Shown here piece by piece: positions 1 to 64,000 of a DNA stretch of 64,000 nucleotides (positions are counted from its first letter, which is position 1; the number at the start of each line of letters is the position of its first letter). Under the pieces are notes generated by a model. That model did no database searches and was not told where the DNA came from. It saw only the letters and a program-made list of their open reading frames with translations. Origin of the DNA: an uncultured Pseudomonadota bacterium. GTDB taxonomy: Bacteria > Oederibacteriota > Muellerivitia > Muellerivitales > Muellerivitaceae. The DNA lies in contig CAWJKT010000011.1 in the NCBI GenBank assembly GCA_963843375.1, positions 352,001 through 416,000 on the forward strand. The letters are read 5' to 3'. A program made the translations under genes and the position numbers.

Positions 1-15
1 CCCCTATCAAAGGGG

Positions 16-48
16 ATCAAATTGAGGGCTGGATATAATCATAATGAT
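16..48. promoter_or_regulatory. Tandem ATCA-N3-TGAT boxes (putative upstream activator sequence)
   Basis: ATCAAATTGAG (16-26) and ATCATAATGAT (38-48), 22 bp apart, about 105 bp upstream of the sigma54 motif at 153. Confidence 0.6.
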
Positions 49-152
49 CTGCAACTCGTGACTGAGTCCCGCTAAAAAATTCCTCAACCCCAAAACATCG
101 TTCTTTTTCGAGGCCAGGGAAGAGGTTTGATTTTTCCCTTGAATTTCCGAGA

Positions 153-166
153 GGTATGGAACTTGC
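153..166 (+). promoter_or_regulatory. sigma54 (-24/-12) promoter
   Basis: GGTATGGAACTTGC = GG-N10-GC with TTGC; the identical 14-mer recurs at 8961 and 24267. Confidence 0.75.
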
Positions 167-234
167 CTTAGTTCCTTTCCTGAATTTCATGATTGGATGT
201 GGGATTCAAATAAATATTTTTGGGAAGTAATAAA

Positions 235-1257
235 GTGAAAAAGCTTATCGTAAATTTAGTTGTAATAGCCTCACTTCCAATTGCTTTTGTAGCCGGTTGC
301 GGAAGCAATAACAACAATCCGTCCAGTCCAGGGGGTTCGGCAGCGACTTCAACGAACACCACGACACCCACGAGAACCTTAACGACCGCGACGCCAACGA
401 GTACCGGGACGAACACGGCGACGAAAACCGTTACGTCTACGGCCACGGCTACCGCGACCGTGACACCCTCGGGGACCATCACGCCCGTGGCGACCGCAAC
501 AACGACGAACAGTCCGACCAACACGGCTACCGTTACGGTGACCGCAACCCCGACCAACAGTCCGATGAGCACGGCCACTTATACGGTGACCGCTACCCCG
601 TCAGGAACGGTTACGACGATTGTAACTGCGACGCCCCAAGCCGTCCAAACACCGGTTAATCTTGGATCTACGGTCAGTTACGCTGTCTTGGCTTTCTCCG
701 AGGCCACCAATACCGGCGCCACCACACTCTGTGGGGACCTGGGTTTGTGGTCAGGAACAGCTTTTGGCGCGGGCTACGTGTTTTGTAACGGCGGAATCGA
801 GAACATCACCAATGGGGCCGCAGAAACCGCCCAAGGCGACTTGACCACGGCCATAGGGGATGCCTCGGGAAGGACAACCCCGGCTTTGATTTCCGGTGAT
901 TTGGGTGGCCAAACGCTTTATGCAGGCCTTTATAACTCATCCGGTACGATTGGGATAACGGGTACTCTCACCTTGGATGCCCAGTCAAATCCGAATGCGG
1001 TCTTCATCTTCCAAATCGCGAGCACCCTTTCCAGCGCGGTCAGCAGTCAGGTCATCCTCGCCAATGGAGCGGAAGCCGCCAACATCTTCTGGCAGGTTAG
1101 CACTAATTGCAGCTTGGGTGATTATTCCACCTTTATGGGAACCATCATGACTGGCACAGCGACCACGATTGGTACAGGCGTCGTGTTGGATGGCCGGGCT
1201 TTAGCAAAGTCCGCCGTTACGATGCAGGGTGATGACATCGCCGTTCCCACTCCGTAA
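235..1257 (+). CDS. Lipoprotein with Thr/Pro-rich stalk and C-terminal DUF3494 (ice-binding-like) domain
   Basis: Lipobox FVAGC; long T/P linker; motifs VNLGS..YAVLA, LTLDAQSNPNAVFIFQI, ANIFWQV, GRALA. The GTG at 235 matches the start of the paralog at 9039 (ORF track starts at 220). Confidence 0.88.
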   Translation: MKKLIVNLVVIASLPIAFVAGCGSNNNNPSSPGGSAATSTNTTTPTRTLTTATPTSTGTNTATKTVTSTATATATVTPSGTITPVATATTTNSPTNTATVTVTATPTNSPMSTATYTVTATPSGTVTTIVTATPQAVQTPVNLGSTVSYAVLAFSEATNTGATTLCGDLGLWSGTAFGAGYVFCNGGIENITNGAAETAQGDLTTAIGDASGRTTPALISGDLGGQTLYAGLYNSSGTIGITGTLTLDAQSNPNAVFIFQIASTLSSAVSSQVILANGAEAANIFWQVSTNCSLGDYSTFMGTIMTGTATTIGTGVVLDGRALAKSAVTMQGDDIAVPTP

Positions 1258-1290
1258 GAACTTAGTCCAATAATTGATTTAGTGGCGTAT

Positions 1291-1327
1291 AAAGGCCGGG
1301 AAAAACTCCCGGCCTTTTTTTATTTTT
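1291..1327 (+). terminator. Rho-independent terminator
   Basis: AAAGGCCGGGA-aaaac-TCCCGGCCTTT followed by a T tract. Confidence 0.85.
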
Positions 1328-1344
1328 TGACAAATTTAAGTGAG

Positions 1345-1377
1345 ATCAAAATGAGAGTTGAAAATAATCATTTTGAT
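1345..1377. promoter_or_regulatory. Tandem ATCA-N3-TGAT boxes (putative UAS)
   Basis: ATCAAAATGAG (1345-1355) and ATCATTTTGAT (1367-1377). Confidence 0.7.
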
Positions 1378-1470
1378 TGCCTATCTGTAATGGTGAGCTG
1401 CTGAAGATCCCTTCCGCGCCAAATATTTGTTTTTTTTGAAACTATTGGAGGCATGGACAGTCTTCCTTGA

Positions 1471-1484
1471 GGTATGGAAATTGC
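1471..1484 (+). promoter_or_regulatory. sigma54 promoter
   Basis: GGTATGGAAATTGC, GG-N10-GC, just upstream of the kinase gene. Confidence 0.72.
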
Positions 1485-1501
1485 TTTGAAATAGAGATTC
1501 T

Positions 1502-4500
1502 ATGACCACTCAAACCCTCCTCAAGACCGAATCTGTTGAACCGGATTCGGTGGATATCCATCAATTACTTAAAGCCTTGATGGCCCTGAAAAAGGGCGAT
1601 TTTTCTGTGCGTCTTCCGATCGACTGGACCGGAACGGCCGGCAAGATCGCGGACACTTTCAATGATGTGGTTGAGATGAACCAGCACATGGCGATGGAAC
1701 TTCAGCGCTTGTGTCAAGCCGTGGCGAAGGAAGGCAAGATCAACCAGCGGACTCCTCTGGGGGAATTCGGCGGCGCCTGGTCCCAAATGACGGAATCCGT
1801 GAACACCCTTATCGATGAACTGGTTCGTCCCACCAGTGAAATGTCCCGGGTCATCGGCGCCGTGGCCAAGGGGGACCTTTCCCAAGAAGCGGCTTTGGAA
1901 GTGGGCGGACGCCCCCTGGAAGGGGAATTCCTTCAAACGGGCCGTACCATCAACACCATGGTGGATCGGTTGCGGTCCTTCGCTTCCGAAGTCACCCGGG
2001 TTGCGCGCGAAGTAGGAACCGAAGGGAAACTCGGCGGCCAAGCCATTGTTCCAGGGGTCGCGGGCACGTGGAAGGACTTGGCCGATAATGTCAATCTGAT
2101 GGCCAGCAACCTGACGAGTCAGGTTCGTAATATCGCGGACGTCACTCTCTCAGTGGCCCAAGGCGATCTTTCCAAAAAAATCACCGCCGACGTGCGTGGC
2201 GAAGTCCTTGTCCTAAAAGAAACCGTCAACACGATGGTGGACCAACTTCGTTCCTTCGCCTCGGAAGTGAGCCGGGTAGCTCGAGAAGTCGGAACCGAAG
2301 GGAAACTGGGCGGCCAGGCCATTGTTCCGGGAGCGGCCGGAACCTGGAAAGACCTGACCGACAACGTGAATTTCATGGCAAGCAACCTGACGAGCCAGGT
2401 ACGCAATATCGCCGATATCACGACCGCTGTGGCGAACGGCGATTTTTCCAAGAAGATCACTGCCGACGTGCGGGGCGAGTTCCTTCAACTGAAAGAGAAA
2501 GTCAACACGATGGTGGACCAGTTGAGTCTTTTTACCTCGGAGGTGACGCGAGTCGCGCGGGAAGTGGGAACGGAAGGGAAACTGGATAGCCAGGCCATCG
2601 CGCCAGGCGCGGCGGGAACCTGGAAGGAATTAACCGACAACGTCAACTTCATGTCCTCGAATCTGACGAGTCAAGTGCGCAATATCGCCGATATCACGAC
2701 CGCTGTGGCGAACGGCGATTTTTCCAAGAAGATCACTGCCGACGTGCGGGGCGAGTTCCTTCAACTGAAAGAGAAAGTCAACACGATGGTGGACCAGTTG
2801 AGTCTTTTTACCTCGGAGGTGACGCGGGTCGCGCGGGAAGTGGGAACGGAAGGGAAACTGGATAGCCAGGCCATCGCGCCAGGTGCGGCTGGAACCTGGA
2901 AGGAATTAACCGACAACGTCAACTTCATGTCCTCGAATCTGACGAGTCAAGTGCGCAATATCGCCAATATCACGACCGCTGTGGCGAACGGCGATTTTTC
3001 CAAGAAGATCACTGCCGACGTGCGGGGCGAGTTCCTTCAACTGAAAGAGAAAGTCAACACGATGGTGGACCAGTTGAGTCTTTTTACCTCGGAGGTGACG
3101 CGAGTCGCGCGGGAAGTGGGAACGGAAGGGAAACTGGGTGGGCAGGCCATCGCGCCAGGCGCGGCTGGAACCTGGAAAGATCTGACCGACAACGTCAACC
3201 ACATGGCAGCCAACCTAACCGACCAGGTGCGCAGCATCGCTAAGGTGGTCAGCTCCGTAGCCAAGGGGGACCTGAAACAAAAGCTCACGGTCGTGTCCAA
3301 GGGTGAAGTCGCCACTTTGGCCGACACCATCAATATCATGGTGGACCAGCTCAATGCCTTCGCCGCGCAGGTCACCAGCGTGGCCCGAGAAGTCGGCGTG
3401 GAAGGCCGTTTAGGGGGGCAGGCCAACGTGCCGGGAGCGGCTGGAACCTGGAAGGACCTGACGGACAACGTCAACCAACTAGCCGCCAACCTGACGACCC
3501 AGGTACGCGCCATTTCCGAAGTCGTCAGTTCGGTCGCCAGCGGGGACCTGACACGGTCCATCCGCATGGACGCCAGGGGCGAGGTGGAGACTTTAAAAGA
3601 TACCATCAACCAGATGATCGCCAACCTGCGCGGCACTACCCTGAAAAATTCGGAGCAAGTCTGGTTAAAAACGAATTTGGCCCGTTTCACCCTCATGTTG
3701 CAAGGACAGAGAGATTTGTCGACCGTTGCCAAGGCTATCCTTTCAGAACTCAACCAAGTAGTTTCGGCTCAGCACAGCGCCTTTTATATTGCTGACTCCA
3801 AAGAATCGGGCGGGACTCGCTTAAAACTTCTTTCCGGGTTCGCCTACCGTCCCAGGCCAGAACTTCCGCAGGAATTCGGTTTCGGAGAGGGCCTAGTGGG
3901 CCAATGCGCCCAGGAAAAGACCAGGCTTTTATTGAATAATGTTCCTGGCGACTATATCCGTATCAGTTCGGGTTTAGGGGAAGCGAGCCCCCTGAACCTG
4001 GTGGTGTTGCCCGTTCTTTTCGAAGGCAAAATCAAGGGTGTCCTGGAATTGGCTTCTTTTGAGGTGTTCACCCCATCCCATTTGGCTTTTCTGGAACAAC
4101 TGATGGAAAGTATCGGCATCGTCATCAATACCCTGGAAGCGAATTTGCGCACTGAAACCCTTCTGAAGAACCTGCAAAGCCAGCAGGAGGAATTACAAAA
4201 GTCGAACCAAAATTTGGAAGAAAAAGCCGACCAGTTGGCCCTGACCTCCAAGTACAAGACCGAGTTTCTTTCCAATATGTCTCATGAGTTGCGCACACCC
4301 CTCAACAGCATGCTCATCCTTTCCCAGCAATTGGCAGAGGATCCGAAAAACCTTACTCCCAAACAGGTGGAATACGCCCGCACCATCCACGCTTCGGGCG
4401 GCGACTTGCTGCTGTTGATCAACGATATCCTGGACCTTGCCAAGGTGGAATCCGGGACCTTGACGCTGGACGTTATCGACCTGCCTTTTACCGAGATGCG

Positions 4501-6295
4501 TGACCATATGGATCGACTTTTCCGCCACGTGGCCGAGGGTCGCGGGCTTCATTTCGGCATCGAATTCGACCCCAAACTGGGCCTTGAAATCCATACTGAT
4601 TCCAAGAGGCTGGAACAGATCTTGAGAAATCTTCTTTCCAACGCTTTTAAGTTTACGGAAAAAGGGCAGGTCTATCTCAAGGTGGCGCCGGCCAGCGGCG
4701 GTTGGAGTTTCGACCATCCCGTTTTAAGCAAAGCCCAGGAAGTCATTGCTTTTTCTGTCATTGACACAGGGATCGGGATTCCGGAGGACAAGCAAAAGAT
4801 CATCTTCGAGGCTTTCCAACAGGCCGAAAGCGGGACCAGCCGCAAATATGGGGGGACAGGACTGGGGCTGTCGATCAGCCGCGAACTAGCAATGGTTTTG
4901 GGGGGCCAATTGGCTTTGGCCAATAGTCATCCTGGGCGCGGGAGCGCTTTCGTTCTTTATATGCCAAGGAATTATGTCCCGGTCAAGCCCGCTACGGTCA
5001 TTCCCGCCATCGAACCAGAACGATTGCTGGCTCCAAAGCCGCCACACGATCCGGTGCTAACGGAAAGCGATGTGGCTTTAGGTTCCACGAATGAGGTTGC
5101 GGACGACCGAAAAAACATCCAGTCGGGTGACAAAATCCTCCTGATCGTGGAAAAGGACGCGAAATTCGCCCAAATCCTATTGGAGGCGGCCCGCGATAAA
5201 GGTTTCAAAGGGCTTGTCGCATCACGAGGCGATACCGCCTTGCGTTTGGCCAAAGAGTTCCCGGCAAGCGCGGTGACCTTAGATATTCGGCTCCCCGATA
5301 TTGATGGTTGGAGCATTCTTGCCCATTTTAAGAAAGACTTGGCCACGCGCCATATCCCCGTTGAGATTATTTCCGGTGATGGGGACCGGATAAGGGGCCT
5401 AAAGCAGGGAGCATTGGGATACCTGAAGAAGCCCGTTAATAAAGAGGACCTGGACAAGGCTTTTAAGAATATCCATAAATGCCTTGAGTCACCTACCCGA
5501 GAAGTGCTGCTGGTTTGCGGAAAGCAGGACCAACGCAAAAAGCTCAAGGAAATACTGGAATCCGGTGAGATCAAAGTGCATGCCGTTTCCAGCAGCCGTG
5601 AAGCCCTTCCGCTTTTGAAGGAAGGAAACCTGGACTGTGTGGCCCTGGAAGTACCGGATCCAGAGGCTTTCCGGGTGCTCCAAGCCATAAATATCAACCC
5701 TCAATACGGCTATTTACCCCTGATCGTTTATATCAGCGGTGATCTCAATAAAAACGAAGAGGAAGAACTGAGGCGGATCGCCAAGGTTTGCGTCGTTAAG
5801 GAAACCAAGTCCATGGAAGGATTAATGGATGAGGTGATCCTTTTTATCCATCAGGCAGTCTCCAAGCTTCCCGAAGCCAAACGCAACAGTATTGAACAGA
5901 TGCACCGGAGCAACGACATTCTGACCGGCCGAAAGGTGCTAGTCGTGGATGACGACATCCGCAATATTTTTGCCATGACCAGCCTTCTGGAGCACGAGAA
6001 GATGCAAGTCTTATCTGCGGAGAGCGGCAGCGGGGCCATTGAGCTTTTAGAAAAGACTCCAGACATGGACATCGTTCTTATGGACATTATGATGCCGGAA
6101 ATGGACGGTTACGACACCATGCAGGCCATCCGCAAAAAGGAATCCTTCAAATCCCTGCCCATCGTCGCCTTGACCGCTAAGGCCATGAAGGGAGACCGGG
6201 AAAAATGCATCGAGTCTGGGGCCTCGGATTACATCACTAAGCCAGTGGACACAGCCCAGCTACTCGCCCTGATGAGAATATGGTTGAAACGATAG
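1502..6295 (+). CDS. Soluble poly-HAMP/GAF hybrid histidine kinase with three C-terminal receiver(-like) domains (OsaA/Nik1-like)
   Basis: Repeated 92-aa di-HAMP units ([19 protein letters not shown]...[11 protein letters not shown]), GAF region, H-box [11 protein letters not shown] boxes (NAFKFT, DTGIGI, GGTGLGL), final REC LVVDDD...LMDIMMP...ITKP. Confidence 0.95.
2399..3226 (+). repeat. Three near-identical 276-bp tandem repeats (di-HAMP units)
   Basis: Units start at 2399, 2675 and 2951 with nearly identical DNA; more diverged copies flank them. Confidence 0.9.
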
Positions 6296-6305
6296 GAGGA
6301 AAACC

Positions 6306-6908
6306 GTGGTTGAGAATAAAATGCCAGTCAATATTCTTTTAGTAGATGACCAGCCGGCCAATCTATTGGCGCTCGAGGCTGTATTGGAAAGCCTGGGTCA
6401 AAACCTAGTAAGGGCCAATTCCGGGGAAGAGGCTTTAAGGCAGCTGATTCAAAGGGATTTCGCCGTAATTCTTTTGGACGTGCTTATGCCGGGGATAAAT
6501 GGGTTTGAAACAGCGGCCCTTATCCGCCAGCGCGATCGTAACAGCAATATGCCCATCATTTTCCTGACGGCGGGTGGAAAAACCGAGACAGAGATGTTCC
6601 GTGGCTATGCCGTGGGAGCCATCGACTACCTATTGAAGCCCATCCGTCCGGCGGTACTTCGGTCCAAGGTATCGGTTTTGATCGACCTTTACCGCCGGAC
6701 CACGGAAGTGCATCACCTAAAGCAGGAACTCAGCCAAAGAATCCGGGAAATCGAGGGCTTGAACTCGATGTTAAAAACCGAAAATGAATGCCGCAAAAGG
6801 ATTGAGGCGGAATTGGGCCTGTCCAAAGAGGGGTCGAAAAACTTTGATGCCAACTCGGAGGCGAGAGCTCCCAAACCCACGATGGCGGTCGAAGAACAGG
6901 GACGTTAG
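6306..6908 (+). CDS. OsaB-like response regulator (REC + coiled coil)
   Basis: ILLVDDQPANLLALEAVL...AVILLDVLMP...IIFLTA...LLKP; no DNA-binding output; AGGAGG RBS. Confidence 0.9.
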   Translation: MVENKMPVNILLVDDQPANLLALEAVLESLGQNLVRANSGEEALRQLIQRDFAVILLDVLMPGINGFETAALIRQRDRNSNMPIIFLTAGGKTETEMFRGYAVGAIDYLLKPIRPAVLRSKVSVLIDLYRRTTEVHHLKQELSQRIREIEGLNSMLKTENECRKRIEAELGLSKEGSKNFDANSEARAPKPTMAVEEQGR

Positions 6909-6940
6909 CCGAGCGAACCAATGGAAAACTGGAGTAAAAA

Positions 6941-7504
6941 ATGACAAAGGGCAAGGAAGTTAACGTAAATAGGCCACGCGTCAACATTCTTCTAGTGGAT
7001 GACGAACCGGCAAACCTGCTGGCCCTTGAGGCGGTATTGGAATGTCTGGGCCAAAACTTAGTGCGGGCTAATTCTGGGGAAGAGGCTTTAAGGCAGCTAA
7101 TTGAAAAGGATTTCGCCGTCATTCTTTTGGACGCGTTGATGCCAATGATGAACGGGTTTGAAACGGCCGCCCTGATACGCCAGCGCGACCTCAGCAGCCA
7201 TATGCCGATCATTTTCCTGACGGCGGGTGGAAAAACCGAGACGGAAATGTTCCAAGCCTATGCAGTGGGAGCGATTGACTATCTGTTGAAACCTTTCGTT
7301 CCCGCAGTGCTGCGTTCCAAGGTTTCGGTTTTGATCGAACTTTACCGCCGAACCGAGGAAGCGCGCCGGCTGAACGATGAATTAGGCCGCAAGGTCAAGG
7401 AACTTGTAATTGTGAACTTGAAATTGGAGATCGAAAATCGAAAACACGATCGGATGATGGAGAAACTTCACCGATCTGAAGAAGGATTGAAGAAACTCAA
7501 CTGA
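6941..7504 (+). CDS. Second OsaB-like response regulator (paralog)
   Basis: REC domain nearly identical to 6306-6908, divergent coiled-coil tail. Confidence 0.9.
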   Translation: MTKGKEVNVNRPRVNILLVDDEPANLLALEAVLECLGQNLVRANSGEEALRQLIEKDFAVILLDALMPMMNGFETAALIRQRDLSSHMPIIFLTAGGKTETEMFQAYAVGAIDYLLKPFVPAVLRSKVSVLIELYRRTEEARRLNDELGRKVKELVIVNLKLEIENRKHDRMMEKLHRSEEGLKKLN

Positions 7505-7829
7505 TCAAACCGTAGAAAAAGCGATAATGAAATTAGTTTTTTATTGCCTTCCAGCGGTCGTAATGCCGTTCTTCGTAAGATGTGGTATTACCCCGCATTC
7601 CTTGGAAGTGACCAAAGGGTTATGCGGGATATCGCGAGTTAATAATTTTTTAATAACTTCTATCGATAACCAGGAACCAATGGGTTTAGTCACCTTTGTT
7701 GGGAACATCGGGACGACTTCCGGATGAATTTTTTTTGGCTGTAACTTCATCTCTCGCTAGGTAGCCCGCCTTTCAGGGGTTGAAATCAGATGAAATGCTG
7801 GCAAAAGAAGGATTCCCGGTGGAGCGGAC

Positions 7830-8690
7830 ATGAATCGAAAATATTTTTTTGGAACATCTTCATCCCCTGGAGTTCTTGTCCTAGCGATTAAAAATTATTT
7901 CAAGATCGAAGGATCTCAACAGGCGGCCGTGTTCGCTTATTACGCTTTTTTTTCTCTCTTTCCATTAGTTATCCTGGCCGTGATGATATCCTCGTTTTTT
8001 GCGGACCAGGACCGCGCGGCCCGAGAGGTCATTGGATATTTCAAAAATTACGCGCCCCTGGACGCCCAATTAAACCAGGATGTTTTCGACGTCATCACCG
8101 GAGTGGTCAAGGAGCGGGGAAAAGCGACGATCATCGTCCCTTTAATCTTTTTTTGGGGGGCCTTCCGTTTTTTCAACGTGCTGATTCGCGCGGTCAATCG
8201 GGCCTGGGGTACCCGGGCGGGAAAATGGTGGCGCCTGCCCCTGAAGAACATCCTTTTGCTCGCGATCACAGGTCTGACCATCCTGCTGGGTCTGGGGACA
8301 CCGGTGGTTGCCAGGCTGGCTAGGCACTGGTTTTTTTCCACGTACGAATTTGTTTCGTGGATGTATGAAGCGGCTGTCGTTATCGGCCCCTTGCTTGCTC
8401 TTTTTCTAGGATTAAGCCTTCTTTACAAGCTCGCACCCTGCCGGCCCACACGCTTTGCTGAAGTGTGGATAGCCGCGCTGGCGGCTGCGGCGGCATTGTG
8501 CGTACTGGAAAGTTTGTTTGTCATTTACCTTCGAATCTTCTCCAAGTTCAACCTGGTTTACGGGGCGTTTGGCGGCATGATGTCCCTACTCATGTGGATT
8601 TATCTTTCGGGATGCATCATTGTCCTGGGAGCCTGCTTGTCCGCCGCCCAAGCCAAGGTAAAAGCGCATTGGTGGAGTCGCAACTTTTGA
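7830..8690 (+). CDS. YihY/virulence factor BrkB family membrane protein
   Basis: AAVFAYYAFFSLFPL, VYGAFGGMMSLLMWIYLSG; multiple TM segments. Confidence 0.88.
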   Translation: MNRKYFFGTSSSPGVLVLAIKNYFKIEGSQQAAVFAYYAFFSLFPLVILAVMISSFFADQDRAAREVIGYFKNYAPLDAQLNQDVFDVITGVVKERGKATIIVPLIFFWGAFRFFNVLIRAVNRAWGTRAGKWWRLPLKNILLLAITGLTILLGLGTPVVARLARHWFFSTYEFVSWMYEAAVVIGPLLALFLGLSLLYKLAPCRPTRFAEVWIAALAAAAALCVLESLFVIYLRIFSKFNLVYGAFGGMMSLLMWIYLSGCIIVLGACLSAAQAKVKAHWWSRNF

Positions 8691-8727
8691 ATTGGGGAAA
8701 ATCCATTCCAGTTTAATCGGCGGGAAG

Positions 8728-8854
8728 ATCAAAATGAGGCCCCAATCCCCGTTTTGATCTTCATCAGACCGCTTCATTTAAAACAATTTTTCAAGGCACC
8801 CGGAGCTTTTCCGCGGCTTTCCGACCGAATTAAATTCATTCGAATCATTTTGAT
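8728..8854. promoter_or_regulatory. ATCA-N3-TGAT boxes (putative UAS)
   Basis: ATCAAAATGAG (8728-8738), CCCGTTTTGAT (8748-8758), ATCATTTTGAT (8844-8854). Confidence 0.6.
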
Positions 8855-8960
8855 CGACTTTTTGAACCGACAATCCACTTAAAAATTTTCCAACGATGAG
8901 AAAGAGCTTTTTCCTGGATCGCGCATAGGATCCACATGCGCTTTCCCTGGATTTTTGAGC

Positions 8961-8974
8961 GGTATGGAACTTGC
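8961..8974 (+). promoter_or_regulatory. sigma54 promoter
   Basis: GGTATGGAACTTGC. Confidence 0.75.
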
Positions 8975-9038
8975 TTTAACTCCTATCCTAGATCTCATGA
9001 TTAATCGTGGAATTCGTAAATTTTTAAGGAAGTGAAAA

Positions 9039-9821
9039 ATGAAAAAACTTGTCGTCAGTTTAATCTTTATGGCCGCGTTTCCAATCGCTTTTATGGCGGG
9101 ATGCAGTTCTCAAGTCCCGACTTCATCGAACTCGGCGACTTCAATCCCCACCTCAACACCGGCCGCCTATTCGACACCCCAATCGACGAATCCAGCTATG
9201 GTAAATCTTGGATCGGCGGTGACTTATGGGATCCTAGCTTCCACTCAGATCACTAACTCCGGAGCTTCTACTGTCTGTGGAAATATCGGTTTGGATTCAG
9301 GAACATTGATAAATGGAGGGATTAATTTGACCTGTGGTGGGGTTTCACAGGTGAATAATTCTACCGTACTCGCCGCCCAAGGGGCCTTAGGTGTCGCCTA
9401 TACCGCCGCCATGGGAGCGCCAACCGGCGCCACCATTCCAGCGGGCACCGATATTGGAGGGCAAACCCTTTATCCCGGGGTTTATACCGTCGGTGGGAAT
9501 CTTAATATATCTTCGGCTGACCTTACCCTTAGCTCCCTGGGAACCACAAACGGTGTCTTTATTTTCCAGATTACAGGCAGCAACAATCTCGTAGTCGGGC
9601 CCGGCCGCAAAGTCATCCTTTCAGGGGGGGCGCAGGCGGCCAATGTTTTTTGGGTGGTGGGAGGGTACTGCTCTCTTAATACGATGGTCTCTTTCGTGGG
9701 CAATATTATGGCCGGTACATCAGTCACGCTTAATACGGGTGCGGTCCTGTTAGGCGAAGCTTTGGCGGAGACAGGTGATGTTACTTTGTTGGGTAATACG
9801 ATCACTGTTCCGGGGCTATGA
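9039..9821 (+). CDS. DUF3494 ice-binding-like lipoprotein (short linker)
   Basis: Lipobox FMAGC; VNLGSAVTYGILA, GQTLYPGVY, VFIFQI, ANVFWVV, LLGEALA. Confidence 0.88.
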   Translation: MKKLVVSLIFMAAFPIAFMAGCSSQVPTSSNSATSIPTSTPAAYSTPQSTNPAMVNLGSAVTYGILASTQITNSGASTVCGNIGLDSGTLINGGINLTCGGVSQVNNSTVLAAQGALGVAYTAAMGAPTGATIPAGTDIGGQTLYPGVYTVGGNLNISSADLTLSSLGTTNGVFIFQITGSNNLVVGPGRKVILSGGAQAANVFWVVGGYCSLNTMVSFVGNIMAGTSVTLNTGAVLLGEALAETGDVTLLGNTITVPGL

Positions 9822-9908
9822 GTTTTCGGAATTGATTGGGCGGCATAGGCCGAGAGGGTTTCTCAGCCTCTGCTGCATTTATTTGCAGGAATTTGAAAGG
9901 AAAAAGAA

Positions 9909-10349
9909 ATGAAAAATGGCGCATCAGCAGCGATGATTTTAAGTTTGGGCGTAACGGCCTTGTTGTTTTCCAGTTGTGGGCAGAAAAAGGTTGAAAACAC
10001 GGAGGTCCCACAGGGACCTGAGAGCAACGAGACGGTTCAGGCAGCGGCGCCTACACCAATTCCCACGCCCGCTAACGTGGAGAAGTATGTAGTCCAAAAA
10101 GGGGACACTCTTTGGGCAATAGCCGATCAATCAGGGAATTACTCCGATTATTACGAATGGCCGCTACTTTTTAAGACCAACCGGGATGAAATCCAAGATC
10201 CCGACCAGATTACTCCCGGACAGGTTCTCATAATTCAGAGGGGGCAAACGACCGAACAAAACGAGCATACCCGGCAGTTGGCCAGTGACACACCGGCCTT
10301 CGTGTCCCATGAAGCGCCGCGGACGACTCTTCCGATTAATTACTTTTAA
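9909..10349 (+). CDS. LysM-domain lipoprotein
   Basis: Lipobox FSSC; YVVQKGDTLWAIA...W..LF..N...IQDPDQITPGQVL. Confidence 0.88.
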   Translation: MKNGASAAMILSLGVTALLFSSCGQKKVENTEVPQGPESNETVQAAAPTPIPTPANVEKYVVQKGDTLWAIADQSGNYSDYYEWPLLFKTNRDEIQDPDQITPGQVLIIQRGQTTEQNEHTRQLASDTPAFVSHEAPRTTLPINYF

Positions 10350-10582
10350 CCGATAGAAAGCACCTGAATACCGGCGCCTATTAAGGGGCCGGGTTTGTAG
10401 CGGATGAAGCGGGTGACGATAAGGTCTCATCATTATCACAAGCCAGCTCAGTCCGTTTTGGATTTTAGGAACCTCGCGGTTCGGCGGGCAGCCGGTTAGG
10501 GTTTAAGAGAATTCATGTCCGTTAGGAATTGCCAATGAATTTTTCTAATTCCAAACACTGATCCCGTCTCCAGGAACCAACA

Positions 10583-10825
10583 ATGTCGATAATAAAAAAA
10601 ACAACTTTGAACAAAATGAAGCATATTTGGAAAGAATGGAAGGAATGTTTCAGGTTCGGGCCAAAAATCTTGAAGCTGTCCTCTCAAGGAAGTTTGTTTC
10701 CAAGCAAAACCAAGTTACTTCGGCCTCCAAGATGCCACCGCCCGCAGCGTTCAAAAAAGAAGAAGATGAAGGTGTTCGAGGTGGACGGTTGGAGGACGGG
10801 TCGCGCTATCCGCCATAAGCCATGA
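10583..10825 (+). CDS. Small basic hypothetical protein
   Basis: AGGA upstream and ATGA overlap with the next gene; no recognised domain. Confidence 0.3.
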   Translation: MSIIKKTTLNKMKHIWKEWKECFRFGPKILKLSSQGSLFPSKTKLLRPPRCHRPQRSKKKKMKVFEVDGWRTGRAIRHKP

Positions 10826-12033
10826 TTTCACCACCGAAGCCTGAACCGGAAAGGCCCGACGACAATTTTTTTACCCGCACCTTTCGATTTGAATTAGCGC
10901 CTTCTACCATTATTACTCTTGTTTTGGTCCTTGCCGGTTTGTGGCTGTTGTTCAAGCTTTTACCGGTCCTTCTCGTTTTAATCGCGGCTTTTTTTATGGT
11001 GGGAACCCTGAATCCGGCCGTTCACTGGCTGGAAAGCAAGAAGATCGGCCGGAGACTCTCAATCGCTATCGTTTTTATTTCCCTTCTGGTCGTCACCTTG
11101 GCGGTTGCCTTCCTGACGGTTCCGGCGCTTCTGGCGGAGGGGTCTTCGATCCTGGAACAGGAACCGGTTTTACGAGCCCAATTGGCGGACCGACTTTCCG
11201 GATTTCCCTTAAGCGCAGCTCTGGCGAAATGGCTTCGCAATTTTAAATACGGCGGGCCGGTCAGTACAGAAGGGGCCACAGCTTTCGCCTACTCAATGGA
11301 TGCCCTAAAGTTTATAGCCTATACTATGAGCGCCATTTTTTTGGCCCTCTATATCATGCTCGATCGGGACCGGTTGAGGGGTGGTCTTTTCGCCATCGTT
11401 CCGAGATCGCACCACATCCGTCTTTCCCGAGTGATGATGAACCTGGAAACCATCGTGGGTGCCTATATCCGGGGACAAGTGATTACGAGCGTCGCCGTCG
11501 GCATATTTATTTTGATCCTTTTGACAGCTTGCGGCGTTGAAAACGCCTTGGCTCTTGCGTTATTCGGCGCCATTTCGGACATCCTGCCTTATATCGGCAT
11601 CTTTCTTCCCATGGTTACGGGAGTTCTTTCGGCGGTTCCGCACGGTCCGGTGATCACTATGGTGGTTTTTGCGTTGATGCTCTTTTACATGGAATTCGAG
11701 AGCAGGGTGATTGTGCCCAGGGTTTACGGCCGGGCTTTGCGCCTGCCTTCGACAGTGGTCCTCTTTTCGCTTTTGGCCGGAGGGACTTTGATGGGGATCA
11801 CGGGAGCCTTGCTTGCGCTTCCTTTCGCGGCGGCGGCAATGATGCTAATCGAGGAACTGAGGGTGCAATTGCCCGGGGTACAGGTGCAAGTGGCGGATGA
11901 AGTCCAGCGGGAGAAGGATGACCAAGGGGAAGAAGAATATGAACGCCGTACCGAGGGAGTGTCGGCGGAAAAATCCGCCGCCATCGCGGTTGAAATTTCG
12001 GGGGATCGAGAGAAGGAAGAAAGCAATCACTGA
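10822..12033 (+). CDS. AI-2E (PerM/TqsA) family transporter
   Basis: LNPAVHWLE, AYIRGQ, ILPYIG, GTLMGITGALLALP; multiple TM segments. Confidence 0.9.
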   Translation: MISPPKPEPERPDDNFFTRTFRFELAPSTIITLVLVLAGLWLLFKLLPVLLVLIAAFFMVGTLNPAVHWLESKKIGRRLSIAIVFISLLVVTLAVAFLTVPALLAEGSSILEQEPVLRAQLADRLSGFPLSAALAKWLRNFKYGGPVSTEGATAFAYSMDALKFIAYTMSAIFLALYIMLDRDRLRGGLFAIVPRSHHIRLSRVMMNLETIVGAYIRGQVITSVAVGIFILILLTACGVENALALALFGAISDILPYIGIFLPMVTGVLSAVPHGPVITMVVFALMLFYMEFESRVIVPRVYGRALRLPSTVVLFSLLAGGTLMGITGALLALPFAAAAMMLIEELRVQLPGVQVQVADEVQREKDDQGEEEYERRTEGVSAEKSAAIAVEISGDREKEESNH

Positions 12034-12145
12034 AAAAGGTTGAGGCGTGAAATCGGTGGAATGGCGTGCAGAAATCTTCCGTTCGGCATTTGGGAAATCG
12101 GAAAGTTCATTGTTTCCTGGTTCAAACGGATCACTCCGGTTGTCC

Positions 12146-12159
12146 GGTCAATGAATTGC
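12146..12159 (+). promoter_or_regulatory. Possible sigma54 promoter
   Basis: GGTCAATGAATTGC (GG-N10-GC) about 47 nt upstream of 12206; no ATCA box seen nearby. Confidence 0.35.
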
Positions 12160-12205
12160 GCTACTACAGTCAATGTCATTAAAAGATTCAAGGGGTATTA
12201 AGTAA

Positions 12206-13336
12206 ATGAAAAGCAGTTTGCCTGTCCACACGGGTCGAAAACAGATGGTGCCGGTTTTATTATTAGCCCTTATCCTGCTTGGGACCGGGGGATGTGGAAC
12301 GGTCACCCTTCATCCCATGCCGGTATTGCCTGCCCCGGTAACCGGTTTTCCACCTACGAAACCCGCTTTGGTACGCCTGCCGATTGATATCATTTTTCCC
12401 GGCGGTGGCGGTCCCCTGCGAACGGTTAGCAACTTTTTGAAAGGCCAGGTGAGCCAAATGATACCGGACCTTCTGAAGATGCCGGACCTTTTGAAAATGC
12501 CCGGGTTCCGTTTGATGTCCCGCATAAGGGCTCTTTGGACAAAGATGGATGTGCCGATTCGGTTGGATAAAGGCCTCTGGCTTTTAATTCGGCCCGAGAC
12601 TTTGAGCGTGGGAAAGATGAGAACCGACCTTAAACGGTCTTCGACCGCCCATGTGGTTTTGGAAATGGTGGCTAATCCCGAGATCGTCTTTGGAGCTGAA
12701 CCCATGACCACCCCTGTGGCCATGCCCCCACTTCAACACTTTCAGCCAGGCCCGGGGATTTTTCAAGCGGTGAGTAATGTCCGTATTACATATAAGGAAG
12801 CAAATCAATACTTGAGGGACCCCCGGATGAAGCTCATTGGCATGGTAATTCCCGGCACAGGTGAACGAAAGCTGACCCTTGAGGGAGTTCGGTTGTACGG
12901 TTCCGGTGGCAAGGTAATTGTCGAAGTTAAACTACACTACAATCCACCGATTATCAATTTCACCGGTAAGCCGGCTAATCTGACGGTTTATCTCACGGGC
13001 ACCCCCCGTTTTCTTCCAAAAGAAAGGATCATTGACCTGCCGGATCTGGACTATGACATTAAGTCCAGCGACTTAATGGTCCAAGTCGCCGATTGGCTTT
13101 TCAAATCTGATTTTAGAGACGAAATGCGCCGGGCTGCGAAGGTTCCCGTCGGGTTTAAAATGGATCTCCTTAAAGAAAAAATAAGCAAGGGCTTGAACCG
13201 TCGCCTGAGCCCCTTGACTTGCCTCAGCACGCAAGTGAATTCTTTTAAGGTGTTGGATGGATTTGTGGACAATGATGGGATTCAAGTGCGCCTTTCCATT
13301 GAGGGAACGGCGACCATGGAAGTGATCTGGAAATAA
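12206..13336 (+). CDS. DUF4403-like lipoprotein
   Basis: Lipobox GGC; W...PI.LD..LWLLIRPE; G.VYLTGTP...I...DLDYDI. Confidence 0.65.
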   Translation: MKSSLPVHTGRKQMVPVLLLALILLGTGGCGTVTLHPMPVLPAPVTGFPPTKPALVRLPIDIIFPGGGGPLRTVSNFLKGQVSQMIPDLLKMPDLLKMPGFRLMSRIRALWTKMDVPIRLDKGLWLLIRPETLSVGKMRTDLKRSSTAHVVLEMVANPEIVFGAEPMTTPVAMPPLQHFQPGPGIFQAVSNVRITYKEANQYLRDPRMKLIGMVIPGTGERKLTLEGVRLYGSGGKVIVEVKLHYNPPIINFTGKPANLTVYLTGTPRFLPKERIIDLPDLDYDIKSSDLMVQVADWLFKSDFRDEMRRAAKVPVGFKMDLLKEKISKGLNRRLSPLTCLSTQVNSFKVLDGFVDNDGIQVRLSIEGTATMEVIWK

Positions 13337-13545
13337 GTAATGATGATAAAGTTATTTTTCTTATTTTTTTCGGCAAACCTGTTAATTCAACAATTAAAAT
13401 CGAGATATTGAATCAATGGAAATTGTGAACATGAGACCCGCTCCAGAGAAAGAGGTTGCTTTTCAAGGGTTCGTCAAAAATGGAACCAGCCTAGACGAAG
13501 TCAAAAAAACCAGTGTCTTGAAAAGGCCTTTTGAAAATGAAAGAG

Positions 13546-13911
13546 TTACTTTTTTTTCTTAACCACTGGTTTTTTCCCGTTTAAAGTCAACCAAAGACTA
13601 GTCGCCAAAACACCCGCGGCGGCGGCCATGACAACCGCTTTCTTGGGATTTTTTTCGATGTAATGTTGGGCCTTTTTTTCATATTTTTCGTAATTTTGTT
13701 TGGCTTTCTGCAGTTTCTTTTTAGACCGACTCACTTCGTCTAGAAACCTTTTGTAATTTTTGTCGCCCGTTATTTGGTGTTCGAGCAACGAAAGTTTGTT
13801 TTTACCCTCAGTTAGATACTTAAGGATTTGATTTTTCAGCCTTCCCCTACCGGTTTCATTCTCGTCAAATGAACCCATGGTTTTCGTCTTTTCGTCGTTT
13901 GTCATTTTCAA
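13546..13911 (-). CDS. DUF883/ElaB/YqjD-like tail-anchored protein
   Basis: Coiled coil then YIEKNPKKAVVMAAAAGVL C-terminal TM and basic tail. Confidence 0.6.
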   Translation of the reverse strand: MKMTNDEKTKTMGSFDENETGRGRLKNQILKYLTEGKNKLSLLEHQITGDKNYKRFLDEVSRSKKKLQKAKQNYEKYEKKAQHYIEKNPKKAVVMAAAAGVLATSLWLTLNGKKPVVKKKK

Positions 13912-13925
13912 ATCTCCCTAATCTT

Positions 13926-14240
13926 TTATTTTGTTGATGGAACCATCAACTTCAAAACCAATAACCCCAAAAGCCCCCCAAAGATAAAAACAACTCCGCG
14001 GGGGACACCGCCGTAATCAATCGCCACAAAAAACACTCCGAGGATTAAGAAAGCCAGACTCATAAAAATCGAAAGGCCCATAACGACCGTTTTTACCACC
14101 CATCCTTCGAACGGCCTCTTGTGTTTTTGCAAGGATTTTTCGACCTGATCTTCGATGGATACGACGCCTTTTAAAGCCCCGACACCTACCGCCCATAAGC
14201 GGCTAAAGATGGAAGTTTCTTCCGCTTTTTTGCCTGACAT
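13926..14240 (-). CDS. Two-TM membrane protein (phage-holin/YqjE-like)
   Basis: Two TM helices; upstream of the DUF883-like gene. ATG 14240 preferred because a sigma54 motif lies at 14308-14321, inside the longer ORF. Confidence 0.55.
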   Translation of the reverse strand: MSGKKAEETSIFSRLWAVGVGALKGVVSIEDQVEKSLQKHKRPFEGWVVKTVVMGLSIFMSLAFLILGVFFVAIDYGGVPRGVVFIFGGLLGLLVLKLMVPSTK

Positions 14241-14307
14241 TTTGATTTTCTTTCGAACCGCTACCGATTTTAAAACGAACAAAAGATCGCTTTCATTAAG
14301 TAAGAAA

Positions 14308-14321
14308 GCAAGAAACGAGCC
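14308..14321 (-). promoter_or_regulatory. sigma54 promoter (leftward)
   Basis: Minus strand GGCTCGTTTCTTGC. Confidence 0.7.
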
Positions 14322-14386
14322 GCGCACTGGATCGGACATTGTCGGGCCTATTTGGAACTTCTGATGATTTGTCTCTTCTAAAAAGA

Positions 14387-14419
14387 ATCAAAATGATGTT
14401 CGGGAACAATCGTTTTGAT
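14387..14419. promoter_or_regulatory. Tandem ATCA-N3-TGAT boxes between divergent sigma54 promoters
   Basis: ATCAAAATGAT (14387-14397) and ATCGTTTTGAT (14409-14419). Confidence 0.7.
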
Positions 14420-14491
14420 CTGTTAAAAGCGGGGGAATCCGCTCAAAAGTCCTTTTTCCAAAAAAACCAATATCTTTTCGAACTTTCGTGC

Positions 14492-14505
14492 GGCATTGAA
14501 CTTGC
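14492..14505 (+). promoter_or_regulatory. sigma54 promoter (rightward)
   Basis: GGCATTGAACTTGC. Confidence 0.72.
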
Positions 14506-14541
14506 TCTATTTATATTGTGAAAATATTGAGGAGGAAGATC

Positions 14542-14940
14542 ATGAAAGGTTCAACTTTTTTAGCTGTTTCTGTTTTGTTGATGTGGATGACCGGGTTGGT
14601 TTCGGCCCAAACCATGATCCCGACAACATCAATGCCGATATCCGACTTGCCGACAACCGGAGGCGCGGGCGGTGGGCCCTCATCGAAGGCCGAAATAAAT
14701 GCCCGGATCACGAACCAACAAACCCGGATCGACGCTGACTCAAAAGTGGGAAAACTGACAAACGAGCAGGCAAAACCCCTTACTTGTTCTTTGAAAAAGA
14801 TCAAGAAGCAAAAGAAAGCCGATTACGCTGAAAATGGGAAAAAAGAACTGACCAGCGACCAAAAAACGGATTTAAACAACAAGTTGAATTCAAACGAGGC
14901 CAATCTCACTAATACCAATGGGGTTAAGAATACGAACTGA
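14542..14940 (+). CDS. Secreted helical hypothetical protein
   Basis: GAGGAGG RBS before ATG 14542; signal peptide; RITNQQTRI...GKLT..QA..L and ELTSDQK..LN repeats. Confidence 0.75.
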   Translation: MKGSTFLAVSVLLMWMTGLVSAQTMIPTTSMPISDLPTTGGAGGGPSSKAEINARITNQQTRIDADSKVGKLTNEQAKPLTCSLKKIKKQKKADYAENGKKELTSDQKTDLNNKLNSNEANLTNTNGVKNTN

Positions 14941-15078
14941 TCCGTTCCTTTTACTTGATTCGCTGATGGGCAATCTGTAAAGCGTAACCCAGCCATGGAA
15001 AAGAAAGATAAGATTTTTTTCACTGCCCGCTTTCCAAAAAGGAATAGGGCCGTGTTTCAAATGGGTCCGTGCATTTCT

Positions 15079-18000
15079 TTATTCTCCTATGATGACTTTA
15101 ACGAAATGGCTTTTCCGGTCATCCCTCAGCGCGAGGGCCGCGTCCGAAGTTTGAACAACTTCGCCATCCAATTCAATCCGTTGAACACCTTTTGAACGGT
15201 GATCCGGATTTTCAAATTGGATCTCATATGAAGTGGATTCGTGCCGATAGAAAACCTTGTAACCGGGCCATTCCTTTGGGATACAGGGGTTGAAATAAAG
15301 ATGATTTCCCCTTCGATGGATACCCAATATAAATTCAATGCCGGCGCGGTACATCCAGCCGGAAGAACCGGTATACCAAGTCCAGCCGCCTCTCCCCAGA
15401 TGAGGCTCTTTTCCATACACATCGGCGGCGATGACATAAGGCTCCACCTTGTAAATGTTGACGGCTGTGCGGGTTAGGGCGTGGTTAATGGGGTTCAACA
15501 TCGAAAACAATTCGTTGGCCCGGTTTCCCATTCCCAGTTTGGCGTAAGCGCAAAGGCACCAAACAGCCGCGTGTGTATATTGGCCCCCGTTTTCCCGTAC
15601 CCCCGGAACATAACCTTTTATATAGCCCGGGTCTTTTGGGGTTTGATCGAATGGCGGGGTAAATAAGAGGACTAATTGGTCTTCTTTACGGATGAGTTTT
15701 TCTTCCACGGATTTCATGGCTTGAATGGCCCTACCGGAATCGGCGGCTTTGGATAAAACGGCCCAAGTTTGAGCGATCGAATCGATTTTGCATTCTGTGT
15801 TTTCGCTTGAACCCAAAGGGAAACCATCATCGAAAAAAGCCCGCTTGTACCATTTCCCATCCCAGCCGTTTGTTTCCAAGGCGGTTTTCAATTTGAGCGC
15901 GTGTTCGATCCAAATCTCCCTTCTCTTGTCGTCCCCGTTCTTGCCAGCCAAGGGCGCCATTTCAGTCAATATTTCATGGAGGAACCAGGCCAGCCAAATG
16001 CTTTCCCCCTTACCCTCGTGGCCGACGCGGTTCATTCCGTCGTTCCAATCGCCGCTGCCCATGAGAGGCAAGCCGTGGACTCCGGTTAGCAGACTGATAT
16101 CGACAGCCCGGGCGCAATGCTCGTAAAGACTCAGAGGCGGTTTAGGGGAAACGGAGGGCTCGAAATAAGAATCGTCCTGGCCGGAATTTAATTTGGGGCC
16201 CTCCAAAAAAGGGACGAGTTCCTCAAGCAGGGTTGGGTCTTCCGTAACCCTTAAATAATGGAGGACAACATAAGGAAGCCAAAGCCGATCGTCCGAGATA
16301 TTGGTCCTTACCCCGCGTCCCAAGGGAGGATGCCACCAATGCTGGACATCCCCCTCCTCAAATTGCCGGGCGGCGGTTTTTAGGATATGGGCGCGGGCCA
16401 ACGGGAGGATCCGAGGCCATTATGGCCATGACATCCTGCAATTGATCCCGGAATCCAAAAGCACCTCCGGCTTGATAGAAGGCGGCCCTGGCCCAAAAGC
16501 GGCAGGCCAAGGTCTGATAAAGAAGCCAGCGATTAAGAAGGATATCCATGGAACGGTCCGGCGTCTTGACCTGGATTCTTCCCAAGAGCCGATCCCAATT
16601 TTGAGTCACGGTTTGAAGTTGGGCTCTTGAGATCCGCCAACCGGATTTTCCGAACCAACTGGCGGGCATGGTCCTTGTTTTCCCCTTGGCCCAGGAAAAA
16701 GGTGATCTCCTTTTTCTCGCCTGGCGCAAGCTCGATCTGGGTTTGCAAAACGCCGCAGGGATCCAAACCCGCTCCGGTGGAACCGCTTAAGCGCTCCCGG
16801 TGCAATAGGCCTTTCGGGTCTCTCCAAAGTTCCGTTCCTTCCGATAAACTCCGACCGGTCGGCAGTCCATGACACTTGCGTTCCATTGAGATCGAAAAAG
16901 GAAACCCGGTTTCCAAACTCAATATTGAGGGGATTGAAGGCAAAGAGCACCCCGGATTCGATATCCCTTTCCGTCACGATCGAAGGGGCCGTTTTGACCC
17001 TCGAGAAACCCAGAACCCATTCCACATAGCCTGTCACCGACAGGCGCCGAGGCCTGGAGGAAAGGTTTTTAAACACGAGTCGGGAGACCTTCACCGGGTC
17101 ATCGGGATCGACGAATTGAGTGAGTTCGCTGTGGATTTCGTTGGAACCATTTTCGAAAACGCTGTAACCGGCTCCATGTCGGGCCACATAAGCGGAGCCT
17201 TCCAGTCGGATAGGGGAGGCGGTGGGGGACCAGATTTGACCGGAATCCAGGTCGCTTATGAAGAAGGCTTCGCCGGAAGGGTCCAGAACCGGGTCGTTGG
17301 ACCAGGGGGTAACCTGATTTTCCCGGCTGTTGAGCGCCCAGGTATATCCCGCGCCGGACTCGGACACTTGAAAACCGAACAGGGGATTGGCGATCACATT
17401 GATCCAAGGCGCCGGCGTCCGCTGTCCTTTTTCCAAAATGACCACATATTCACGCCCTTCATCCGCGAATCCGCCGATGCCGTTAAAAAACTCCAACCGG
17501 GGCACGTTGAGGGGGGCTTCGGTGCGGGTTTGAACCCTGAACATTTCTAATTCATCCGACTTTTTGGCGGGAATGGATTTGAAAGTTTCGAATTTTCGCA
17601 CCCGCATGACTTGTTCGGCCAGGGTTCCCTGCCGGTTACTCAAAATAGCCCGAGCCACGGCCAGTAACAATGTTTTTTCCCGGACATCTAGCAAATCGTT
17701 GCGCAGGACGAAGATTCTTCCTGCGGGTAGGTCGGGGTTTCCCGAGGAGGTGGCTTCACTCCCTCGAGCCAGCCCTTCTAGCGAAGTCTGGAGGTCCTGT
17801 ACGTAGGACGTGGCCTTCTCGTTTAGGATCACGATGTCCACCGAGAGACGCTTCATCCGCCAATACTCGTGGGCGCGGAGCAATTGGCGAACCAGGCCCT
17901 GGTCATCAAGGTCGTCGATACGCACCAAAAGGATCGGAAGGTCACCGGAGATTCCACGGGACCAAAGGCCTGTTACGTTCATTCGGTTTTTCTTCAAGAT

Positions 18001-21000
18001 CTCGCTGGTAGGCCTCATCAGTGGATCGGAGAAGATGATCCGGTTGGCGAGTTTTTGGAAAAGCTGGGCCTCATCGAGGTCGATTCCCAAGTGGTGAAGC
18101 CGAGCTTTCGACTGGGTCCAAACGAGGTTGGAGGTACGTTCGAAAGCGGAAGAGTTATGGTATTTTTCCGCCAGTGCGAGTATTGCGACGCCCGACCCCG
18201 CCACCAGGGTGGTGAAGCAGACTTTGGCGGTTGCGCCCGGCTGGATCCTCACCTTCACCCGAAGACTCAGGATAGGATCCAGAACCGCGCCTGCCGTGTT
18301 GGAAAGGGACCGGCCGTCCATGACGGAGATGGGTCTGCGGAGCGTCCGGCCCCGGCCGATGAATTTCGAGCGGTCGCTTTCATACTCCACTTCGCCAAAG
18401 GTCTCCCCGTTGGAGGAGAGAACCTGGGCCATAAAGATCCGCTCCTCGCCCGCGGATCGGGCCCGGCGGGTCGCCGCCAGCGCCGACAATTCGGGAAGAA
18501 ATTCGGTATGAACAAAAAGGTTCGAGAATGCGGGATGGGCAAGGTCGGCGTCGGGTGAAGCCAGCACCACTTCCGAATAGGACGTGATCTCGATTTCCCG
18601 GACTTCGGTACCCGGATTGGTGAGGGAGAGCCGCCGAAGCTCGGCATCGTCCTCTGTGGAAACGAGGACTTCCATGTCGGTGGCAAGGGAGTGGTCCACC
18701 CGCGAGATCCGTGCCCGGTCCTCCGAAAAGACGACCTGAGATTGAAGCGGATCGACCAGGGTTGGCTGATAAGCCGCCGACCAAACCTCTCCGTTATGAA
18801 GATCTCTCAAAAAAAAGTAGCTCCCATAATGGTCCCGGGTCACATCCTCCCGCCACCGGGTGACCGCGCGATTTTTCCAAAGGCTGTACCCGGAGCCGAC
18901 GGCGGTGATCATGACTGCGTAGCGGCCATTAGACAGCAAATGGGAACTGGGGATAGGATGGTGGGGTGAGCGGATTTTGCGGAGAATGGAAGGAACGAGT
19001 TCCTGAACCTTTTGGATATCCACTTCTTTCACTTGGTCCCGGGCTGCTCCCAGGTTGCGGGGAGTTCTTTCCTGAAGAAGGAGTTCGCCGGCTTGGACGA
19101 GGGCGTCCATGTGAAAGCGCCGCCGTAAGATACCCTGGTGGACCACATTCGAAAGGCTCAGAAGCGACATGCCTTGATGATGGGCCATATAGGAACGTAC
19201 CAGGGCGAAGTTCTCCTTCTCTCTGAGCCGGGAGGGGGTATAGTCCAGGGATTCGTAAAAACCGAATGTTCCCAGGGCCCCCATTTGTTCCAATCTTTTA
19301 AAGTTTTGGAGCGCCTCCCGCGCCTCCACCATGGCCGCCAAAGCAGTCGCGTAGGGAGCCACCACCAAGTCCTTGGAGAGCCCACGCTTCAACCCAAGCC
19401 CTGGAATTCCAAAGGTGGAGTATTGATATGTGAGATCCAGGTCGCGGACATTGTATCCGGATTCTGAGACGCCCCAAGGCACGCCTGTGAAATTCCCGTA
19501 ATGAATTTGCCGACGGACTACCCGATGACAGGTCTGGTCCAGAAGGCTACCCTCAGGTGTTGTCATGATCAAGGATGGCATCAAATATTCGAACATGGAA
19601 CCGGACCAAGAAACCAGCATGGCATCGCCCTTGTCAGCTACCAATCCCCTGCCCAGCCGGAACCAATGGGAAACGGGCACATCCCCCTTAATAATTGCCA
19701 CATAGCTGGCCAGCCGGGCTTCTGAGGCCAGCAGGTCGTAACAACCCTCGTCCAACTGATCCTCTGCCACCCGGTATCCGATGGAAAAAAGCTTCTTTCC
19801 AGGATTCAACAAAAAGCCGAATTCCATTCTGTTAAATAAATCGCTGGCAAGTCCGGCGATTTCCTCCAACCGGTTCAACATTCCGCGCCCGTTTCGGGCC
19901 GAAAGGTCCAGGGCTTCGGCAACCCGATCGAAATAAACCTCGTCCACAGGGGACCGGGACTTGGATTGGCGGATGGATTCGAAAGAAGCCAGCGCCTTTT
20001 CACAATGACTAGGCGTTTCGGCCAGTGTTAGTCCATCCGTGAGGAGACTTTGGATGGAGGAGCGAAATTCCTCCATCTTCACGGAAAGGCCTGGTTGGGT
20101 TTCGTTACCGGGGTGGGCGCCATCCGAAAGGAAATAGACCCAGGGGAACCATTTGCGAAAGTCCCTTATATGGCTTTTAACGCTGTCGGCGACCTGGTCG
20201 GCCCAAGCCGTCGTTTCACTTTTTTCCTGGGCGCGTTGTTCGGCGGCGAAGGAATGAGCTGTGTCCTTTAGTGTTTCGGCGCGGAGGTCTAGTTGATCCC
20301 AATAGGCGGCCCATTTCGAAAGGGAGTCAAAATGGGCCGCTCCGTCCAGTTGTTCCTCGAAAAGGCCAATTTCTTTTTGAAGCTGGCTTAAGGGGGTGAC
20401 CGAGGTCCGGCCATGATGGGGAAGCTCCTGGACCGACCGTTTCAACAGAATCACCGAGTCCTTGATCCCCATCAGGTCGGAGGTTGAAAAAAGCGGCCGA
20501 TGGGCCAAGTCCCGGCAAGCCTGAGATAAAGTGAGGAGATGGCCGGCTAAGTTGCCGCTATCCACCGTGGAAATATATTTGGGTTCCAACGCCTGGAGGG
20601 TCTGGGTGTTATACCAATTGAAAAAATGTCCCCGGAAACGCGGAAGTTTTTCCAGGCTTTTCAGGGCCAATTCCAGGCGGTCAGCCATTTCCCCCAATCC
20701 ACACCAACCGAAATCATGGGCCGTCACCACGGACAAGAGGAATAGTCCGAAATTCGTAGGGGAACCGCGATGGGCAATGACCGGCTCCGGGTCTTCCTGA
20801 AAATTATCGGGAGGCAGGAAGTTGTCTTCAGAGGAGGCAAAATGACTGAAAAACCACCAAGTTCGCCGGCCGTAGAGCCTGAGTTCCCCTGTTTCCTCTG
20901 AACTTAATGGGAGGCTTTCTCCTCTGGACTCGGGCAGGCTGATCCAACGGGCGAACCAGGGAGCAGATAACCATAAGAGGGCAAAGGGGGCGCAGAGGGG

Positions 21001-23906
21001 CAAGACCCGGGGATTCAACAATGCTGTTAAGCCGGCCGCCAACATCCCGATAGAAATAGACCCCTTCATTCTTCGACCAAAACTGGAAATTGAAAGGGAT
21101 GAGTTGAAATTAGCCTTCGCGGCCGTGACCCATTCCAGAAAATTCCGGTGGCTGACGAACAATCGGTAAAGTGTTCGAGTGATTGCGTCTAAGTGCATCC
21201 AGGCCCGATTGGCGACAAGAAGCAGATTGACGATGAATTGTCCTCCACCCAGGAGAAAATTCCTTCGGATTTCCACTAGTTGGTCCCTCCAATGCAGGGA
21301 AGTTCTCCAAAAAGCCAAGTCCCCCAAAAAAGGCATCAGGGAGGGAAGGGCAATCGCCGAAAGAGCCAAGCCGACCCAGACCGTCCGATCAACCTGGGGA
21401 AGGCAAAAGGCGGAAATTAATAGGCCGATGGTGCCGAGGGGGGAAAGACTCCGTCGCAGGTTGTCGGCCATTTTCCACCGAGCGAGGGTGGAGAGGGATG
21501 TCCCCGCTCGCCCGAAGATCCAGGGCAGAAGCTGCCAGTCCCCCCGAATCCAACGGTGGCTCCGGGAGGTTGAGATTTCCGCATGGGAGGGGAACTCCTC
21601 GAAAAATTCCAAGTCACTGGCGTATCCACATCGGGCGAAAGAACCCTCGAAAAGATCGTGGCTCAATAAACGGTTTTCCGGGATCCGGCCTTCCAGAGAT
21701 TTTTCATAGGCATCCACGTCATAGATTCCCTTTCCGGTAAAGCTGCCTTCGCCGAACAAGTCTTGATACACGTCGGAGACGGCCGAAGCGTAGGGGTCAA
21801 TTCCGCATTCACCCGAAAAGAGCCTCTGGAAAATGGATTTCTCATTGCGTCCCGGTAAAAAGGCAGTTACTCGAGGTTGTAAAATCCCATAGCCCTCCAC
21901 CACCTTCTTTAGCTGGGGATCCAAACGGGCCCGGTGGAGGGGGTGGGCCAAAATCCCCACCAATTGATTAACGACCCCCGGCGGAAGTTTCGTGTCGGCG
22001 TCCAGGGTAATGACATAACGAACCCCATTAGGGGCCTCAACAACAGAGCCGTCCGGGTTGAAGTAGCTGGTGTCGACCGCTTTCCTCAGAAGACGGTTGA
22101 ATTCATGGAGTTTCCCGCGTTTGCGTTCCCAACCCATCCATTTTCCCTCCAATGGATTCCAGAGCCTTTTGCGGTGAAAGAAGAAAAAACGCGGATTTCC
22201 ATCTGGCGCCGGCCCGTGTTTTTGGTTGAGTGCGGCCACTCCTTGAACGGCCGAGGATATTTTTTTGAGGTCTTCTGGAGAAATTTCCAAATCCGAGTCG
22301 GGCCAATCGGTGAGAAGGGCGAAAAGGACATCTCCCTCGGAATTAGAAAGATAGTGAACCTCCAATTTTTCCAACTGTTCGGGGATATCCAACTCATCCT
22401 CCAGCAGGGTTGGAACAACCACAAAGGTACGAAAATTTGAAGGGAGGCCTTCTGGAAATTCCAGTCGGGACAAATGCCTAGGAGGAACCATCCGTGTGAC
22501 AAAACGATTGACCCAATCCACGGCTAGATCGGAAGCGGGGAAAAAACCAAAAGCCAGCAAAAGAAGGAGTATGAAAATAGGCAGGGCGGGATTCAAGAGG
22601 ACGGCGATCCCGAGAAGGACAAACGTTATCAATAGAAGGTTTCCCATATAAGTGACGGTTGGATGGTCCGTGCAAAGCCGCAGGAAGCGGTCTTTAACCG
22701 GAACCCGGAAGCCGACCTCTTTTTCAAAAGACCTGCGGCCTTCCGAAAAAAGATAATAGCCGGGGTCCCGAAACCTTTCGGAAAATCCGCTTTGACCGGA
22801 CCCTCCTTCGGCTTTTTGGACCGCCCAGCGGGCGATTTCCAACTCGCTTTTTTTAGAGCCTTTGGCAATTTCCTCTATTGCGGCACGGTAACTGTTGCGG
22901 GTCATGAAATCCATCTTTTGGAAATTGGGGTGTTCCGCCAGGATTTCCTGGACAAGGCTGACCCGCTCGAAGAATTCCTGCCAATCGAAGGTCGGTCATG
23001 GAACGGAAACTGGTGATCATATTCCGGACGGTGCTGTTGTTGGCGGCCTGCCGGCTGTGGACGGAAGCCACCAGTTCCTCAGCGGTCGTTTTCTTGGCGG
23101 CCAACCTTTCGTTCAACCACCGAACCAAAGGTGTTCCCGTGGGGTCCTGGTAACGCAAGCGCTGGATAAGCTGAACCAGGAATGCCGGATGGGCGGATTG
23201 TCGCTCCAATTTCGACGCAGAGGGACGCCCGGCTGCGGCGGATTCCTCGATAAGCCCTAAAAGCTCGTCCACGAAGGTATCCGCGTCCTGCCGGGCTTCC
23301 TGGGAGGTAACCAGGTAAACGGCTATTCGGCGGAGGTTATCGACCATCACTACACGCAATGTAATGGCCAGGGCCCAGAGCTCTCCGATGGTGAGCGGCT
23401 GGACCTGCTGGTAGGAGCGGACAAAATGAATCAGGGATTCGGGATCGAAACGGCTATCCGTGTGGGCCACGTAAGCCCAAGCCAATCCGTAAACGCGCGG
23501 GATACCACTTCAAGAAACCCTCGGAAAGCTTGGGGAGTTCGTTGTAAAAATCGTGGGGCAGAAATTTTTTAATATCCCGAAGCTGTTCTTTCACCACGTA
23601 AAAGGAATCGATCAACCATTCGCCCGCGGGATGGATCGGCTTCTTTTTTTCGGCCTCCTGAGTCAGATACCGGAAGGATTCCTGGAGTATTTTTTGGTTT
23701 TCACGCAAACGGGGAGTCAGCGGGACTCCGGATTTTGGATCATCAGTTACCGTTTGGGCCACTGCCAGTGATCGGGCATGCTGGTCGAAGCGCTCAACAC
23801 TGAAGAGTTCGGAGCGAATGGGATCTTCCATGGGCCTGGAGACGAGGAAAGAGAAGGAAAGCAGGGAATTAAACTGGTGTTTGAGATTTAAAAAGGTTTG
23901 ATTCAT
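15079..23906 (-). CDS. ndvB: Cyclic beta-1,2-glucan synthase/phosphorylase (NdvB/Cgs; GT84 + GH94), interrupted by five +1 frameshifts
   Basis: Joined fragments show [100 protein letters not shown]. Removing 5 bases from 8828 nt gives 2941 codons. Confidence 0.9.
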
Positions 23907-24086
23907 TTCGGCGATGTTCCATTCTTTGAGATTTAAACCCTGAAGATACCGATGGTTGAAATCGCCGATCCGATTTGTCCCGAATTTATAGTACTTGAAA
24001 GGGTTGAAAAACCGAGGAACCTTCTTTTGCGAAAGAAACCGGGGAAGAGCCCGGATTTTCCATCAAACTGCCCTATCGAAATAAAA

Positions 24087-24100
24087 GCAAGAAACAAGCC
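24087..24100 (-). promoter_or_regulatory. sigma54 promoter (leftward, toward ndvB)
   Basis: Minus strand GGCTTGTTTCTTGC; one mismatch from the 14308-14321 site. Confidence 0.7.
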
Positions 24101-24162
24101 CGGGCCGGTATTTTTAATTTGGCTTGGGGGGTACTTTTTAAGATTTTAAATAGTTGGTGGAA

Positions 24163-24193
24163 ATCAAAATGAGAGCTGGCGGATCATTTTGAT
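24163..24193. promoter_or_regulatory. Tandem ATCA-N3-TGAT boxes between divergent sigma54 promoters
   Basis: ATCAAAATGAG (24163-24173) and ATCATTTTGAT (24183-24193). Confidence 0.72.
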
Positions 24194-24266
24194 CGATGGC
24201 ACGCAGGGGTTCGGCGGGAAACCCCTCAACGACAAAAAACAATCGTTTCCCCTCGAGTTTCATCGG

Positions 24267-24280
24267 GGTATGGAACTTGC
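24267..24280 (+). promoter_or_regulatory. sigma54 promoter (rightward)
   Basis: GGTATGGAACTTGC. Confidence 0.75.
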
Positions 24281-24334
24281 TTTAATTTAGAAGATGTAAA
24301 TCGGAAAAACAAAGAAAATTCGGGAGCGTGAAAA

Positions 24335-24610
24335 ATGATTTATTCTTTTCAATTACATAATTTGGTTTGGTTTTTGTTGGTAGGCGGTTTGGCTGGTTGG
24401 CTGGCAAGTAGTTTGGTCATGGGCGGAGGCATGGGAATTATCGCTGATATCGCCGTAGGGGTTGCTGGGGCACTTGTCGGCGGGATTTTGGCCGATTCCT
24501 TCAACTGGAACATCTATGGTTTTTGGGGTGTGTTAGGTGTTTCGATTTTGGGCGCCATGATCTTGATCGTGCTGTTCCGTGGACTTTCCGGCAGGTGGCG
24601 CAGGGCTTAA
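24335..24610 (+). CDS. GlsB/YeaQ/YmgE (transglycosylase-associated) stress membrane protein
   Basis: LLVGGLAGWLAS...G.IADIAVGVAGALVGG...SILGAMIL. Confidence 0.9.
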   Translation: MIYSFQLHNLVWFLLVGGLAGWLASSLVMGGGMGIIADIAVGVAGALVGGILADSFNWNIYGFWGVLGVSILGAMILIVLFRGLSGRWRRA

Positions 24611-24730
24611 TGAGTTTTGAAGTTCGGTGAAGAAAATTCATGGAATCCTGGAACAACATGGTTTTGGATGGCCTCAGGTTGTAAAAAACGAGCGAAATTA
24701 ATCGTCCGTTAGAAAAAGTTTTAGAACTGA

Positions 24731-24760
24731 AGCCGCTTTCCGACGGGAAGCGGTTTTTTT
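24731..24760 (+). terminator. Rho-independent terminator
   Basis: AGCCGCTTTCC-gac-GGGAAGCGGTT followed by a T tract. Confidence 0.75.
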
Positions 24761-24805
24761 ATTCGGGCCGGTTATTCATCGGGTATCGTCCCGGGGGAGG
24801 AGCGC

Positions 24806-25447
24806 GTGATGAAATGGCGGATTTTGATTTTGTCGACCATTGTTGGGTTTCAGGGCCCGGTATGGATCCCCGGGGCCCTCGCTTCGACAACGAAAACCAA
24901 GACCAGCAAGCCCATTCGGGATTTTATGTCCGGAAGCCAGCTTTGGATCGAGGGCAATTCCTCGGTGCGTCGATACTACCTCACCGCCGAAAAAATTTCG
25001 GCCAAAAGTGATTTGAACGGGATTTCGGAGACGAAAGCCTTGATGGACTTGATCCTCAACCGCAAGGGCCACCATCTGGTGGTGACCATGCCGGTGAAAA
25101 ACCTGAAGTCCGGCGATCCCAACATGGACCAGAACGCCTATGACAAGTTGAAGTCCAAGGAGTTTTCCGACATTGTTTTTACTCTGGGTGATTACGTGGT
25201 AAAGGCTTATCCTCACAGTCTTACCACCTATGCTCTGCTGGTATTCGGCAAGCTAAGGGTTGCGGGTGTCGAAAAGGACGTTGTTTTGGAGCCGACGATG
25301 GTCATCGGCAGGAACGGTATTCGGATTTACGGCACCCAAGACGTCTATCAGAAAGATTACGGTATCTCGCCCTATAGCGTGGCCTTGGTCATGACCACAG
25401 ATGACAAGGTCGTGGTTCATTACATGATCGCGCTGGGGCCGAAATGA
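24806..25447 (+). CDS. YceI-family secreted protein
   Basis: Signal peptide; SQLWIEGNSS, V..LKSG...MD..AY..LK..EF..I.F, GKL.VAGV.K.V. Confidence 0.75.
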   Translation: MMKWRILILSTIVGFQGPVWIPGALASTTKTKTSKPIRDFMSGSQLWIEGNSSVRRYYLTAEKISAKSDLNGISETKALMDLILNRKGHHLVVTMPVKNLKSGDPNMDQNAYDKLKSKEFSDIVFTLGDYVVKAYPHSLTTYALLVFGKLRVAGVEKDVVLEPTMVIGRNGIRIYGTQDVYQKDYGISPYSVALVMTTDDKVVVHYMIALGPK

Positions 25448-25559
25448 TAAAAAAAGAAATCAAGTCATTGGCGCGAACCCGACAACCCAATAACAATATG
25501 AATTTCAACTATATTTCGACGGGGGTACTAATCCTATTTGTTCTTCTCGCTTCCTTGAA

Positions 25560-26822
25560 ATGCTCGGGCCAAAAGAACGCGGGCCACGCCATCCCGGTTC
25601 CGAATCATATCGAAACACATTGAGCTCCCTAAAACCGCTTATTTCGGGAAAAAAAACCAGGCCATGGGAGGGCGAGAAGCTTTATTTTAAAGGAAACGAT
25701 TTTTTTAAAGACGTTTTAAACGCCATCCGTCTCTCCAAAAACAGCGTAGATTTTGAAGTTTATATTTATGAAAAGGGTATTTTGGGTAACCGAGTTGCTT
25801 CTGCATTAATTCAGGCCGCCCGTCGGGGGGTAAAAGTGCGTCTTTTGGTGGATGGAATTGGATCGCCCGATTGCGTCTCCGATTATGGTGAAATGTTTAG
25901 AAAAAGTAGGGTGCGATTCAGGGTTTACCGCCACCTTCCCCATTTTTTCAACTTGTTTTCCCGACCATTCGCTTTTTTGTATACCGGAAAAGCCCTTCAC
26001 CGTCTTCGGATTCTATGGTTCCGAATGAATCGCCGGGACCATCGTAAACTGTTCATGGTGGACCGGGAACGGATCTGGTTGGGAGGCTTCAATGTTTCGG
26101 ACGAGCACCTGGAGTCTGTAGCCGGTAAAAAAGCCTGGCGGGACACGGGAATGCGCCTGTCAGGTGTTCGGGACAAGGCATTCCGGCTGGCATTTAATAC
26201 GGCCTGGCACGATAAGGTTCACCGGCGTCTTTGGAGGTTTTACCGTGGCAAGTTAATCGCCTGGTTGTCCCGAAAGTCCGATTCTCATTCTATTCAAATC
26301 AACGCCACTCGCAGGCTCCGAAAGCGGTTCCACAAGGAACTGCTAGGTCGTTTGAGATCGGTTCGACGGCGGATTTGGGTCACAACGCCTTATTTCATTC
26401 CCGCCCTCCCCGTGTTTCGAGCTTTGCTAAGAGCGTCCCTTCAGGGTTGCGATGTGCGTTTGGTTCTTCCCGAGAAATCGGATATTCCGTTCGTTCGTTG
26501 GGCTTCCATGACTTTTTTTGCGCCGCTTCTGAAGGCGGGATGCCGAATATTCGAATACCACAAGAGCATCTTGCACGCGAAAACCCTTTTAGTGGATGAC
26601 TGGTCCCTGTTAGGGTCAAGCAACTTCAATCATCGTAGTTTTTTGTTCGACTTGGAGGTGGACGTTGTCCCGCAGAAGCCGGCGTCCCTGAAAGCATTGG
26701 AGCGGCAGTATGCTTTCGATTACAGGCAAAGCCGGGAAATAATTTTTCCGGATTTGAATCTCAGGCCCTATTGGGACCGGTTTTTAACTTGGCTTTTTTT
26801 TCGCCTGCGGCATTGGCTTTAA
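25560..26822 (+). CDS. Cardiolipin synthase (ClsB-like phospholipase D)
   Basis: Two HKD motifs (HRKLFMVD, HAKTLLVD), WRDT, TPYFIP, GSSNF..RS; no N-terminal TM; start uncertain. Confidence 0.88.
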   Translation: MLGPKERGPRHPGSESYRNTLSSLKPLISGKKTRPWEGEKLYFKGNDFFKDVLNAIRLSKNSVDFEVYIYEKGILGNRVASALIQAARRGVKVRLLVDGIGSPDCVSDYGEMFRKSRVRFRVYRHLPHFFNLFSRPFAFLYTGKALHRLRILWFRMNRRDHRKLFMVDRERIWLGGFNVSDEHLESVAGKKAWRDTGMRLSGVRDKAFRLAFNTAWHDKVHRRLWRFYRGKLIAWLSRKSDSHSIQINATRRLRKRFHKELLGRLRSVRRRIWVTTPYFIPALPVFRALLRASLQGCDVRLVLPEKSDIPFVRWASMTFFAPLLKAGCRIFEYHKSILHAKTLLVDDWSLLGSSNFNHRSFLFDLEVDVVPQKPASLKALERQYAFDYRQSREIIFPDLNLRPYWDRFLTWLFFRLRHWL

Positions 26823-26856
26823 CCGGAAAAATAAGCGGACCCTCAGCGCGAAGCCT

Positions 26857-26897
26857 ATCAAAATGATTTTTAAAAACCGATTTCAGATCATATTGAT
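26857..26897. promoter_or_regulatory. Tandem ATCA-N3-TGAT boxes (30-bp spacing)
   Basis: ATCAAAATGAT (26857-26867) and ATCATATTGAT (26887-26897); no clean sigma54 site found nearby. Confidence 0.5.
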
Positions 26898-27115
26898 AGA
26901 GCTCGGAGTATTTACTTTTAATAATTTTTAACTCGGCTTGTATTGGCCTATTAACGAACTCATACTGAACTTGATCGAAGATTTTTTAAATTTTCACTAA
27001 AAATTTTTTCAACATTATCAAGTAATGGGTGGCATCCAAATCTTCGGAGGAAACGAACCTGGAAAAAAACAGGATTCAGCGACAAAGTAATACTCACGTC
27101 CTAATCTAGTTTCGG

Positions 27116-27152
27116 TAGGGCGGGTGCCTTGAAACACCCGCTCTATTTTTTT
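27116..27152 (+). terminator. Intrinsic terminator located in the 5' region of the next gene
   Basis: TAGGGCGGGTG-ccttgaaa-CACCCGCTCTA plus T7, ending about 45 nt before ATG 27197. Confidence 0.7.
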
Positions 27153-27196
27153 GAAAAAAATCATTTAATAAAAGAAAAGGCCGCCGGGGAAAGTCG

Positions 27197-28294
27197 ATGG
27201 GGATTAACCGAAATAGTTTTGGATTCTATATCATTTGTTTGGTTGTTTTGACCGGAACACCCGCCCTCAGTTTAGCCGATGATGGGAACATCATTGTTTT
27301 GGATTGCACAAAATCGGGCGGGGTCCCTGATTTAACGAGCCAATTACCGACGGTGTATGTGGCACGCAATCATTTCGATCCCTCTCGATTTTCTGAGAAC
27401 GGTGAAATATCCAAGGCCGATTTTTCCAATCTCGCCCGAACAGGATTAAAAATTCCTAAAGTCGCCATCCGTTTTAAGATCAGGAAAAATGACGAGGTGG
27501 ATGTTTATATCGTCACTTCGGTCCGGATGGACACCTTTGAGCAGGCGACCGCCACCGCGATCGCTCCGCTACAATGGGTTACCGATCCCATTAACTTTGT
27601 CACCTCAAACTTTTCCCAGGCCACCAGCCCCGTGACGACAACGAGCCAACCGATTACATTATCCATCGTGAAAACGGCGCGATTCCTCCTTAATGAACAA
27701 CAAAGACCAACCTCTTTGGAATCGGGCCGTGACGCGAAGGCTTCTTCTGTTTTTGGGGTTACTTTCAAGGCGGCGACGCTCCCGCTGGGTCCGGAGGAAA
27801 AACTTCCACCCAAAAATATTTATTATTATTATCGGCAAAGATATAAATTGAAGTTTGATAACGCCATCGTAAGCCTGTCGTTTCAGGACCAAAACGGGAA
27901 CCTGGAGGATGTGGCGACTATCATTACAGGCCCATCTGATAATTGGTTTCTCACGGCGGGGGGGCCCATCTTAGCCTACAATCCCGACACGAATGGTTTT
28001 GGCGGAAATGCCACGGGACTTTACCTGGGTTTGAATTGGACCCCCAATGATATTTTTGACCCCAACGCGAGGCTCCTCATTGTGAATTTACTGGATGTGA
28101 ATACAACCAACCCCACTTCGGCCATCGGATTAGTGGGTCTCGGGATGGGTTTTCCGAAAACGAGCCATTTTATCCCTTTGTCGACATTATCGGTCACTGA
28201 AGTCTTGGCCTACAACCTGACCCTGTCTAAATTTCAATTTATGACCATGATCAACTACGACGTAACCGATATTTTGCAGTTATTAAAATTATGA
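27197..28294 (+). CDS. Secreted hypothetical protein
   Basis: 365-aa ORF with signal peptide; beta-rich C-terminus; no family recognised. Confidence 0.7.
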   Translation: MGINRNSFGFYIICLVVLTGTPALSLADDGNIIVLDCTKSGGVPDLTSQLPTVYVARNHFDPSRFSENGEISKADFSNLARTGLKIPKVAIRFKIRKNDEVDVYIVTSVRMDTFEQATATAIAPLQWVTDPINFVTSNFSQATSPVTTTSQPITLSIVKTARFLLNEQQRPTSLESGRDAKASSVFGVTFKAATLPLGPEEKLPPKNIYYYYRQRYKLKFDNAIVSLSFQDQNGNLEDVATIITGPSDNWFLTAGGPILAYNPDTNGFGGNATGLYLGLNWTPNDIFDPNARLLIVNLLDVNTTNPTSAIGLVGLGMGFPKTSHFIPLSTLSVTEVLAYNLTLSKFQFMTMINYDVTDILQLLKL

Positions 28295-28340
28295 TCAGAT
28301 CCGGTAACCCGTCGATTTTGTAATAAAGGTGAGAACCAGT

Positions 28341-29135
28341 CTAGCCACGAAGGCTTTTCACGGTATATTTTTTCGCCATTGGATGGGTTGTTTGAATGAG
28401 TTGGTTTCGGCCTTTTGCCTTGGCGTCATAAAGGGCCCGGTCCGACAAGGCAATTAGTTGCCGGTAATTGAAGCCTGAGCTCTCGTAATTGGTCGCGGCT
28501 CCCAGGCTAACCGTTAGTGGGAAACGCCTCTGGCGGCAGATGAAAACTTGTCCTTGCGTCTTCTTGCGGATGCGTTCCGCCACTTTCCGCACCTCTTCTT
28601 TGTTGCAATCGGGAAGAATCACCAGAAACTCCTCGCCTCCATAGCGGACCGCCAAGTCCCGCGCACGGATGCATTTTTTCAGTAGGGCGGCGAAACACTC
28701 CAAGACATGATTTCCATAAGGATGCCCGCAAGCGTCGTTGATTCTTTTGAAATGATCCAAATCCATCATCAGGCAGGAGATCGGCTGATGGTTGGTGCAG
28801 TGTTTACGGAATTCAATCTTGAATTTTTCGTGCAGGAACCGGTGGTTTCCCAAGCCGGTGAGAGGGTCGGTGGAGAGTTCCCGGGTTAAGCGCCGGTTTT
28901 TACTCGTCATGGAATCGGTGCGGCGGCCCAGAAAAAAACCGAAAGTAGAAAAAAACAGGCTGGCAGCGGAAAGGATAAAAATGAAGAAAAGCAAATGTCT
29001 CTGCAACGCTTTGGCGATGAAGTCGGGGAGCTCCAGTGCGTGATGAGGGGAAAACCAAAGAAGGAGCAGCCCACTCAAGGGAGCCCACAAGCCCAGTAGT
29101 AAGCCGATAATGGTGTAGAGAAAAATCTTTTTCAT
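28341..29135 (-). CDS. Membrane-bound diguanylate cyclase (GGDEF)
   Basis: Two TMs, DPLTGLGN, DLDHFKRIND..GH..G, RARD I-site, RYGGEEF; ATG 29135 preferred over the track start at 29249. Confidence 0.92.
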   Translation of the reverse strand: MKKIFLYTIIGLLLGLWAPLSGLLLLWFSPHHALELPDFIAKALQRHLLFFIFILSAASLFFSTFGFFLGRRTDSMTSKNRRLTRELSTDPLTGLGNHRFLHEKFKIEFRKHCTNHQPISCLMMDLDHFKRINDACGHPYGNHVLECFAALLKKCIRARDLAVRYGGEEFLVILPDCNKEEVRKVAERIRKKTQGQVFICRQRRFPLTVSLGAATNYESSGFNYRQLIALSDRALYDAKAKGRNQLIQTTHPMAKKYTVKSLRG

Positions 29136-29244
29136 CGATGAACTTATAATAGTAAGACTAATGTTGGGTAATAGAAACGGTGGAACAAAATCTCTCATCG
29201 GGGACCACTCACTTTGTGAATGGGGTGTGATAAAACAACGACAG

Positions 29245-29276
29245 CTCAAAATGATAGGCCTTCAAATCATTTTGCC
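29245..29276. promoter_or_regulatory. Tandem ATCA-N3-TGAT-like boxes (putative UAS)
   Basis: CTCAAAATGAT (29245-29255) and ATCATTTTGCC (29266-29276). Confidence 0.6.
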
Positions 29277-29369
29277 ACTCGTACCGATTTCCTGTTTTTT
29301 TCAAAATACACTCGAAAAATATTTTTCATACGGGCGAGCCTTTTTGGCGCCCGAATCCTCCATAAGGTG

Positions 29370-29383
29370 GGCATGATACTTGC
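29370..29383 (+). promoter_or_regulatory. sigma54 promoter
   Basis: GGCATGATACTTGC. Confidence 0.72.
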
Positions 29384-29432
29384 TCTAACTTTCTTCCTGC
29401 GTATCAATTCTCTTCGGATAAGGAAAACTAAA

Positions 29433-29552
29433 ATGGCAAAAAGAACTAGGGGCGCGAGGATGGTGGCCGCGAAAAAAAGAGCCGCGAAACGACATGGAGG
29501 CAAGGGGATGGTTAAGAACAGGACCATCGGCAAGCACATCATGAAGACCTAG
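29433..29552 (+). CDS. 39-aa highly basic microprotein
   Basis: AAGGA RBS; MAKRTRGARMVAAKKRAAKRHGGKGMVKNRTIGKHIMKT; first ORF after the sigma54 motif. Confidence 0.6.
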   Translation: MAKRTRGARMVAAKKRAAKRHGGKGMVKNRTIGKHIMKT

Positions 29553-29617
29553 TGGTAAAGAGTGTAATCCCTAATCACAGGTGTTCCGAGTCGTCATCAA
29601 TCGCTACGGGAGAAATT

Positions 29618-30385
29618 ATGAAATCGATGGTTTTTAGTGTCCTCAAATTCACGGGAGCCTGTTTGCTTCTCTTTGCTTTTTCCTTCATGGTTGGAACGAA
29701 AGTTCTTTCCGCCGAACCCACCCTTATTCACCTGAATTTCCAAAATGATCAGGGTCAGCCGGTCGAAGTGACCCGCGCGACCTTGGTTTTAGTGGCCGGA
29801 AGTTATGTCGATAAATTGCCATTGGAAATTACCAACCACGGGTTGGATCTTCCATTGGACCCTTCCTGGTTGAAAGCCAACTGGCCCGGGGGCATTAGCC
29901 GCTTTAAAAATATGGACCGAGCCTATGTATTTCTGAAAGCCCCGGGTTACGCCTCAATTTGCTCGGACCCGATTCACTGGATCGGAACCGAAGCGGACGG
30001 TCTGGGAAAAGACGTTATCATTTCCTTTCCATACGGCAAAACAATAGCGATCTCGCGAGGGCAGACGGTTTCTTTCACGGTGACTCTTCGAAGGGCTACC
30101 GACCGGTTTTTGAAGCTTTCGGATGGGAAGGGCAGGCCTCTTGTGGGGGTCCAGGTTAAATCCTACATTTATTGGTCCAAAACGGATGATGGTGACTTGA
30201 ACGGATCAGATTTTTTAAGCGAAGGAACCAGTGATGAAACGGGACGAGTCCCAGTGATGGATGGTGATTTCATTTATGCCTTTCAAGTGACTCCAAAGAC
30301 TGTTGACGGCAATAAGGCCGCCACCGTGCTCATTGTGAGGCGTTTTGAAGGTAAGGAATATCCTGCCACCGTGCAAAATGATTAA
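29618..30385 (+). CDS. Secreted hypothetical protein (beta-sandwich/carboxypeptidase-regulatory-like)
   Basis: GGAG RBS before ATG 29618; signal peptide; D..G.PL.GV.V...TSDETGR.. motif. Confidence 0.65.
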   Translation: MKSMVFSVLKFTGACLLLFAFSFMVGTKVLSAEPTLIHLNFQNDQGQPVEVTRATLVLVAGSYVDKLPLEITNHGLDLPLDPSWLKANWPGGISRFKNMDRAYVFLKAPGYASICSDPIHWIGTEADGLGKDVIISFPYGKTIAISRGQTVSFTVTLRRATDRFLKLSDGKGRPLVGVQVKSYIYWSKTDDGDLNGSDFLSEGTSDETGRVPVMDGDFIYAFQVTPKTVDGNKAATVLIVRRFEGKEYPATVQND

Positions 30386-30582
30386 TCACGGATTAGGCGA
30401 CGGAATAAGCTTAATATCGGTGTTTTTGGAGATTTGAATGAAGGTGGTACCCAAGTTTTGACGCAACAGGGTTTTCAACCAAGGAAAGAGAAAAAGTAGA
30501 TAGGCGGTTGATTCGATTGTTGAGTTAACCGAGTTCAATTAAGTTGTTTTTTAAAACAGTTCGTTAAAGAAAAGAGGAAGCT

Positions 30583-31095
30583 ATGTTTTCGGATTTGAAA
30601 AAAGTTTTGACAGTTGGCTTGATGATGGCAGGAGTTCTTTTGTTTCCGGTATGCGTGCGAGCTGACTCGGATTATCACCCTTCCAATTATGGGGGTAATT
30701 TTGGTTTGGGGTTAGAGGTAGGTGATCCAGGCGACTGGGGCATTACCGGCAAGATCTGGATGGATCGAGTCAACGCTTTCCAACCGGCGGTGAAATTCGA
30801 CTCCGCGGGTGATGTTCTCTTGCAACTAGATTATTTATGGCACAATTTCGACATCATCCAGATGCGGGACACCGAGGGGGAGATGCCGCTTTATATCGGA
30901 GTTGGTGGCGACCTGTTGCTTCAAGATACAGTGCAAATCGCGGCCCGCGTTCCGTTGGGAATCTCCTACATTTTCGATAAGCGGAACGTGCCGATAGACA
31001 TTTATTTGCAAGCCGTGCCGACCCTTTGGTTTTTCAGCGACGGTCTTACGTCGTTCGATGTTTATGGTGAATTGGGAGCGCATTACTACTTTTGA
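30583..31095 (+). CDS. Small outer-membrane beta-barrel protein (DUF3996-like)
   Basis: Signal peptide; FGLGLEVGDP..ITGK.W, LYIGVGG, ARVPLGI, C-terminal aromatic HYYF. Confidence 0.7.
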   Translation: MFSDLKKVLTVGLMMAGVLLFPVCVRADSDYHPSNYGGNFGLGLEVGDPGDWGITGKIWMDRVNAFQPAVKFDSAGDVLLQLDYLWHNFDIIQMRDTEGEMPLYIGVGGDLLLQDTVQIAARVPLGISYIFDKRNVPIDIYLQAVPTLWFFSDGLTSFDVYGELGAHYYF

Positions 31096-31121
31096 GCAGT
31101 GAATAAGAAAGGATGTTCAAA

Positions 31122-31268
31122 ATGTTGTTTACGATCGCGGCAGTCTTGGTTGTTCTTTGGCTTTTAGGTTTCGTGAGTTCCTACACCTTCGGCGGCTATA
31201 TCCATGTACTTTTGGTGATCGCCCTCATTGTTTTAATTTTTGGCTTTTTTCAAGGCCGGAGGGCCTGA
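31122..31268 (+). CDS. lmo0937/DUF5670-family 48-aa membrane microprotein
   Basis: Manually translated: MLFTIAAVLVVLWLLGFVSSYTFGGYIHVLLVIALIVLIFGFFQGRRA. Confidence 0.88.
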   Translation: MLFTIAAVLVVLWLLGFVSSYTFGGYIHVLLVIALIVLIFGFFQGRRA

Positions 31269-31295
31269 TTTTCATCCAGAGAAAGACGGTGCAAA

Positions 31296-31442
31296 ATGTT
31301 TTTCACAATTGCGGCACTTTTGTTGATTCTTTGGCTTTTGGGACTGATTAGTTCCTACACACTGGGCGGTTACATCCATATTCTCCTGTTGATCGCCCTC
31401 GTTTTTTTAATTGTCGGTTTCTTCGTTCCCCGGCGAGGTTGA
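31296..31442 (+). CDS. Second lmo0937/DUF5670-family 48-aa microprotein
   Basis: Manually translated: MFFTIAALLLILWLLGLISSYTLGGYIHILLLIALVFLIVGFFVPRRG. Confidence 0.85.
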   Translation: MFFTIAALLLILWLLGLISSYTLGGYIHILLLIALVFLIVGFFVPRRG

Positions 31443-31656
31443 TTTTCCCGCAAGGAATCCGTCGAGTTCAACTGGGACTTGAAAAAGAAATATTGGTTCA
31501 TTTTGAATAAGACTAACGAGATGAACCTTATTTCGTAAGAGATTTATTCGGCGAGTTTTTCTTGCGCCTTTAAAAATCAAACGCCTCATTACATGGGATG
31601 AAACCGAAGTGAAAGTCCGGGGTTTATTTCCGGAATAAATAAGAAAGCAGGCGACG

Positions 31657-32010
31657 ATGTCACTCTCAAAAGAAACGGTACTGGAATCGTTGAAACAAGA
31701 CCACGTGATGGTTTTGAACGTTCTTCCGGAAGTGGAGTTCGAAAAGCTTCATATCGAAGGTTCCCGCAACCTCCCATTGACACATGACCCTGGCGCTTTT
31801 GCCGAGGCTGTGGAAAAACTATACGGGAAAAAAAGATTTTTCATCATTTACGGATCCAACATTACCAGCCACGCCGCCATCATTGCTTCTAGTGCCCTGC
31901 AGAAAAGGGGTTTCAAAGCCGAAGTCTACCTCAGTGGTATGAAGGGATGGAACGAAGCCGGCTTTCCCACGGCAGGGACCGATGCCCCGAAAAAGGCGGC
32001 TTTACTATGA
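31657..32010 (+). CDS. Rhodanese-like domain protein (no catalytic Cys)
   Basis: VLNVLP..EF...HIEGS.NLP, IIYG, YLSGMKGW..AG.P. Confidence 0.8.
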   Translation: MSLSKETVLESLKQDHVMVLNVLPEVEFEKLHIEGSRNLPLTHDPGAFAEAVEKLYGKKRFFIIYGSNITSHAAIIASSALQKRGFKAEVYLSGMKGWNEAGFPTAGTDAPKKAALL

Positions 32011-32363
32011 GCGGGCTCGTGATCGCGCGCGATTCGGAAAAAAACAAGACCGTCGAACCATGGGGGACTATCGCCTGGATGGCCAACCAGCCCCTCTCCG
32101 GAAGCTCTGTGACCGTTGGTCGCTTGATTCTTTACCCAGGCTTCACCAATACCTTGCACAGTCATTCGAACGCCGATGAAGTTATCTTCCTGCTCCGGGG
32201 AAGCGTCCGGGTTAAACTGGGCGGCACGGAATTGGCCATGGAGGCGGGGGACGCCCTGACGATCCCACTGAAGGTCGTCCATCAGATCAAGAATACCGGG
32301 GATGAGGAAGCTGTAATGACCCTTTCCTATTCTTCCGGCGTCCGGAAGTACACGTCGGAATAA
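32007..32363 (+). CDS. Cupin domain protein
   Basis: HSHSNADEVIFLLRG...GD.LTIP..VVH.I.N; ATGA overlap with the rhodanese stop. Confidence 0.88.
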   Translation: MSGLVIARDSEKNKTVEPWGTIAWMANQPLSGSSVTVGRLILYPGFTNTLHSHSNADEVIFLLRGSVRVKLGGTELAMEAGDALTIPLKVVHQIKNTGDEEAVMTLSYSSGVRKYTSE

Positions 32364-32598
32364 AGGGTTTGGCCAACGCAAAACATTTTAGATGCTTTCC
32401 ACCTCAAAGATTTCTCTCCGCATCTTTCTCCTTCTTTTGCCTATTAAATAATGGTCAATCGCTTGCTTTATGACCCAAGGGTCGATCCATGTTGGCCCTC
32501 ATCAATTGGTTGCGGGTTTTCCCCTTAACTTCTTGAAGGGACAGGCATACTTTTTCCCTCAGGGAAAAAAGCCAGGTCTCAGGGTTTCTTTTAGAGGG

Positions 32599-33576
32599 TT
32601 AAAGACTGTCTAAAGTATCCGCCAAGTCGGACTCGGTCTGATAACCCACGTTTTCATCCATCTTGACCCCATTCAGAATGAAAACCGTATCCGGAACACC
32701 ATAGGTGTTGGCGGCGATAGGCGTACAAAATTCACCTTCGAGGGTCGAATAAGAGGTGCAGTCCACCCTGACGACGATCACCTGACCCGCGTAATCCTTC
32801 GCGAATTGCTCGACTACCGGAGTATATAAAGTACAGGTTGCGCACCAGGACGCCCAGAATTCCAGCATCACCGGCGCCTGGGCATTGGCGAGAATAGAGC
32901 TGATATTGGTGGTGGTCCCTGTCATGATCGTTCCCGGAGGGATGGGGGTCGGCGTGAAGGTATTCGTGGGGGTGTGTGTTACGGTGGGTGTGTCGGTTGA
33001 GGTTCGAGTGTCGGTCGGGGTATGGGTGGGAGTATCGGTTTTGGATTCGGTCCCATCGGGTGTGGAAGTTGAAACAACCTGGGTCGTATTTGTCGAGGTG
33101 GCGGTAAAGGTTGCGGTGGAAATATCCGTTACCGTATAGGTGTAGGAGGGGGTATTGACGGGAAGGCTCGTGGAAGTATTTGTAGCGGTAAGGGCAGGGG
33201 TACTGGTATTGAGGGGAATCGCGGGTGTATTTGTTACCGTAAACGTGAAGGATGCGGTGTTAGCGGGAAGGCTGGTCGAAGTGTTCGTCGGTAATGGGCT
33301 GTTGACGGGGATAGAGGTGGCCGTCGACGGGGGCGGGTTATTGGGAGTAGGTGTCGGTGTTCCCAGGGGAGTTGATATGGGAGTTGGGGTTGCCGGTTGA
33401 GGGGAGATCGTGGTGGGTGTAATGGTCAAAACACTCCCAGAAGTCGGGGAGGATTCCGGGTTTGAGGTGGCGACGGGCGCGGCGGGAGAAAGATCGTACC
33501 CCTTGGTACAAGCAAGGGGTACAACCATCAAACCTGACAGGGCCGCGAATATTCCAAATCGATATATAGTTTTCAT
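32599..33576 (-). CDS. Lipoprotein with Thr/Pro-rich stalk and C-terminal thioredoxin domain
   Basis: Lipobox PLAC; long T/P linker; PVMLEFWASWCATC, GVP. Confidence 0.88.
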   Translation of the reverse strand: MKTIYRFGIFAALSGLMVVPLACTKGYDLSPAAPVATSNPESSPTSGSVLTITPTTISPQPATPTPISTPLGTPTPTPNNPPPSTATSIPVNSPLPTNTSTSLPANTASFTFTVTNTPAIPLNTSTPALTATNTSTSLPVNTPSYTYTVTDISTATFTATSTNTTQVVSTSTPDGTESKTDTPTHTPTDTRTSTDTPTVTHTPTNTFTPTPIPPGTIMTGTTTNISSILANAQAPVMLEFWASWCATCTLYTPVVEQFAKDYAGQVIVVRVDCTSYSTLEGEFCTPIAANTYGVPDTVFILNGVKMDENVGYQTESDLADTLDSL

Positions 33577-33627
33577 AGAGTCATACCTTCGTTCTAAATA
33601 AGTTTAAACATATATGACTGTTGCAAT

Positions 33628-33643
33628 GCATTTTGAATGCCAA
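33628..33643 (-). promoter_or_regulatory. Probable sigma54 promoter
   Basis: Minus strand TTGGCATTCAAAATGC (GG-N10-GC), about 50 nt before ATG 33576. Confidence 0.55.
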
Positions 33644-33854
33644 TTCCCAAACCCAAAATGATTGAATTTTTCAGGTTAAAATAGAGTTCCAAATTCGACC
33701 TTCATTATCCGGATAAGTCATAAAATCATCGAATGGGTACATAAAACTTACAGAGAGGGGAATCCTCCCCCGGCGACAGGCCCCCCAATAGGGCTTTTTA
33801 AAGACATTCCGCGCTTTTGATATACTATCTTCAGAGTTCTCACAAGGAAGAGCC

Positions 33855-34616
33855 ATGAACGTGAAAAAGTTTTTCACCGCCGCGGGAACGCTATTGCTGG
33901 TCCCGGCCCTTGTGATTTTGAACATTGATTGTTCCAAAAAATATTCCCTTCCGGCCAGTCCCTCCTCCGGCCCCACACCCACACCGACCTCTTCTATTGG
34001 AACGAACCCCAACGGGCCCCTGATCGAGGTTTATTTTCTCAATGTCAGCATCACCGGCGTTTCCACCAACAGTTACGTCTCGGCCTTTATCGAGGACAAC
34101 CTCGGAAATCCCGTCACCACGGCCGCCGTCACCCTGACTACCGTCAGCGGCTCTATTCCCGTGACCTGCGTAGGGGTCGGGTCCCCCAATCCCCCTGCGA
34201 ACATGGGAATCTCGAATATTACGGGCGGGCAATATTACAACAGCACGGCTTATACGCCCGGCCAGTTATGTACCGTTTCAGTGCTGACGGGGGGAATCAC
34301 CTATACGTCGAGTTTCACGGCCTCCAATGCGTCCGGTAATCTCAGCACGGGCTCCGGAGGAGTAACCGCCACCTATACCGTTGGTGGAAATGAAAACCTG
34401 GTTGAGGTGGAGGGAAAAGACACCTTTCAAGTCGGGCCTGTCCCCCCTATTACGTCCCCCTATCTCATCCCGACCTCCAGTTTCCCCAATGATCCGGCGG
34501 GCGCTGGGAATGACTTGGTGGTTCTTCTGTTGATGCAGCTGATTGAACCGGCCTTTTCGGGCGCTAACGCTTCTTCCGTGATAGGCTCGGGTATTGAAAC
34601 AGGGTTTTATTACTGA
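33855..34616 (+). CDS. Hypothetical lipoprotein
   Basis: Signal peptide with Cys (IDCSKKYSLP, similar to ACTKGYDL of the divergent neighbour), Pro/Thr linker, beta-rich body. Confidence 0.7.
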   Translation: MNVKKFFTAAGTLLLVPALVILNIDCSKKYSLPASPSSGPTPTPTSSIGTNPNGPLIEVYFLNVSITGVSTNSYVSAFIEDNLGNPVTTAAVTLTTVSGSIPVTCVGVGSPNPPANMGISNITGGQYYNSTAYTPGQLCTVSVLTGGITYTSSFTASNASGNLSTGSGGVTATYTVGGNENLVEVEGKDTFQVGPVPPITSPYLIPTSSFPNDPAGAGNDLVVLLLMQLIEPAFSGANASSVIGSGIETGFYY

Positions 34617-34816
34617 CGGGGCAGAGGGCCGCCAGGAAGAAAGGGGAAAAAGAAAACTTCCCCGGGTACCTATCTCAATCTGCCCGAGTATAAGCCAAAC
34701 TTTTTGACGATTCTTGACGGCCCCTGGAATATTGCTATCCTAACTCCAATTCACTGAACAAGACCCTTCTTTAAATATATGCAACAACCTAATAAATAAA
34801 TTGGAAGAGGTGTTTC

Positions 34817-35950
34817 ATGCAACAACGGTTCTGGCTGGCAACGGCATTAGCGGTTTTGGTTTTGAGCCTGTCTTGCGGGCCCAAGTTGAACCCCAACGAA
34901 ATCCGAATTGGAGAATTCGGTTCCCTCACCGGGGCCCAGGCGACCTTCGGGATTTCCACACAGAATGGCATCCAATTGGCAGTGGACGAAGTGAACGCGG
35001 CGGGGGGTGTGAACGGCAAAACCCTCAAGGTGATTGCTCTGGACGACCAGGGAAAGCCGGAGGAAGCGGCGGTCGTGGTGACCAAGCTGATCACTCAAGA
35101 AAAGGCCCAAGTAATTATGGGTGAGGTGGCCAGTTCCCTTTCCCTGGCGGCGGCACCCATTTGCCAGGAGCATAAGACCCCCATGATCTCCCCCTCCTCC
35201 ACCAACCCCAAGGTGACCCAAGTGGGAGATTATATTTTCCGCGTTTGTTTCATAGATCCTTTCCAAGGCCAGGTCATGGCGGATTTTGCCATGGGCACCC
35301 TGCATGCCAAGACCGCGGCCATCCTGCGGGACCAAAAGAGCGACTATAGCATGGGCCTAGCGGATTACTTCATCAAGCGCTTCAAGGAAAAAGGGGGGAC
35401 GATCCTGGTCGACCAGAGTTACGTAGCGGGGGACGTGGACTTCAAATCCCAATTGACTAATATCAGAGAGCAAAAGCCTGACGTGATTTTCGTGCCTGGT
35501 TATTATGGCGAAGTGGGGTTGATCGCCAAACAAGCGAGAGAATTGGGCATCAAGGTCGCCCTTCTGGGAGGCGACGGGTGGGAATCTTCCAAGCTCTATG
35601 AAATAGGAGGGGCCGCTTTGGATGGCTGCTACTTTTCAACCCACTACTCTTCTGATTCCACCGATCCCAAGGTGCAGGATTACGTGAAAAAGTACCAGGC
35701 TAAGTTCGGACAAGTGCCGGACGGTCTTGCGACCCTTGGCTATGATGCTGCCGGAGTGCTGGTAGCCGCCTTGAAAAACGCCAAATCGCTGAATACCGTT
35801 GACATTCGTGACGCCATCGCAGCCACCAAGAACTACGCCGGGGTGACTGGATCCATCAGCCTGAATGCGGACCGGGACGCCGTGAAATCGGCGGTGGTGT
35901 TGAAAATTTCAGGCGGCAAATCCTCTTTTGTCACTTCAGTGAACCCCTAA
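34817..35950 (+). CDS. Branched-chain amino acid ABC transporter substrate-binding lipoprotein (LivJ/K-like)
   Basis: IRIGEFGSLTG..ATFG, LAVDEVNAAGGVNG, FRVCFIDPFQG, GGDGW, LGYDA. Confidence 0.93.
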   Translation: MQQRFWLATALAVLVLSLSCGPKLNPNEIRIGEFGSLTGAQATFGISTQNGIQLAVDEVNAAGGVNGKTLKVIALDDQGKPEEAAVVVTKLITQEKAQVIMGEVASSLSLAAAPICQEHKTPMISPSSTNPKVTQVGDYIFRVCFIDPFQGQVMADFAMGTLHAKTAAILRDQKSDYSMGLADYFIKRFKEKGGTILVDQSYVAGDVDFKSQLTNIREQKPDVIFVPGYYGEVGLIAKQARELGIKVALLGGDGWESSKLYEIGGAALDGCYFSTHYSSDSTDPKVQDYVKKYQAKFGQVPDGLATLGYDAAGVLVAALKNAKSLNTVDIRDAIAATKNYAGVTGSISLNADRDAVKSAVVLKISGGKSSFVTSVNP

Positions 35951-35975
35951 GTGGCGACGGCCGGTTGAAGGATGT

Positions 35976-37139
35976 TTAGGCTGGTTGGAGTTCGATGAGG
36001 CTGATTTCCGGTGAGAGACCGAACCGGACCGGCAGGACCCAAAAGCCGGTCCCGGGCGTCACGTAAAGCTGGCTTTCTCCTTCCTTAAAAATCCCCATAT
36101 GGTATTTCATGAACAGCTTGGCCAGGGACCAATTCAAGACTTTGAACCCTACCTGGCCCCCATGAGTGTGGCCACTCAAGGTTAACTCGACTTTGCGTTC
36201 GAACGCATCCTTGAAGCCCTGGGGCTGATGGGCTAAAAGAACCGTGGAAGTCCCTTCCGGTTTGCCTTCCAAGGCCTTGTCGAAATCGGGGGCAACCGAA
36301 CCCCATTGGCCGAAACGCCGAGCACCCTGATCACCGACTCCCGCCAGCCAGAGTCGGGCTTCTCCCCTTTGAATGATCATCCCCTCGTTCACGAGCATTT
36401 GCAGGCGGCTGTCCGCCAGCACGAGCAGCGTTTTTTCCGGATTGGCGTAAACGTCGTGATTTCCCAACACCCCCACTGCGGGCAGGTAGGGCTCCAAGGT
36501 CTCAAGGCTTTTGAGGAACTTGGGAAGGTATTGGGGGTCGTCATCAGTAATGTCGCCGCAAACCACGAAAAGGTCGGGGTTGGCTTCCTGAGCCACCCGG
36601 GCGAATTGTTGGAGCCGGGAGAGGCGGGTGAAAAGACCCACATGCAGGTCGGAAACCATAGCAATTTTATAGCCGGCAAACTCCGGGGGGAGGTTCTTGA
36701 TGCGGATGGAGACTTTTTCCAGTTTCACGGTGAAGAGGGCCTGGAAGAAGCCCACCACGGTAATGAAAGCGATGATTCCCAGGAAGATGTTGGAGGGAAA
36801 GTGAGCGAATTGCACAAAGGGGATCCATCGCCAGCCGAAGAGCGCCGCCCAAACCAGCCCCAAGAGAAGGACGAAAGCGGAATAAAGGAAGATCAAAAAA
36901 TTCCAATAAACCCAAAGGGGCCCCAGGAGGGCCCGGGAAAGCCGGAAGAAGGGGGAAGAGTGTCGTTTCAGGATGAGCGGCAGCAGCAGCCAAAGCAGGT
37001 TGCCCAGGACCGCTCCCAGCATCAGGAAATGGGTCCCCGCAGGATAAATGTTCAGGCCGGCCCAAATGGAAAGGGCGTTCATCAGGAAAAAAAGGCTTAA
37101 GACCAGGTTGAAGATAAAAACGGTTCGACGGGTGGCCAA
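35976..37139 (-). CDS. Membrane-anchored metallophosphoesterase (YkuE/YaeI-like)
   Basis: N-terminal TMs; SDLH, GDITD, GNHD, LAHQP, SGHTHGGQ; start codon uncertain. Confidence 0.9.
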   Translation of the reverse strand: MATRRTVFIFNLVLSLFFLMNALSIWAGLNIYPAGTHFLMLGAVLGNLLWLLLPLILKRHSSPFFRLSRALLGPLWVYWNFLIFLYSAFVLLLGLVWAALFGWRWIPFVQFAHFPSNIFLGIIAFITVVGFFQALFTVKLEKVSIRIKNLPPEFAGYKIAMVSDLHVGLFTRLSRLQQFARVAQEANPDLFVVCGDITDDDPQYLPKFLKSLETLEPYLPAVGVLGNHDVYANPEKTLLVLADSRLQMLVNEGMIIQRGEARLWLAGVGDQGARRFGQWGSVAPDFDKALEGKPEGTSTVLLAHQPQGFKDAFERKVELTLSGHTHGGQVGFKVLNWSLAKLFMKYHMGIFKEGESQLYVTPGTGFWVLPVRFGLSPEISLIELQPA

Positions 37140-37358
37140 GAGATCCTCCAGATTGTAAAGCTACGTACTATTCAATTTAAAGTGGGTTTTTGTCAAGGGT
37201 TTGAGCCGGGGAAGTGAAGGTTTTTATGTTTGGCGGGGGTGGAACGGCGAGTAAAATCGCTTTGGACAAATTAATGCGTTATAGATCAAATTAATTTCAC
37301 GGATTTTTTTGCCCTTAACAGCGGAGATTTTCCGAAAATTCATTATTAGGAAGTTTGG

Positions 37359-38261
37359 ATGGAAGGCTTTCTGCAACTGCTTTTGAACGGCACCGCCCTG
37401 GGGTCCATCTACGCCCTGATAGCCTTGGGTTATACCATGGTTTATGGCATCCTGCGTCTGATTAACTTTGCCCATGGGGATGTGGTCATGGTGGGAGCTT
37501 ATGCTGGGCTCTTTACCGCTCTTGCGCTGCACTCATCCGACCATCCGACCTTGCTGAGTTTCCTTGTCGTACTGGCAGCGGCCATGCTAGCCTCGGCTTT
37601 TTTGGGTTTCCTCATCGAGCGTTTCGCCTACCGCCCCTTAAGAAACGTGCCTCGTTTAAATTTATTGATTACCGCAGTGGGTATTTCGCTGCTTTTGGAA
37701 AATCTGGGCCAGGTGGTGTTTGGGGCGACGCCCCGTGTTTTTCCGGACATTCTGCCCAGCATCACTCTGCTTCAGGCTGGGCAAGTGGCTATCACCAACC
37801 AGCAAGTCACGGTCTTCGGGACTTCGCTTTTTCTGATGTTTGTCCTGGAATGGATCGTGCAGAAAACAAAGCTGGGGCGGGCCATGCGGGCGGTTTCTTA
37901 TTCACATGAGACGGCATCCCTGGTGGGGATTCCAACGGACACGATTATCACGGTCACTTTCATTATCGGCTCAGCCCTGGCGGCGGCGGCGGGCATCCTG
38001 ATTTGCGTCTCCTATCCCCGGGTGGACCCCTTGATGGGTATTATGATCGGACTGAAGGCTTTCGTGGCGGCAGTTTTAGGTGGCATTGGAAGCATTCGGG
38101 GCGCGGTGGTGGGCGGTTTCTTGATGGGAATTTCCGAGGCTATGGTGGTGGGTTATGGTTCTTCCACATACCGGGACGCGCTGGCATTTGCCATCCTTAT
38201 CCTGATTCTCATTTTCAAACCCGCCGGCCTGTTTGGCAAATTCCAGCCGGAGAAAGTATGA
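37359..38261 (+). CDS. livH: Branched-chain amino acid ABC permease
   Basis: NGTALGSIYALIALGYTMVYGILRLINFAHG, KAFVAAVLGGIG. Confidence 0.92.
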   Translation: MEGFLQLLLNGTALGSIYALIALGYTMVYGILRLINFAHGDVVMVGAYAGLFTALALHSSDHPTLLSFLVVLAAAMLASAFLGFLIERFAYRPLRNVPRLNLLITAVGISLLLENLGQVVFGATPRVFPDILPSITLLQAGQVAITNQQVTVFGTSLFLMFVLEWIVQKTKLGRAMRAVSYSHETASLVGIPTDTIITVTFIIGSALAAAAGILICVSYPRVDPLMGIMIGLKAFVAAVLGGIGSIRGAVVGGFLMGISEAMVVGYGSSTYRDALAFAILILILIFKPAGLFGKFQPEKV

Positions 38262-39217
38262 AATCCAACATTACCTCTTTATTCATCCTTCTTGGAGTTT
38301 CGGCTCTCTCTCAAGGTTTGTCGATGGTGATGCCGGATTATTTCACGCAGTTGTTCATGTATGGTTGTATCAACGCCATTCTTGCGGTGTCGTTGAATCT
38401 AGTGAATGGGCTTTCGGGGCAATTCTCCCTGGGCCACGCGGGTTTCATGGCGGTGGGAGCTTATACTGCGGCGTCGGTGGATGTATTTTTTTTCCCGGCC
38501 CTTCACGGCACAGTCGTGGGCGACCAGCTTTCCCTTCTTATTTCATTGGCAGCGGCGGCATTCGTCAGCGCCATCGCGGGTTACTTGGTGGGGTTGCCTT
38601 CCCTTCGATTGAAAGGGGATTACCTAGCCATCGCTACCCTGGGATTCGGCGAAATCATTCGGGTTATCATCCTAAATATTCAAAAGGTGGGAGGGGCAAG
38701 GGGATTTATCGGCATACCCACCACCTCCACGCCGTTCCTGGTTGTTTTTATTTTGGTTCTGGGTGTGCTTTTGACCCACCGGTTTACTCTGTCTTCCCAT
38801 GGCCGGGCCCTGCTTTCCATCCGTGAAAACGAAATCGCCGCGGAAGCCATGGGAGTGGATACGACTTTTTATAAGGTGCAGGTTTTCGTGGTTTCGGCGG
38901 CTGGGGCGGGCGTGGCGGGGGGGCTTTTCGCCCATTACCTTTCCTATATCAATCCCAGTTCTTTTGATTTCATGAAATCGGTGGAAATCGTGATCATGGT
39001 GGTCTTGGGTGGCATGGGCTCTGTATCCGGGTCCATTATCGCGGCTTTTGTGCTGACGCTTCTTCCCGAGGCTTTGCGGCCCCTTCAGGATATCACCCAC
39101 GTGGACCTGCGCATGGTGATCTATTCCTTGGCGCTTATTCTCATGATGCTCTTGAGGCCCAAGGGGCTTTTTGGACGTAAAGAATTGTGGGAAATACTTA
39201 GAAGAAAAACTTCCTAA
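38258..39217 (+). CDS. livM: Branched-chain amino acid ABC permease
   Basis: SLNLVNG..GQFSLGHAGF, LRLKGDYLAIATLGFGE; ATGA overlap at 38258. Confidence 0.92.
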   Translation: MKSNITSLFILLGVSALSQGLSMVMPDYFTQLFMYGCINAILAVSLNLVNGLSGQFSLGHAGFMAVGAYTAASVDVFFFPALHGTVVGDQLSLLISLAAAAFVSAIAGYLVGLPSLRLKGDYLAIATLGFGEIIRVIILNIQKVGGARGFIGIPTTSTPFLVVFILVLGVLLTHRFTLSSHGRALLSIRENEIAAEAMGVDTTFYKVQVFVVSAAGAGVAGGLFAHYLSYINPSSFDFMKSVEIVIMVVLGGMGSVSGSIIAAFVLTLLPEALRPLQDITHVDLRMVIYSLALILMMLLRPKGLFGRKELWEILRRKTS

Positions 39218-39223
39218 TCGGCG

Positions 39224-39668
39224 TTATTCTTTTGGTTTGGCGTGTCTCATATGGTTCGCGTAGTGCATGGCATGGAAAACCTCCCATTGTCTTTTGTTGA
39301 GAGAACCCATGATGGGATGATCGCTATAGGGCCCGTTGTATTTCTCGAAAGCTTCCAGGGCTTTTCGGAATTGGGTAAGCGCCTCCAATACATTCCCCTC
39401 AATGCGTTCCGCGGGGGGGCCCTTGAATGCCGGCCGGAATATAACCCCTGAGCGCGAAAAACTGGTAAAGCAATGGCCCCCGGATATGTTTTTTCCAAGA
39501 AGGCATATCCCGTTTGATCCCTTTGATGCTCCCGTTCACGGCCTTAGTCAAGTGTTCGATTATCTGGAAATGGGACCATTTGCCGATGGTTTCCACGGGC
39601 CCTTTATCAAGATGGTCCAAATCTTTTCGGATTTCGTCGAAATTTTTGCATCGAAGGTCGCGGGACAT
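39224..39668 (-). CDS. DUF1569/DinB-superfamily protein with one +1 frameshift
   Basis: N-part GKWS..QIIEHL; removing one base from the G7 run at 39413-39419 continues into HPIMGSLNKRQWEVFHAMHYANH to the TAA at 39224. Confidence 0.8.
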
Positions 39669-39690
39669 CGTTAACTCCTCACCATTCTCT

Positions 39691-40689
39691 TTATTTTAAT
39701 TCCTTGGTTGGCACGAAGGGTTCAGGGGGCGCAACCGATTTTGTTTTCTTGAGACGAGCCACGAAAAAACCCTCAATATCCGGCGTGGGCAAAACCCGGA
39801 TGGACTTTATCACCGCCGGATCGAATTTCAAATCTCCCCAAATTGTCAGACCGTGAGTATAAGAGGGAAGGGGTTGGACAACCTCTTCCAATTGAAGGGC
39901 ATCCCCGTAAGTTTCAATGGCCCAATTGAGAACCATCTCGTTTTCCTCGGGGGCAAAGGTGCAGGTGGAATAAACCATGCTTCCTCCCGGCTTCAAAGAA
40001 AGAAAAGCGGACTTGAAAAGCCGACGCTGATTCTTGGCCATTTTTCGATTGGTGTCTTCTTTCCAATAGCCATAGGTAGAAGGTATTTCCAGTTGAAATC
40101 GGCCCTCTGAACTACAAGGCGCATCCAGAAGCACCCGGTCAAATTTCTCGAAGTTGTCCTTCCATACCATTCCCCCGTCATCCGCGGGTAAGGTTTCCAC
40201 GATGGAAGCCCCCTGGGTTTGGGCATTGGCTTTGAGCTTCTCCAAGCGGATGGGATTGTTGTCATTGGCGAGTATGCGGCCTTGGTTATTCATAAGGACA
40301 GATAGCTGGGTGGTCTTGCTTCCGGGAGCGGCGGTCAGATCCAAGACGATGTCGCCGGGCTGGGGGTCCAGGACCAAAGGAGGAATCATGCTGGAAAGGC
40401 CCTGCACATAAATTTCTCCCTGGAGGTAAAGATTAGTCTTCTCCAGGTCCTTTTGTTTGCCCTTGCGAAGGATAAAAGCATCCTTGTACCAGGGCACATT
40501 TTCGACTTTAAAGCCTTGGGGTTCCAAGGTTCCTTTCAGCGAGGAAAATTTTTTTTTAAGGTTGTTCACCCTAAAAGTGGCGGGTTTTTCAATCGAAAAT
40601 GTTTTAAGGGTTTTTTCCCATTGATGAGCGGGTATCAGCTGGCGGAGTTTTTCGAGGAAAGCTTCGGGAAGATGACGGCCTTTTACCAT
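39691..40689 (-). CDS. RsmB/RsmF (NOL1/NOP2) RNA m5C methyltransferase
   Basis: VLDLTAAPGSKT, FDRVLLDAPCS, VYSTCT..PEENE. Confidence 0.93.
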   Translation of the reverse strand: MVKGRHLPEAFLEKLRQLIPAHQWEKTLKTFSIEKPATFRVNNLKKKFSSLKGTLEPQGFKVENVPWYKDAFILRKGKQKDLEKTNLYLQGEIYVQGLSSMIPPLVLDPQPGDIVLDLTAAPGSKTTQLSVLMNNQGRILANDNNPIRLEKLKANAQTQGASIVETLPADDGGMVWKDNFEKFDRVLLDAPCSSEGRFQLEIPSTYGYWKEDTNRKMAKNQRRLFKSAFLSLKPGGSMVYSTCTFAPEENEMVLNWAIETYGDALQLEEVVQPLPSYTHGLTIWGDLKFDPAVIKSIRVLPTPDIEGFFVARLKKTKSVAPPEPFVPTKELK

Positions 40690-41368
40690 TCCAGCATCAA
40701 GGCTTTGGAAAGGAATTCCATCAGGGGCGCGCCGGCGGCGCAGGCCTCGACAAAGCGGTCCATGAAATTGGGGGAACAGGCTTCTTTTTCGCTGAACTGG
40801 GCAAAAAAGGTGAAGTCTTTGTATTTCAGATCTTCGATGAGTTCGTGGTTGGGATCAAAACCCTTAGGGGGACGCTGGAGCTTTTCCCCTTCTAAGGTGC
40901 AATGTTTTTTAAAATTTTTGTCTTTCAGGACCGCCTTCCAGGCAGAGGAATGATGGGCCAAGTAGTCCCGGATTTGAGCCAGCACCGGAGCCTCGGGATG
41001 CCAGATGCCGCCGCCGCTGAAAACCTCCCCGGGCGCCAAATGGATGTAATAGCCCGGAGAATGCACGTCCTTGCTGCGGGAAGTTCGGAAGTGGGCGGAG
41101 GCTGCGGTTTTATAGGGGGTCTTGTCCTTGGAGAAACGGGTGTCCCGGTAAATGCGAAACATGGAACCTCCCATGGGGCTGTTATCCACGATTAGGTGTT
41201 TGCTTATTTTTCTTAAAGGCGGACCCAACTCACCGATGAAATCCAAGAGGGGATTACGCACGGTCTTTTCGTACCGTTCCTTATTGGCCTGGAACCAAGG
41301 ACGGTTGTTGTTCGACTTAAGTTCTTTGAGGAACTTAAAAAAGGATTCGGAAAATAGGATTTTTTCAT
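40683..41368 (-). CDS. DUF2461 family protein with an N-terminal -1 frameshift
   Basis: FKFLKELKSNNNRPWF...FRIYRDTRFSKDKTPYK; the only ATG (41368) is out of frame by one base in an A6/T4 run. Confidence 0.85.
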
Positions 41369-41391
41369 AGTTTGTAATAATTGAATGGGTA

Positions 41392-41601
41392 TTACGTCAT
41401 CATTTTCTTCGGGCGCACCCAAAGGGCAATCTCGTCGGCGGCCCAGATCTCATCAGGCATATCCGACTTGATGAAAACTCGGACGTATTTTTTGTGGTTT
41501 GAAAGGGAAGAATTGACTTCCTTGACATTTAAGACGGTTCCCACTTTTCGGGTCAAAAGATTAAATACTTCATCATTAGGCTCATAATTGGCATCCGACA
41601 T
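41392..41601 (-). CDS. Small hypothetical protein (SH3-like beta fold possible)
   Basis: AAGGAGG RBS before ATG 41601; 69 aa. Confidence 0.65.
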   Translation of the reverse strand: MSDANYEPNDEVFNLLTRKVGTVLNVKEVNSSLSNHKKYVRVFIKSDMPDEIWAADEIALWVRPKKMMT

Positions 41602-41674
41602 TACCGCCTCCTTTGACTCACCCGAATATATTTTACCTTTCACATCAAATTTTAAGAAACGAAAAGAAGGAAAA

Positions 41675-41706
41675 TAAAAAAGGCCGAAGCCTGGAGGCTC
41701 CGGCCC
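41675..41706 (-). terminator. Rho-independent terminator after yceI-like gene
   Basis: GGCCG/AGCC...GGCT/CGGCC hairpin with an A tract on the + strand. Confidence 0.65.
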
Positions 41707-41720
41707 TTGGGAAATAGCGG

Positions 41721-42395
41721 TTAATTCGCGGGAGTGGCGGCCGGCGGGGCTTTCTTCATTTTATCCATCATTTTTTTCATCGCTTCCAGGCTATGTTTGT
41801 CCATGCCGGCGATGTCCAGGCTGATATTTACGTCGTTACTTACCATCAGGTTGCCGCTGGCCAGGGTCTTGTTCCAAACCAGCCCGTAATCCCGGCGGTC
41901 AATGGTCGTGGTGGCTGAAAAACCAACGATCTTGGCCACCATTTTTCCATCCTTGCCCATGGGCATGGTATCCGCGCCCAGGTAATTCACATCCAGGGTC
42001 ACGGATTTGGTCACGCCGTGGATCGTCAGATCGCCGACGACTTTATATTTATTGTCGCTATCGCCCTTGCTAACACCGGTGCTCTTAAAGGTAAGAGTGG
42101 GAAATTTTTCAGCGTCGAAAAAATCCGCAGACTGCAGATGGTGATCGCGCATCTCGTTATCTGTGCTGATGCTGGCGGCTTGAATCGTGACCTTAATCTT
42201 TCCGGATTCGGGATTGGCGGGATCGAAGCTAAAGCTTCCGTCGTAATCTTTGAACTCTCCCGGAACCTTGCTAAGGATGTGGGTTACCGAAAACCCGATG
42301 TGGGAATGGGCCTTATCAAATCCATATTCGGTGGCGTTAACAGAAGCAACAGCTAAAAAGGCAAAAGAAGCGAACAACAAAAAATATTTTTTCAT
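41721..42395 (-). CDS. YceI family polyisoprenoid-binding protein
   Basis: DKAHSHIGFSV.H, SISTDN..RD.HL.SADFFD..KFP.LTFKS, GDLTIHGVTK. Confidence 0.93.
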   Translation of the reverse strand: MKKYFLLFASFAFLAVASVNATEYGFDKAHSHIGFSVTHILSKVPGEFKDYDGSFSFDPANPESGKIKVTIQAASISTDNEMRDHHLQSADFFDAEKFPTLTFKSTGVSKGDSDNKYKVVGDLTIHGVTKSVTLDVNYLGADTMPMGKDGKMVAKIVGFSATTTIDRRDYGLVWNKTLASGNLMVSNDVNISLDIAGMDKHSLEAMKKMMDKMKKAPPAATPAN

Positions 42396-42452
42396 TTTTC
42401 TAAATCCTTTCTTGATTTAAATCCGGCTTGGTTTTATATATACGAATGTGCT

Positions 42453-42467
42453 TACTAAAAGAAAGTA
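42453..42467. promoter_or_regulatory. Putative YodB/HxlR-type operator
   Basis: TACT-N7-AGTA inverted repeat between the divergent yceI-like and hxlR-like genes. Confidence 0.5.
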
Positions 42468-42544
42468 GGTACCCGAAGGTAACTACCAAGCGACGTTACC
42501 GCTATCCACTGCATCCTTTGGACGTTTATAGCGAAAGGAAAGTT

Positions 42545-42940
42545 ATGATCCGCCATCGCGCCAATAAATCCGGCCCCCCACCGGTGGGATGTCCGTTGGA
42601 GGCCAGTCTCAAATTGTTAGCAGGAGCTTGGACGCCCCAAATTCTATGGTATTTGCGGACAGAAACCCGGCGTTTCGGCGACCTCAAAAGGGACCTGGGG
42701 AATATTTCCGCGAAGGTTTTAACCACCCGGTTAAAAGAATTGGAAAAGAGGGGAGTCGTTACCCGGGAAGTCAAACATACCTCACCTCCGACGGTCGAAT
42801 ACGCCCTGACTGGGTTAGGACATAGACTGAACCCCATCCTGAAAACCATCGCCGAAGTTGGAACCGAAATTGAACGCCACGTGGTTTCCAAGGAAAATTC
42901 CGCCAAACCAGTCAAGGCTGAGGCGCTTTCCCTGGGATAA
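42545..42940 (+). CDS. HxlR/DUF24 winged-helix regulator
   Basis: GCPLE..L.LL.G.W, RRFGDL, ISAKVLT.RLKELE, PPTVEYALT..G; AAGGA RBS before ATG 42545. Confidence 0.92.
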   Translation: MIRHRANKSGPPPVGCPLEASLKLLAGAWTPQILWYLRTETRRFGDLKRDLGNISAKVLTTRLKELEKRGVVTREVKHTSPPTVEYALTGLGHRLNPILKTIAEVGTEIERHVVSKENSAKPVKAEALSLG

Positions 42941-42989
42941 CCCCTTGGGGTTTTTCTTTCAAAACCTCATCCGGGTTTTGAAGCCGGAG

Positions 42990-43352
42990 TTAAACCGCCT
43001 GGGCCAGGTAGGTTTTCAAGGATTCCTTGTCTTCATCGGGCATCAGCATCAAGTGAAGACCGACCCCGATTTCATTCATCCAAACAACTTCACCGAATGC
43101 GAACAAGTGCCGAAGGGTTTTGGTGAGTGAAATATCTAGACGGATGATTTCCCCGATTTTCACATCGCTATCCCTGGCGATTTTAATATACATGCCCTCC
43201 AGACTAAGGTCCTTCGCCAGGGCGACCTTACCCCGGAATTTTTCCTCTTCCTTTGGGTTGTCGAGTAAGCGGTATTGGACGGGGAGCCTTACGCGGACAC
43301 GGACATGGGTTCTTTGTTCGAGGTAGGAATCTTGGTCTTTCATTGGCGGCAT
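42990..43352 (-). CDS. PilZ-domain protein
   Basis: EQRTHVR (RxxxR) and DLSLEG (DxSxxG). Confidence 0.88.
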   Translation of the reverse strand: MPPMKDQDSYLEQRTHVRVRVRLPVQYRLLDNPKEEEKFRGKVALAKDLSLEGMYIKIARDSDVKIGEIIRLDISLTKTLRHLFAFGEVVWMNEIGVGLHLMLMPDEDKESLKTYLAQAV

Positions 43353-43560
43353 CCGTTTTAAAAAGATAATATTTTGGAACCCAGAAAAAACATCAGGAGC
43401 TAATAGGTGTGGAATATTATTTCATGAGAAAGAAGAGAAAAAGTAAAAAATCGGTAAAAAAAATAGTTTGAAACGATTTTATATTTTTTTAGATCATTCC
43501 ATCGCTGAAAATATTTTTATTTTTATCAATCAACCAACTTAGTTTCGCCTCAAAGGCGAT

Positions 43561-44610
43561 TCAGGGTTGGTTTGTCCGATGGGATTCTTCGGGAATAACC
43601 TTCAAGTCGAGCTTGATCGATTTACGGATGACGGATAAGACGGATATAGATCCCAGTGATTCATCGCTCAGGAACCGGTGCAAGTCGTCCATACTTTCAA
43701 CCGGATTTCCCTCGAACTCTACGATGACATCCCTTTCCACTAATCCGGCTCTTTGGGCGGGGCTATTTTCCTCCACCGCCACGATCAACACGCCTTTTTC
43801 GGCCGACAGGCCGAAATGGCGGACGATCTTTCGGGGTATATCGATGTTTTGGCCGCCGATGCCGATGAAGCTCCTGCGGACTTTGCCGTATTTCATGATC
43901 TGCATAGCCACCCTTTTGGCCGTGTCGATGGCGATAGCAAAGCAAAGCCCTTGGGCCGAGGGTATGGTGGCGGTATTCACCCCAACCACTTCCCCGCGGG
44001 AATTGACCAAGGGGCCGCCCGAATTACCGGGATTCAAGGCCGCATCGGTCTGAATAATGTTGTCGATGAGCCGTCCCGATTGAGACCTGAGGGAACGCCC
44101 GAGGGCGGAAACCACGCCCGCCGTCACCGTCGTTTGGAACCCCAGGGGACTTCCGATGGCCACCACCAACTGCCCTGGCCTGAGCGCTGACGAGGATCCC
44201 AGGACGGCTGGCCGGAAACCCGTTGTGTCATCCACGCGGATGACGGCTAGGTCCGAATCCGGGTCCTCGCCGATCAGGCGGCCATGGTGTGACTGGCCGT
44301 CCAGTAAAGTGACCTCAATATCCTGGGCTCCATGTACCACGTGGCTGTTGGTCAAAATAAAACCATCGGGAGTAAAAAAGAATCCCGATCCGCTTCCAGC
44401 TTTATGGAGGGCGCTGTCGGAAGGTCGCCACCGACCCCCCTTCTGAAAAACGTCGATATTTACCACCGAAGGGGACACTTTCTGCGACGCGTAAATAACC
44501 GCGCTGGAATAAGCGTCCAAGAGTCCTTCGTTGTCATAGGGAACCATATCCTGCGGCAGGCTTTGCCGGACCTGAATATTCTCGTTCGATAAAAATTGAG
44601 GATGTTTCAT
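43561..44610 (-). CDS. HtrA/DegP-family serine protease with one PDZ
   Basis: GSGSGF, LTNSHVV, DLAV, IQTDAALNPGNSGGPL. Confidence 0.95.
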   Translation of the reverse strand: MKHPQFLSNENIQVRQSLPQDMVPYDNEGLLDAYSSAVIYASQKVSPSVVNIDVFQKGGRWRPSDSALHKAGSGSGFFFTPDGFILTNSHVVHGAQDIEVTLLDGQSHHGRLIGEDPDSDLAVIRVDDTTGFRPAVLGSSSALRPGQLVVAIGSPLGFQTTVTAGVVSALGRSLRSQSGRLIDNIIQTDAALNPGNSGGPLVNSRGEVVGVNTATIPSAQGLCFAIAIDTAKRVAMQIMKYGKVRRSFIGIGGQNIDIPRKIVRHFGLSAEKGVLIVAVEENSPAQRAGLVERDVIVEFEGNPVESMDDLHRFLSDESLGSISVLSVIRKSIKLDLKVIPEESHRTNQP

Positions 44611-44681
44611 GGGTTTCTCCTTATTTTCATCACAATAGGAAGAACGAACCCAAAGTCCAATAGGAACAACATGTTCCGGCT

Positions 44682-45539
44682 TTAAGACTTGAACGCCGGG
44701 GCATGATCCTTCAAAAACTGGTCCACGGTATTGGGCTTTTTCTTCGCCACTTTTTCCACCACATCGGTAGTGGCCGCGCCGTGCCCAGACGCGAAAACTT
44801 CACCTAATTTGGCCAAGTCGCCCGCCAGCCAATCGGGCACCCCCATGGAGGTCATGGATTTGACGAGGCCGGCAGAGGGAACATCCACATAATTCACTTT
44901 TTTCCCCGTGACCGCCGAAAGCTTATCCGCCACCTGGGCGTAATTCAACGCCTCACCGCCGGTAATGACATAGGATTGACCTTCATGTCCCGGTTCGGTC
45001 AAAGCCGCCACGGCCACCGTCGCGATATCGCGGGCGTCCACCATGGCGACTTTACCGTCCTTAAAGTTTCCGTAAATGGCGCCTTGAGACTTGACTCCTC
45101 CGGCCTGGTTCAAAAGGTTTTGCATAAAGGAGTGGGGTTGGAGGATTGTCCAGGCGATGCCTGACTTTTTCAGGTATTCCTCTGTCTTGGCATGGTTGCG
45201 GGACAAGGCAATCGGGGAATCAACGCTCACGCCTAAAGCCGAAAGGAGGATCACCTGCTTGACTCCGGACTTTTTCGCAGCGTCGATGACCTTGATTTCC
45301 AGCGCCGATTGGTTGGGGGACGCCGGAGTCAGGAGAAAAAGTTTCTCTACTCCCTTCAAGGCTGCCTCAATGGTTTCGATTTGGTTGATGTCGCCTTGAG
45401 CCGTTTCAAATCCAAGGTTTTTGATATCGGCTTCCTTTTGCGCGTTGCGAACCAAAATCCGCGCCTTGGCCTTCTTTTGCGAGAGTTGCTTGACAACTTC
45501 CTTTCCCACCATTCCCGTGCCGCCGATGACAAGAATCAT
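44682..45539 (-). CDS. NmrA-like / SDR NAD(P)-binding oxidoreductase
   Basis: MILVIGGTGMVG Rossmann motif; AAGGAG RBS before ATG 45539. Confidence 0.9.
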   Translation of the reverse strand: MILVIGGTGMVGKEVVKQLSQKKAKARILVRNAQKEADIKNLGFETAQGDINQIETIEAALKGVEKLFLLTPASPNQSALEIKVIDAAKKSGVKQVILLSALGVSVDSPIALSRNHAKTEEYLKKSGIAWTILQPHSFMQNLLNQAGGVKSQGAIYGNFKDGKVAMVDARDIATVAVAALTEPGHEGQSYVITGGEALNYAQVADKLSAVTGKKVNYVDVPSAGLVKSMTSMGVPDWLAGDLAKLGEVFASGHGAATTDVVEKVAKKKPNTVDQFLKDHAPAFKS

Positions 45540-45682
45540 GCCCAGCTCCTTTTTGCTTTGGTAAAGACGATTCATCATGGGAAGGATGTGGAACAAGTAT
45601 CAAGGGAGTGTCTGAAATTTTTTAGGAGTTACTGAATGGTAACAGTTGAATCGGGTGGAAAAGCGGAGTACCGTAAGCTCCT

Positions 45683-46429
45683 ATGACCACGCCTTTTCTC
45701 TATATGGTCCTGAGCGTTGTGTTGGTAAGCCTCTTGTCGCTCATCGGTATTTCCCTTTTATCCTTTAGCCACGAGGCTTTTCATAAGATCGTTTTCGGAC
45801 TGGTGGCCTTGGCGGTGGGCGCCCTCTTTGGTGATAGTTTTTTGCACCTTTTGCCCGAGGCTTACAAAGACCCGGCGCGAGCTAACACCGCTTCGTTTTT
45901 CGCGATGGCGGGAATCCTGCTTTTTTTCGTCTTGGAAAATTTCCTGCATTGGCGGCACCAGCACTCGGATGAGCATGAAAAAATCGCGCCCTATGGCTAT
46001 CTGAACATTTTGGCCGACATGACCCATAATTTTATCGACGGCCTAATCATCGGCGCTTCCTACCTGGTTGGAACCAAAATGGGGTTGGCTACCACCTTGG
46101 CGGTGATGCTGCACGAAATCCCCCACGAATTCAGTAATTTCGGGATTTTGGTGAAATCCGGGTTTACCCGTTGGCGGGCCCTCTTCATCAATTTTCTCAC
46201 CGCTCTAACCGCCTTGGCGGGAGGGTTTATCGCCTGGTGGTTGGGCGGTCAAACGGGGGACTTCATCCGCCTTTTGATTCCATTGACCGCCGGAGGTTTT
46301 ATTTACATCGCCGGGTCGGACCTGGTTCCCCAACTCCACAAGGATGTCAAATCCTTGCGAGCGGTAGTTCAATTTTTCGCCATTCTTTGCGGTGCGGGAT
46401 TGATGCTCCTGGTGAAACTCCTGGAATAG
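45683..46429 (+). CDS. ZIP family metal transporter
   Basis: HLLPEA, HWRHQH, HNFIDG, HEIPHE. Confidence 0.93.
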   Translation: MTTPFLYMVLSVVLVSLLSLIGISLLSFSHEAFHKIVFGLVALAVGALFGDSFLHLLPEAYKDPARANTASFFAMAGILLFFVLENFLHWRHQHSDEHEKIAPYGYLNILADMTHNFIDGLIIGASYLVGTKMGLATTLAVMLHEIPHEFSNFGILVKSGFTRWRALFINFLTALTALAGGFIAWWLGGQTGDFIRLLIPLTAGGFIYIAGSDLVPQLHKDVKSLRAVVQFFAILCGAGLMLLVKLLE

Positions 46430-46740
46430 TCGCCAGCGGCCGGGTCTCGTCCTTTTTGTTTCACGAAAAAAACTTTGAAATTAGCGTTTTGTTAAGAAGA
46501 TTAAAAAGAATTAAACAAACAGCCCAAAGGCGAAGACAAAAGAACCGCAACGCCACAAAACACAAAGTTAACGTTTTTACTATGGTTCTTTTGGGGTTCC
46601 TCTCATAAAATAACTCGGTTTCTTTCCAAGGTCTTTCGTGGTTTTGTCGCTGTGAGGCCTTTGAGGTCTCGTTTTTTTCAACGCTAACCGCCAGGCCGAC
46701 CGGGTCGGATCCCCGTTTAATTCATTGAAAGGAAATTTTA

Positions 46741-47427
46741 ATGCTCGATACCCTTCCCCAAGCCATCTCTTCTTTCGCCCCCTCGATCGACCAGATGCTT
46801 TACTTGATTTATTACATCACCGGATTTTTCTTCATCGTGATGGAAGGTTACTTGGTTTACTTGGTCGTTCGTTACCGTCATAAGAAAGGAACCGCCGCCA
46901 AATACGAACCCGGCAATACCTGGGCCCAAATTCAATGGATCATTGTTTTCTCGGTCGTTATTCTCGTCCTGGATTTAAGCATCGATATTAAGGGCGGAAA
47001 AACGTGGGCCGAAGTCAAGGAAAGCATGCCCGCCACCGATTTAACCGTCAAGGTTCAGGCCAAGCAATTTGACTGGACGTTCTTTTATCCCGACAAGGAT
47101 GGGAAGTTCGACACGCCTGGCGCCATTTCATCCTACCGCGAACTGCATGTCCCGGTGGGAAAGAAAATCCACGTCATCATGACTTCCCTGGACGTCATCC
47201 ATGATTTTTTTCTTCCTGAAATCCGTTTAAAACAGGATGTCATGCCTCAGCGGGAAATCAACGAATGGTTTGACACGACGCAAACAGGGACTTTCCACAT
47301 TGTTTGCGACGAACTTTGCGGTTTCGGCCATACCCGCATGACCGGAGTTTTACAAGTGGACGACCAGAAAACTTTCGATGATTGGCTGGCCCAAAAAGAT
47401 AAAGAAGAACACGGAGGTCAACAATGA
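46741..47427 (+). CDS. coxB: Cytochrome c oxidase subunit II
   Basis: Two TMs, DVIH, CuA motif CDELCGFGHTRM. Confidence 0.93.
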   Translation: MLDTLPQAISSFAPSIDQMLYLIYYITGFFFIVMEGYLVYLVVRYRHKKGTAAKYEPGNTWAQIQWIIVFSVVILVLDLSIDIKGGKTWAEVKESMPATDLTVKVQAKQFDWTFFYPDKDGKFDTPGAISSYRELHVPVGKKIHVIMTSLDVIHDFFLPEIRLKQDVMPQREINEWFDTTQTGTFHIVCDELCGFGHTRMTGVLQVDDQKTFDDWLAQKDKEEHGGQQ

Positions 47428-49115
47428 CGCAGGAACACGGCGAACATCACGATAGCCACGAGCACAAACAGAGTTTCTTCAGCCACTACATTTTCTCCAC
47501 CGACCATAAAATGATCGGGAAGCAGTTCCTTTTGCTTTCCATTGTCATGGCTTGTTTTGGCGGATTCATGGCTTACTTGATTCGATGGGAAGTGGCCTAT
47601 CCCAATGTTCCGGCGCCTTTTTTCGGTTTGGTCACGCCGGATAAATTCAACGCCATCATCACCCTACACGGAACCATCATGATCTTCTTCGTGGGAATGC
47701 CCTTCCTCTCGGCCTTTCCCTCGAACTTTTTGATTCCCTTGATGATCGGGGCGAGGGACATGGCTTTTCCCAAATTGAATATGGCTTCCTTCTGGCTGAC
47801 TTTCGCAGGCGCCACCAGCTTGATTTCGTCGCTTTTTGTTCCCGGAGGCCCGGTGGCAGGGGGCTGGGTAGGCTATCCGCCCCTCTCCGCTAGTTCGGAG
47901 TTCACGGGGGTGAAAATCGGCGCGGTCCTTTGGCTTTTGGCCCTCGCTTGCGCCTTTTTCTCCTCGAGCTTGGGTGGCTTGAATTATCTGGTGACCGCCA
48001 TCACCTTGAGGGCGCCCGGAATGACCTATTCCCGTTTCCCCATGACGGTCTGGTTTCTTCTCGCCTCTGCGGTGACCTTCTTCTTTTCAGTTGGTCCCCT
48101 CATCGCGGGAGCTTTTATGCTCATGATGGATAATGTATTTGGAACGGGCTTCTTTCTTCCGGCAAAGGGCGGAGAGCCTATGTTGTGGGAGCATCTATTT
48201 TGGTTTTTTGGCCATCCGGAAGTCTATGTCCTTTTCTTTCCGGCGCTGGGTATGGGGCTGGATATCCTTTCCACTTTCACCCGAAAACCCATTTTCGGCT
48301 ATAAACTCATTCTTTGGAGCACGGTCTCGGCAATTCTCCTGAGCTTCATCGTTTGGGCTCATCATATGTTCATGTCGGGTTTGAACCCGGTATTGGCCAC
48401 ACCTTTCTCCATCACGACCATCCTCATTTCCATCCCTTTCGCCATCATTATTTTTTGCATGTTGGCTACCCTCCGTCATGGCTCCATTCGCTTGGAACTT
48501 CCCATGCTTTGGATGCTGGGATTCCTTTCGACCTTCCTGATCGGGGGATTAACGGGAATCTTCCTGGGTTCGGCCACGGCCGATATTTATTTGCACGGAA
48601 CCTATTTCGTGGTAGCCCATTTCCACTACACACTCTTTCCGTCGGTCTTTTTCGGCGGTTTTTCCGCTGTTTATTATTGGTTCCCGAAAATGTATGGCCG
48701 CAAATTGAACGAGAAGCTGGGGCTTTTGCATTTAGCCCTGACCTTTTTATTTTTCAACGGAACCTTTTGGCCGCTCTTTAGGGTCGGTATGGGCGGGATG
48801 ATCCGCCGTATCGCCGATCCCTCCTTCTATCCCCAGTATCACCAATTTGCCGGTTGGAACATTTTTTCCACCATTTCCGCCCTATGCCTGATCGCTACCC
48901 AAAGCATTTTTCTTTGGAATTTGGTTTTGAGCATGAGGCACGGTCCTCTGGCCGGAAAGAATCCTTATGAGTCCAATACATTGGAATGGCTGGCCGATTC
49001 TCCTCCTCCCCATGGCAATTGGGGGCCCACCCTGCCGGTGGTTACCAGCGGTCCTTATGAATACAGCAAACCCGGAGAAGCCACCGATTGGCATCCCCAG
49101 GCACAAAACATTTAA
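47424..49115 (+). CDS. coxA: Cytochrome c oxidase subunit I (A-family)
   Basis: HGTIM, DMAFP, FWFFGHPEVY, WAHHMF, VVAHFHY, GMIRR. Confidence 0.95.
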   Translation: MTQEHGEHHDSHEHKQSFFSHYIFSTDHKMIGKQFLLLSIVMACFGGFMAYLIRWEVAYPNVPAPFFGLVTPDKFNAIITLHGTIMIFFVGMPFLSAFPSNFLIPLMIGARDMAFPKLNMASFWLTFAGATSLISSLFVPGGPVAGGWVGYPPLSASSEFTGVKIGAVLWLLALACAFFSSSLGGLNYLVTAITLRAPGMTYSRFPMTVWFLLASAVTFFFSVGPLIAGAFMLMMDNVFGTGFFLPAKGGEPMLWEHLFWFFGHPEVYVLFFPALGMGLDILSTFTRKPIFGYKLILWSTVSAILLSFIVWAHHMFMSGLNPVLATPFSITTILISIPFAIIIFCMLATLRHGSIRLELPMLWMLGFLSTFLIGGLTGIFLGSATADIYLHGTYFVVAHFHYTLFPSVFFGGFSAVYYWFPKMYGRKLNEKLGLLHLALTFLFFNGTFWPLFRVGMGGMIRRIADPSFYPQYHQFAGWNIFSTISALCLIATQSIFLWNLVLSMRHGPLAGKNPYESNTLEWLADSPPPHGNWGPTLPVVTSGPYEYSKPGEATDWHPQAQNI

Positions 49116-49136
49116 TTTTAACTTAAGGAGAAGACA

Positions 49137-49766
49137 ATGGATAACAGCGCCAACATCTCCATGACTCCCCCGGTCCAAATCCTGGATGAGGGTCCCTGCG
49201 GACATAATTCCGCTCCCGCGGGTTTAACGGCGGGCCGTTTGGGCGTATGGGCTTTGATTTCCTCCGAAATTGTCCTTTTTGCGGGCCTCTTCGGTTCCTT
49301 TATTCTGATGCGCATGATCCATCCCGAATGGGCGGAGGAAGCCCGGCACCTGAATCTCGCTGCCGGTTCACTCAATTCCTTGGTCCTTTTGGTGAGCAAT
49401 TTTTTCATGATGAAGGCCGCTACTTCTGTCAAAGAGAGCCGACCGGATGATGTGAAAAAATTTCTGTTTTTAACCATGTTGATGGGGGTCGTCTTCCTCG
49501 GCATCAAAGCCTATGAGTACACCAATGAATTCGCCCATGGGGAGTTTCCATCCAGCCTGGGTTTCTGGTCCTTCTACTTTCTGATGACGGGCATCCACGC
49601 CACCCACATCATTGGAGGGTTGGTGGCCCTGGGAATCCTTTGGGTTAAGGCCATGAAGGGAACCCTGGGACCGATGCAAGGCCGGGTGGCCCTGACCGGC
49701 ATCTACTGGTCTTTCGTCGAAGTGGTCTGGATTTTCTTGTTTCCCATGCTTTATCTTTTAGCTTAA
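49137..49766 (+). CDS. coxC: Cytochrome c oxidase subunit III
   Basis: LISSEIVLFAGLF, MTGIHATH, YWSFVEVVW. Confidence 0.88.
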   Translation: MDNSANISMTPPVQILDEGPCGHNSAPAGLTAGRLGVWALISSEIVLFAGLFGSFILMRMIHPEWAEEARHLNLAAGSLNSLVLLVSNFFMMKAATSVKESRPDDVKKFLFLTMLMGVVFLGIKAYEYTNEFAHGEFPSSLGFWSFYFLMTGIHATHIIGGLVALGILWVKAMKGTLGPMQGRVALTGIYWSFVEVVWIFLFPMLYLLA

Positions 49767-49791
49767 TCGGTTTTATCAAGGAGGAATCAAA

Positions 49792-50091
49792 ATGGAATCG
49801 AAATCAACTTCCGGCAACCACATGGCTATCTTTTCGGCCCTGGTGGTATTAGTCCTCTGCGCGGTGGGGATCTTTTTCTTACATTTGCCCATCGTTCTTA
49901 ATAACCTTGCCATTTTCTCCGTTGCGATCTTGATGGCGGGTCTGGTTTTTTTCCAATACATGGATTTGAAATCGGAAGGCAAACTGATCTATTGGATTAT
50001 GGTCATCCCCATGGTCCTTTTCGCCATTCTTTTCGTTCTTTTCATTCCCGACGTCTGCCACTACTCCATCGATTTCCTTAAGGAGCTATAA
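49792..50091 (+). CDS. Cytochrome c oxidase subunit IV family
   Basis: Three TMs, LV.FQYMDLKSE. Confidence 0.8.
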   Translation: MESKSTSGNHMAIFSALVVLVLCAVGIFFLHLPIVLNNLAIFSVAILMAGLVFFQYMDLKSEGKLIYWIMVIPMVLFAILFVLFIPDVCHYSIDFLKEL

Positions 50092-50092
50092 A

Positions 50093-50695
50093 TTGTTGGT
50101 CCTGGCCCCCGAGCCGAATGTTTCATCCGCCGGGCCCGTCTCCAACCGCCGCATGAGTCCCGCCAAGCTTGGCATCCTTCTGTTTATAGCGGCTGAAATC
50201 ATGTTCTTCAGCGGTTTGATCAGCGCTTTCGTGGTTTTCCGTTTCAGCCCGGTCCAATGGCCGCCCGCGGGACAACCCCGCCTTCCATTGGAAGTAACCG
50301 CCGTGAATACCCTTATCCTGCTTTTAAGCGGGTTCACTTTTTTCATCACCTTCCGAGCGTTGAGAGCTTCCCAAGAAGACAAATTCAAAAAACTCCTGAC
50401 CCTGACCGCGGTTCTGGGTTTGGTTTTCCTTCTGGTGCAAGGTTTTGAATGGATCCGTTTGCTTCATTTTGGACTGACCCTTCACAACAGTATCTTTGGG
50501 GGATTTTTTTACTGCCTGGTGGGCGTCCATGCGCTCCACGTGGCGGGCGGTTTGGCGGCCCTTCTTTACGTTCTTTCCCGGGCCTGGAGCGGAGCCTATA
50601 GCGCCCGTAATAGCTTGGGGGTTGAACTCTGCCAGATGTATTGGTTTTTCGTGGTAGGCCTTTGGCCGATCCTTTTCGCGCTGGTTTACCTATAA
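50093..50695 (+). CDS. Second cytochrome c oxidase subunit III-like protein
   Basis: LFIAAEIMFFSGL, GVHALHV, YWFFV..LW; TTG start with AAGGAG RBS. Confidence 0.85.
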   Translation: MLVLAPEPNVSSAGPVSNRRMSPAKLGILLFIAAEIMFFSGLISAFVVFRFSPVQWPPAGQPRLPLEVTAVNTLILLLSGFTFFITFRALRASQEDKFKKLLTLTAVLGLVFLLVQGFEWIRLLHFGLTLHNSIFGGFFYCLVGVHALHVAGGLAALLYVLSRAWSGAYSARNSLGVELCQMYWFFVVGLWPILFALVYL

Positions 50696-50716
50696 GCCGC
50701 CGATCGGAGGTTTGAA

Positions 50717-50947
50717 ATGACGAAAAAAATTCACATTAAAACCTTCCTCCAAAAGTTTTTCCTGTTCCTATCCCTTGGGTTCATTCCTGCCCTAGCAGAA
50801 GCCTGTCCGAGATGTGTGGACGCCACACCTTACAAAATGGGCATGCAGATCGCGGTCGGAGTGCTTCTGCCGATTCCCTTTATCCTGGCTTACGGCATTT
50901 ATCTTTTCATTCAAAAAGAATCCAAAGCCGACTCTTCGCAGACTTAA
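50717..50947 (+). CDS. Small membrane protein with CxxC (cox operon-associated)
   Basis: GGAGG RBS; signal-like segment, ACPRC, one TM. Confidence 0.7.
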   Translation: MTKKIHIKTFLQKFFLFLSLGFIPALAEACPRCVDATPYKMGMQIAVGVLLPIPFILAYGIYLFIQKESKADSSQT

Positions 50948-51295
50948 GGGTTTTCCCCAAGTTGTGGAATTAAAATTTTTTAATTTTTTACCGTCGCTTC
51001 GGTCTGTTTCCCTCCAAAAAATCCGCGCTGTAAGTTTTTTAAAATTTTAAAAATCATGTTAAAAAGTTGTTAACCCAACGCATAAAGCGGGCCAACCCAT
51101 GGAATGGCGTTTAACCCGATGAAAAGTACCAATGTTAATTTTTTTTAATGCCTAGGTCCATTTCCCAAACGAGAGTTAAAATAGGTTTATTCCAATACCT
51201 TCTTTCATCGTTGACCGGTTTAATCCGGACTTTTTTCGATGAAAGTTTTTAATACATATCTACTTTGACTAGATTTTCTTTACCAGGGGGTGCAC

Positions 51296-51568
51296 ATGGA
51301 AATTACCAAGAAAGTCAAGATTCTCAACCGGCTAGGTTTTCATTTAAGGGCCGCCGCGCAGTTCGTTAAGACATCCTGCAAATTCAAATGCCGGATTATC
51401 GTGAAAAACCATATGGGTCTGGTGGATGGCAAGAGCCTGTTGAATCTGATGACTTTGGCGGCCAGTTACGGTTCCGAACTGACCATTGTATTCCAAGGCG
51501 AGGACGCCAGAGATGCCTGGAATGAAATTCAAACCCTCTTTCTGACAAAGTTCGGGGAAAAAGATTAA
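51296..51568 (+). CDS. ptsH: Phosphocarrier protein HPr
   Basis: N.LGFHLRAAA (His15), DGKSLLNLMTL (Ser46), GED. Confidence 0.88.
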   Translation: MEITKKVKILNRLGFHLRAAAQFVKTSCKFKCRIIVKNHMGLVDGKSLLNLMTLAASYGSELTIVFQGEDARDAWNEIQTLFLTKFGEKD

Positions 51569-51590
51569 AAGATTCACAAACCGAGTCGTA

Positions 51591-51627
51591 AAGGCCTTCT
51601 TCCTCCGGGAAGGGGCCTTTTTTATTT
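51591..51627 (+). terminator. Rho-independent terminator
   Basis: AAGGCCTTCTTCC-tccg-GGAAGGGGCCTT followed by a T tract. Confidence 0.75.
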
Positions 51628-51665
51628 AGGGGAGGGTTTCGAATATCCTTCGAAAGGTCGGAAGT

Positions 51666-52853
51666 CTAAGAGGCTTGGCGGGATGCCGATCTCTTGACGA
51701 AAAACAGAAGAAGGGAAGCCAGGCCCGCGAAGGCGGCGCCAAGCTTGAAAGCCATGGGATAGCCCCATTGCTGGCCAACAAAACCAAAAAGCAGGCTGGC
51801 GGGCAGGGCCCCCAACCCCGTCACAAGATAGTAATAGCCGAAGGCCGTTCCCCGCAGGGTTTTGGGGGCCAAGTCCCCGATAAAGGCCTTCTCGGAGGGT
51901 TCGCAGAGGCCGTAATAAAGCCCATAAGCGAGGAAGACAAAGATCGCTGTTTCCTTCTGGGCCACCAGGCCAAAGGCCAAGTATATGAGGGCGTAGTAGA
52001 TCCATCCGGAGACAATAACCGGTTTTCGCCCGAAACGGTCGGATAGAGACCCCCCGGAGTAGGCAGAAAGCATCCGAACCCCCCCATGTAGGCCCCAAAG
52101 TATTGCGATCAACCAGGCGGAGACACCCAGTTGGGCCAGCCGGATCATCAAAAAAGCATCCGTGGAGTTACCCAAGGTGAATATAAGAAGGATTCCCAGC
52201 AAAAATTTAAAATCCCCGCCCAGTTTTCCCCAATCCCCCGCCAGGTTTAGGGCTTTTCGGGCTGGCGGTTTTTTTGAGGGCTTTTCCCCCACCCAGGCCA
52301 GGGTGAGCCAGGCCACCAAGCCCGGCACAATGGAAAGCAAAATAACATGTTCATAGGAAAATCCAATTATTGGAAGAAGGAGAATCCCGGCCAAAATGGG
52401 GCCCAACAATTGCCCCGCGTCGTCCATCGCGCTGTGGAAACCATAGGAAGCGCCCAGGTTCGAAGGTTTGGTCACATCGGCAATCAGGGCATCCTGCGGA
52501 GCGGACCGCAGGCCCTTTCCCATACGGTCCAAAAACCTGAAGAGAAGAACGGCTGGCCAGGTCTGGACGAGGGCAATCATTGGACGGAACAGTCCGGAGA
52601 TACCGTAACCCCAAAGAAGGAATGGTTTTTTGCGGCCCAGGCGGTCCGAACTGATCCCCGAGAAGACCTTCAGAACGGAGGAAGTGGCTTCCGCCACGCT
52701 TTCCACCAACCCCAGGGCCACCGGGCCCGCGCCCAGCACCAGGGTGAGGAACAAGGGGACTACGGGATAGATCATTTCTTTTGCCAAGTCGTTGAAAAGG
52801 CTTACGATCCCCAATTGGAAAACGGTTTTGGGTATGGATTTGAATAATTTCAT
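51666..52853 (-). CDS. MFS transporter
   Basis: SDRLGRKKP, DRMGKGLR.AP.DALIAD; multi-TM pattern. Confidence 0.92.
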   Translation of the reverse strand: MKLFKSIPKTVFQLGIVSLFNDLAKEMIYPVVPLFLTLVLGAGPVALGLVESVAEATSSVLKVFSGISSDRLGRKKPFLLWGYGISGLFRPMIALVQTWPAVLLFRFLDRMGKGLRSAPQDALIADVTKPSNLGASYGFHSAMDDAGQLLGPILAGILLLPIIGFSYEHVILLSIVPGLVAWLTLAWVGEKPSKKPPARKALNLAGDWGKLGGDFKFLLGILLIFTLGNSTDAFLMIRLAQLGVSAWLIAILWGLHGGVRMLSAYSGGSLSDRFGRKPVIVSGWIYYALIYLAFGLVAQKETAIFVFLAYGLYYGLCEPSEKAFIGDLAPKTLRGTAFGYYYLVTGLGALPASLLFGFVGQQWGYPMAFKLGAAFAGLASLLLFFVKRSASRQAS

Positions 52854-53560
52854 CCGCTGATCAGTCTGGCCAGCCCAAAAGCGGCACCCGCTGCGGCGAT
52901 GCCGATCAGGGTGACAGTGGCGGCTCCCATCCAGGGGTTTTGACCTGTGAACTTGGCTTTAAAATAACCGAAGAGCATCAGGCATAGGACGGTGATGATG
53001 GAGGAATCGATAAGGCCCTGACGGGGAGTTGCGCAAAAAAAATAGGCTGAAAGGGGCACCAATCCGCCCAGTGCATAAGAAAGCCCGATGCGGATGGCGC
53101 TGTAGTAGGCCTGTTTCGGGTCCGGCTTTTGCAGGCCCAACTCGAAGCGCATCATGAAATCCACCCACTTTTTGTGGTCCCTTGCCAGTTCGTCGGCGAC
53201 CTTCTGCTGTACTTCCTCCGAAATGCCATAAGTCTCCAGGATATTCTTTATCTCGTCCTCTTCTTCCTTGGGGATTTCCCTCACTTCCCGTTCTTCTCGC
53301 CTTTTCTCGCCCTCATAATGCTCAATTTCGGTCTGGCCAGCCAGATAGCCGCCTAGCCCCATGGAGATCGTCCCGGCGATGATTTCGGCGAGTCCTCCGA
53401 TCAGGATGATGGAATTGTTCGAAACCGCTCCGCTTAACCCCGCCGCCAGGGCAAAGGGCACGGTCAGGCCGTCGGAAACGCCTACCACGATATCCCGGAT
53501 GGCCAGGGTGGAAAGTGAATGTCTTTCACCATGATGGTGGTGGGGGATGTAGGTCGCCAT
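52850..53560 (-). CDS. VIT1/CCC1 family iron/manganese transporter
   Basis: RDIVVGVSDGLTVPFALAAGL, ISMGLGGYLA, FMMRFELGL. Confidence 0.93.
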   Translation of the reverse strand: MATYIPHHHHGERHSLSTLAIRDIVVGVSDGLTVPFALAAGLSGAVSNNSIILIGGLAEIIAGTISMGLGGYLAGQTEIEHYEGEKRREEREVREIPKEEEDEIKNILETYGISEEVQQKVADELARDHKKWVDFMMRFELGLQKPDPKQAYYSAIRIGLSYALGGLVPLSAYFFCATPRQGLIDSSIITVLCLMLFGYFKAKFTGQNPWMGAATVTLIGIAAAGAAFGLARLISG

Positions 53561-53727
53561 AAATGCCTTCCGGCTAAAATGAAATGAAAAAGCCGACGGT
53601 GGTTCGAGGGCTTTTTGATCTTAAGGCACAGCGTGTCCCAACTCAAGGGTTCCGTTCAGAGGAGCCAACAGGCAGAATATTCCAATCCAGGCGGGAGCCC
53701 GCCTGGGGTTTTAATATAGAATAGGCC

Positions 53728-54980
53728 ATGCCTCCGAAAGACAAAGCCCCCCACGCCCCCGACCCCTACGCGGTTTTCCGCCATCCCAATTTCCGATCTT
53801 ACCTCCTGGGCAACTTTCTGGCGGAAGCAGGTGAGCAGATGATCCGGGTGGCAGTGGGGTATGAAATTTTCCAGCGAACCCATTCCCCGATGGCACTGGG
53901 CCTGATCGGCCTGGCCCTTTGGCTGCCCATCTTTTTTTTCATGCTTCCGGGAGGCGCGGTGGCGGACCGCTATAACCGCAAGGCCATTGTCCTGATTTCC
54001 ATCTTTTTTTCGCGATTTGGGCTCTGGGTTTAGGACTAGCCCCTTTGACTTCCTTTCCCATTCCCCTCATGTATGCCTTCTTGTTTCTCACTGGGCTCAC
54101 GAAGGCCTTTTGCGATCCGGCCTACCGGGCCTTTCTGCCACAACTGGTTCCGGAAAAACATTTCACCGATGCCGTCAACTGGGGAAGCAACCTCTTTCAG
54201 TTGGGAACGGTAGTCGGGCCGGCCCTGGGCGGCATGCTTTACGCACGGCTTGGATACTCCTGTGTTTGTTGGCTGGAGGGAGGAATGGAACTGGCTTTTT
54301 TCGGGGCGGTACTGGCCATCCGTCAATCCCCGACCAAGTTCAAGGGTCGGCCCGTGAGCCTTCAATCCATCCTTTCGGGCCTGCAATATGTCCGCAAAAA
54401 GAGTCTCATTCTGGCTACCATCACAATGGACCTCTTTGTGGTGCTTTTCGGAGGTGCCATGGCCATGCTGCCCGCTTATGCGGACGATATCTTGCATTGC
54501 GGAGCTGCGGGGATGGGCTGGCTTTACGCCGCCCCGCCCACGGGGGCCTTTCTCGCTTCCCTCGTCCTGGCCCACCGGCCTCCCTTAAAAAAAGCTGGCG
54601 CCACCCTGCTTTGGTCGGTCGCGGGTTTCGGCCTTGCCACCATCGGTTTTGGGTTCTCCCGGTGGTTTTGGCTGTCCTTCCTTATGTTGGCGGCGACGGG
54701 GGCCTTGGATATGGTCAGCGTACTGGTGCGTGGAACCTTGGTGCAGGTCTTGACCCCCGATGCCCTCCGGGGCCGAGTGAACGCCGTCACCTTGATTTTC
54801 ATTCACTCCTCCGGCGAATTGGGAAGTTTTGAATCGGGTGTGGCGGCGTCTCTTTTGGGGCTGGTGCCTTCAGTGGTCTTGGGTGGGGTGGGTAGCATCC
54901 TGGTGGTGCTAGCGGTACTTCGGATTTGGCCTGAGGTTGGGCGGTTAAAGTCACTTCAAGGAGCCCGAAACCCGGGCTGA
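53728..54980 (+). CDS. MFS transporter (EntS/MFS_3-like) with one -1 frameshift
   Basis: Two ORFs join by adding one T to the T7 run at 54004-54010 (418 codons); DLFVVLFGGA.A.LP, RGRV. Confidence 0.85.
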
Positions 54981-55197
54981 AATTCTTCACCCAGGTGAGT
55001 CCCAAGAGCGGGGAAATCTCTATTGGCGCCTTTTATTCTTCCAAATTAATTCACAATGCATAAAATTGTAAGAATAGCCGTCGAAAATATATCTTCAAAG
55101 TTTTTTTAAAAGATTTCTAAAAGGCTAGCCTAGTCCAAAGGGGTTAAAAGCACCCGGACTCATTTAACCGCGTGTTTCCGAAATAAAAGGTTAGACC

Positions 55198-55554
55198 ATG
55201 GTTCCTGCTAAATCGTTTAATTCGAACCAGAAAATTACCAGTTTTGCCCTGTTCTGGACCTATTACCTGGGGGAGCATTCCAAACCCTTAACCCGGTGGT
55301 TGCATCTGTTTGGAACCATGGCGGGGCTGCTGACTGCCATGGTTTCGCTTATCACGGGAAACTATGGGGGTCTTCTCGTCGCCTTAGGCCTGGGCTATGG
55401 TCTGGCATGGCTTTCCCATTTCCTCGTTAAAAAAAACAAACCCGCCACCTTGCGTTATCCCCTTTGGTCTTTATTAGCGGATTTCAAAATGGCGTCCCTG
55501 CTTTTGTTGGATTTGCGTCGCATGGCGGTGGGCAAAAAGCCAAATTTAAAATGA
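55198..55554 (+). CDS. DUF962 family protein
   Basis: FW.YYL.EH..P.TR.LH..GT, GYG.AW.SHF...KNKPAT..YP.WSL..DF. Confidence 0.88.
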   Translation: MVPAKSFNSNQKITSFALFWTYYLGEHSKPLTRWLHLFGTMAGLLTAMVSLITGNYGGLLVALGLGYGLAWLSHFLVKKNKPATLRYPLWSLLADFKMASLLLLDLRRMAVGKKPNLK

Positions 55555-55737
55555 GTGGATAGGGAAAGAACGGGAAAAAGTGCATTTCCTTACCCAAAAT
55601 ATTTCGGGAAGAGGGGTTGTCAAAATGGAAGCCTGGGCACTTATAATCAGGGACGAATTTCCCGGCGGCTTGACTAAAAGTTTTTCCGGGAATTTGCGGA
55701 TTTGTTTTCGGATAAGAATACGAGGAGGTAAGAAAGT

Positions 55738-56280
55738 ATGGAAAAATTATTTTTGACTTTGCTTTTTTTTATTTCAACTGGGTTGGCCTGCGCGGATGAC
55801 ATGGCCGGTATGTCAACACCCACCATGGCATCAGCCTCGGTGGCGGCATCTACTCCCATCACGGCAGTGGCGGAGATGAGCCCTACCCAAGGAAATACGG
55901 TCCATGGTGAAATCAAGTTCATCCAGAAAAAGGGATATTTGCTGGTCAAAGCTAATATCGAAGGTCTGACCCCCGGCAAACACCCTTTTCACGTTCATGC
56001 GGTCGGCGACTGCTCCGCCACGGATGGCAGTTCGGCGGGGGGACATTTTAAACCCAGCCAAGCCCCAACCCCCGCGCCTGGCGCCAAGGCACTCGACTGG
56101 GCCGACTTGGGCAAGTTGAACGCCAACAGCAGTGGAACCGCCCATTACACCTTCAAGGATAAGGTTCTTCAATTGTCCGGGGCGGATTCCATCATCGGAA
56201 AGTCGGTCGTGATTCACGCGAGCGATTCCCCGGCGCGGATGGCCTGTGGCGTCATTCAAGCGGTGCAGGATAACAAATAA
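55738..56280 (+). CDS. sodC: Periplasmic Cu(/Zn) superoxide dismutase family protein
   Basis: Signal peptide; HPFHVH, GDC, SAGGHF, DLG, SVVIHA, RMACG. Confidence 0.88.
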   Translation: MEKLFLTLLFFISTGLACADDMAGMSTPTMASASVAASTPITAVAEMSPTQGNTVHGEIKFIQKKGYLLVKANIEGLTPGKHPFHVHAVGDCSATDGSSAGGHFKPSQAPTPAPGAKALDWADLGKLNANSSGTAHYTFKDKVLQLSGADSIIGKSVVIHASDSPARMACGVIQAVQDNK

Positions 56281-56310
56281 TCTTTCGGCGCCGTTTTAAA
56301 ACCAGGAAAC

Positions 56311-56721
56311 TTACATCATTTCAAAGCCCCTCAGCTTGAGGGGCTTTTTTTCGTTTTTATCGATGACCTCGGCTTTTTGCGGATGAATCAGGTTGTCGCC
56401 GTAGGGCTCGCCCGTGATTTCAACCTCTTTGCCAACGACTTCCGCGAAAGCTTTGGGTGGGAAAATTAAAACATACACCTTGTCCCCCACTAAGACTCCT
56501 GCGGGTTCACCCGACAACAGACAAGCTTTTCCACAACCTGCCATGCCGTCATGTTCATCGCCCGTTTGTCTTTCCTCAAAATAACAGGAGGTATCCACCA
56601 AAATTCCACGAACTGTAATAGTTTTTGTTTTTGACCCCTGGTTTTTATCCATGGTTTCATCCGCGAATGCGAAACTCGCCAAAAGGCTCCACAGTGCCAA
56701 TATCAAGAATGTGTTTTTCAA
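56311..56721 (-). CDS. Secreted Cys/His-containing hypothetical protein (OB-fold-like)
   Basis: AGGAGG RBS before TTG 56721; signal peptide; D..CY...H....C.KAC..SG.P. Confidence 0.7.
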   Translation of the reverse strand: MKNTFLILALWSLLASFAFADETMDKNQGSKTKTITVRGILVDTSCYFEERQTGDEHDGMAGCGKACLLSGEPAGVLVGDKVYVLIFPPKAFAEVVGKEVEITGEPYGDNLIHPQKAEVIDKNEKKPLKLRGFEMM

Positions 56722-56884
56722 AGCGCTCCTCCTTGGTTTGAATCCGGAATTCCCACATGAGCTTTCCTCAGGGTAGAATAGCGCCAAACCTGGAAAGCCG
56801 AAACTGTCTTTTGTCAAATACCCGATAAAGGATTTATGTGCCAAGCCATTCCAATGGATAGAATTTAAGACTCAGGAGGCACAG

Positions 56885-57748
56885 ATGAAAAGACGCTTAT
56901 GGACCCTGGGACTGACCATGGGGCTTATACTTTTCTCCACTTGGGCTTCGGGCGGGACGGTGAACACATGCGCCCGGTATCAAGCGGTGACGGTTGGGAA
57001 CTACATCGTCCAAACCGACTATTGGAACCAGGGACAGTGTCCCGGCACCCAGTGTGTGAGCATCGACGACCAGACCGGATCCTATACAGTGACGAAAGGC
57101 GATTACAAATGTTCCAACGACTACACCGTGGCGGCCTATCCTTCGATCATGTACGGAACCGCTTTCGGCAGTACCAGCCCCAACAGCGACCTGCCGGCAC
57201 CCTTGAGCGCCTTAAAATGCGTGAACAGCAGCTGGAGTTTCCAGGCCACCGATACGGGAGCCTGGGACGTAGCCTATGACATTTGGCTTTGCCCCGATAA
57301 CCAATGCGGGCCGGAAGGGTTCAAGGGCGGTGCCGAAATAATGATCTGGCTTGATTATCGCAATACCAACGGCTGGCAAACCGATATGGGGCCCGCGACC
57401 GTAAACGGCATGAACTGGGAGGTTTGGCGGTGGGATGTGGACGAGGGAGGTGGTCAACGCAACTACGTAGCTTATTTGGCGAAGACCTTCACGACCTCCA
57501 TCAAGGATTTTGATCTCAAAAAGTTTCTGGACGATTCCCGGGGTCGGGGTTATATCAAACCCTCCTGGTACCTTTACGCGGTGGAGGCTGGGATTGAGCT
57601 GCATTCGGGGGGCATCCCTTTCACTAGCAAGAACTTTTCGGTTTCCGTGAACAAAGATTGCGGGGCGAAACCCGTCTTTACCCCGCTTCCGGTCAAGCCG
57701 ACACCTACCCCGAATTTAACGCCTGAGGTGATTCCGCCCCCGCCCTAA
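56885..57748 (+). CDS. GH12 endoglucanase/xyloglucanase
   Basis: AYPSI, WDVAYDIW, AEIMIW, W.L.AVEAGIE; Pro/Thr tail. Confidence 0.9.
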   Translation: MKRRLWTLGLTMGLILFSTWASGGTVNTCARYQAVTVGNYIVQTDYWNQGQCPGTQCVSIDDQTGSYTVTKGDYKCSNDYTVAAYPSIMYGTAFGSTSPNSDLPAPLSALKCVNSSWSFQATDTGAWDVAYDIWLCPDNQCGPEGFKGGAEIMIWLDYRNTNGWQTDMGPATVNGMNWEVWRWDVDEGGGQRNYVAYLAKTFTTSIKDFDLKKFLDDSRGRGYIKPSWYLYAVEAGIELHSGGIPFTSKNFSVSVNKDCGAKPVFTPLPVKPTPTPNLTPEVIPPPP

Positions 57749-57860
57749 AAAAGGCCGGTTTTGGGAACGATTCAAAAAGCATCAGGGTTTATCTCAAAAA
57801 AACTGTTATAGTAGAGATAATCTTTTTGATGTAGCCATTTCGTTTCAGAGGTGAGGAAAA

Positions 57861-58211
57861 ATGATTAACCCAATCCATTCAAACAACACTAATAATTTGA
57901 ACCCAAATCCGCCTCTCCCTCCTGCGGCTAATCCAGAAGAAAACCCGAAACCCAAGAACCCCGCTTTCGATAATGTAGTTGACCAAACCAAAGCCCAGAG
58001 CCAAGGCCAAAAACCCAATAACGGCCCAATCAGCCAAAGCGTCAATCTCAATCCAACGAATTTTGCCAAAAACAAGGGCGGGATCAATCCGGTGGACCAC
58101 GCCCAACCCCAGGGGTTACCTGAAACTCCGAAAACGGTTTCTAATCCCACCCCGAAACCTACGACGAATAAGAATGAAAACCAAGGCTCGACCTTGGACG
58201 AACTGGCCTAA
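57861..58211 (+). CDS. Asn/Pro-rich low-complexity hypothetical protein
   Basis: GAGG RBS; disordered; ends GSTLDELA. Confidence 0.6.
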   Translation: MINPIHSNNTNNLNPNPPLPPAANPEENPKPKNPAFDNVVDQTKAQSQGQKPNNGPISQSVNLNPTNFAKNKGGINPVDHAQPQGLPETPKTVSNPTPKPTTNKNENQGSTLDELA

Positions 58212-58495
58212 GAACTCCTAATCAAAATCGATTGAACCACTTTGGCGGAAATGGCCCCATTTCCGGCTTTCATAATTCTTTCAATGTTTTTTTAAATCCT
58301 GGCAAATCGGCTTTGCTCTGCGGAATTGAAGCGATGGATCTGAACAAAAGGTCCCGGTAACACTTTTCCAATTCTGGGGCGTCTAAACTTTAACAGTTAT
58401 GAATTTCCCCTTTTCTGCCCTTCCGTTTATTCCGGGTTTTCAAGTTCCAGCCTGCTCCAACGCAAGAGCAAAACAAAGGGGGTAAAGGCTTTCTC

Positions 58496-58924
58496 ATGAA
58501 GAAGCAAAAGTGGTCGAAGGAAAGAATAGTTCAAAACATCCAGGAATTGCTAAGGCAAAATACCGACCTTTCTGCGGGATACGTTTCAAGGCATCACGTC
58601 CCCCTTTTTAGCGCCGCTATCAATAAGAATTATTTTTCGAGCTGGGGGAACGCGGTTAAGGCCGCCGGTATTGATTATGGCTCGATAATGAAAGCCGGAA
58701 AAGAACGCCGCCGCGACTTATTGACGAAATGGACTAAGGAAAAAGTATTAAAGGAAATCCGGCGCCCCGAAACCGAAACCCTGTTGAAAACCTATCGGGA
58801 TCAAATGGATCTTTATTCGGCGGCCCGAAGGAAATTTGGAAGCTGGGAAAAAGCCCTGAAGGCGGCCGGGTACCGCCTCGCTAAAGGTTCCCACAAAAAC
58901 TCAAACCGGATTTTTACTTCTTAA
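58496..58924 (+). CDS. Protein made of two homing-endonuclease-associated-type helical repeats
   Basis: WSKE...FSSWGNAVKAAG and WTKE...FGSWEKALKAAG. Confidence 0.7.
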   Translation: MKKQKWSKERIVQNIQELLRQNTDLSAGYVSRHHVPLFSAAINKNYFSSWGNAVKAAGIDYGSIMKAGKERRRDLLTKWTKEKVLKEIRRPETETLLKTYRDQMDLYSAARRKFGSWEKALKAAGYRLAKGSHKNSNRIFTS

Positions 58925-59085
58925 AAAACCAACGAAGAAATCTTTGGATAACCTCCGTCGAAAAAGTCCCGGCCTTCTGGGGCGTCCTTTCGTTTCCCCC
59001 TTTTCCCGCTTTTCAGTTTTACTTTGGCAAAATTGAAAAAGTGGGATAATGCGCCTATTTCTACCCTCTTCAAGGTTGGGCCGGA

Positions 59086-59913
59086 ATGAAAAGCGCCTTG
59101 ATCGGGTTTCTGGTTTTGATTTCTTGGCCGAAAGTCGTCCGCGGCCAAACCGCTTCGGACTATTACCATGAGGGATTGACGGAGTATCAGGCGGGGAACT
59201 GGATAAACTCCATTTCTTATTTAGAGGGGGCGATCCAACAAAATCCCAATTTTTGGCAAGCCTACCAACTCATCGGTTATTCCTATTATGGAATGAAAGA
59301 GATTGAAAAAAGCATCCATTGTTGCAAGGCGAGTCTCCATATTCACCCGGACAATCCCACTCTCCAGGGCTTTGTGGATAAATTAAGGGCCCGCAACGCA
59401 CAAAAGCGAAAGTTCACTCCCATTGAGATAAGGACGGCCGGGCCGGATACCAGGCCGTCCCAGGACTATTATTACAACGGAACCAAATTAGAAACCTTTG
59501 AGCAATTAAAGATCGTGATTGCTCCCATTCGGGACACTCAGGCAGTCCATTTTCTGAACGTCTCGGCAGATCAGGAATTAACCGGCATAATGATGATCGC
59601 AGGAGGGGCCGCCTTGTGTTTGGGAGTCGCCCTTTATGCGGTCCTGGCAACAGGATCTTTCCAGACCGAGGTCAGTCCTTTGGGGCAGGTCTATATCCTT
59701 CATTCCCCCGCCGACCTAATTCCAGACTGGGTTCTCGGGGGTACTGAGGCCCTTGCGGGCCCCATTGGAATCGTTCTGGAATTGGACGCAGGACAAAACC
59801 GTCAAAATGCCGTGCTGCGTTATAATTACCTGGTTGAGTCCGACTCAAATCTGTCCATGATCCCCTTGACTCATACCGCCTTACCAGGGTTGGAATTAAC
59901 CCAGAGGTTTTAA
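59086..59913 (+). CDS. TPR-containing exported/membrane protein
   Basis: Signal peptide; TPR pattern (AIQQNPNFWQAY..IG..Y); two hydrophobic segments. Confidence 0.75.
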   Translation: MKSALIGFLVLISWPKVVRGQTASDYYHEGLTEYQAGNWINSISYLEGAIQQNPNFWQAYQLIGYSYYGMKEIEKSIHCCKASLHIHPDNPTLQGFVDKLRARNAQKRKFTPIEIRTAGPDTRPSQDYYYNGTKLETFEQLKIVIAPIRDTQAVHFLNVSADQELTGIMMIAGGAALCLGVALYAVLATGSFQTEVSPLGQVYILHSPADLIPDWVLGGTEALAGPIGIVLELDAGQNRQNAVLRYNYLVESDSNLSMIPLTHTALPGLELTQRF

Positions 59914-60166
59914 AACCAATGAATCACCTTTTGTAAATTCCAGGAAAAGATTCAATCCTGGAAGTTAGCTCTTTCCTTTAAGCCGGGGGAGGATGAAACT
60001 ATCCACTTGAGCTTTCTCCAACAGCCGATGTTAGTAGCGAGTTCCAGGCTTCACTGTCGCCGCTATTGCAAATAGGATCTTTTGGTTTTGGTGAATTTTA
60101 TAAAATAGCTTGTGGGTAAACAGTGATGGATGGGGATCCTTTGGATTGTCCTGACGGGGGAACAGC

Positions 60167-60334
60167 ATGTTCTGCAGGCGATGCAAGATCAAGATGAGGG
60201 AAAAGGCCCATTCGGCCCATAAAAAGAGAAAGTTCGTGTGCCCCCTTTGCGGCGGGGCCCGCATGATGGCTGGAAAAGAAAAAGCCGGTGACCGTCGGCG
60301 GGACCGGACGCAGGAAATGGGGCATGGGTGTTAA
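60167..60334 (+). CDS. 55-aa zinc-ribbon microprotein (CxxC...CPxCG)
   Basis: Manually translated: MFCRRCKIKMREKAHSAHKKRKFVCPLCGGARMMAGKEKAGDRRRDRTQEMGHGC; GGGGGA RBS. Confidence 0.65.
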   Translation: MFCRRCKIKMREKAHSAHKKRKFVCPLCGGARMMAGKEKAGDRRRDRTQEMGHGC

Positions 60335-60369
60335 ACAGTGCCTAGCCGACTATGACCCAGGAGGAGAAT

Positions 60370-60681
60370 ATGGCTTGGTATGTTTATGTCGCTTATTTTT
60401 TTGGCGGGGCTTTCCTTGGGAATTTCCTTCCGCATTTCGTTCATGGAGTTTCCGGGAAGAAGTTTCCGAGCCCTTTTTCCAAGCCTCCGGGGAAGGGATT
60501 ATCCTCACCTCTCGTCAATGTACTTTGGGGTTTGTTGAATCTCATTATCGCCTACTTTTTGATTTTCAAGGTGGGTGATTTTGACATTCGGCAGGTCGCC
60601 CAGGCGGGAACGGTCGGGTTGGGGATATTAACCATCGGCATTCAATTGGCGATAGTCTTTGGGCGCTTGAAACAAAAATAA
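60370..60681 (+). CDS. Small membrane protein
   Basis: GGAGGAG RBS; FFGGAFL.N..PH.V.G..G..F.SPF..PPG.GLSS..VNVLWG. Confidence 0.8.
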   Translation: MAWYVYVAYFFGGAFLGNFLPHFVHGVSGKKFPSPFSKPPGKGLSSPLVNVLWGLLNLIIAYFLIFKVGDFDIRQVAQAGTVGLGILTIGIQLAIVFGRLKQK

Positions 60682-60689
60682 AGAAAGGA

Positions 60690-61448
60690 TTGAAGAGGCT
60701 TGGAATCCTCTTCCCATTCATGAGCGATATTTTTTTCACCCTTTCGATGTCCTTGTTCGACAGCCTGTCAACCACACTGCAAATTATTATTTTTGTTCTT
60801 CTGCTGACAACGGAAAAACCGCTTCGGAACGCGCTAACTTATCTGGCCGGGTTGAGTGGCGCCTATTTTGTTTGTGGACTCGCGGGATATCTGGCCTTGG
60901 ACGAATTGCGCCAATTTTTGAGCCGGTTTTTTCCATCCCAGGACGCCCTGCCTAATTCACTCTATTATCAAACGGAATTTCTCATGGGCCTCATCATGGT
61001 TGGACTTGGATTTTGGTATTTTTACCGGAAGAAAAGGGCGAAGCCGGGTCGGGCACTCCAGTGGTTTCTCTCGAAATTGCGCAATATGAACAGCTGGTTC
61101 GCCTTTGGTTTAGGTCTCTTCATATCCGTAACCTCCTTTCCCTCTTCCCCCCCGTACCTCATCGCCCTTGGCAAGTACTCGGCCCTTCACCTTGATTTTC
61201 CAGCGGCAACCGGATGGATTTTGTTTTATAACCTCGGCTACGCTTTGCCGATGATCTTGATTTTGGGGGTGTACCTGGTCGCCCGACGGGAAATGGGGGT
61301 TGATCACGACCGCCTGCATGAACACGCTAACCGGTTGAACGCCCATTTAACTGCATGGACCATGGTGGGTTTCGGGCTCTTTTTCATGATCGACGCGGGG
61401 TGTTTCTTTGCCCTGGGGCAAGCCCTGATCAAAGGAAGATATTTTTGA
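60690..61448 (+). CDS. GAP/Sap (DUF2910)-like membrane protein
   Basis: DSLS, multiple TMs, P...PY, LFYN..Y.LP; start uncertain (60690 or 60720). Confidence 0.65.
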   Translation: MKRLGILFPFMSDIFFTLSMSLFDSLSTTLQIIIFVLLLTTEKPLRNALTYLAGLSGAYFVCGLAGYLALDELRQFLSRFFPSQDALPNSLYYQTEFLMGLIMVGLGFWYFYRKKRAKPGRALQWFLSKLRNMNSWFAFGLGLFISVTSFPSSPPYLIALGKYSALHLDFPAATGWILFYNLGYALPMILILGVYLVARREMGVDHDRLHEHANRLNAHLTAWTMVGFGLFFMIDAGCFFALGQALIKGRYF

Positions 61449-61494
61449 TTTTTTTCAGGAAAACGGGATCTGTTTCATGAGAGGGAGGCGTTAA

Positions 61495-61881
61495 ATGGAA
61501 AAAAATTTATTCCAAGAGGACATGAAAAAAATCGCCCAGATTTTGGAATCCAACCAAGCCCATATTATTTACCAAAAATACCGGCCCGACATTTACGGCA
61601 TTTGGAGGATCGTGGCTTCCATGGAAGGCAAGGTGGTTATGTTGTTTTGGGATGCGCGGTATGGAGTGGCGGAATATTCGATTAAAGACCGGGAAAAAGT
61701 GGGGGGGTACTTAAAGAGAATGAACCCCGGCTGGTTAAGCCGGCTTTTATTTAAGAATTATGAGGAAACCTACGAAGGATCCATGGATTGGAAAAAAGTC
61801 GGGTCCGATTCCTTTCGAAAAGAGCCCCAATTGACTTCCCAAGATATTGCCGAAAGATTCATCAAGCTTTTAAAAGGTTAG
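61495..61881 (+). CDS. Hypothetical protein
   Basis: GGAGG RBS; 128 aa. Confidence 0.65.
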   Translation: MEKNLFQEDMKKIAQILESNQAHIIYQKYRPDIYGIWRIVASMEGKVVMLFWDARYGVAEYSIKDREKVGGYLKRMNPGWLSRLLFKNYEETYEGSMDWKKVGSDSFRKEPQLTSQDIAERFIKLLKG

Positions 61882-62077
61882 TTCCATTGCGAAACACTCC
61901 CGGATTGGCCTTGGAGCGGGAGGCGGAGCTTTAAAAGGCACTGCTGAATTGAAGCAATAGACCAATTTGTGGCTTCTGAAATAATTTTCGTTAGCCTGCT
62001 AGGTTTTTTTTCGGCCCTCCCGCAAAATATCCGGCACCACCGCCCGTCGTTTTTGAATGGAATCAAGGAGGTCCACC

Positions 62078-62746
62078 ATGGATGTGAACCAAGCTTTAAG
62101 AAGCCGTTATACCTGCAGGGATTTTAAAACAACTGCCGTGCCCAAGGGAATAATTTTGGAAATACTGGAAGAGGCCAGCCGGGCCCCCTCCTGGGCCGAT
62201 ACTCAGCCTTGGGAAGTTTTCGTGGCGGGAGGCGACGCCTTGGACAGACTCCGCAAGGCCTACGCCAACAGCTTCGCGAAAGGCGCCGCCCCCCACCCGG
62301 ATATTCCTGCGCCTACCCAATGGCCGGCGGAACTGAAGCAACGCATGGACGAACTGTTGGTACTCCATAAAAAAGAAGCCCAAGCCCTATCAGGGAACAC
62401 AACCGATCCCCAGGCTTATCTGACCCGACAGATGAAGTTTTTCAACGCCCCTGTCGTGGTTTTCATTGGCATGGATAAAAACCTCACCTCCTGGTCAATA
62501 TTCGACTTGGGCTTTTTCACCCAAAGCCTCCTGCTGGCAGCAAAGGAAAAAGGTCTGGACACAGCCCCCGCCTACCGGTTGGTCTCCTATCCCGACTTGG
62601 TGCGCGAAGAATTGGGAATACCCTCCCAGCTTTCTCTCGTATTTGGGGTAGCTTTGGGCTTCGGCATGGAAAGGTCTGATGCCATTGGATTCCAAAGCCC
62701 CCGGCGACAGATCTCGGATATGGCTCGATTCAAGGGTTTTGAGTGA
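62078..62746 (+). CDS. Nitroreductase family protein
   Basis: AAGGAGG RBS before ATG 62078; SRYTCRDF, RAPSWADTQPW, FNAP, DLG.F.QSL.LAA...GL.T. Confidence 0.92.
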   Translation: MDVNQALRSRYTCRDFKTTAVPKGIILEILEEASRAPSWADTQPWEVFVAGGDALDRLRKAYANSFAKGAAPHPDIPAPTQWPAELKQRMDELLVLHKKEAQALSGNTTDPQAYLTRQMKFFNAPVVVFIGMDKNLTSWSIFDLGFFTQSLLLAAKEKGLDTAPAYRLVSYPDLVREELGIPSQLSLVFGVALGFGMERSDAIGFQSPRRQISDMARFKGFE

Positions 62747-62910
62747 GGCGGAGGAAATTCCGGTCCTACCCCTGCTTTTTGGCCGATATTATTCCCAAAA
62801 CCGGAAAAGCCGGGTCTGGATAAAGATGGGATAAGAGCATGATAATAGTTTTGACATGACATGGGTAAGGCGACCACCGAGAGAGTATTTTTTAAAGAAG
62901 GAGGATTGTC

Positions 62911-63174
62911 ATGAAAGATAAAAAAGCCAAAAAGCTTTTTAAGGAAGCCAAAAAACTCGTGAAAAGAATTAAAAAGCACGGCCATGAAGGAGAGGCGCTT
63001 TTAAAGGAAATCAAAAAACTTTTGGAACCAGCTAAAGCCGACTCTCCCAAAAAGAAAACCGTGAAAAAACAGCCCACCAAAGCCAAGACTCCAAAACAAA
63101 GTGAACCTATTCTCAAACTGGAGCGTCCATCGGCCACGACTTCGCCAACTTCCGAAAATGCGCCACTGACATAA
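62911..63174 (+). CDS. Small Lys-rich basic protein
   Basis: AGGAGG RBS; K-rich, histone-H1-like composition. Confidence 0.65.
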   Translation: MKDKKAKKLFKEAKKLVKRIKKHGHEGEALLKEIKKLLEPAKADSPKKKTVKKQPTKAKTPKQSEPILKLERPSATTSPTSENAPLT

Positions 63175-63291
63175 AAGCCGGCTGGGTATCAATGCGGCGT
63201 TAGAATTTACGCACCGGCAAAATCGGAAAGAAATTACCTTGTCCGTAATCACAGTTGCCTGGGTGGCGATATCTTTTTCTGTCAGGACCCG

Positions 63292-63645
63292 ATGCACTTC
63301 CTCATCCGGGTCAAAACAGCTGTCCTTAACGACAAAACATTAAAAATAAAAGTCGGCTTTTTTCTCCTGGCCTTACCCCTTCACGCCCAGTTCAATAGCG
63401 ACGGGCTTTTGGCCGTTTATTATGACAGCTCCAAACTTACCAGCCCCGCAGTTACTGAAGTGGACCCCAACATCAGCTACGGCTGGGGTAAGCGTAATCA
63501 TAATTGGCTCAATGGTTCTCAGCAATTGGGTGGATGGACCGGTGGAGCCGGCAGGCGCGGTGATCACCTTGACGACGGGGTCAAGGTTCCTCTGGAAGTG
63601 GATTATTTTTGGGGGCGGTCACCAATTACTCCACCATCCAAATGA
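63292..63645 (+). pseudogene. Degraded PA14-domain gene remnant
   Basis: GLLAVYY...VDPNISYGWG, WLNG, L..GVKVPLEVDYF, with intervening segments missing. Confidence 0.5.
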
Positions 63646-63894
63646 TGTGGCAAAGTCGTTTCTTTTGAGCCCTTGGTTGTTCGTGGTTTTTTTGCCCTTT
63701 GCCTTAGGCAAGAAATGAGGTTTTTTAAGCCTTTTATTAGTTTTTTTCAGCTCTTGATAATTTTTATCAATTTTAGGGAATAAACCCCCCCCGACCAAAC
63801 ACTTATCTGGTGGATAGTCTTGTCCCACCTGACGGCGGGTATGACTTTGCCTAGGCCTATTAAAGGCACACTAAACATTTAATTGCGGAAATCC

Positions 63895-64000
63895 ATGCAA
63901 GGTTCCAAATCCAATTTAAAACGTTTTTTATTCCTTCCACCGACCGTTACTCTATTGTTTTTATCTTTCGGGGTCACTTGGGCACAAACCGTAACGGTCA
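63895..64000 (+). CDS. Partial secreted protein (runs off window)
   Basis: ATG 63895, signal-peptide-like MQGSKSNLKRFLFLPPTVTLLFLSFGVTWAQ. Confidence 0.45.
   Translation, partial: MQGSKSNLKRFLFLPPTVTLLFLSFGVTWAQTVTV

Follow-up and report, generated by a model that had tools for sequence, protein, structure and literature searches.

The window, a stretch of 64,000 nucleotides from contig CAWJKT010000011.1, carries a series of genes preceded by sigma54-type promoter motifs and by paired 11-bp boxes, referred to here as enhancer pairs. The first pair (boxes 16 and 38, 16..48, spacing 22 bp) lies upstream of a -24/-12 motif, GGTATGGAACTTGC (153..166, + strand), and the first gene behind this promoter (235..1257, +) encodes an ice-binding-like protein (PF11999) with a Thr-rich linker. 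A second pair (1345..1377, spacing 22 bp) and motif (1471..1484, +) precede a poly-HAMP/GAF hybrid histidine kinase and two receiver proteins (1502..7504, +), which we presume to resemble OsaA/OsaB; a BrkB/YihY-family membrane protein (7830..8690, +) probably belongs to the same operon. The third pair (8728..8758, spacing 20 bp) has a degenerate second box and is followed by a single perfect box (8844..8854), 106 bp ahead of the GG of the next motif (8961..8974, +), behind which genes for ice-binding-like, LysM, AI-2E transporter and DUF4403 proteins (9039..13336, +) are probably co-transcribed.

The next two pairs face promoters on both sides, as these pairs often do. The pair at 14387..14419 (spacing 22 bp) is flanked on the minus strand by GGCTCGTTTCTTGC (14308..14321, GG at 14321), leading to two small proteins of 104 and 119 aa with no notable Pfam family (13546..14240, -), and on the plus strand by a motif at 14492..14505, leading to a 132-aa protein with an apparent signal peptide and no Pfam family (14542..14940). 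Similarly, the pair at 24163..24193 (spacing 20 bp) serves GGCTTGTTTCTTGC (24087..24100, -, GG at 24100), upstream of a GH94/glycoamylase gene split as four ORFs in different frames (15079..23906, -), which we take to be an NdvB-like cyclic beta-1,2-glucan synthase, and a motif at 24267..24280 (+), upstream of a transglycosylase-associated protein, a YceI-like protein and a cardiolipin-synthase-like PLD protein (24335..26822, +). The last pair (29245..29276, spacing 21 bp) and motif (29370..29383, +) precede a 39-aa basic peptide (29433..29552, +) and a presumably co-transcribed group of two unassigned proteins, two DUF5670 small membrane proteins and a rhodanese (29618..32010, +). The peptide is conserved in one genome of the same genus and in three of the high-GC activator loci described below, and its Atlas matches are weak (at most 0.86, with low recognition). 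Rfam gave no match in the window or in the four island loci. Between these operons lies an orphan pair of perfect boxes (26857..26897); it has the 30-bp spacing previously ascribed to it and is strong, yet neither flank has a sigma54 motif within 240 bp.

All 15 boxes listed in the preliminary description are present at their positions, seven as exact matches to ATCA-WWW-TGAT and six with one mismatch, while 29266 has two and 8748 has three. The eight GG-N10-GC motifs are likewise present, each at the -24/-12 spacing upstream of a plausible gene start, although the two minus-strand positions had been given as the low ends of the motifs; those at 153, 8961 and 24267 share one sequence, as described. 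The supposed gap of about 60-110 bp between pair and promoter holds for most (104, 93, 72, 73 and 93 bp to the GG on the plus strand, 65 and 62 bp on the minus strand) but not for the 8728/8748 pair, which stands 202 bp away. A spacing of 20-22 bp within pairs also stands and amounts to two helical turns; the three turns that had been allowed for apply to the orphan pair only.

The pair is better described as an oriented inverted repeat than as the plain tandem first proposed, with the consensus ATCAAAA(T/C)GA(T/G)-N8-11-(A/C)TC(A/G)TTTTGAT and 19-22 bp from start to start. In the genome outside the window, 17 of 30 inward-oriented pairs have a sigma54 site, compared with 0 of 17 outward-oriented ones; the two direct-repeat readings (11/23 and 6/17) are intermediate because each box is itself nearly palindromic. 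Chance accounts poorly for these numbers: six pairs fall in positions 1-30000 of the window and none in 30001-64000, local shuffles of the first 30 kb gave no pairs in 49 of 50 cases, and the 36 pairs found genome-wide compare with 1-7 in ten shuffles. As at enhancer-dependent sigma54 promoters, the repeated dyad sites lie upstream in helical phase, the enhancer-promoter distance being phased at 10.5 bp in three sets that have paralogous promoters in common (P = 6e-4, n = 29; P = 1.3e-3, n = 45; P < 1e-4, n = 34). The closest distances are 41-65 bp. No pair has a strict IHF consensus, that of E. coli, between it and its promoter; the genome holds five HU/IHF-like genes.

A pair matrix trained on the window alone was run on the rest of the genome as held-out DNA. 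There, it picked up 30 further pairs at 19-22 bp. A sigma54 motif accompanies 17 of them, compared with 5 of the 65 pairs spaced otherwise (P = 5e-7), the background rate being 4.3%; the enrichment that the preliminary description had proposed to look for is thus far above chance. All 17 fall in C11:339-351k, C4:433-457k, C19:17-33k and C9:36.5k and 72-73k. The remaining 13 are mostly low-scoring, with a strong one at C9:82682. The proposed co-regulation is supported, but not for a single island: the predicted regulon spans four islands on four contigs, with 23 pairs and about 31 promoters. The gene rpoN, on whose presence the proposal depended, is encoded in the genome together with bacterial enhancer-binding proteins (bEBPs).

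As had been supposed, the activator is not encoded in the window; no bEBP was found on the window's contig, and the activator would therefore act in trans. In place of one activator, three paralogues are likely, encoded in three of the four islands (G000 C4:435123-436751, C19:12266-13894 and C9:34219-35886). These are bEBPs with the XylR_N, V4R, AAA+ and Fis-HTH architecture of XylR and DmpR and a GAFTGA loop, and the genome's list of sigma54 activators is completed by six or seven other bEBPs. In Pfam, XylR_N scores above its cut-off and V4R just below (28.7 and 30.2 versus 31). DmpR is the top fold match, and the sensor matches MopR, PoxR and DmpR at E values of 1e-17 to 1e-13. The activator is intact, with G(A/S)FTGA conserved in 118 of 120 homologues. 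The zinc site C135/E158/C161/C169 is invariant (120/120) and the pocket Trp nearly so (118/120). The phenol-binding His of the phenol sensors is replaced, by Tyr in 58, Leu in 52, Phe in 6 and Met in 3 of the 120; F132, Y161 and Y176 of MopR correspond to Gly, Leu/Phe and Ala in the clade, and 110 homologues have an additional Cys139. The pocket is also enlarged relative to that of phenol sensors. The activator scores 315 against a cut-off of 999 for the MobR equivalog and falls below the NorR cut-off. A scan of genome contigs returned 13 loci, 78-88% identical, none titled Planctomycete; plasmid records gave no whole-activator match at 1e-100 and, among the matches listed, distant sensor-domain matches only (29-35%).

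Motif and activator occur together in related genomes. Within the FCPU426 family, 14 of the 17 genomes that have the activator show the strict motif, as against 1 of the 12 that lack it (P = 1e-4, a value overstated by kinship); none of 16 genomes outside the family shows it. All 18 activator genomes carry a pirin domain, as do 3 of the 12 others. There are exceptions: G022 (93% complete) has the pair and pirin, with no activator found in genome or locus, and three genomes have the activator with no strict motif match (G072, 96%; G008, 65%; and G011, which has a looser match). In 79 metagenome loci chosen by the activator alone, 78 pairs were found, 41 at exactly 21 bp and 60 at 19-22 bp, and 42 of these 60 come with a sigma54 motif; each of 20 shuffles yielded at most one. 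Of 63 high-GC loci, 38 have a pair in the 800 bp ahead of the activator gene, compared with 1 of 114 windows taken within the gene or downstream of it. These counts overstate independence, as the loci hold near-duplicates and two of the 63 come from FCPU426 genomes. Directly ahead of the activator, none of 15 low-GC (mostly FCPU426) loci has a pair, and the same is true of seven more distant V4R homologues. The high-GC loci are partly Planctomycetota-labelled; the pair there would often drive a pirin gene that points away from the activator, a layout present in 19 of the 44 loci with enough flank.

The motif, its geometry, its linkage to sigma54 promoters and its co-occurrence with the activator gene are direct observations. 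On this basis we consider it probable that a clade of one-component XylR_N/V4R sigma54 activators, with three paralogues in this genome, uses the pair as its upstream activating site, and that the output is of general-stress type. Transcription would then start about 12 nt after the GC of each -24/-12 motif. By Pfam family, the predicted targets, which number in the dozens, form a broad protective set under one regulator: a long catalase, SODs, Dps/ferritin, pirin, BON, DUF5670, transglycosylase-associated protein, cardiolipin synthase, ice-binding proteins and glycogen enzymes. Pirin, AI-2E, GH94, GGDEF, PLD, ice-binding, SOD and ferritin-like classes recur in both lineages. As these genes are familiar stress markers, the targets look like a general stress regulon. 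We dropped the idea that sigma54 replaces RpoS here because the genome has two unassigned short sigma70 factors (RpoS model 301 versus a cut-off of 379).

It could be argued that the same activator and enhancer serve a specific aromatic or phenolic detoxification (pirin, DoxX, SOD), as in XylR/DmpR systems, other stress genes being later additions to a response that is not general. The most conserved target is indeed the quercetinase-domain pirin, in the divergent layout noted above, and the Tyr found at the His position in 58 homologues occurs in toluene-sensing XylR. Yet Pfam scans of the island and locus proteins revealed no phenol hydroxylase or ring-cleavage family and no aromatic catabolic operon, and the operons that directly follow the pairs are concerned with the envelope, glycogen, signalling and small proteins, classes that recur in the second lineage; we regard this account as rather unlikely. 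Still less probable is that another activator reads the pair, an NtrC-like REC bEBP possibly fed by the poly-HAMP kinase and receivers, with the V4R protein as a passenger. The genome's other bEBPs, a hybrid kinase and two receivers lacking DNA-binding domains, and G022 would accommodate such an activator, but bEBPs occur in 30 of 30 family genomes (3-12 each), including 11 with neither motif nor activator, and it is the V4R gene that the pair follows into a second lineage and precedes in so many loci. A non-bEBP factor that modulates rather than drives the promoters, such as the Crp/Fnr protein encoded in the C4 island, is very improbable. The FNR box has ATCAA and TTGAT as its half-sites, but their order here is reversed relative to TTGAT-N4-ATCAA and the islands have no perfect FNR box, on which grounds an FNR-box reading was rejected; the islands hold 17 of 243 one-mismatch matches genome-wide, a sigma54 promoter linked to a pair precedes the Crp/Fnr gene itself, and sigma54 requires a bEBP. 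That the repeats are functionless leftovers of duplicated promoter cassettes, as the 75-85% identical 5' regions of three window promoters with paralogous ice-binding genes might suggest, is scarcely credible and largely refuted by conservation, as the other four blocks align little or not at all outside the boxes, and boxes, spacing and phase are kept in two lineages despite variable spacers.

If the V4R clade is the activator, one dimer would bind each 11-bp box, and two dimers, two helical turns apart on the same face of the DNA, would assemble into the active oligomer. A signal in the V4R pocket would release repression, and the AAA+ domain would open helically phased sigma54 closed complexes to one side of the pair or to both, giving an output of general-stress type. 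Our best guess places first a bulky apolar or redox-active aromatic signal of the quinone or polyphenol type, a tentative assignment, and next a thiol/zinc redox signal, which we hold to be doubtful.

RpoS and SigB, the familiar general-stress factors, belong to the sigma70 family. EcfG, too, is a sigma70-family factor, for a general stress regulon (PMC8103513). The target classes of RpoS, SigB and EcfG-PhyR resemble those found here (long catalase, Dps/ferritin, SODs, BON, DUF5670, cardiolipin synthase, glycogen enzymes), but here sigma54-type promoters stand behind a one-component activator. With XylR, DmpR, MopR and PoxR the activators share domain architecture, zinc site, the use of two upstream sites (PMC3900584, PMC7264223) and, in the high-GC loci, the divergent activator-target layout; they differ in the replaced His, the altered pocket and Cys139, in many dispersed stress operons rather than one catabolic operon, and in an enhancer that is often two-way and can lie as little as 41-65 bp from the promoter. 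NorR similarly uses 11-bp inverted boxes (GT-N7-AC) in multiples upstream of its sigma54 promoter, three of them essential (PMC2831303). Here there are two, with outer bases AT..AT/AG rather than GT..AC, and the activator has V4R in place of the NO-binding GAF domain; with neither GT-N7-AC boxes nor a GAF-domain activator, identity with a NorR regulon was rejected. In Planctomycetia, predicted sigma54 promoters are enriched before USP, MscS and chaperone genes (PMC12316311), target types matched by USP and GroEL/ES near the high-GC loci; the available portion of that report names neither an enhancer motif nor a V4R activator for them. Our literature search, conducted on papers without their supplements, found no description of the motif or regulon, and an earlier description is possible.

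Known general stress responses rely on sigma70-family factors and known XylR/DmpR proteins on one catabolic operon each; the present system joins both. The activator is most likely a relative of the phenol-sensing activators whose task has shifted from breaking down pollutants to protecting against stress in general. A bolder proposal, to which we give somewhat less than even credence, is that sigma54 and a one-component V4R sensor whose pocket has been remodelled form a fourth general-stress architecture, a master switch that acts through a two-way, helically phased enhancer, reached one FCPU426 family from a Planctomycetota-like lineage, and senses an endogenous stress metabolite or the thiol redox state rather than a pollutant. 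The system supplies, for two uncultured lineages, a defined operator, a named activator clade with a sensor pocket of novel shape, and a stress regulon of broad scope; it also points to a likely activator of the stress genes that have been predicted to be linked to sigma54 in Planctomycetia.

The preliminary description had reported 11-bp boxes of the form ATCA-WWW-TGAT, lying in pairs near sigma54 motifs (GG-N10-GC), and the positions it gave for both match the sequence. The 15 boxes of the window comprise seven exact copies, six with one mismatch and two that are more degenerate; the paired unit is inverted, with the consensus ATCAAAA(T/C)GA(T/G)-N8-11-(A/C)TC(A/G)TTTTGAT. Six pairs lie within positions 1-30000 and none in the remainder of the window, two of them have promoters on both sides, and 49 of 50 shuffles contained no pair. 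The two perfect boxes at 26857-26897, 30 bp apart, have no sigma54 motif within 240 bp; they may act as a decoy or for repression, or be an enhancer that has decayed.

A matrix built from the 12 paired boxes of the window was applied to the rest of the source genome. There, a sigma54 motif was found 30-220 bp from 17 of the 30 pairs spaced 19-22 bp, and beside 5 of the 65 pairs whose spacing took another value between 12 and 40 bp, the background rate being 4.3%. All 17 sigma54-linked pairs are confined to four regions, namely C11:339-351k (an extension of the island in the window), C4:433-457k, C19:17-33k and C9:36.5k and 72-73k. Including the window, the total is 23 pairs. A promoter lies no more than 150 bp from 21 of them, and eight of those 21 have one on each side. 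Distances from pair centre to the -24 element cluster near 59, 70, 80, 89, 99, 109 and 120 bp, and Rayleigh tests at 10.5 bp gave p values of 6e-4 (source genome), 1.3e-3 (relatives) and <1e-4 (high-GC loci, described below), which are optimistic because the sets contain paralogous promoters. The pair is, we predict with high confidence, a real sigma54 enhancer.

The source genome encodes one rpoN and 9 or 10 sigma54 activators (bEBPs), none of them on C11, the contig on which the window spans positions 352001-416000. Three paralogous bEBPs share an XylR_N, V4R, AAA+, HTH architecture (domains scanned in two of the three), and one is located in each of the three non-C11 regions with pairs. The sensor domain of this activator occurs in 18 of 30 genomes of the family FCPU426 and in none of 68 other genomes of the phylum. 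Among the 29 of 30 family genomes scanned for the strict pair pattern, it was present in 14 of the 17 that carry the activator versus 1 of the 12 that lack it; other bEBPs are present in all 30. Exceptions are G022, which has a pair and pirin but in which the activator was not found, and G072, G008 and G011. The V4R clade is the most probable reader of the pair. Single perfect boxes at C9:34080 and C4:434877 precede two activator genes by 139 and 246 bp, making autoregulation possible.

By architecture, the V4R activator belongs within the XylR/DmpR subfamily, and it would work in the same way. Its sensor domain can be aligned with those of MopR, PoxR and DmpR, and DmpR is the best fold match of a structure model. 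However, two features of the phenol sensors are lacking, the phenol His and a catabolic operon; no aromatic catabolic operon was seen among the scanned targets of the islands and high-GC loci. The zinc ligands do not vary among 120 homologues and the pocket Trp is retained, but the position of the phenol His holds Tyr, Leu, Phe or Met. In MopR numbering, read off the sensor-domain alignment, F132 is replaced by Gly, Y176 by Ala and Y161 mostly by Leu or Phe, while Cys139 occurs in 110 of the 120. In MopR, H106Y switched the protein to benzenes, and F132A and Y176F enlarged the cavity (10.1101/2021.01.17.427014). We infer from these residues that the pocket is larger and less polar. The active form of DmpR is described as a tetramer of two dimers (PMC7264223), which fits two boxes placed two turns apart.

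The box is similar, but not identical, to the GT-N7-AC site of NorR (PMC2831303). In Planctomycetia, genes for USP, MscS and chaperones have been predicted to be under sigma54 control, in passages that do not name this V4R activator (PMC12316311). Literature searches of partial coverage turned up neither the motif nor the regulon (general background: PMC8359166, PMC3162934, PMC8103513).

Three of the activator homologues at about 70% identity carry the NCBI label Planctomycetota. The sensor domains of six such homologues were used to fetch 79 metagenome loci, near-duplicates included; most of the 79 loci are 60-68% GC, and most lack a taxon label. The window-trained matrix located 78 pairs in these loci, of which 41 have a spacing of exactly 21 bp; shuffles (n=20) gave at most one. 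Of the 63 high-GC loci with sufficient flanking sequence (two of them FCPU426 genome loci), 38 have a pair in the 800 bp upstream of the activator. None of 15 low-GC loci and none of 7 distant V4R homologues has a pair there, and only 1 of 114 control windows contains one. In high-GC loci, the target is usually a pirin gene in divergent orientation (19 of 44). In the tree, the FCPU426 activators form one clade within the high-GC diversity, and grouping all high-GC rows together was rejected (p-AU 6e-4, for 19 chosen rows and a group named after the first tree was seen). From these trees, transfer of the activator into FCPU426 is plausible.

Targets in the window include ice-binding-like proteins, a poly-HAMP hybrid kinase with two receivers, BrkB, LysM, AI-2E, a GH94 glucan synthase-like gene, a transglycosylase-associated protein, YceI, a cardiolipin-synthase-like PLD and two tandem DUF5670 small membrane proteins (31122-31442, + strand) below the 90-aa ORF cut-off; the tie to a promoter is direct only for the first gene after each, operon extents being inferred. 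The first gene after the 29370 promoter encodes a conserved, very basic 39-aa peptide (29433-29552, + strand), unannotated and without a Pfam family. A genome of the same genus has a copy with 87% identity, and identity is 64-72% for the copies at three high-GC activator loci (homologues at L156:19228, L116:10633, L129:708 and L146:428); as a guess, it binds ribosomes or DNA. The GH94 gene (15079-23906, - strand) is split into four ORFs in different frames. Genes for COX and G6PD in other islands are broken in a similar way, so decay and assembly indels are equally likely causes. An ORF with a homing-endonuclease-associated repeat (PF18780) lies at 58496-58924.

Other islands of the source genome carry pirin, Fe/Mn and Cu/Zn SOD, ferritin/Dps-like proteins, a long catalase, DoxX, BON, DUF2934, glycogen and pentose-phosphate enzymes and PPK2. 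Nine long high-GC loci (125 proteins scanned) hold pirin, USP, GroEL/ES, S30EA, AI-2E, GH94, GGDEF, PLD, SOD, ferritin-like and ice-binding genes. The pair at C9:36572 is followed by a same-strand gene run of about 30 kb (C9:37287-66944; loci L020 and L021) encoding HPr, glucan phosphorylase, GlgX, acetate kinase, a long catalase, dehydrogenases, a P-type ATPase, PPK2, PGI and PGM. At C19:24768 (L019), a pair and a minus-strand sigma54 motif precede a DUF7665/ThiF operon, which would belong to the pair-linked regulon. A Crp/Fnr regulator (C4:437890-438585; L016:12890-13585) downstream of a pair-linked sigma54 promoter suggests a second regulatory tier.

The source genome also has two full-length RpoD-like genes (C8:102580-104454 and C6:117754-119577) and two short, unassigned sigma70 factors (C10:187096 and C11:31559); because of the latter, we do not claim that sigma54 replaces RpoS. 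Many of the target classes found here are markers of RpoS and SigB regulons, and the regulon read through the pair is fairly likely to be of the general-stress type.

Follow-up and report, generated by a model that had tools for sequence, protein, structure and literature searches.

A candidate sigma54 regulon with shared enhancers and a putative general-stress output in the FCPU426 lineage

A 64,000-nt stretch of DNA from an uncultured bacterium of the FCPU426 lineage, a soil and peat lineage (hereafter the window), carries paired enhancers and promoters that we read as part of a multi-operon sigma54 regulon. We give a probability of roughly 0.6 to this regulon being run by one bEBP, likely XylR-like, with a broad growth-arrest or general-stress output across the lineage. 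At the level of sequence, we document the motif, its pairing with promoters, their phasing, conservation of the arrangement and the anatomy of the candidate activator. The original prediction had described a freeze/osmotic general-stress island run by sigma54 rather than RpoS, SigB or EcfG. Its sigma54-type control through a shared enhancer, conserved in relatives, is well supported, with pairing, matrix ranking, phasing and conservation in agreement.

Six paired enhancers, each with two ATCA-N3-TGA half-sites, and eight GG-N10-GC promoters (six on the plus strand, two on the minus strand) were found in the window (Table 1). Every promoter (8/8) has an enhancer site, paired or half, at a distance of 62-106 nt, and every enhancer has a promoter partner (6/6); no such units arose in 100 shuffles, a post hoc comparison, as the motif was taken from the same window. 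Ranked by a matrix built from 41 promoters of relatives, the window's eight promoters came first to eighth. Counting the 19 related loci, each covering 8 kb on either side, GG and GC ten bases apart were correctly oriented upstream of genes in 49 cases. One class A promoter was paired with one class B promoter at 10 of 11 two-sided enhancers, and 20 non-modal enhancer-promoter spacings held a 10.5-nt phase (p about 1e-4). Upstream activator sites mostly lie 100-250 bp from the promoter (PMC6615313); here the sites are present and helical phase is kept, as for sigma54 promoters, although class B promoters sit closer. A strict IHF site between enhancer and promoter was seen in 0 of 49 cases. Motif and matrix scans found no promoter at the orphan UAS; the 365-aa protein encoded after it has an orthologue in a promoter-led unit of a relative (L010).

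Table 1. Enhancers, promoters and genes of the window
Feature	Position (nt)	Strand	Basis or remark
UAS 1: two ATCA-N3-TGA half-sites, 11-nt spacer	16-48		4 mismatches in total
Class A -24/-12 promoter	153-166	+	104 nt from UAS 1; matrix score 18.2
DUF3494 lipoprotein a, Thr/Pro linker	235-1257	+	Pfam
UAS 2	1345-1377		Paired half-sites
Class A promoter	1471-1484	+	93 nt from UAS 2
Multi-HAMP/GAF/HisKA/REC hybrid histidine kinase, OsaA-like architecture	1502-6295	+	Pfam
Two tandem receiver/coiled-coil proteins	6306-6908, 6941-7504 (span 6306-7504)	+	Pfam
YihY/BrkB membrane protein	7830-8690	+	90.5 vs cut-off 73.15
UAS 3	8728-8758		Additional perfect half-site 8844-8854
Class A promoter	8961-8974	+	106 nt from half-site, 202 nt from UAS 3
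DUF3494 lipoprotein b	9039-9821	+	Pfam
LysM protein	9909-10349	+	Passes Pfam cut-off
AI-2E protein	10822-12033	+	Passes Pfam cut-off
DUF4403 protein	12206-13336	+	Pfam
DUF883-like protein	13911-13546	-	Atlas lead
Holin-like membrane protein	14240-13926	-	Start downstream of class B promoter
Class B promoter, divergent	14308-14321	-	65 nt from UAS 4; score 25.0
UAS 4	14387-14419		Common to two divergent promoters
Class A promoter	14492-14505	+	72 nt from UAS 4
132-aa secreted protein, no known family	14542-14940	+	Leads promoter in four genomes
Cyclic beta-1,2-glucan synthase-like GH94/glucoamylase gene, in pieces	15079-23906	-	Pfam, homologue comparison
Class B promoter facing glucan synthase gene	24087-24100	-	62 nt from UAS 5; score 27.4, window's best
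UAS 5	24163-24193		Common to two divergent promoters
Class A promoter	24267-24280	+	73 nt from UAS 5
GlsB/YeaQ-like membrane protein	24335-24610	+	24.1 vs Pfam cut-off 25.3
YceI-like protein and Cls-like phospholipase D	24806-26822	+	In cluster, beyond terminator
Orphan UAS, 19-nt spacer	26857-26897		Precedes 365-aa gene
365-aa protein, no assigned family	27197-28294		After orphan UAS
UAS 6	29245-29276		Paired half-sites
Class A promoter	29370-29383	+	93 nt from UAS 6
39-aa very basic microprotein	29433-29552	+	Two further genomes carry it at 87% and 82% identity
Two conserved proteins, no known family	29618-30385; 30583-31095	+	
Two tandem lmo0937-family microproteins	31122-31268, 31296-31442	+	58.2 and 42.4 vs cut-off 30
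Lone half-site before rhodanese	31497-31507		Without promoter
Rhodanese and cupin	31657-32363	+	Pfam

The promoters depart from the canonical sigma54 -24 consensus TGGCAC (PMC12316311). Allowing one mismatch, TGGCAC-N5-TTGC matched the window once, within coding sequence, against 3.62 matches expected by chance. The motif actually present lacks the T at -26 (0/8 window promoters and 9/49 overall have it); class B has GGCT or GGCC where GGCA is expected, and one relative (L020) has AG in place of GG. The missing T, a GGAAC within class A that resembles an ECF -35 element, and perfect-palindrome repeats in Chloroflexia that match the scan pattern (promoters at only 3 of 11) could mean that the motif is an ECF -35 element, a repeat or hairpin, or chance. 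We regard this as very improbable: relatives lose GGAAC and keep GG and TTGC at a fixed 10-nt spacing (TTGC being part of the search), EcfG-type pairs match 3 of 49 regions against 1.9 by shuffle, and FCPU426 enhancer spacers are not palindromic. Together, helical phasing, the fixed GG-TTGC spacing and the clostridial control described below largely refute such an origin, and sigma54 is very likely the factor that reads these promoters.

RpoS and SigB motifs occurred upstream in 0 and 2 of the 49 cases against shuffle means of 0.4 and 1.1, so that with EcfG all three stay at shuffle level; a loose SigB pattern matched 2 of 8 window regions. Among these sigma factors and their kin, only an RpoD turned up (L011), and rpoN was absent from the window and from the 205 proteins scanned in related loci. 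The case against RpoS, SigB and EcfG is a judgement from promoter motifs. One unit (L043) contains a STAS protein.

When GTDB was scanned with the enhancer alone and promoters were then sought beside each match, genomes titled FCPU426 or Firestonebacteria had a promoter at 13 of 14 sites (1.8 expected). MAGs grouped with them, a grouping partly made after the matches were known, had one at 12 of 12 (1.2 expected), and the remaining, unrelated genomes at 6 of 63 (4.2 expected). As a positive control, clostridial and bacillar sites had promoters in 13 of 16 cases, with the canonical T at -26 in 13 of 13; published sites of a clostridial bEBP (BldR) contain the same enhancer core (PMC6615313 supplement). 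Up to nine promoters occur per relative genome, in partial loci, and eight within 30 kb of the window. The predicted sharing of the motif across orthologues was borne out in these relatives, where gene order is shuffled and the motif retained. The hybrid kinase has an orthologue in L066 that is 80% identical and likewise downstream of a UAS and promoter, the order from DUF3494 lipoprotein b to DUF4403 (9039-13336) recurs in L039 with the same promoter type, and the holin-like/DUF883-like pair is kept downstream of a class B promoter in both loci.

We propose that a single bEBP would occupy two half-sites two helical turns apart and switch on sigma54 polymerase at GG-N10-GC promoters whose spacing keeps them in phase with the enhancer on the helix. 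Often one enhancer would fire two promoters on opposite sides, one of class A some 104 nt away and one of class B some 52-65 nt away. The output would comprise proteins of the envelope and membrane, DUF3494 lipoproteins at the surface, the HAMP hybrid kinase, CsbD, BON and DUF2934 proteins, pirin, SOD, Dps/ferritin and an alternative oxidase. The likeliest activator would be a one-component XylR_N-V4R-AAA+-HTH protein encoded in relatives' clusters and not in the window, where a protein-family scan found no bEBP gene.

This protein, which likely acts at the window's enhancers, is encoded in 5 of the 19 related loci (four genomes), each time adjoining a pirin gene, and is missing from 14 (8 kb on each side). 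It has an AAA+ Sigma54_activat domain, a GAFTGA or GSFTGA loop and a C-terminal HTH (L012 and relatives). Its recognition helix reads GVATLYRK, against GIATLYRK in E. coli YgeV, and E. coli carries a paired site 100 nt before the xdhA promoter and further sites of the same kind before ygeW, ygfK and uacT, all of which are targets in the YgeV regulon (PMC10602906). Upstream of all five activator genes we found half-sites but no GG-N8-TTGC (control 6/23), an arrangement that would fit autoregulation; the five regions are homologous, so this 5/5 does not amount to five independent trials.

By raw count, the helix G[IV]ATLYRK occurs in 10 of 19 bEBPs near enhancer matches and the other 9 differ. 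It is also found in receiver-type bEBPs, which adjoin the same site in Bacteroidota, so the site might be read by another bEBP of the genome. Such a reader could be of receiver type and phosphorylated by the clusters' HAMP/PAS kinases, with the XylR-like gene a mere member or neighbour of the same regulon. The loci are rich in kinases and receivers, and the XylR-like gene is absent from the window. A further point against the XylR-like candidate comes from a Fibrobacteria locus (L065), where the site has promoters although the bEBP close to it carries another helix. Against such a reader, which we consider unlikely, the XylR-like protein is the only bEBP type in the 19 FCPU426-group loci (5/5) and half-sites precede each of its genes.

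The sensory part of the XylR-like candidate was compared across its best 120 matches, all at least 64% identical. The zinc site Cys/Glu/Cys/Cys is kept in 120 of 120 and the pocket Trp in 118, residues defined in PMC7264223. The phenol-positioning His (DmpR His100) is replaced in these best 120 by Tyr (58), Leu (51), Phe (6) or Met (3), and other phenol-pocket residues are changed too. That source gives XylR itself a Tyr at this position, so an apolar ligand may still fit. An additional Cys four residues past the first zinc ligand, found in 110 of the best 120, is missing from two phenol-type regulators (L120 and L121), whose recognition helices also differ. Pirin and stress genes neighbour the activator gene, with no aromatic-catabolism operon adjacent. 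Tentatively, the V4R domain might sense a small molecule or a redox/metal change rather than phenol.

Most of the gene families named at the outset are recognizable, some with qualifications. YihY, AI-2E, LysM and both lmo0937-type proteins exceed their family cut-offs; the YihY gene had no promoter of its own in the matrix scan of the window and may possibly be transcribed by read-through from 1471. Both DUF3494 (PF11999) proteins score well over the Pfam cut-off (157 and 145 bits against 28.7) and carry a lipobox-type Cys, and a strong terminator (1291-1317) follows the first. Ice binding is putative: the nearest solved structure is antifreeze protein 6eio (E 4.8e-35), and the NCBIfam ice-binding equivalog (IBP_CFB) gives 89.5 and 92.4, far under its cut-off of 400. 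The OsaA/OsaB-like set is present as a hybrid kinase and two receiver genes (83% DNA identity across 300 nt), its likeness being one of architecture and not of comparison with Streptomyces sequences. The DUF883-like and holin-like genes and their promoter are there, and Pfam supports neither name; the former is a lead from the top Atlas match (0.90, 'putative DUF883'). GlsB/YeaQ lies behind a promoter and falls slightly below its family cut-off. A terminator (24729-24757) after it intervenes before the YceI-like and cls genes, whose control by the promoters is therefore unconfirmed, and the Cls-like protein, although in the cluster, is under both cardiolipin-synthase equivalogs (242/290; ClsB 172/281). 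Control of GGDEF by these promoters is likewise unconfirmed, the divergent side of the enhancer at 29245 having none (best matrix score 2.7). The cyclic beta-1,2-glucan synthase gene has its own promoter; comparison with a 2845-aa homologue that is intact reveals five frame changes, so that no single intact NdvB/Cgs-type reading frame of ~2800 aa exists in the window; its 3.5-kb 3' part is open in L016. The changes may reflect decay or assembly error, indistinguishable here, and domain architecture suggests the name.

CsbD, BON, Dps, GlsB, lmo0937 and DUF883 proteins have general-stress roles. Across 10 genomes, the genes leading units include rhodanese in five (heading its own unit in relatives), DUF3494 in four (at six promoters), DUF2934 in four and a small secreted protein in four. 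Promoter-led units of relatives hold CsbD, BON, DUF2934, pirin, SOD (L037, L080), Dps/ferritin, AdhP, Crp/Fnr and a caa3 oxidase-cytochrome b/Rieske operon (L013). Such content speaks for general or redox stress. In Streptomyces, osaB is SigB-dependent (PMC10117811). Read from gene content, general stress is somewhat likely to be the regulon's purpose.

A specific freeze-thaw/osmotic protection programme could draw on the DUF3494 leaders, whose nearest solved relative is an antifreeze protein, on the promoters that serve the OsaA/B-like set and, separately, the gene for the glucan synthase, and on the words 'bog' and 'palsa' in two genome titles. We find it improbable and, as a defining theme, too narrow: the glucan synthase gene is broken, cls lies beyond a terminator, Pfam showed no family for synthesis or uptake of compatible solutes in the window or the 19 loci, and redox, respiratory and family-less genes are equally represented under the same promoters. 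PMC12337378 also places DUF3494 in samples from rock and the subsurface and describes its activity as varied.

An oxygen/redox-transition or dormancy programme, resembling the Burkholderia lxa locus in its genes and with redox sensed through the activator's Cys-rich V4R domain, would account for the oxidase, SOD, Dps/ferritin, pirin, Crp/Fnr and AdhP units, for qNor, KatG and XFP/AckA as neighbours and for the additional Cys, and redox-sensing bEBPs (OrpR, PexR) are known. Yet the window's units hold mostly envelope genes and genes of no known family, no enhancer was found at its oxidase operon (46.7-50.7 kb) or sodC, and the Fnr-like lxa box (TGA-N6-TCA) differs from the enhancer site, making this reading rather doubtful. 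KatG, GlgP/AckA/XFP and one caa3 operon count as neighbours rather than as established members: they diverge from enhancers, and the side facing them has no promoter (scores -3.6, -9.6 and -6.4). The redox/dormancy reading overlaps with a general-stress regulon.

The term 'island' does not hold for this region: its G+C equals that of the flank (0.506 in both), so it is not foreign, and GC3 is 0.60 against 0.62. No tRNA gene was found in the window and no integrase among the ORFs scanned; the region's left border falls outside the window.

To our knowledge, known general stress responses are all run by alternative sigma70-family factors, and YihY, AI-2E and BON/OsmY families have stress roles in known regulons. 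A broad stress regulon under one ATP-dependent activator would, if true, be a different design, and sigma54/XylR-like wiring would be a little-described way to organise bacterial stress survival. The actual master regulator would then be the bEBP rather than sigma54 itself. No regulation in the FCPU426 phylum was described in the literature searched. The components put forward are a candidate activator, its enhancer, promoters of two classes and a relaxed -24 element, which standard sigma54 matrices would overlook. The analysis also places the 39-aa microprotein, the 132-aa secreted protein, DUF2934, DUF4403 and the DUF3494 lipoproteins in one putative regulon. The activator subfamily is large, one of the best 120 homologues being named from Planctomycetota, so the design may extend beyond the lineage. 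More tentatively, the main general stress response of FCPU426 might add a fourth architecture to those of RpoS, SigB and EcfG, in which a XylR-derived bEBP senses redox or metal through the extra Cys in place of phenol, each enhancer serves divergent two-class promoter pairs, and a sigma54 variant or paralogue is independent of T at -26.

In content, the regulon resembles those of RpoS, SigB and EcfG (CsbD, BON/OsmY, Dps, GlsB/YeaQ, lmo0937, DUF883-like, YihY, AI-2E, OsaB-like), which use a sigma70-type factor and anti-sigma, whereas the FCPU426 set has -24/-12 promoters, a shared enhancer and a proposed ATP-dependent activator; EcfG is described as a general stress master regulator in PMC8103513. 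With XylR, DmpR, MopR and PoxR the activator shares domain architecture, zinc site and pocket Trp, at about 36% identity and with a different recognition helix. Two phenol-type genes have related upstream sites with a 2-nt centre, against 3 nt in FCPU426, whose units showed no aromatic-catabolism genes among those seen. E. coli YgeV (UacR), with its matching helix and sites, targets purine catabolism, and clostridial BldR-type bEBPs, whose published sites contain the same core, target a butanediol gene; FCPU426 targets differ, and clostridial promoters retain the T at -26 that FCPU426 promoters mostly lack. NorR, PspF and RtcR are bEBPs that drive stress genes from sigma54 promoters. PexR (Myxococcus) and OrpR and DVU3305 (Desulfovibrio), the last tabulated as 'General stress response', do so as proposed here, but each controls two genes or operons, against the eight to nine promoters counted above. 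The Burkholderia cenocepacia lxa low-oxygen locus likewise clusters survival genes, acetate kinase, cytochromes, nitroreductase and Crp/Fnr regulators under a shared motif; that motif is Fnr-like, whereas the FCPU426 loci have the ATCA-N3-TGA enhancer, and Pfam showed no universal stress proteins in the window or related loci.

The canonical sigma54 consensus matched the window once, under chance expectation. What stood was a set of six intergenic GG-N10-GC sites on the + strand, each preceded by a paired site in which two ATCA-N3-TGA half-sites lie 9-11 nt apart. By itself the GG-N10-GC pattern is weak (6 versus a shuffle mean of 2.0 and maximum of 5). The paired site, hereafter the enhancer, occurred six times versus 0.03 by shuffle, and enhancer and promoter were paired in 6/6 cases and in 0 of 100 shuffles, in a post hoc test. 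From two of the enhancers, a second-class promoter points the opposite way, towards the genes named in the table.

Positions of the features discussed, in the window and in loci from other genomes (L-numbers)
Feature	Sequence	Position	Strand	Remark
GG-N10-GC promoters	window	153, 1471, 8961, 14492, 24267, 29370	+	intergenic
Two-sided enhancer	window	14387		reverse-facing promoter at 14321 aims at holin-like/DUF883-like pair
Two-sided enhancer	window	24163		reverse-facing promoter at 24100 aims at glucan synthase gene
39-aa microprotein	window	29433-29552	+	immediately 3' of class A promoter
Microprotein counterpart	L039	9107-9223		87% identity
Microprotein counterpart	L037	296-412		82% identity
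Thr-rich lipoprotein	window	32599-33576	-	thioredoxin domain at end
Cytochrome oxidase operon	window	46741-50695		
VIT1	window	52850-53560		
MFS_3 transporter	window	53728-54980	+	split across two ORFs
SodC	window	55738-56280		
Small protein	window	58496-58924	+	homing-endonuclease-associated repeat
Nitroreductase	window	62057-62746		
Enhancer with promoters on both sides	L065 (Fibrobacteria)	7863-8144		
Candidate YgeV site	L118 (E. coli K-12)	1605-1636		ahead of xdhA
Candidate YgeV site	L118	7444-7483		ahead of ygeW
Candidate YgeV site	L118	17292-17322		ahead of ygfK
Candidate YgeV site	L118	32662		ahead of uacT

GTDB genomes were scanned with the enhancer only, leaving the promoter out of the query. 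Of at least 117 loci, L083 (a duplicate of L039) and L067 were omitted before counting, leaving 116 sites in 115/117 loci. With GG-N8-TTGC 35-230 nt from the enhancer as the criterion and flank shuffles supplying the expectation, a promoter was present at 13/14 listed sites in genomes whose titles name FCPU426 or Firestonebacteria (1.8 expected; the fourteenth carries a high-scoring variant with AG replacing GG), at 12/12 in MAGs grouped with these genomes (1.2 expected; the grouping of short loci was partly post hoc) and at 13/16 in clostridia and bacilli (0.5 expected). The corresponding figures were 3/11 listed sites in Chloroflexota (1.4 expected) and 6/63 in the remaining genomes (4.2 expected). 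A matrix built from the relatives' 41 promoters placed the eight window promoters at ranks 1-8 in the 64 kb; rank nine, within a gene, scores 16.1 versus 16.2 for the eighth. Across 49 promoters, enhancer distances peak at 101-108 nt (class A) and, on the other side of the enhancer, at 61-65 nt (class B), the 20 other spacings below 130 nt are in 10.5-nt phase with these (p about 1e-4), and 10/11 two-sided enhancers carry one promoter of each class. C occupies -15 in 46/49, and T occupies -26 in 9/49 versus 13/13 in clostridia and bacilli; a few P. putida promoters in PMC11997794 also lack T at -26.

Matches in Chloroflexia were rejected as enhancers, being perfect palindromes instead. There (loci L015, L029, L041, L064 and L074), the scan pattern lies inside a perfect, REP-like 33-nt palindrome found at several places per genome, and one palindrome in L029 adjoins a gene that resembles those of enhancer-binding proteins (bEBPs) and lacks GAFTGA. 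The same paired site recurs in at least four rhizobial genomes (L021, L038, L045 and L058); in the two cases examined it stands ahead of a gene with a signal-peptide-like start, with no -24/-12 promoter near, and it is probably the operator of another regulator.

Several other readings of the promoter regions were discarded. Scans for sigma70 promoters gave 10 versus 12.4 and 9 versus 12.9 by shuffle, at or below chance; an ECF reading of GGAAC within class A promoters was ruled out; and an Fnr reading of the enhancer failed because its arms are oriented oppositely to those of the Fnr consensus and of the Fnr-like box at the Burkholderia lxa locus. Strict IHF sites were present in 0/49 promoter regions. 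Patterns for EcfG, SigB and RpoS occurred in 3, 2 and 0 of the 49 regions, which is the shuffle level.

Proteins of the window are 41-88% identical to those of FCPU426-group genomes (best, CAWIIP and PLZG), placing it in or near FCPU426. G+C is 0.506 both within 1-32.4 kb and beyond, so what had been called an island is a cluster rather than foreign DNA. Rfam and tRNA scans returned zero matches. Outside the cluster, the window's oxidase operon, VIT1, SodC and nitroreductase genes have no such enhancer or promoter; their counterparts adjoin enhancers in L013, L072, L077 and L039.

All the genes originally listed for the cluster are present, with uneven support. Both DUF3494 proteins, each with a lipobox-type Cys, exceed the Pfam cut-off, and YihY, AI-2E, LysM and both lmo0937 proteins also pass; GlsB/YeaQ and cardiolipin synthase narrowly miss their named-model thresholds, and Pfam backs neither the DUF883-like nor the holin-like call. 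An Atlas search with the 132-aa secreted protein returned unnamed clusters only, all <0.9. The Lys/Arg-rich 39-aa microprotein, which matches neither Pfam nor NCBIfam, possibly binds nucleic acid. In the window, the search turned up no promoter ahead of YihY, cls, the gene at 27197, GGDEF or rhodanese, and a terminator precedes cls and the YceI-like gene. The cluster had been read as a programme specific to freezing and osmotic stress, for which DUF3494 (ice binding only predicted), an OsaA/B call made from architecture and the glucan synthase gene speak; however, that gene, at 15.1-23.9 kb, is broken in the window, with five frame changes relative to an intact 2845-aa plasmid homologue that may reflect decay or an assembly error, cls and its YceI-like neighbour sit 3' of the terminator, and compatible-solute families numbered zero in the Pfam tables of the window and related loci, leaving such a programme improbable. 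The MFS_3 transporter gene shows the sole other clear break seen.

Regulon content was counted over the window together with nine genomes whose loci are long; for related loci, Pfam scans covered 205 cluster representatives (>=45 aa, no window homologue) of 338 ORFs in 19 loci, the ORFs having been called by a simple script that set some starts wrongly. The first gene after a promoter encodes rhodanese in five genomes; DUF3494 (six promoters), DUF2934 or the 132-aa secreted protein in four each; the holin-like/DUF883-like pair in three; and a HAMP kinase, pirin or GlsB in two each, a third GlsB genome having the promoter with the enhancer not near. CsbD, BON, AdhP, Crp/Fnr and a PAS kinase come first once each. 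Gene order puts lmo0937, AI-2E, DUF4403, LysM, SOD, Dps/ferritin, STAS, PPK2 and a caa3 oxidase-cytochrome b/Rieske operon later in units; KatG, GlgP/AckA/XFP and qNor lie nearby but lack a promoter of the regulon type. Such gene content resembles that of the RpoS, SigB and EcfG regulons. General stress is our best reading of the regulon's purpose, with an overall probability of roughly 0.6. Streptomyces osaB is SigB-dependent, according to PMC10117811.

Neither rpoN nor a bEBP gene lies in the window. In 5/19 related loci, from four genomes, a 540-aa XylR_N-V4R-AAA+-HTH protein is encoded beside a pirin gene; CAWIIP has two copies (L012 and L019), 76% identical. Half-sites lie upstream of 5/5 of these genes, compared with 6/23 control genes, and a sigma54 promoter upstream of 0/5; being homologous, the five regions are not independent. 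The recognition helix matches that of E. coli YgeV, and E. coli has the same paired site 100 nt ahead of the xdhA promoter and more before ygeW, ygfK and uacT. According to PMC10602906, xdhABC and ygeWXY are operons under sigma54 that belong to the putative YgeV regulon; these four candidate sites were not found described there. As a raw count, G[IV]ATLYRK is present in 10/19 bEBPs near listed enhancer matches, five of them outside the lineage, and the enhancer core occurs 23 times in the PMC6615313 supplement. Together, the YgeV-type helix, the autoregulation-like half-sites and the helix co-occurrence make this protein the candidate activator at the enhancer. On sequence evidence, the sigma54-type regulon is real and conserved, with this protein as its putative activator.

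In the sensor domain, the best 120 homologues keep the zinc ligands (120/120) and the pocket Trp (118/120); the phenol-positioning His is missing and an extra Cys is present in 110/120 (residue roles from PMC7264223). These changes make phenol unlikely as the signal, which may be an apolar ligand or of a redox or metal kind. Among plasmids, the best match to the activator reached about 36%, and none belonged to its subfamily. The bEBP of the Fibrobacteria locus L065, initially co-clustered, was dismissed as a relative, lacking XylR_N and having a different helix. The L065 promoters face a GT4/GH130 pair and a unit that includes a Cpn60 gene; in L043, a GT4/GH130 pair is found next to the activator. 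Loci L120 and L121 hold phenol-type XylR/DmpR relatives; sites upstream of these regulator genes share the arms of the window-type enhancer but have a centre of 2 nt, shorter by one base.

No published description of a bEBP-run general stress regulon or of FCPU426 gene regulation was found in titles and abstracts, with subscription literature thinly covered, and the part of PMC12316311 available refers to neither FCPU426 nor general stress. PexR, OrpR and DVU3305 are narrow precedents among sigma54 stress systems; for DVU3305, with its two operons, one table gives the label 'General stress response'. By its promoters the regulon falls outside those of RpoS, SigB and EcfG, and by pocket, helix and targets the candidate activator falls outside the phenol-sensor subfamily. 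The regulon would work like a general stress regulon and is constructed like a sigma54/bEBP system.
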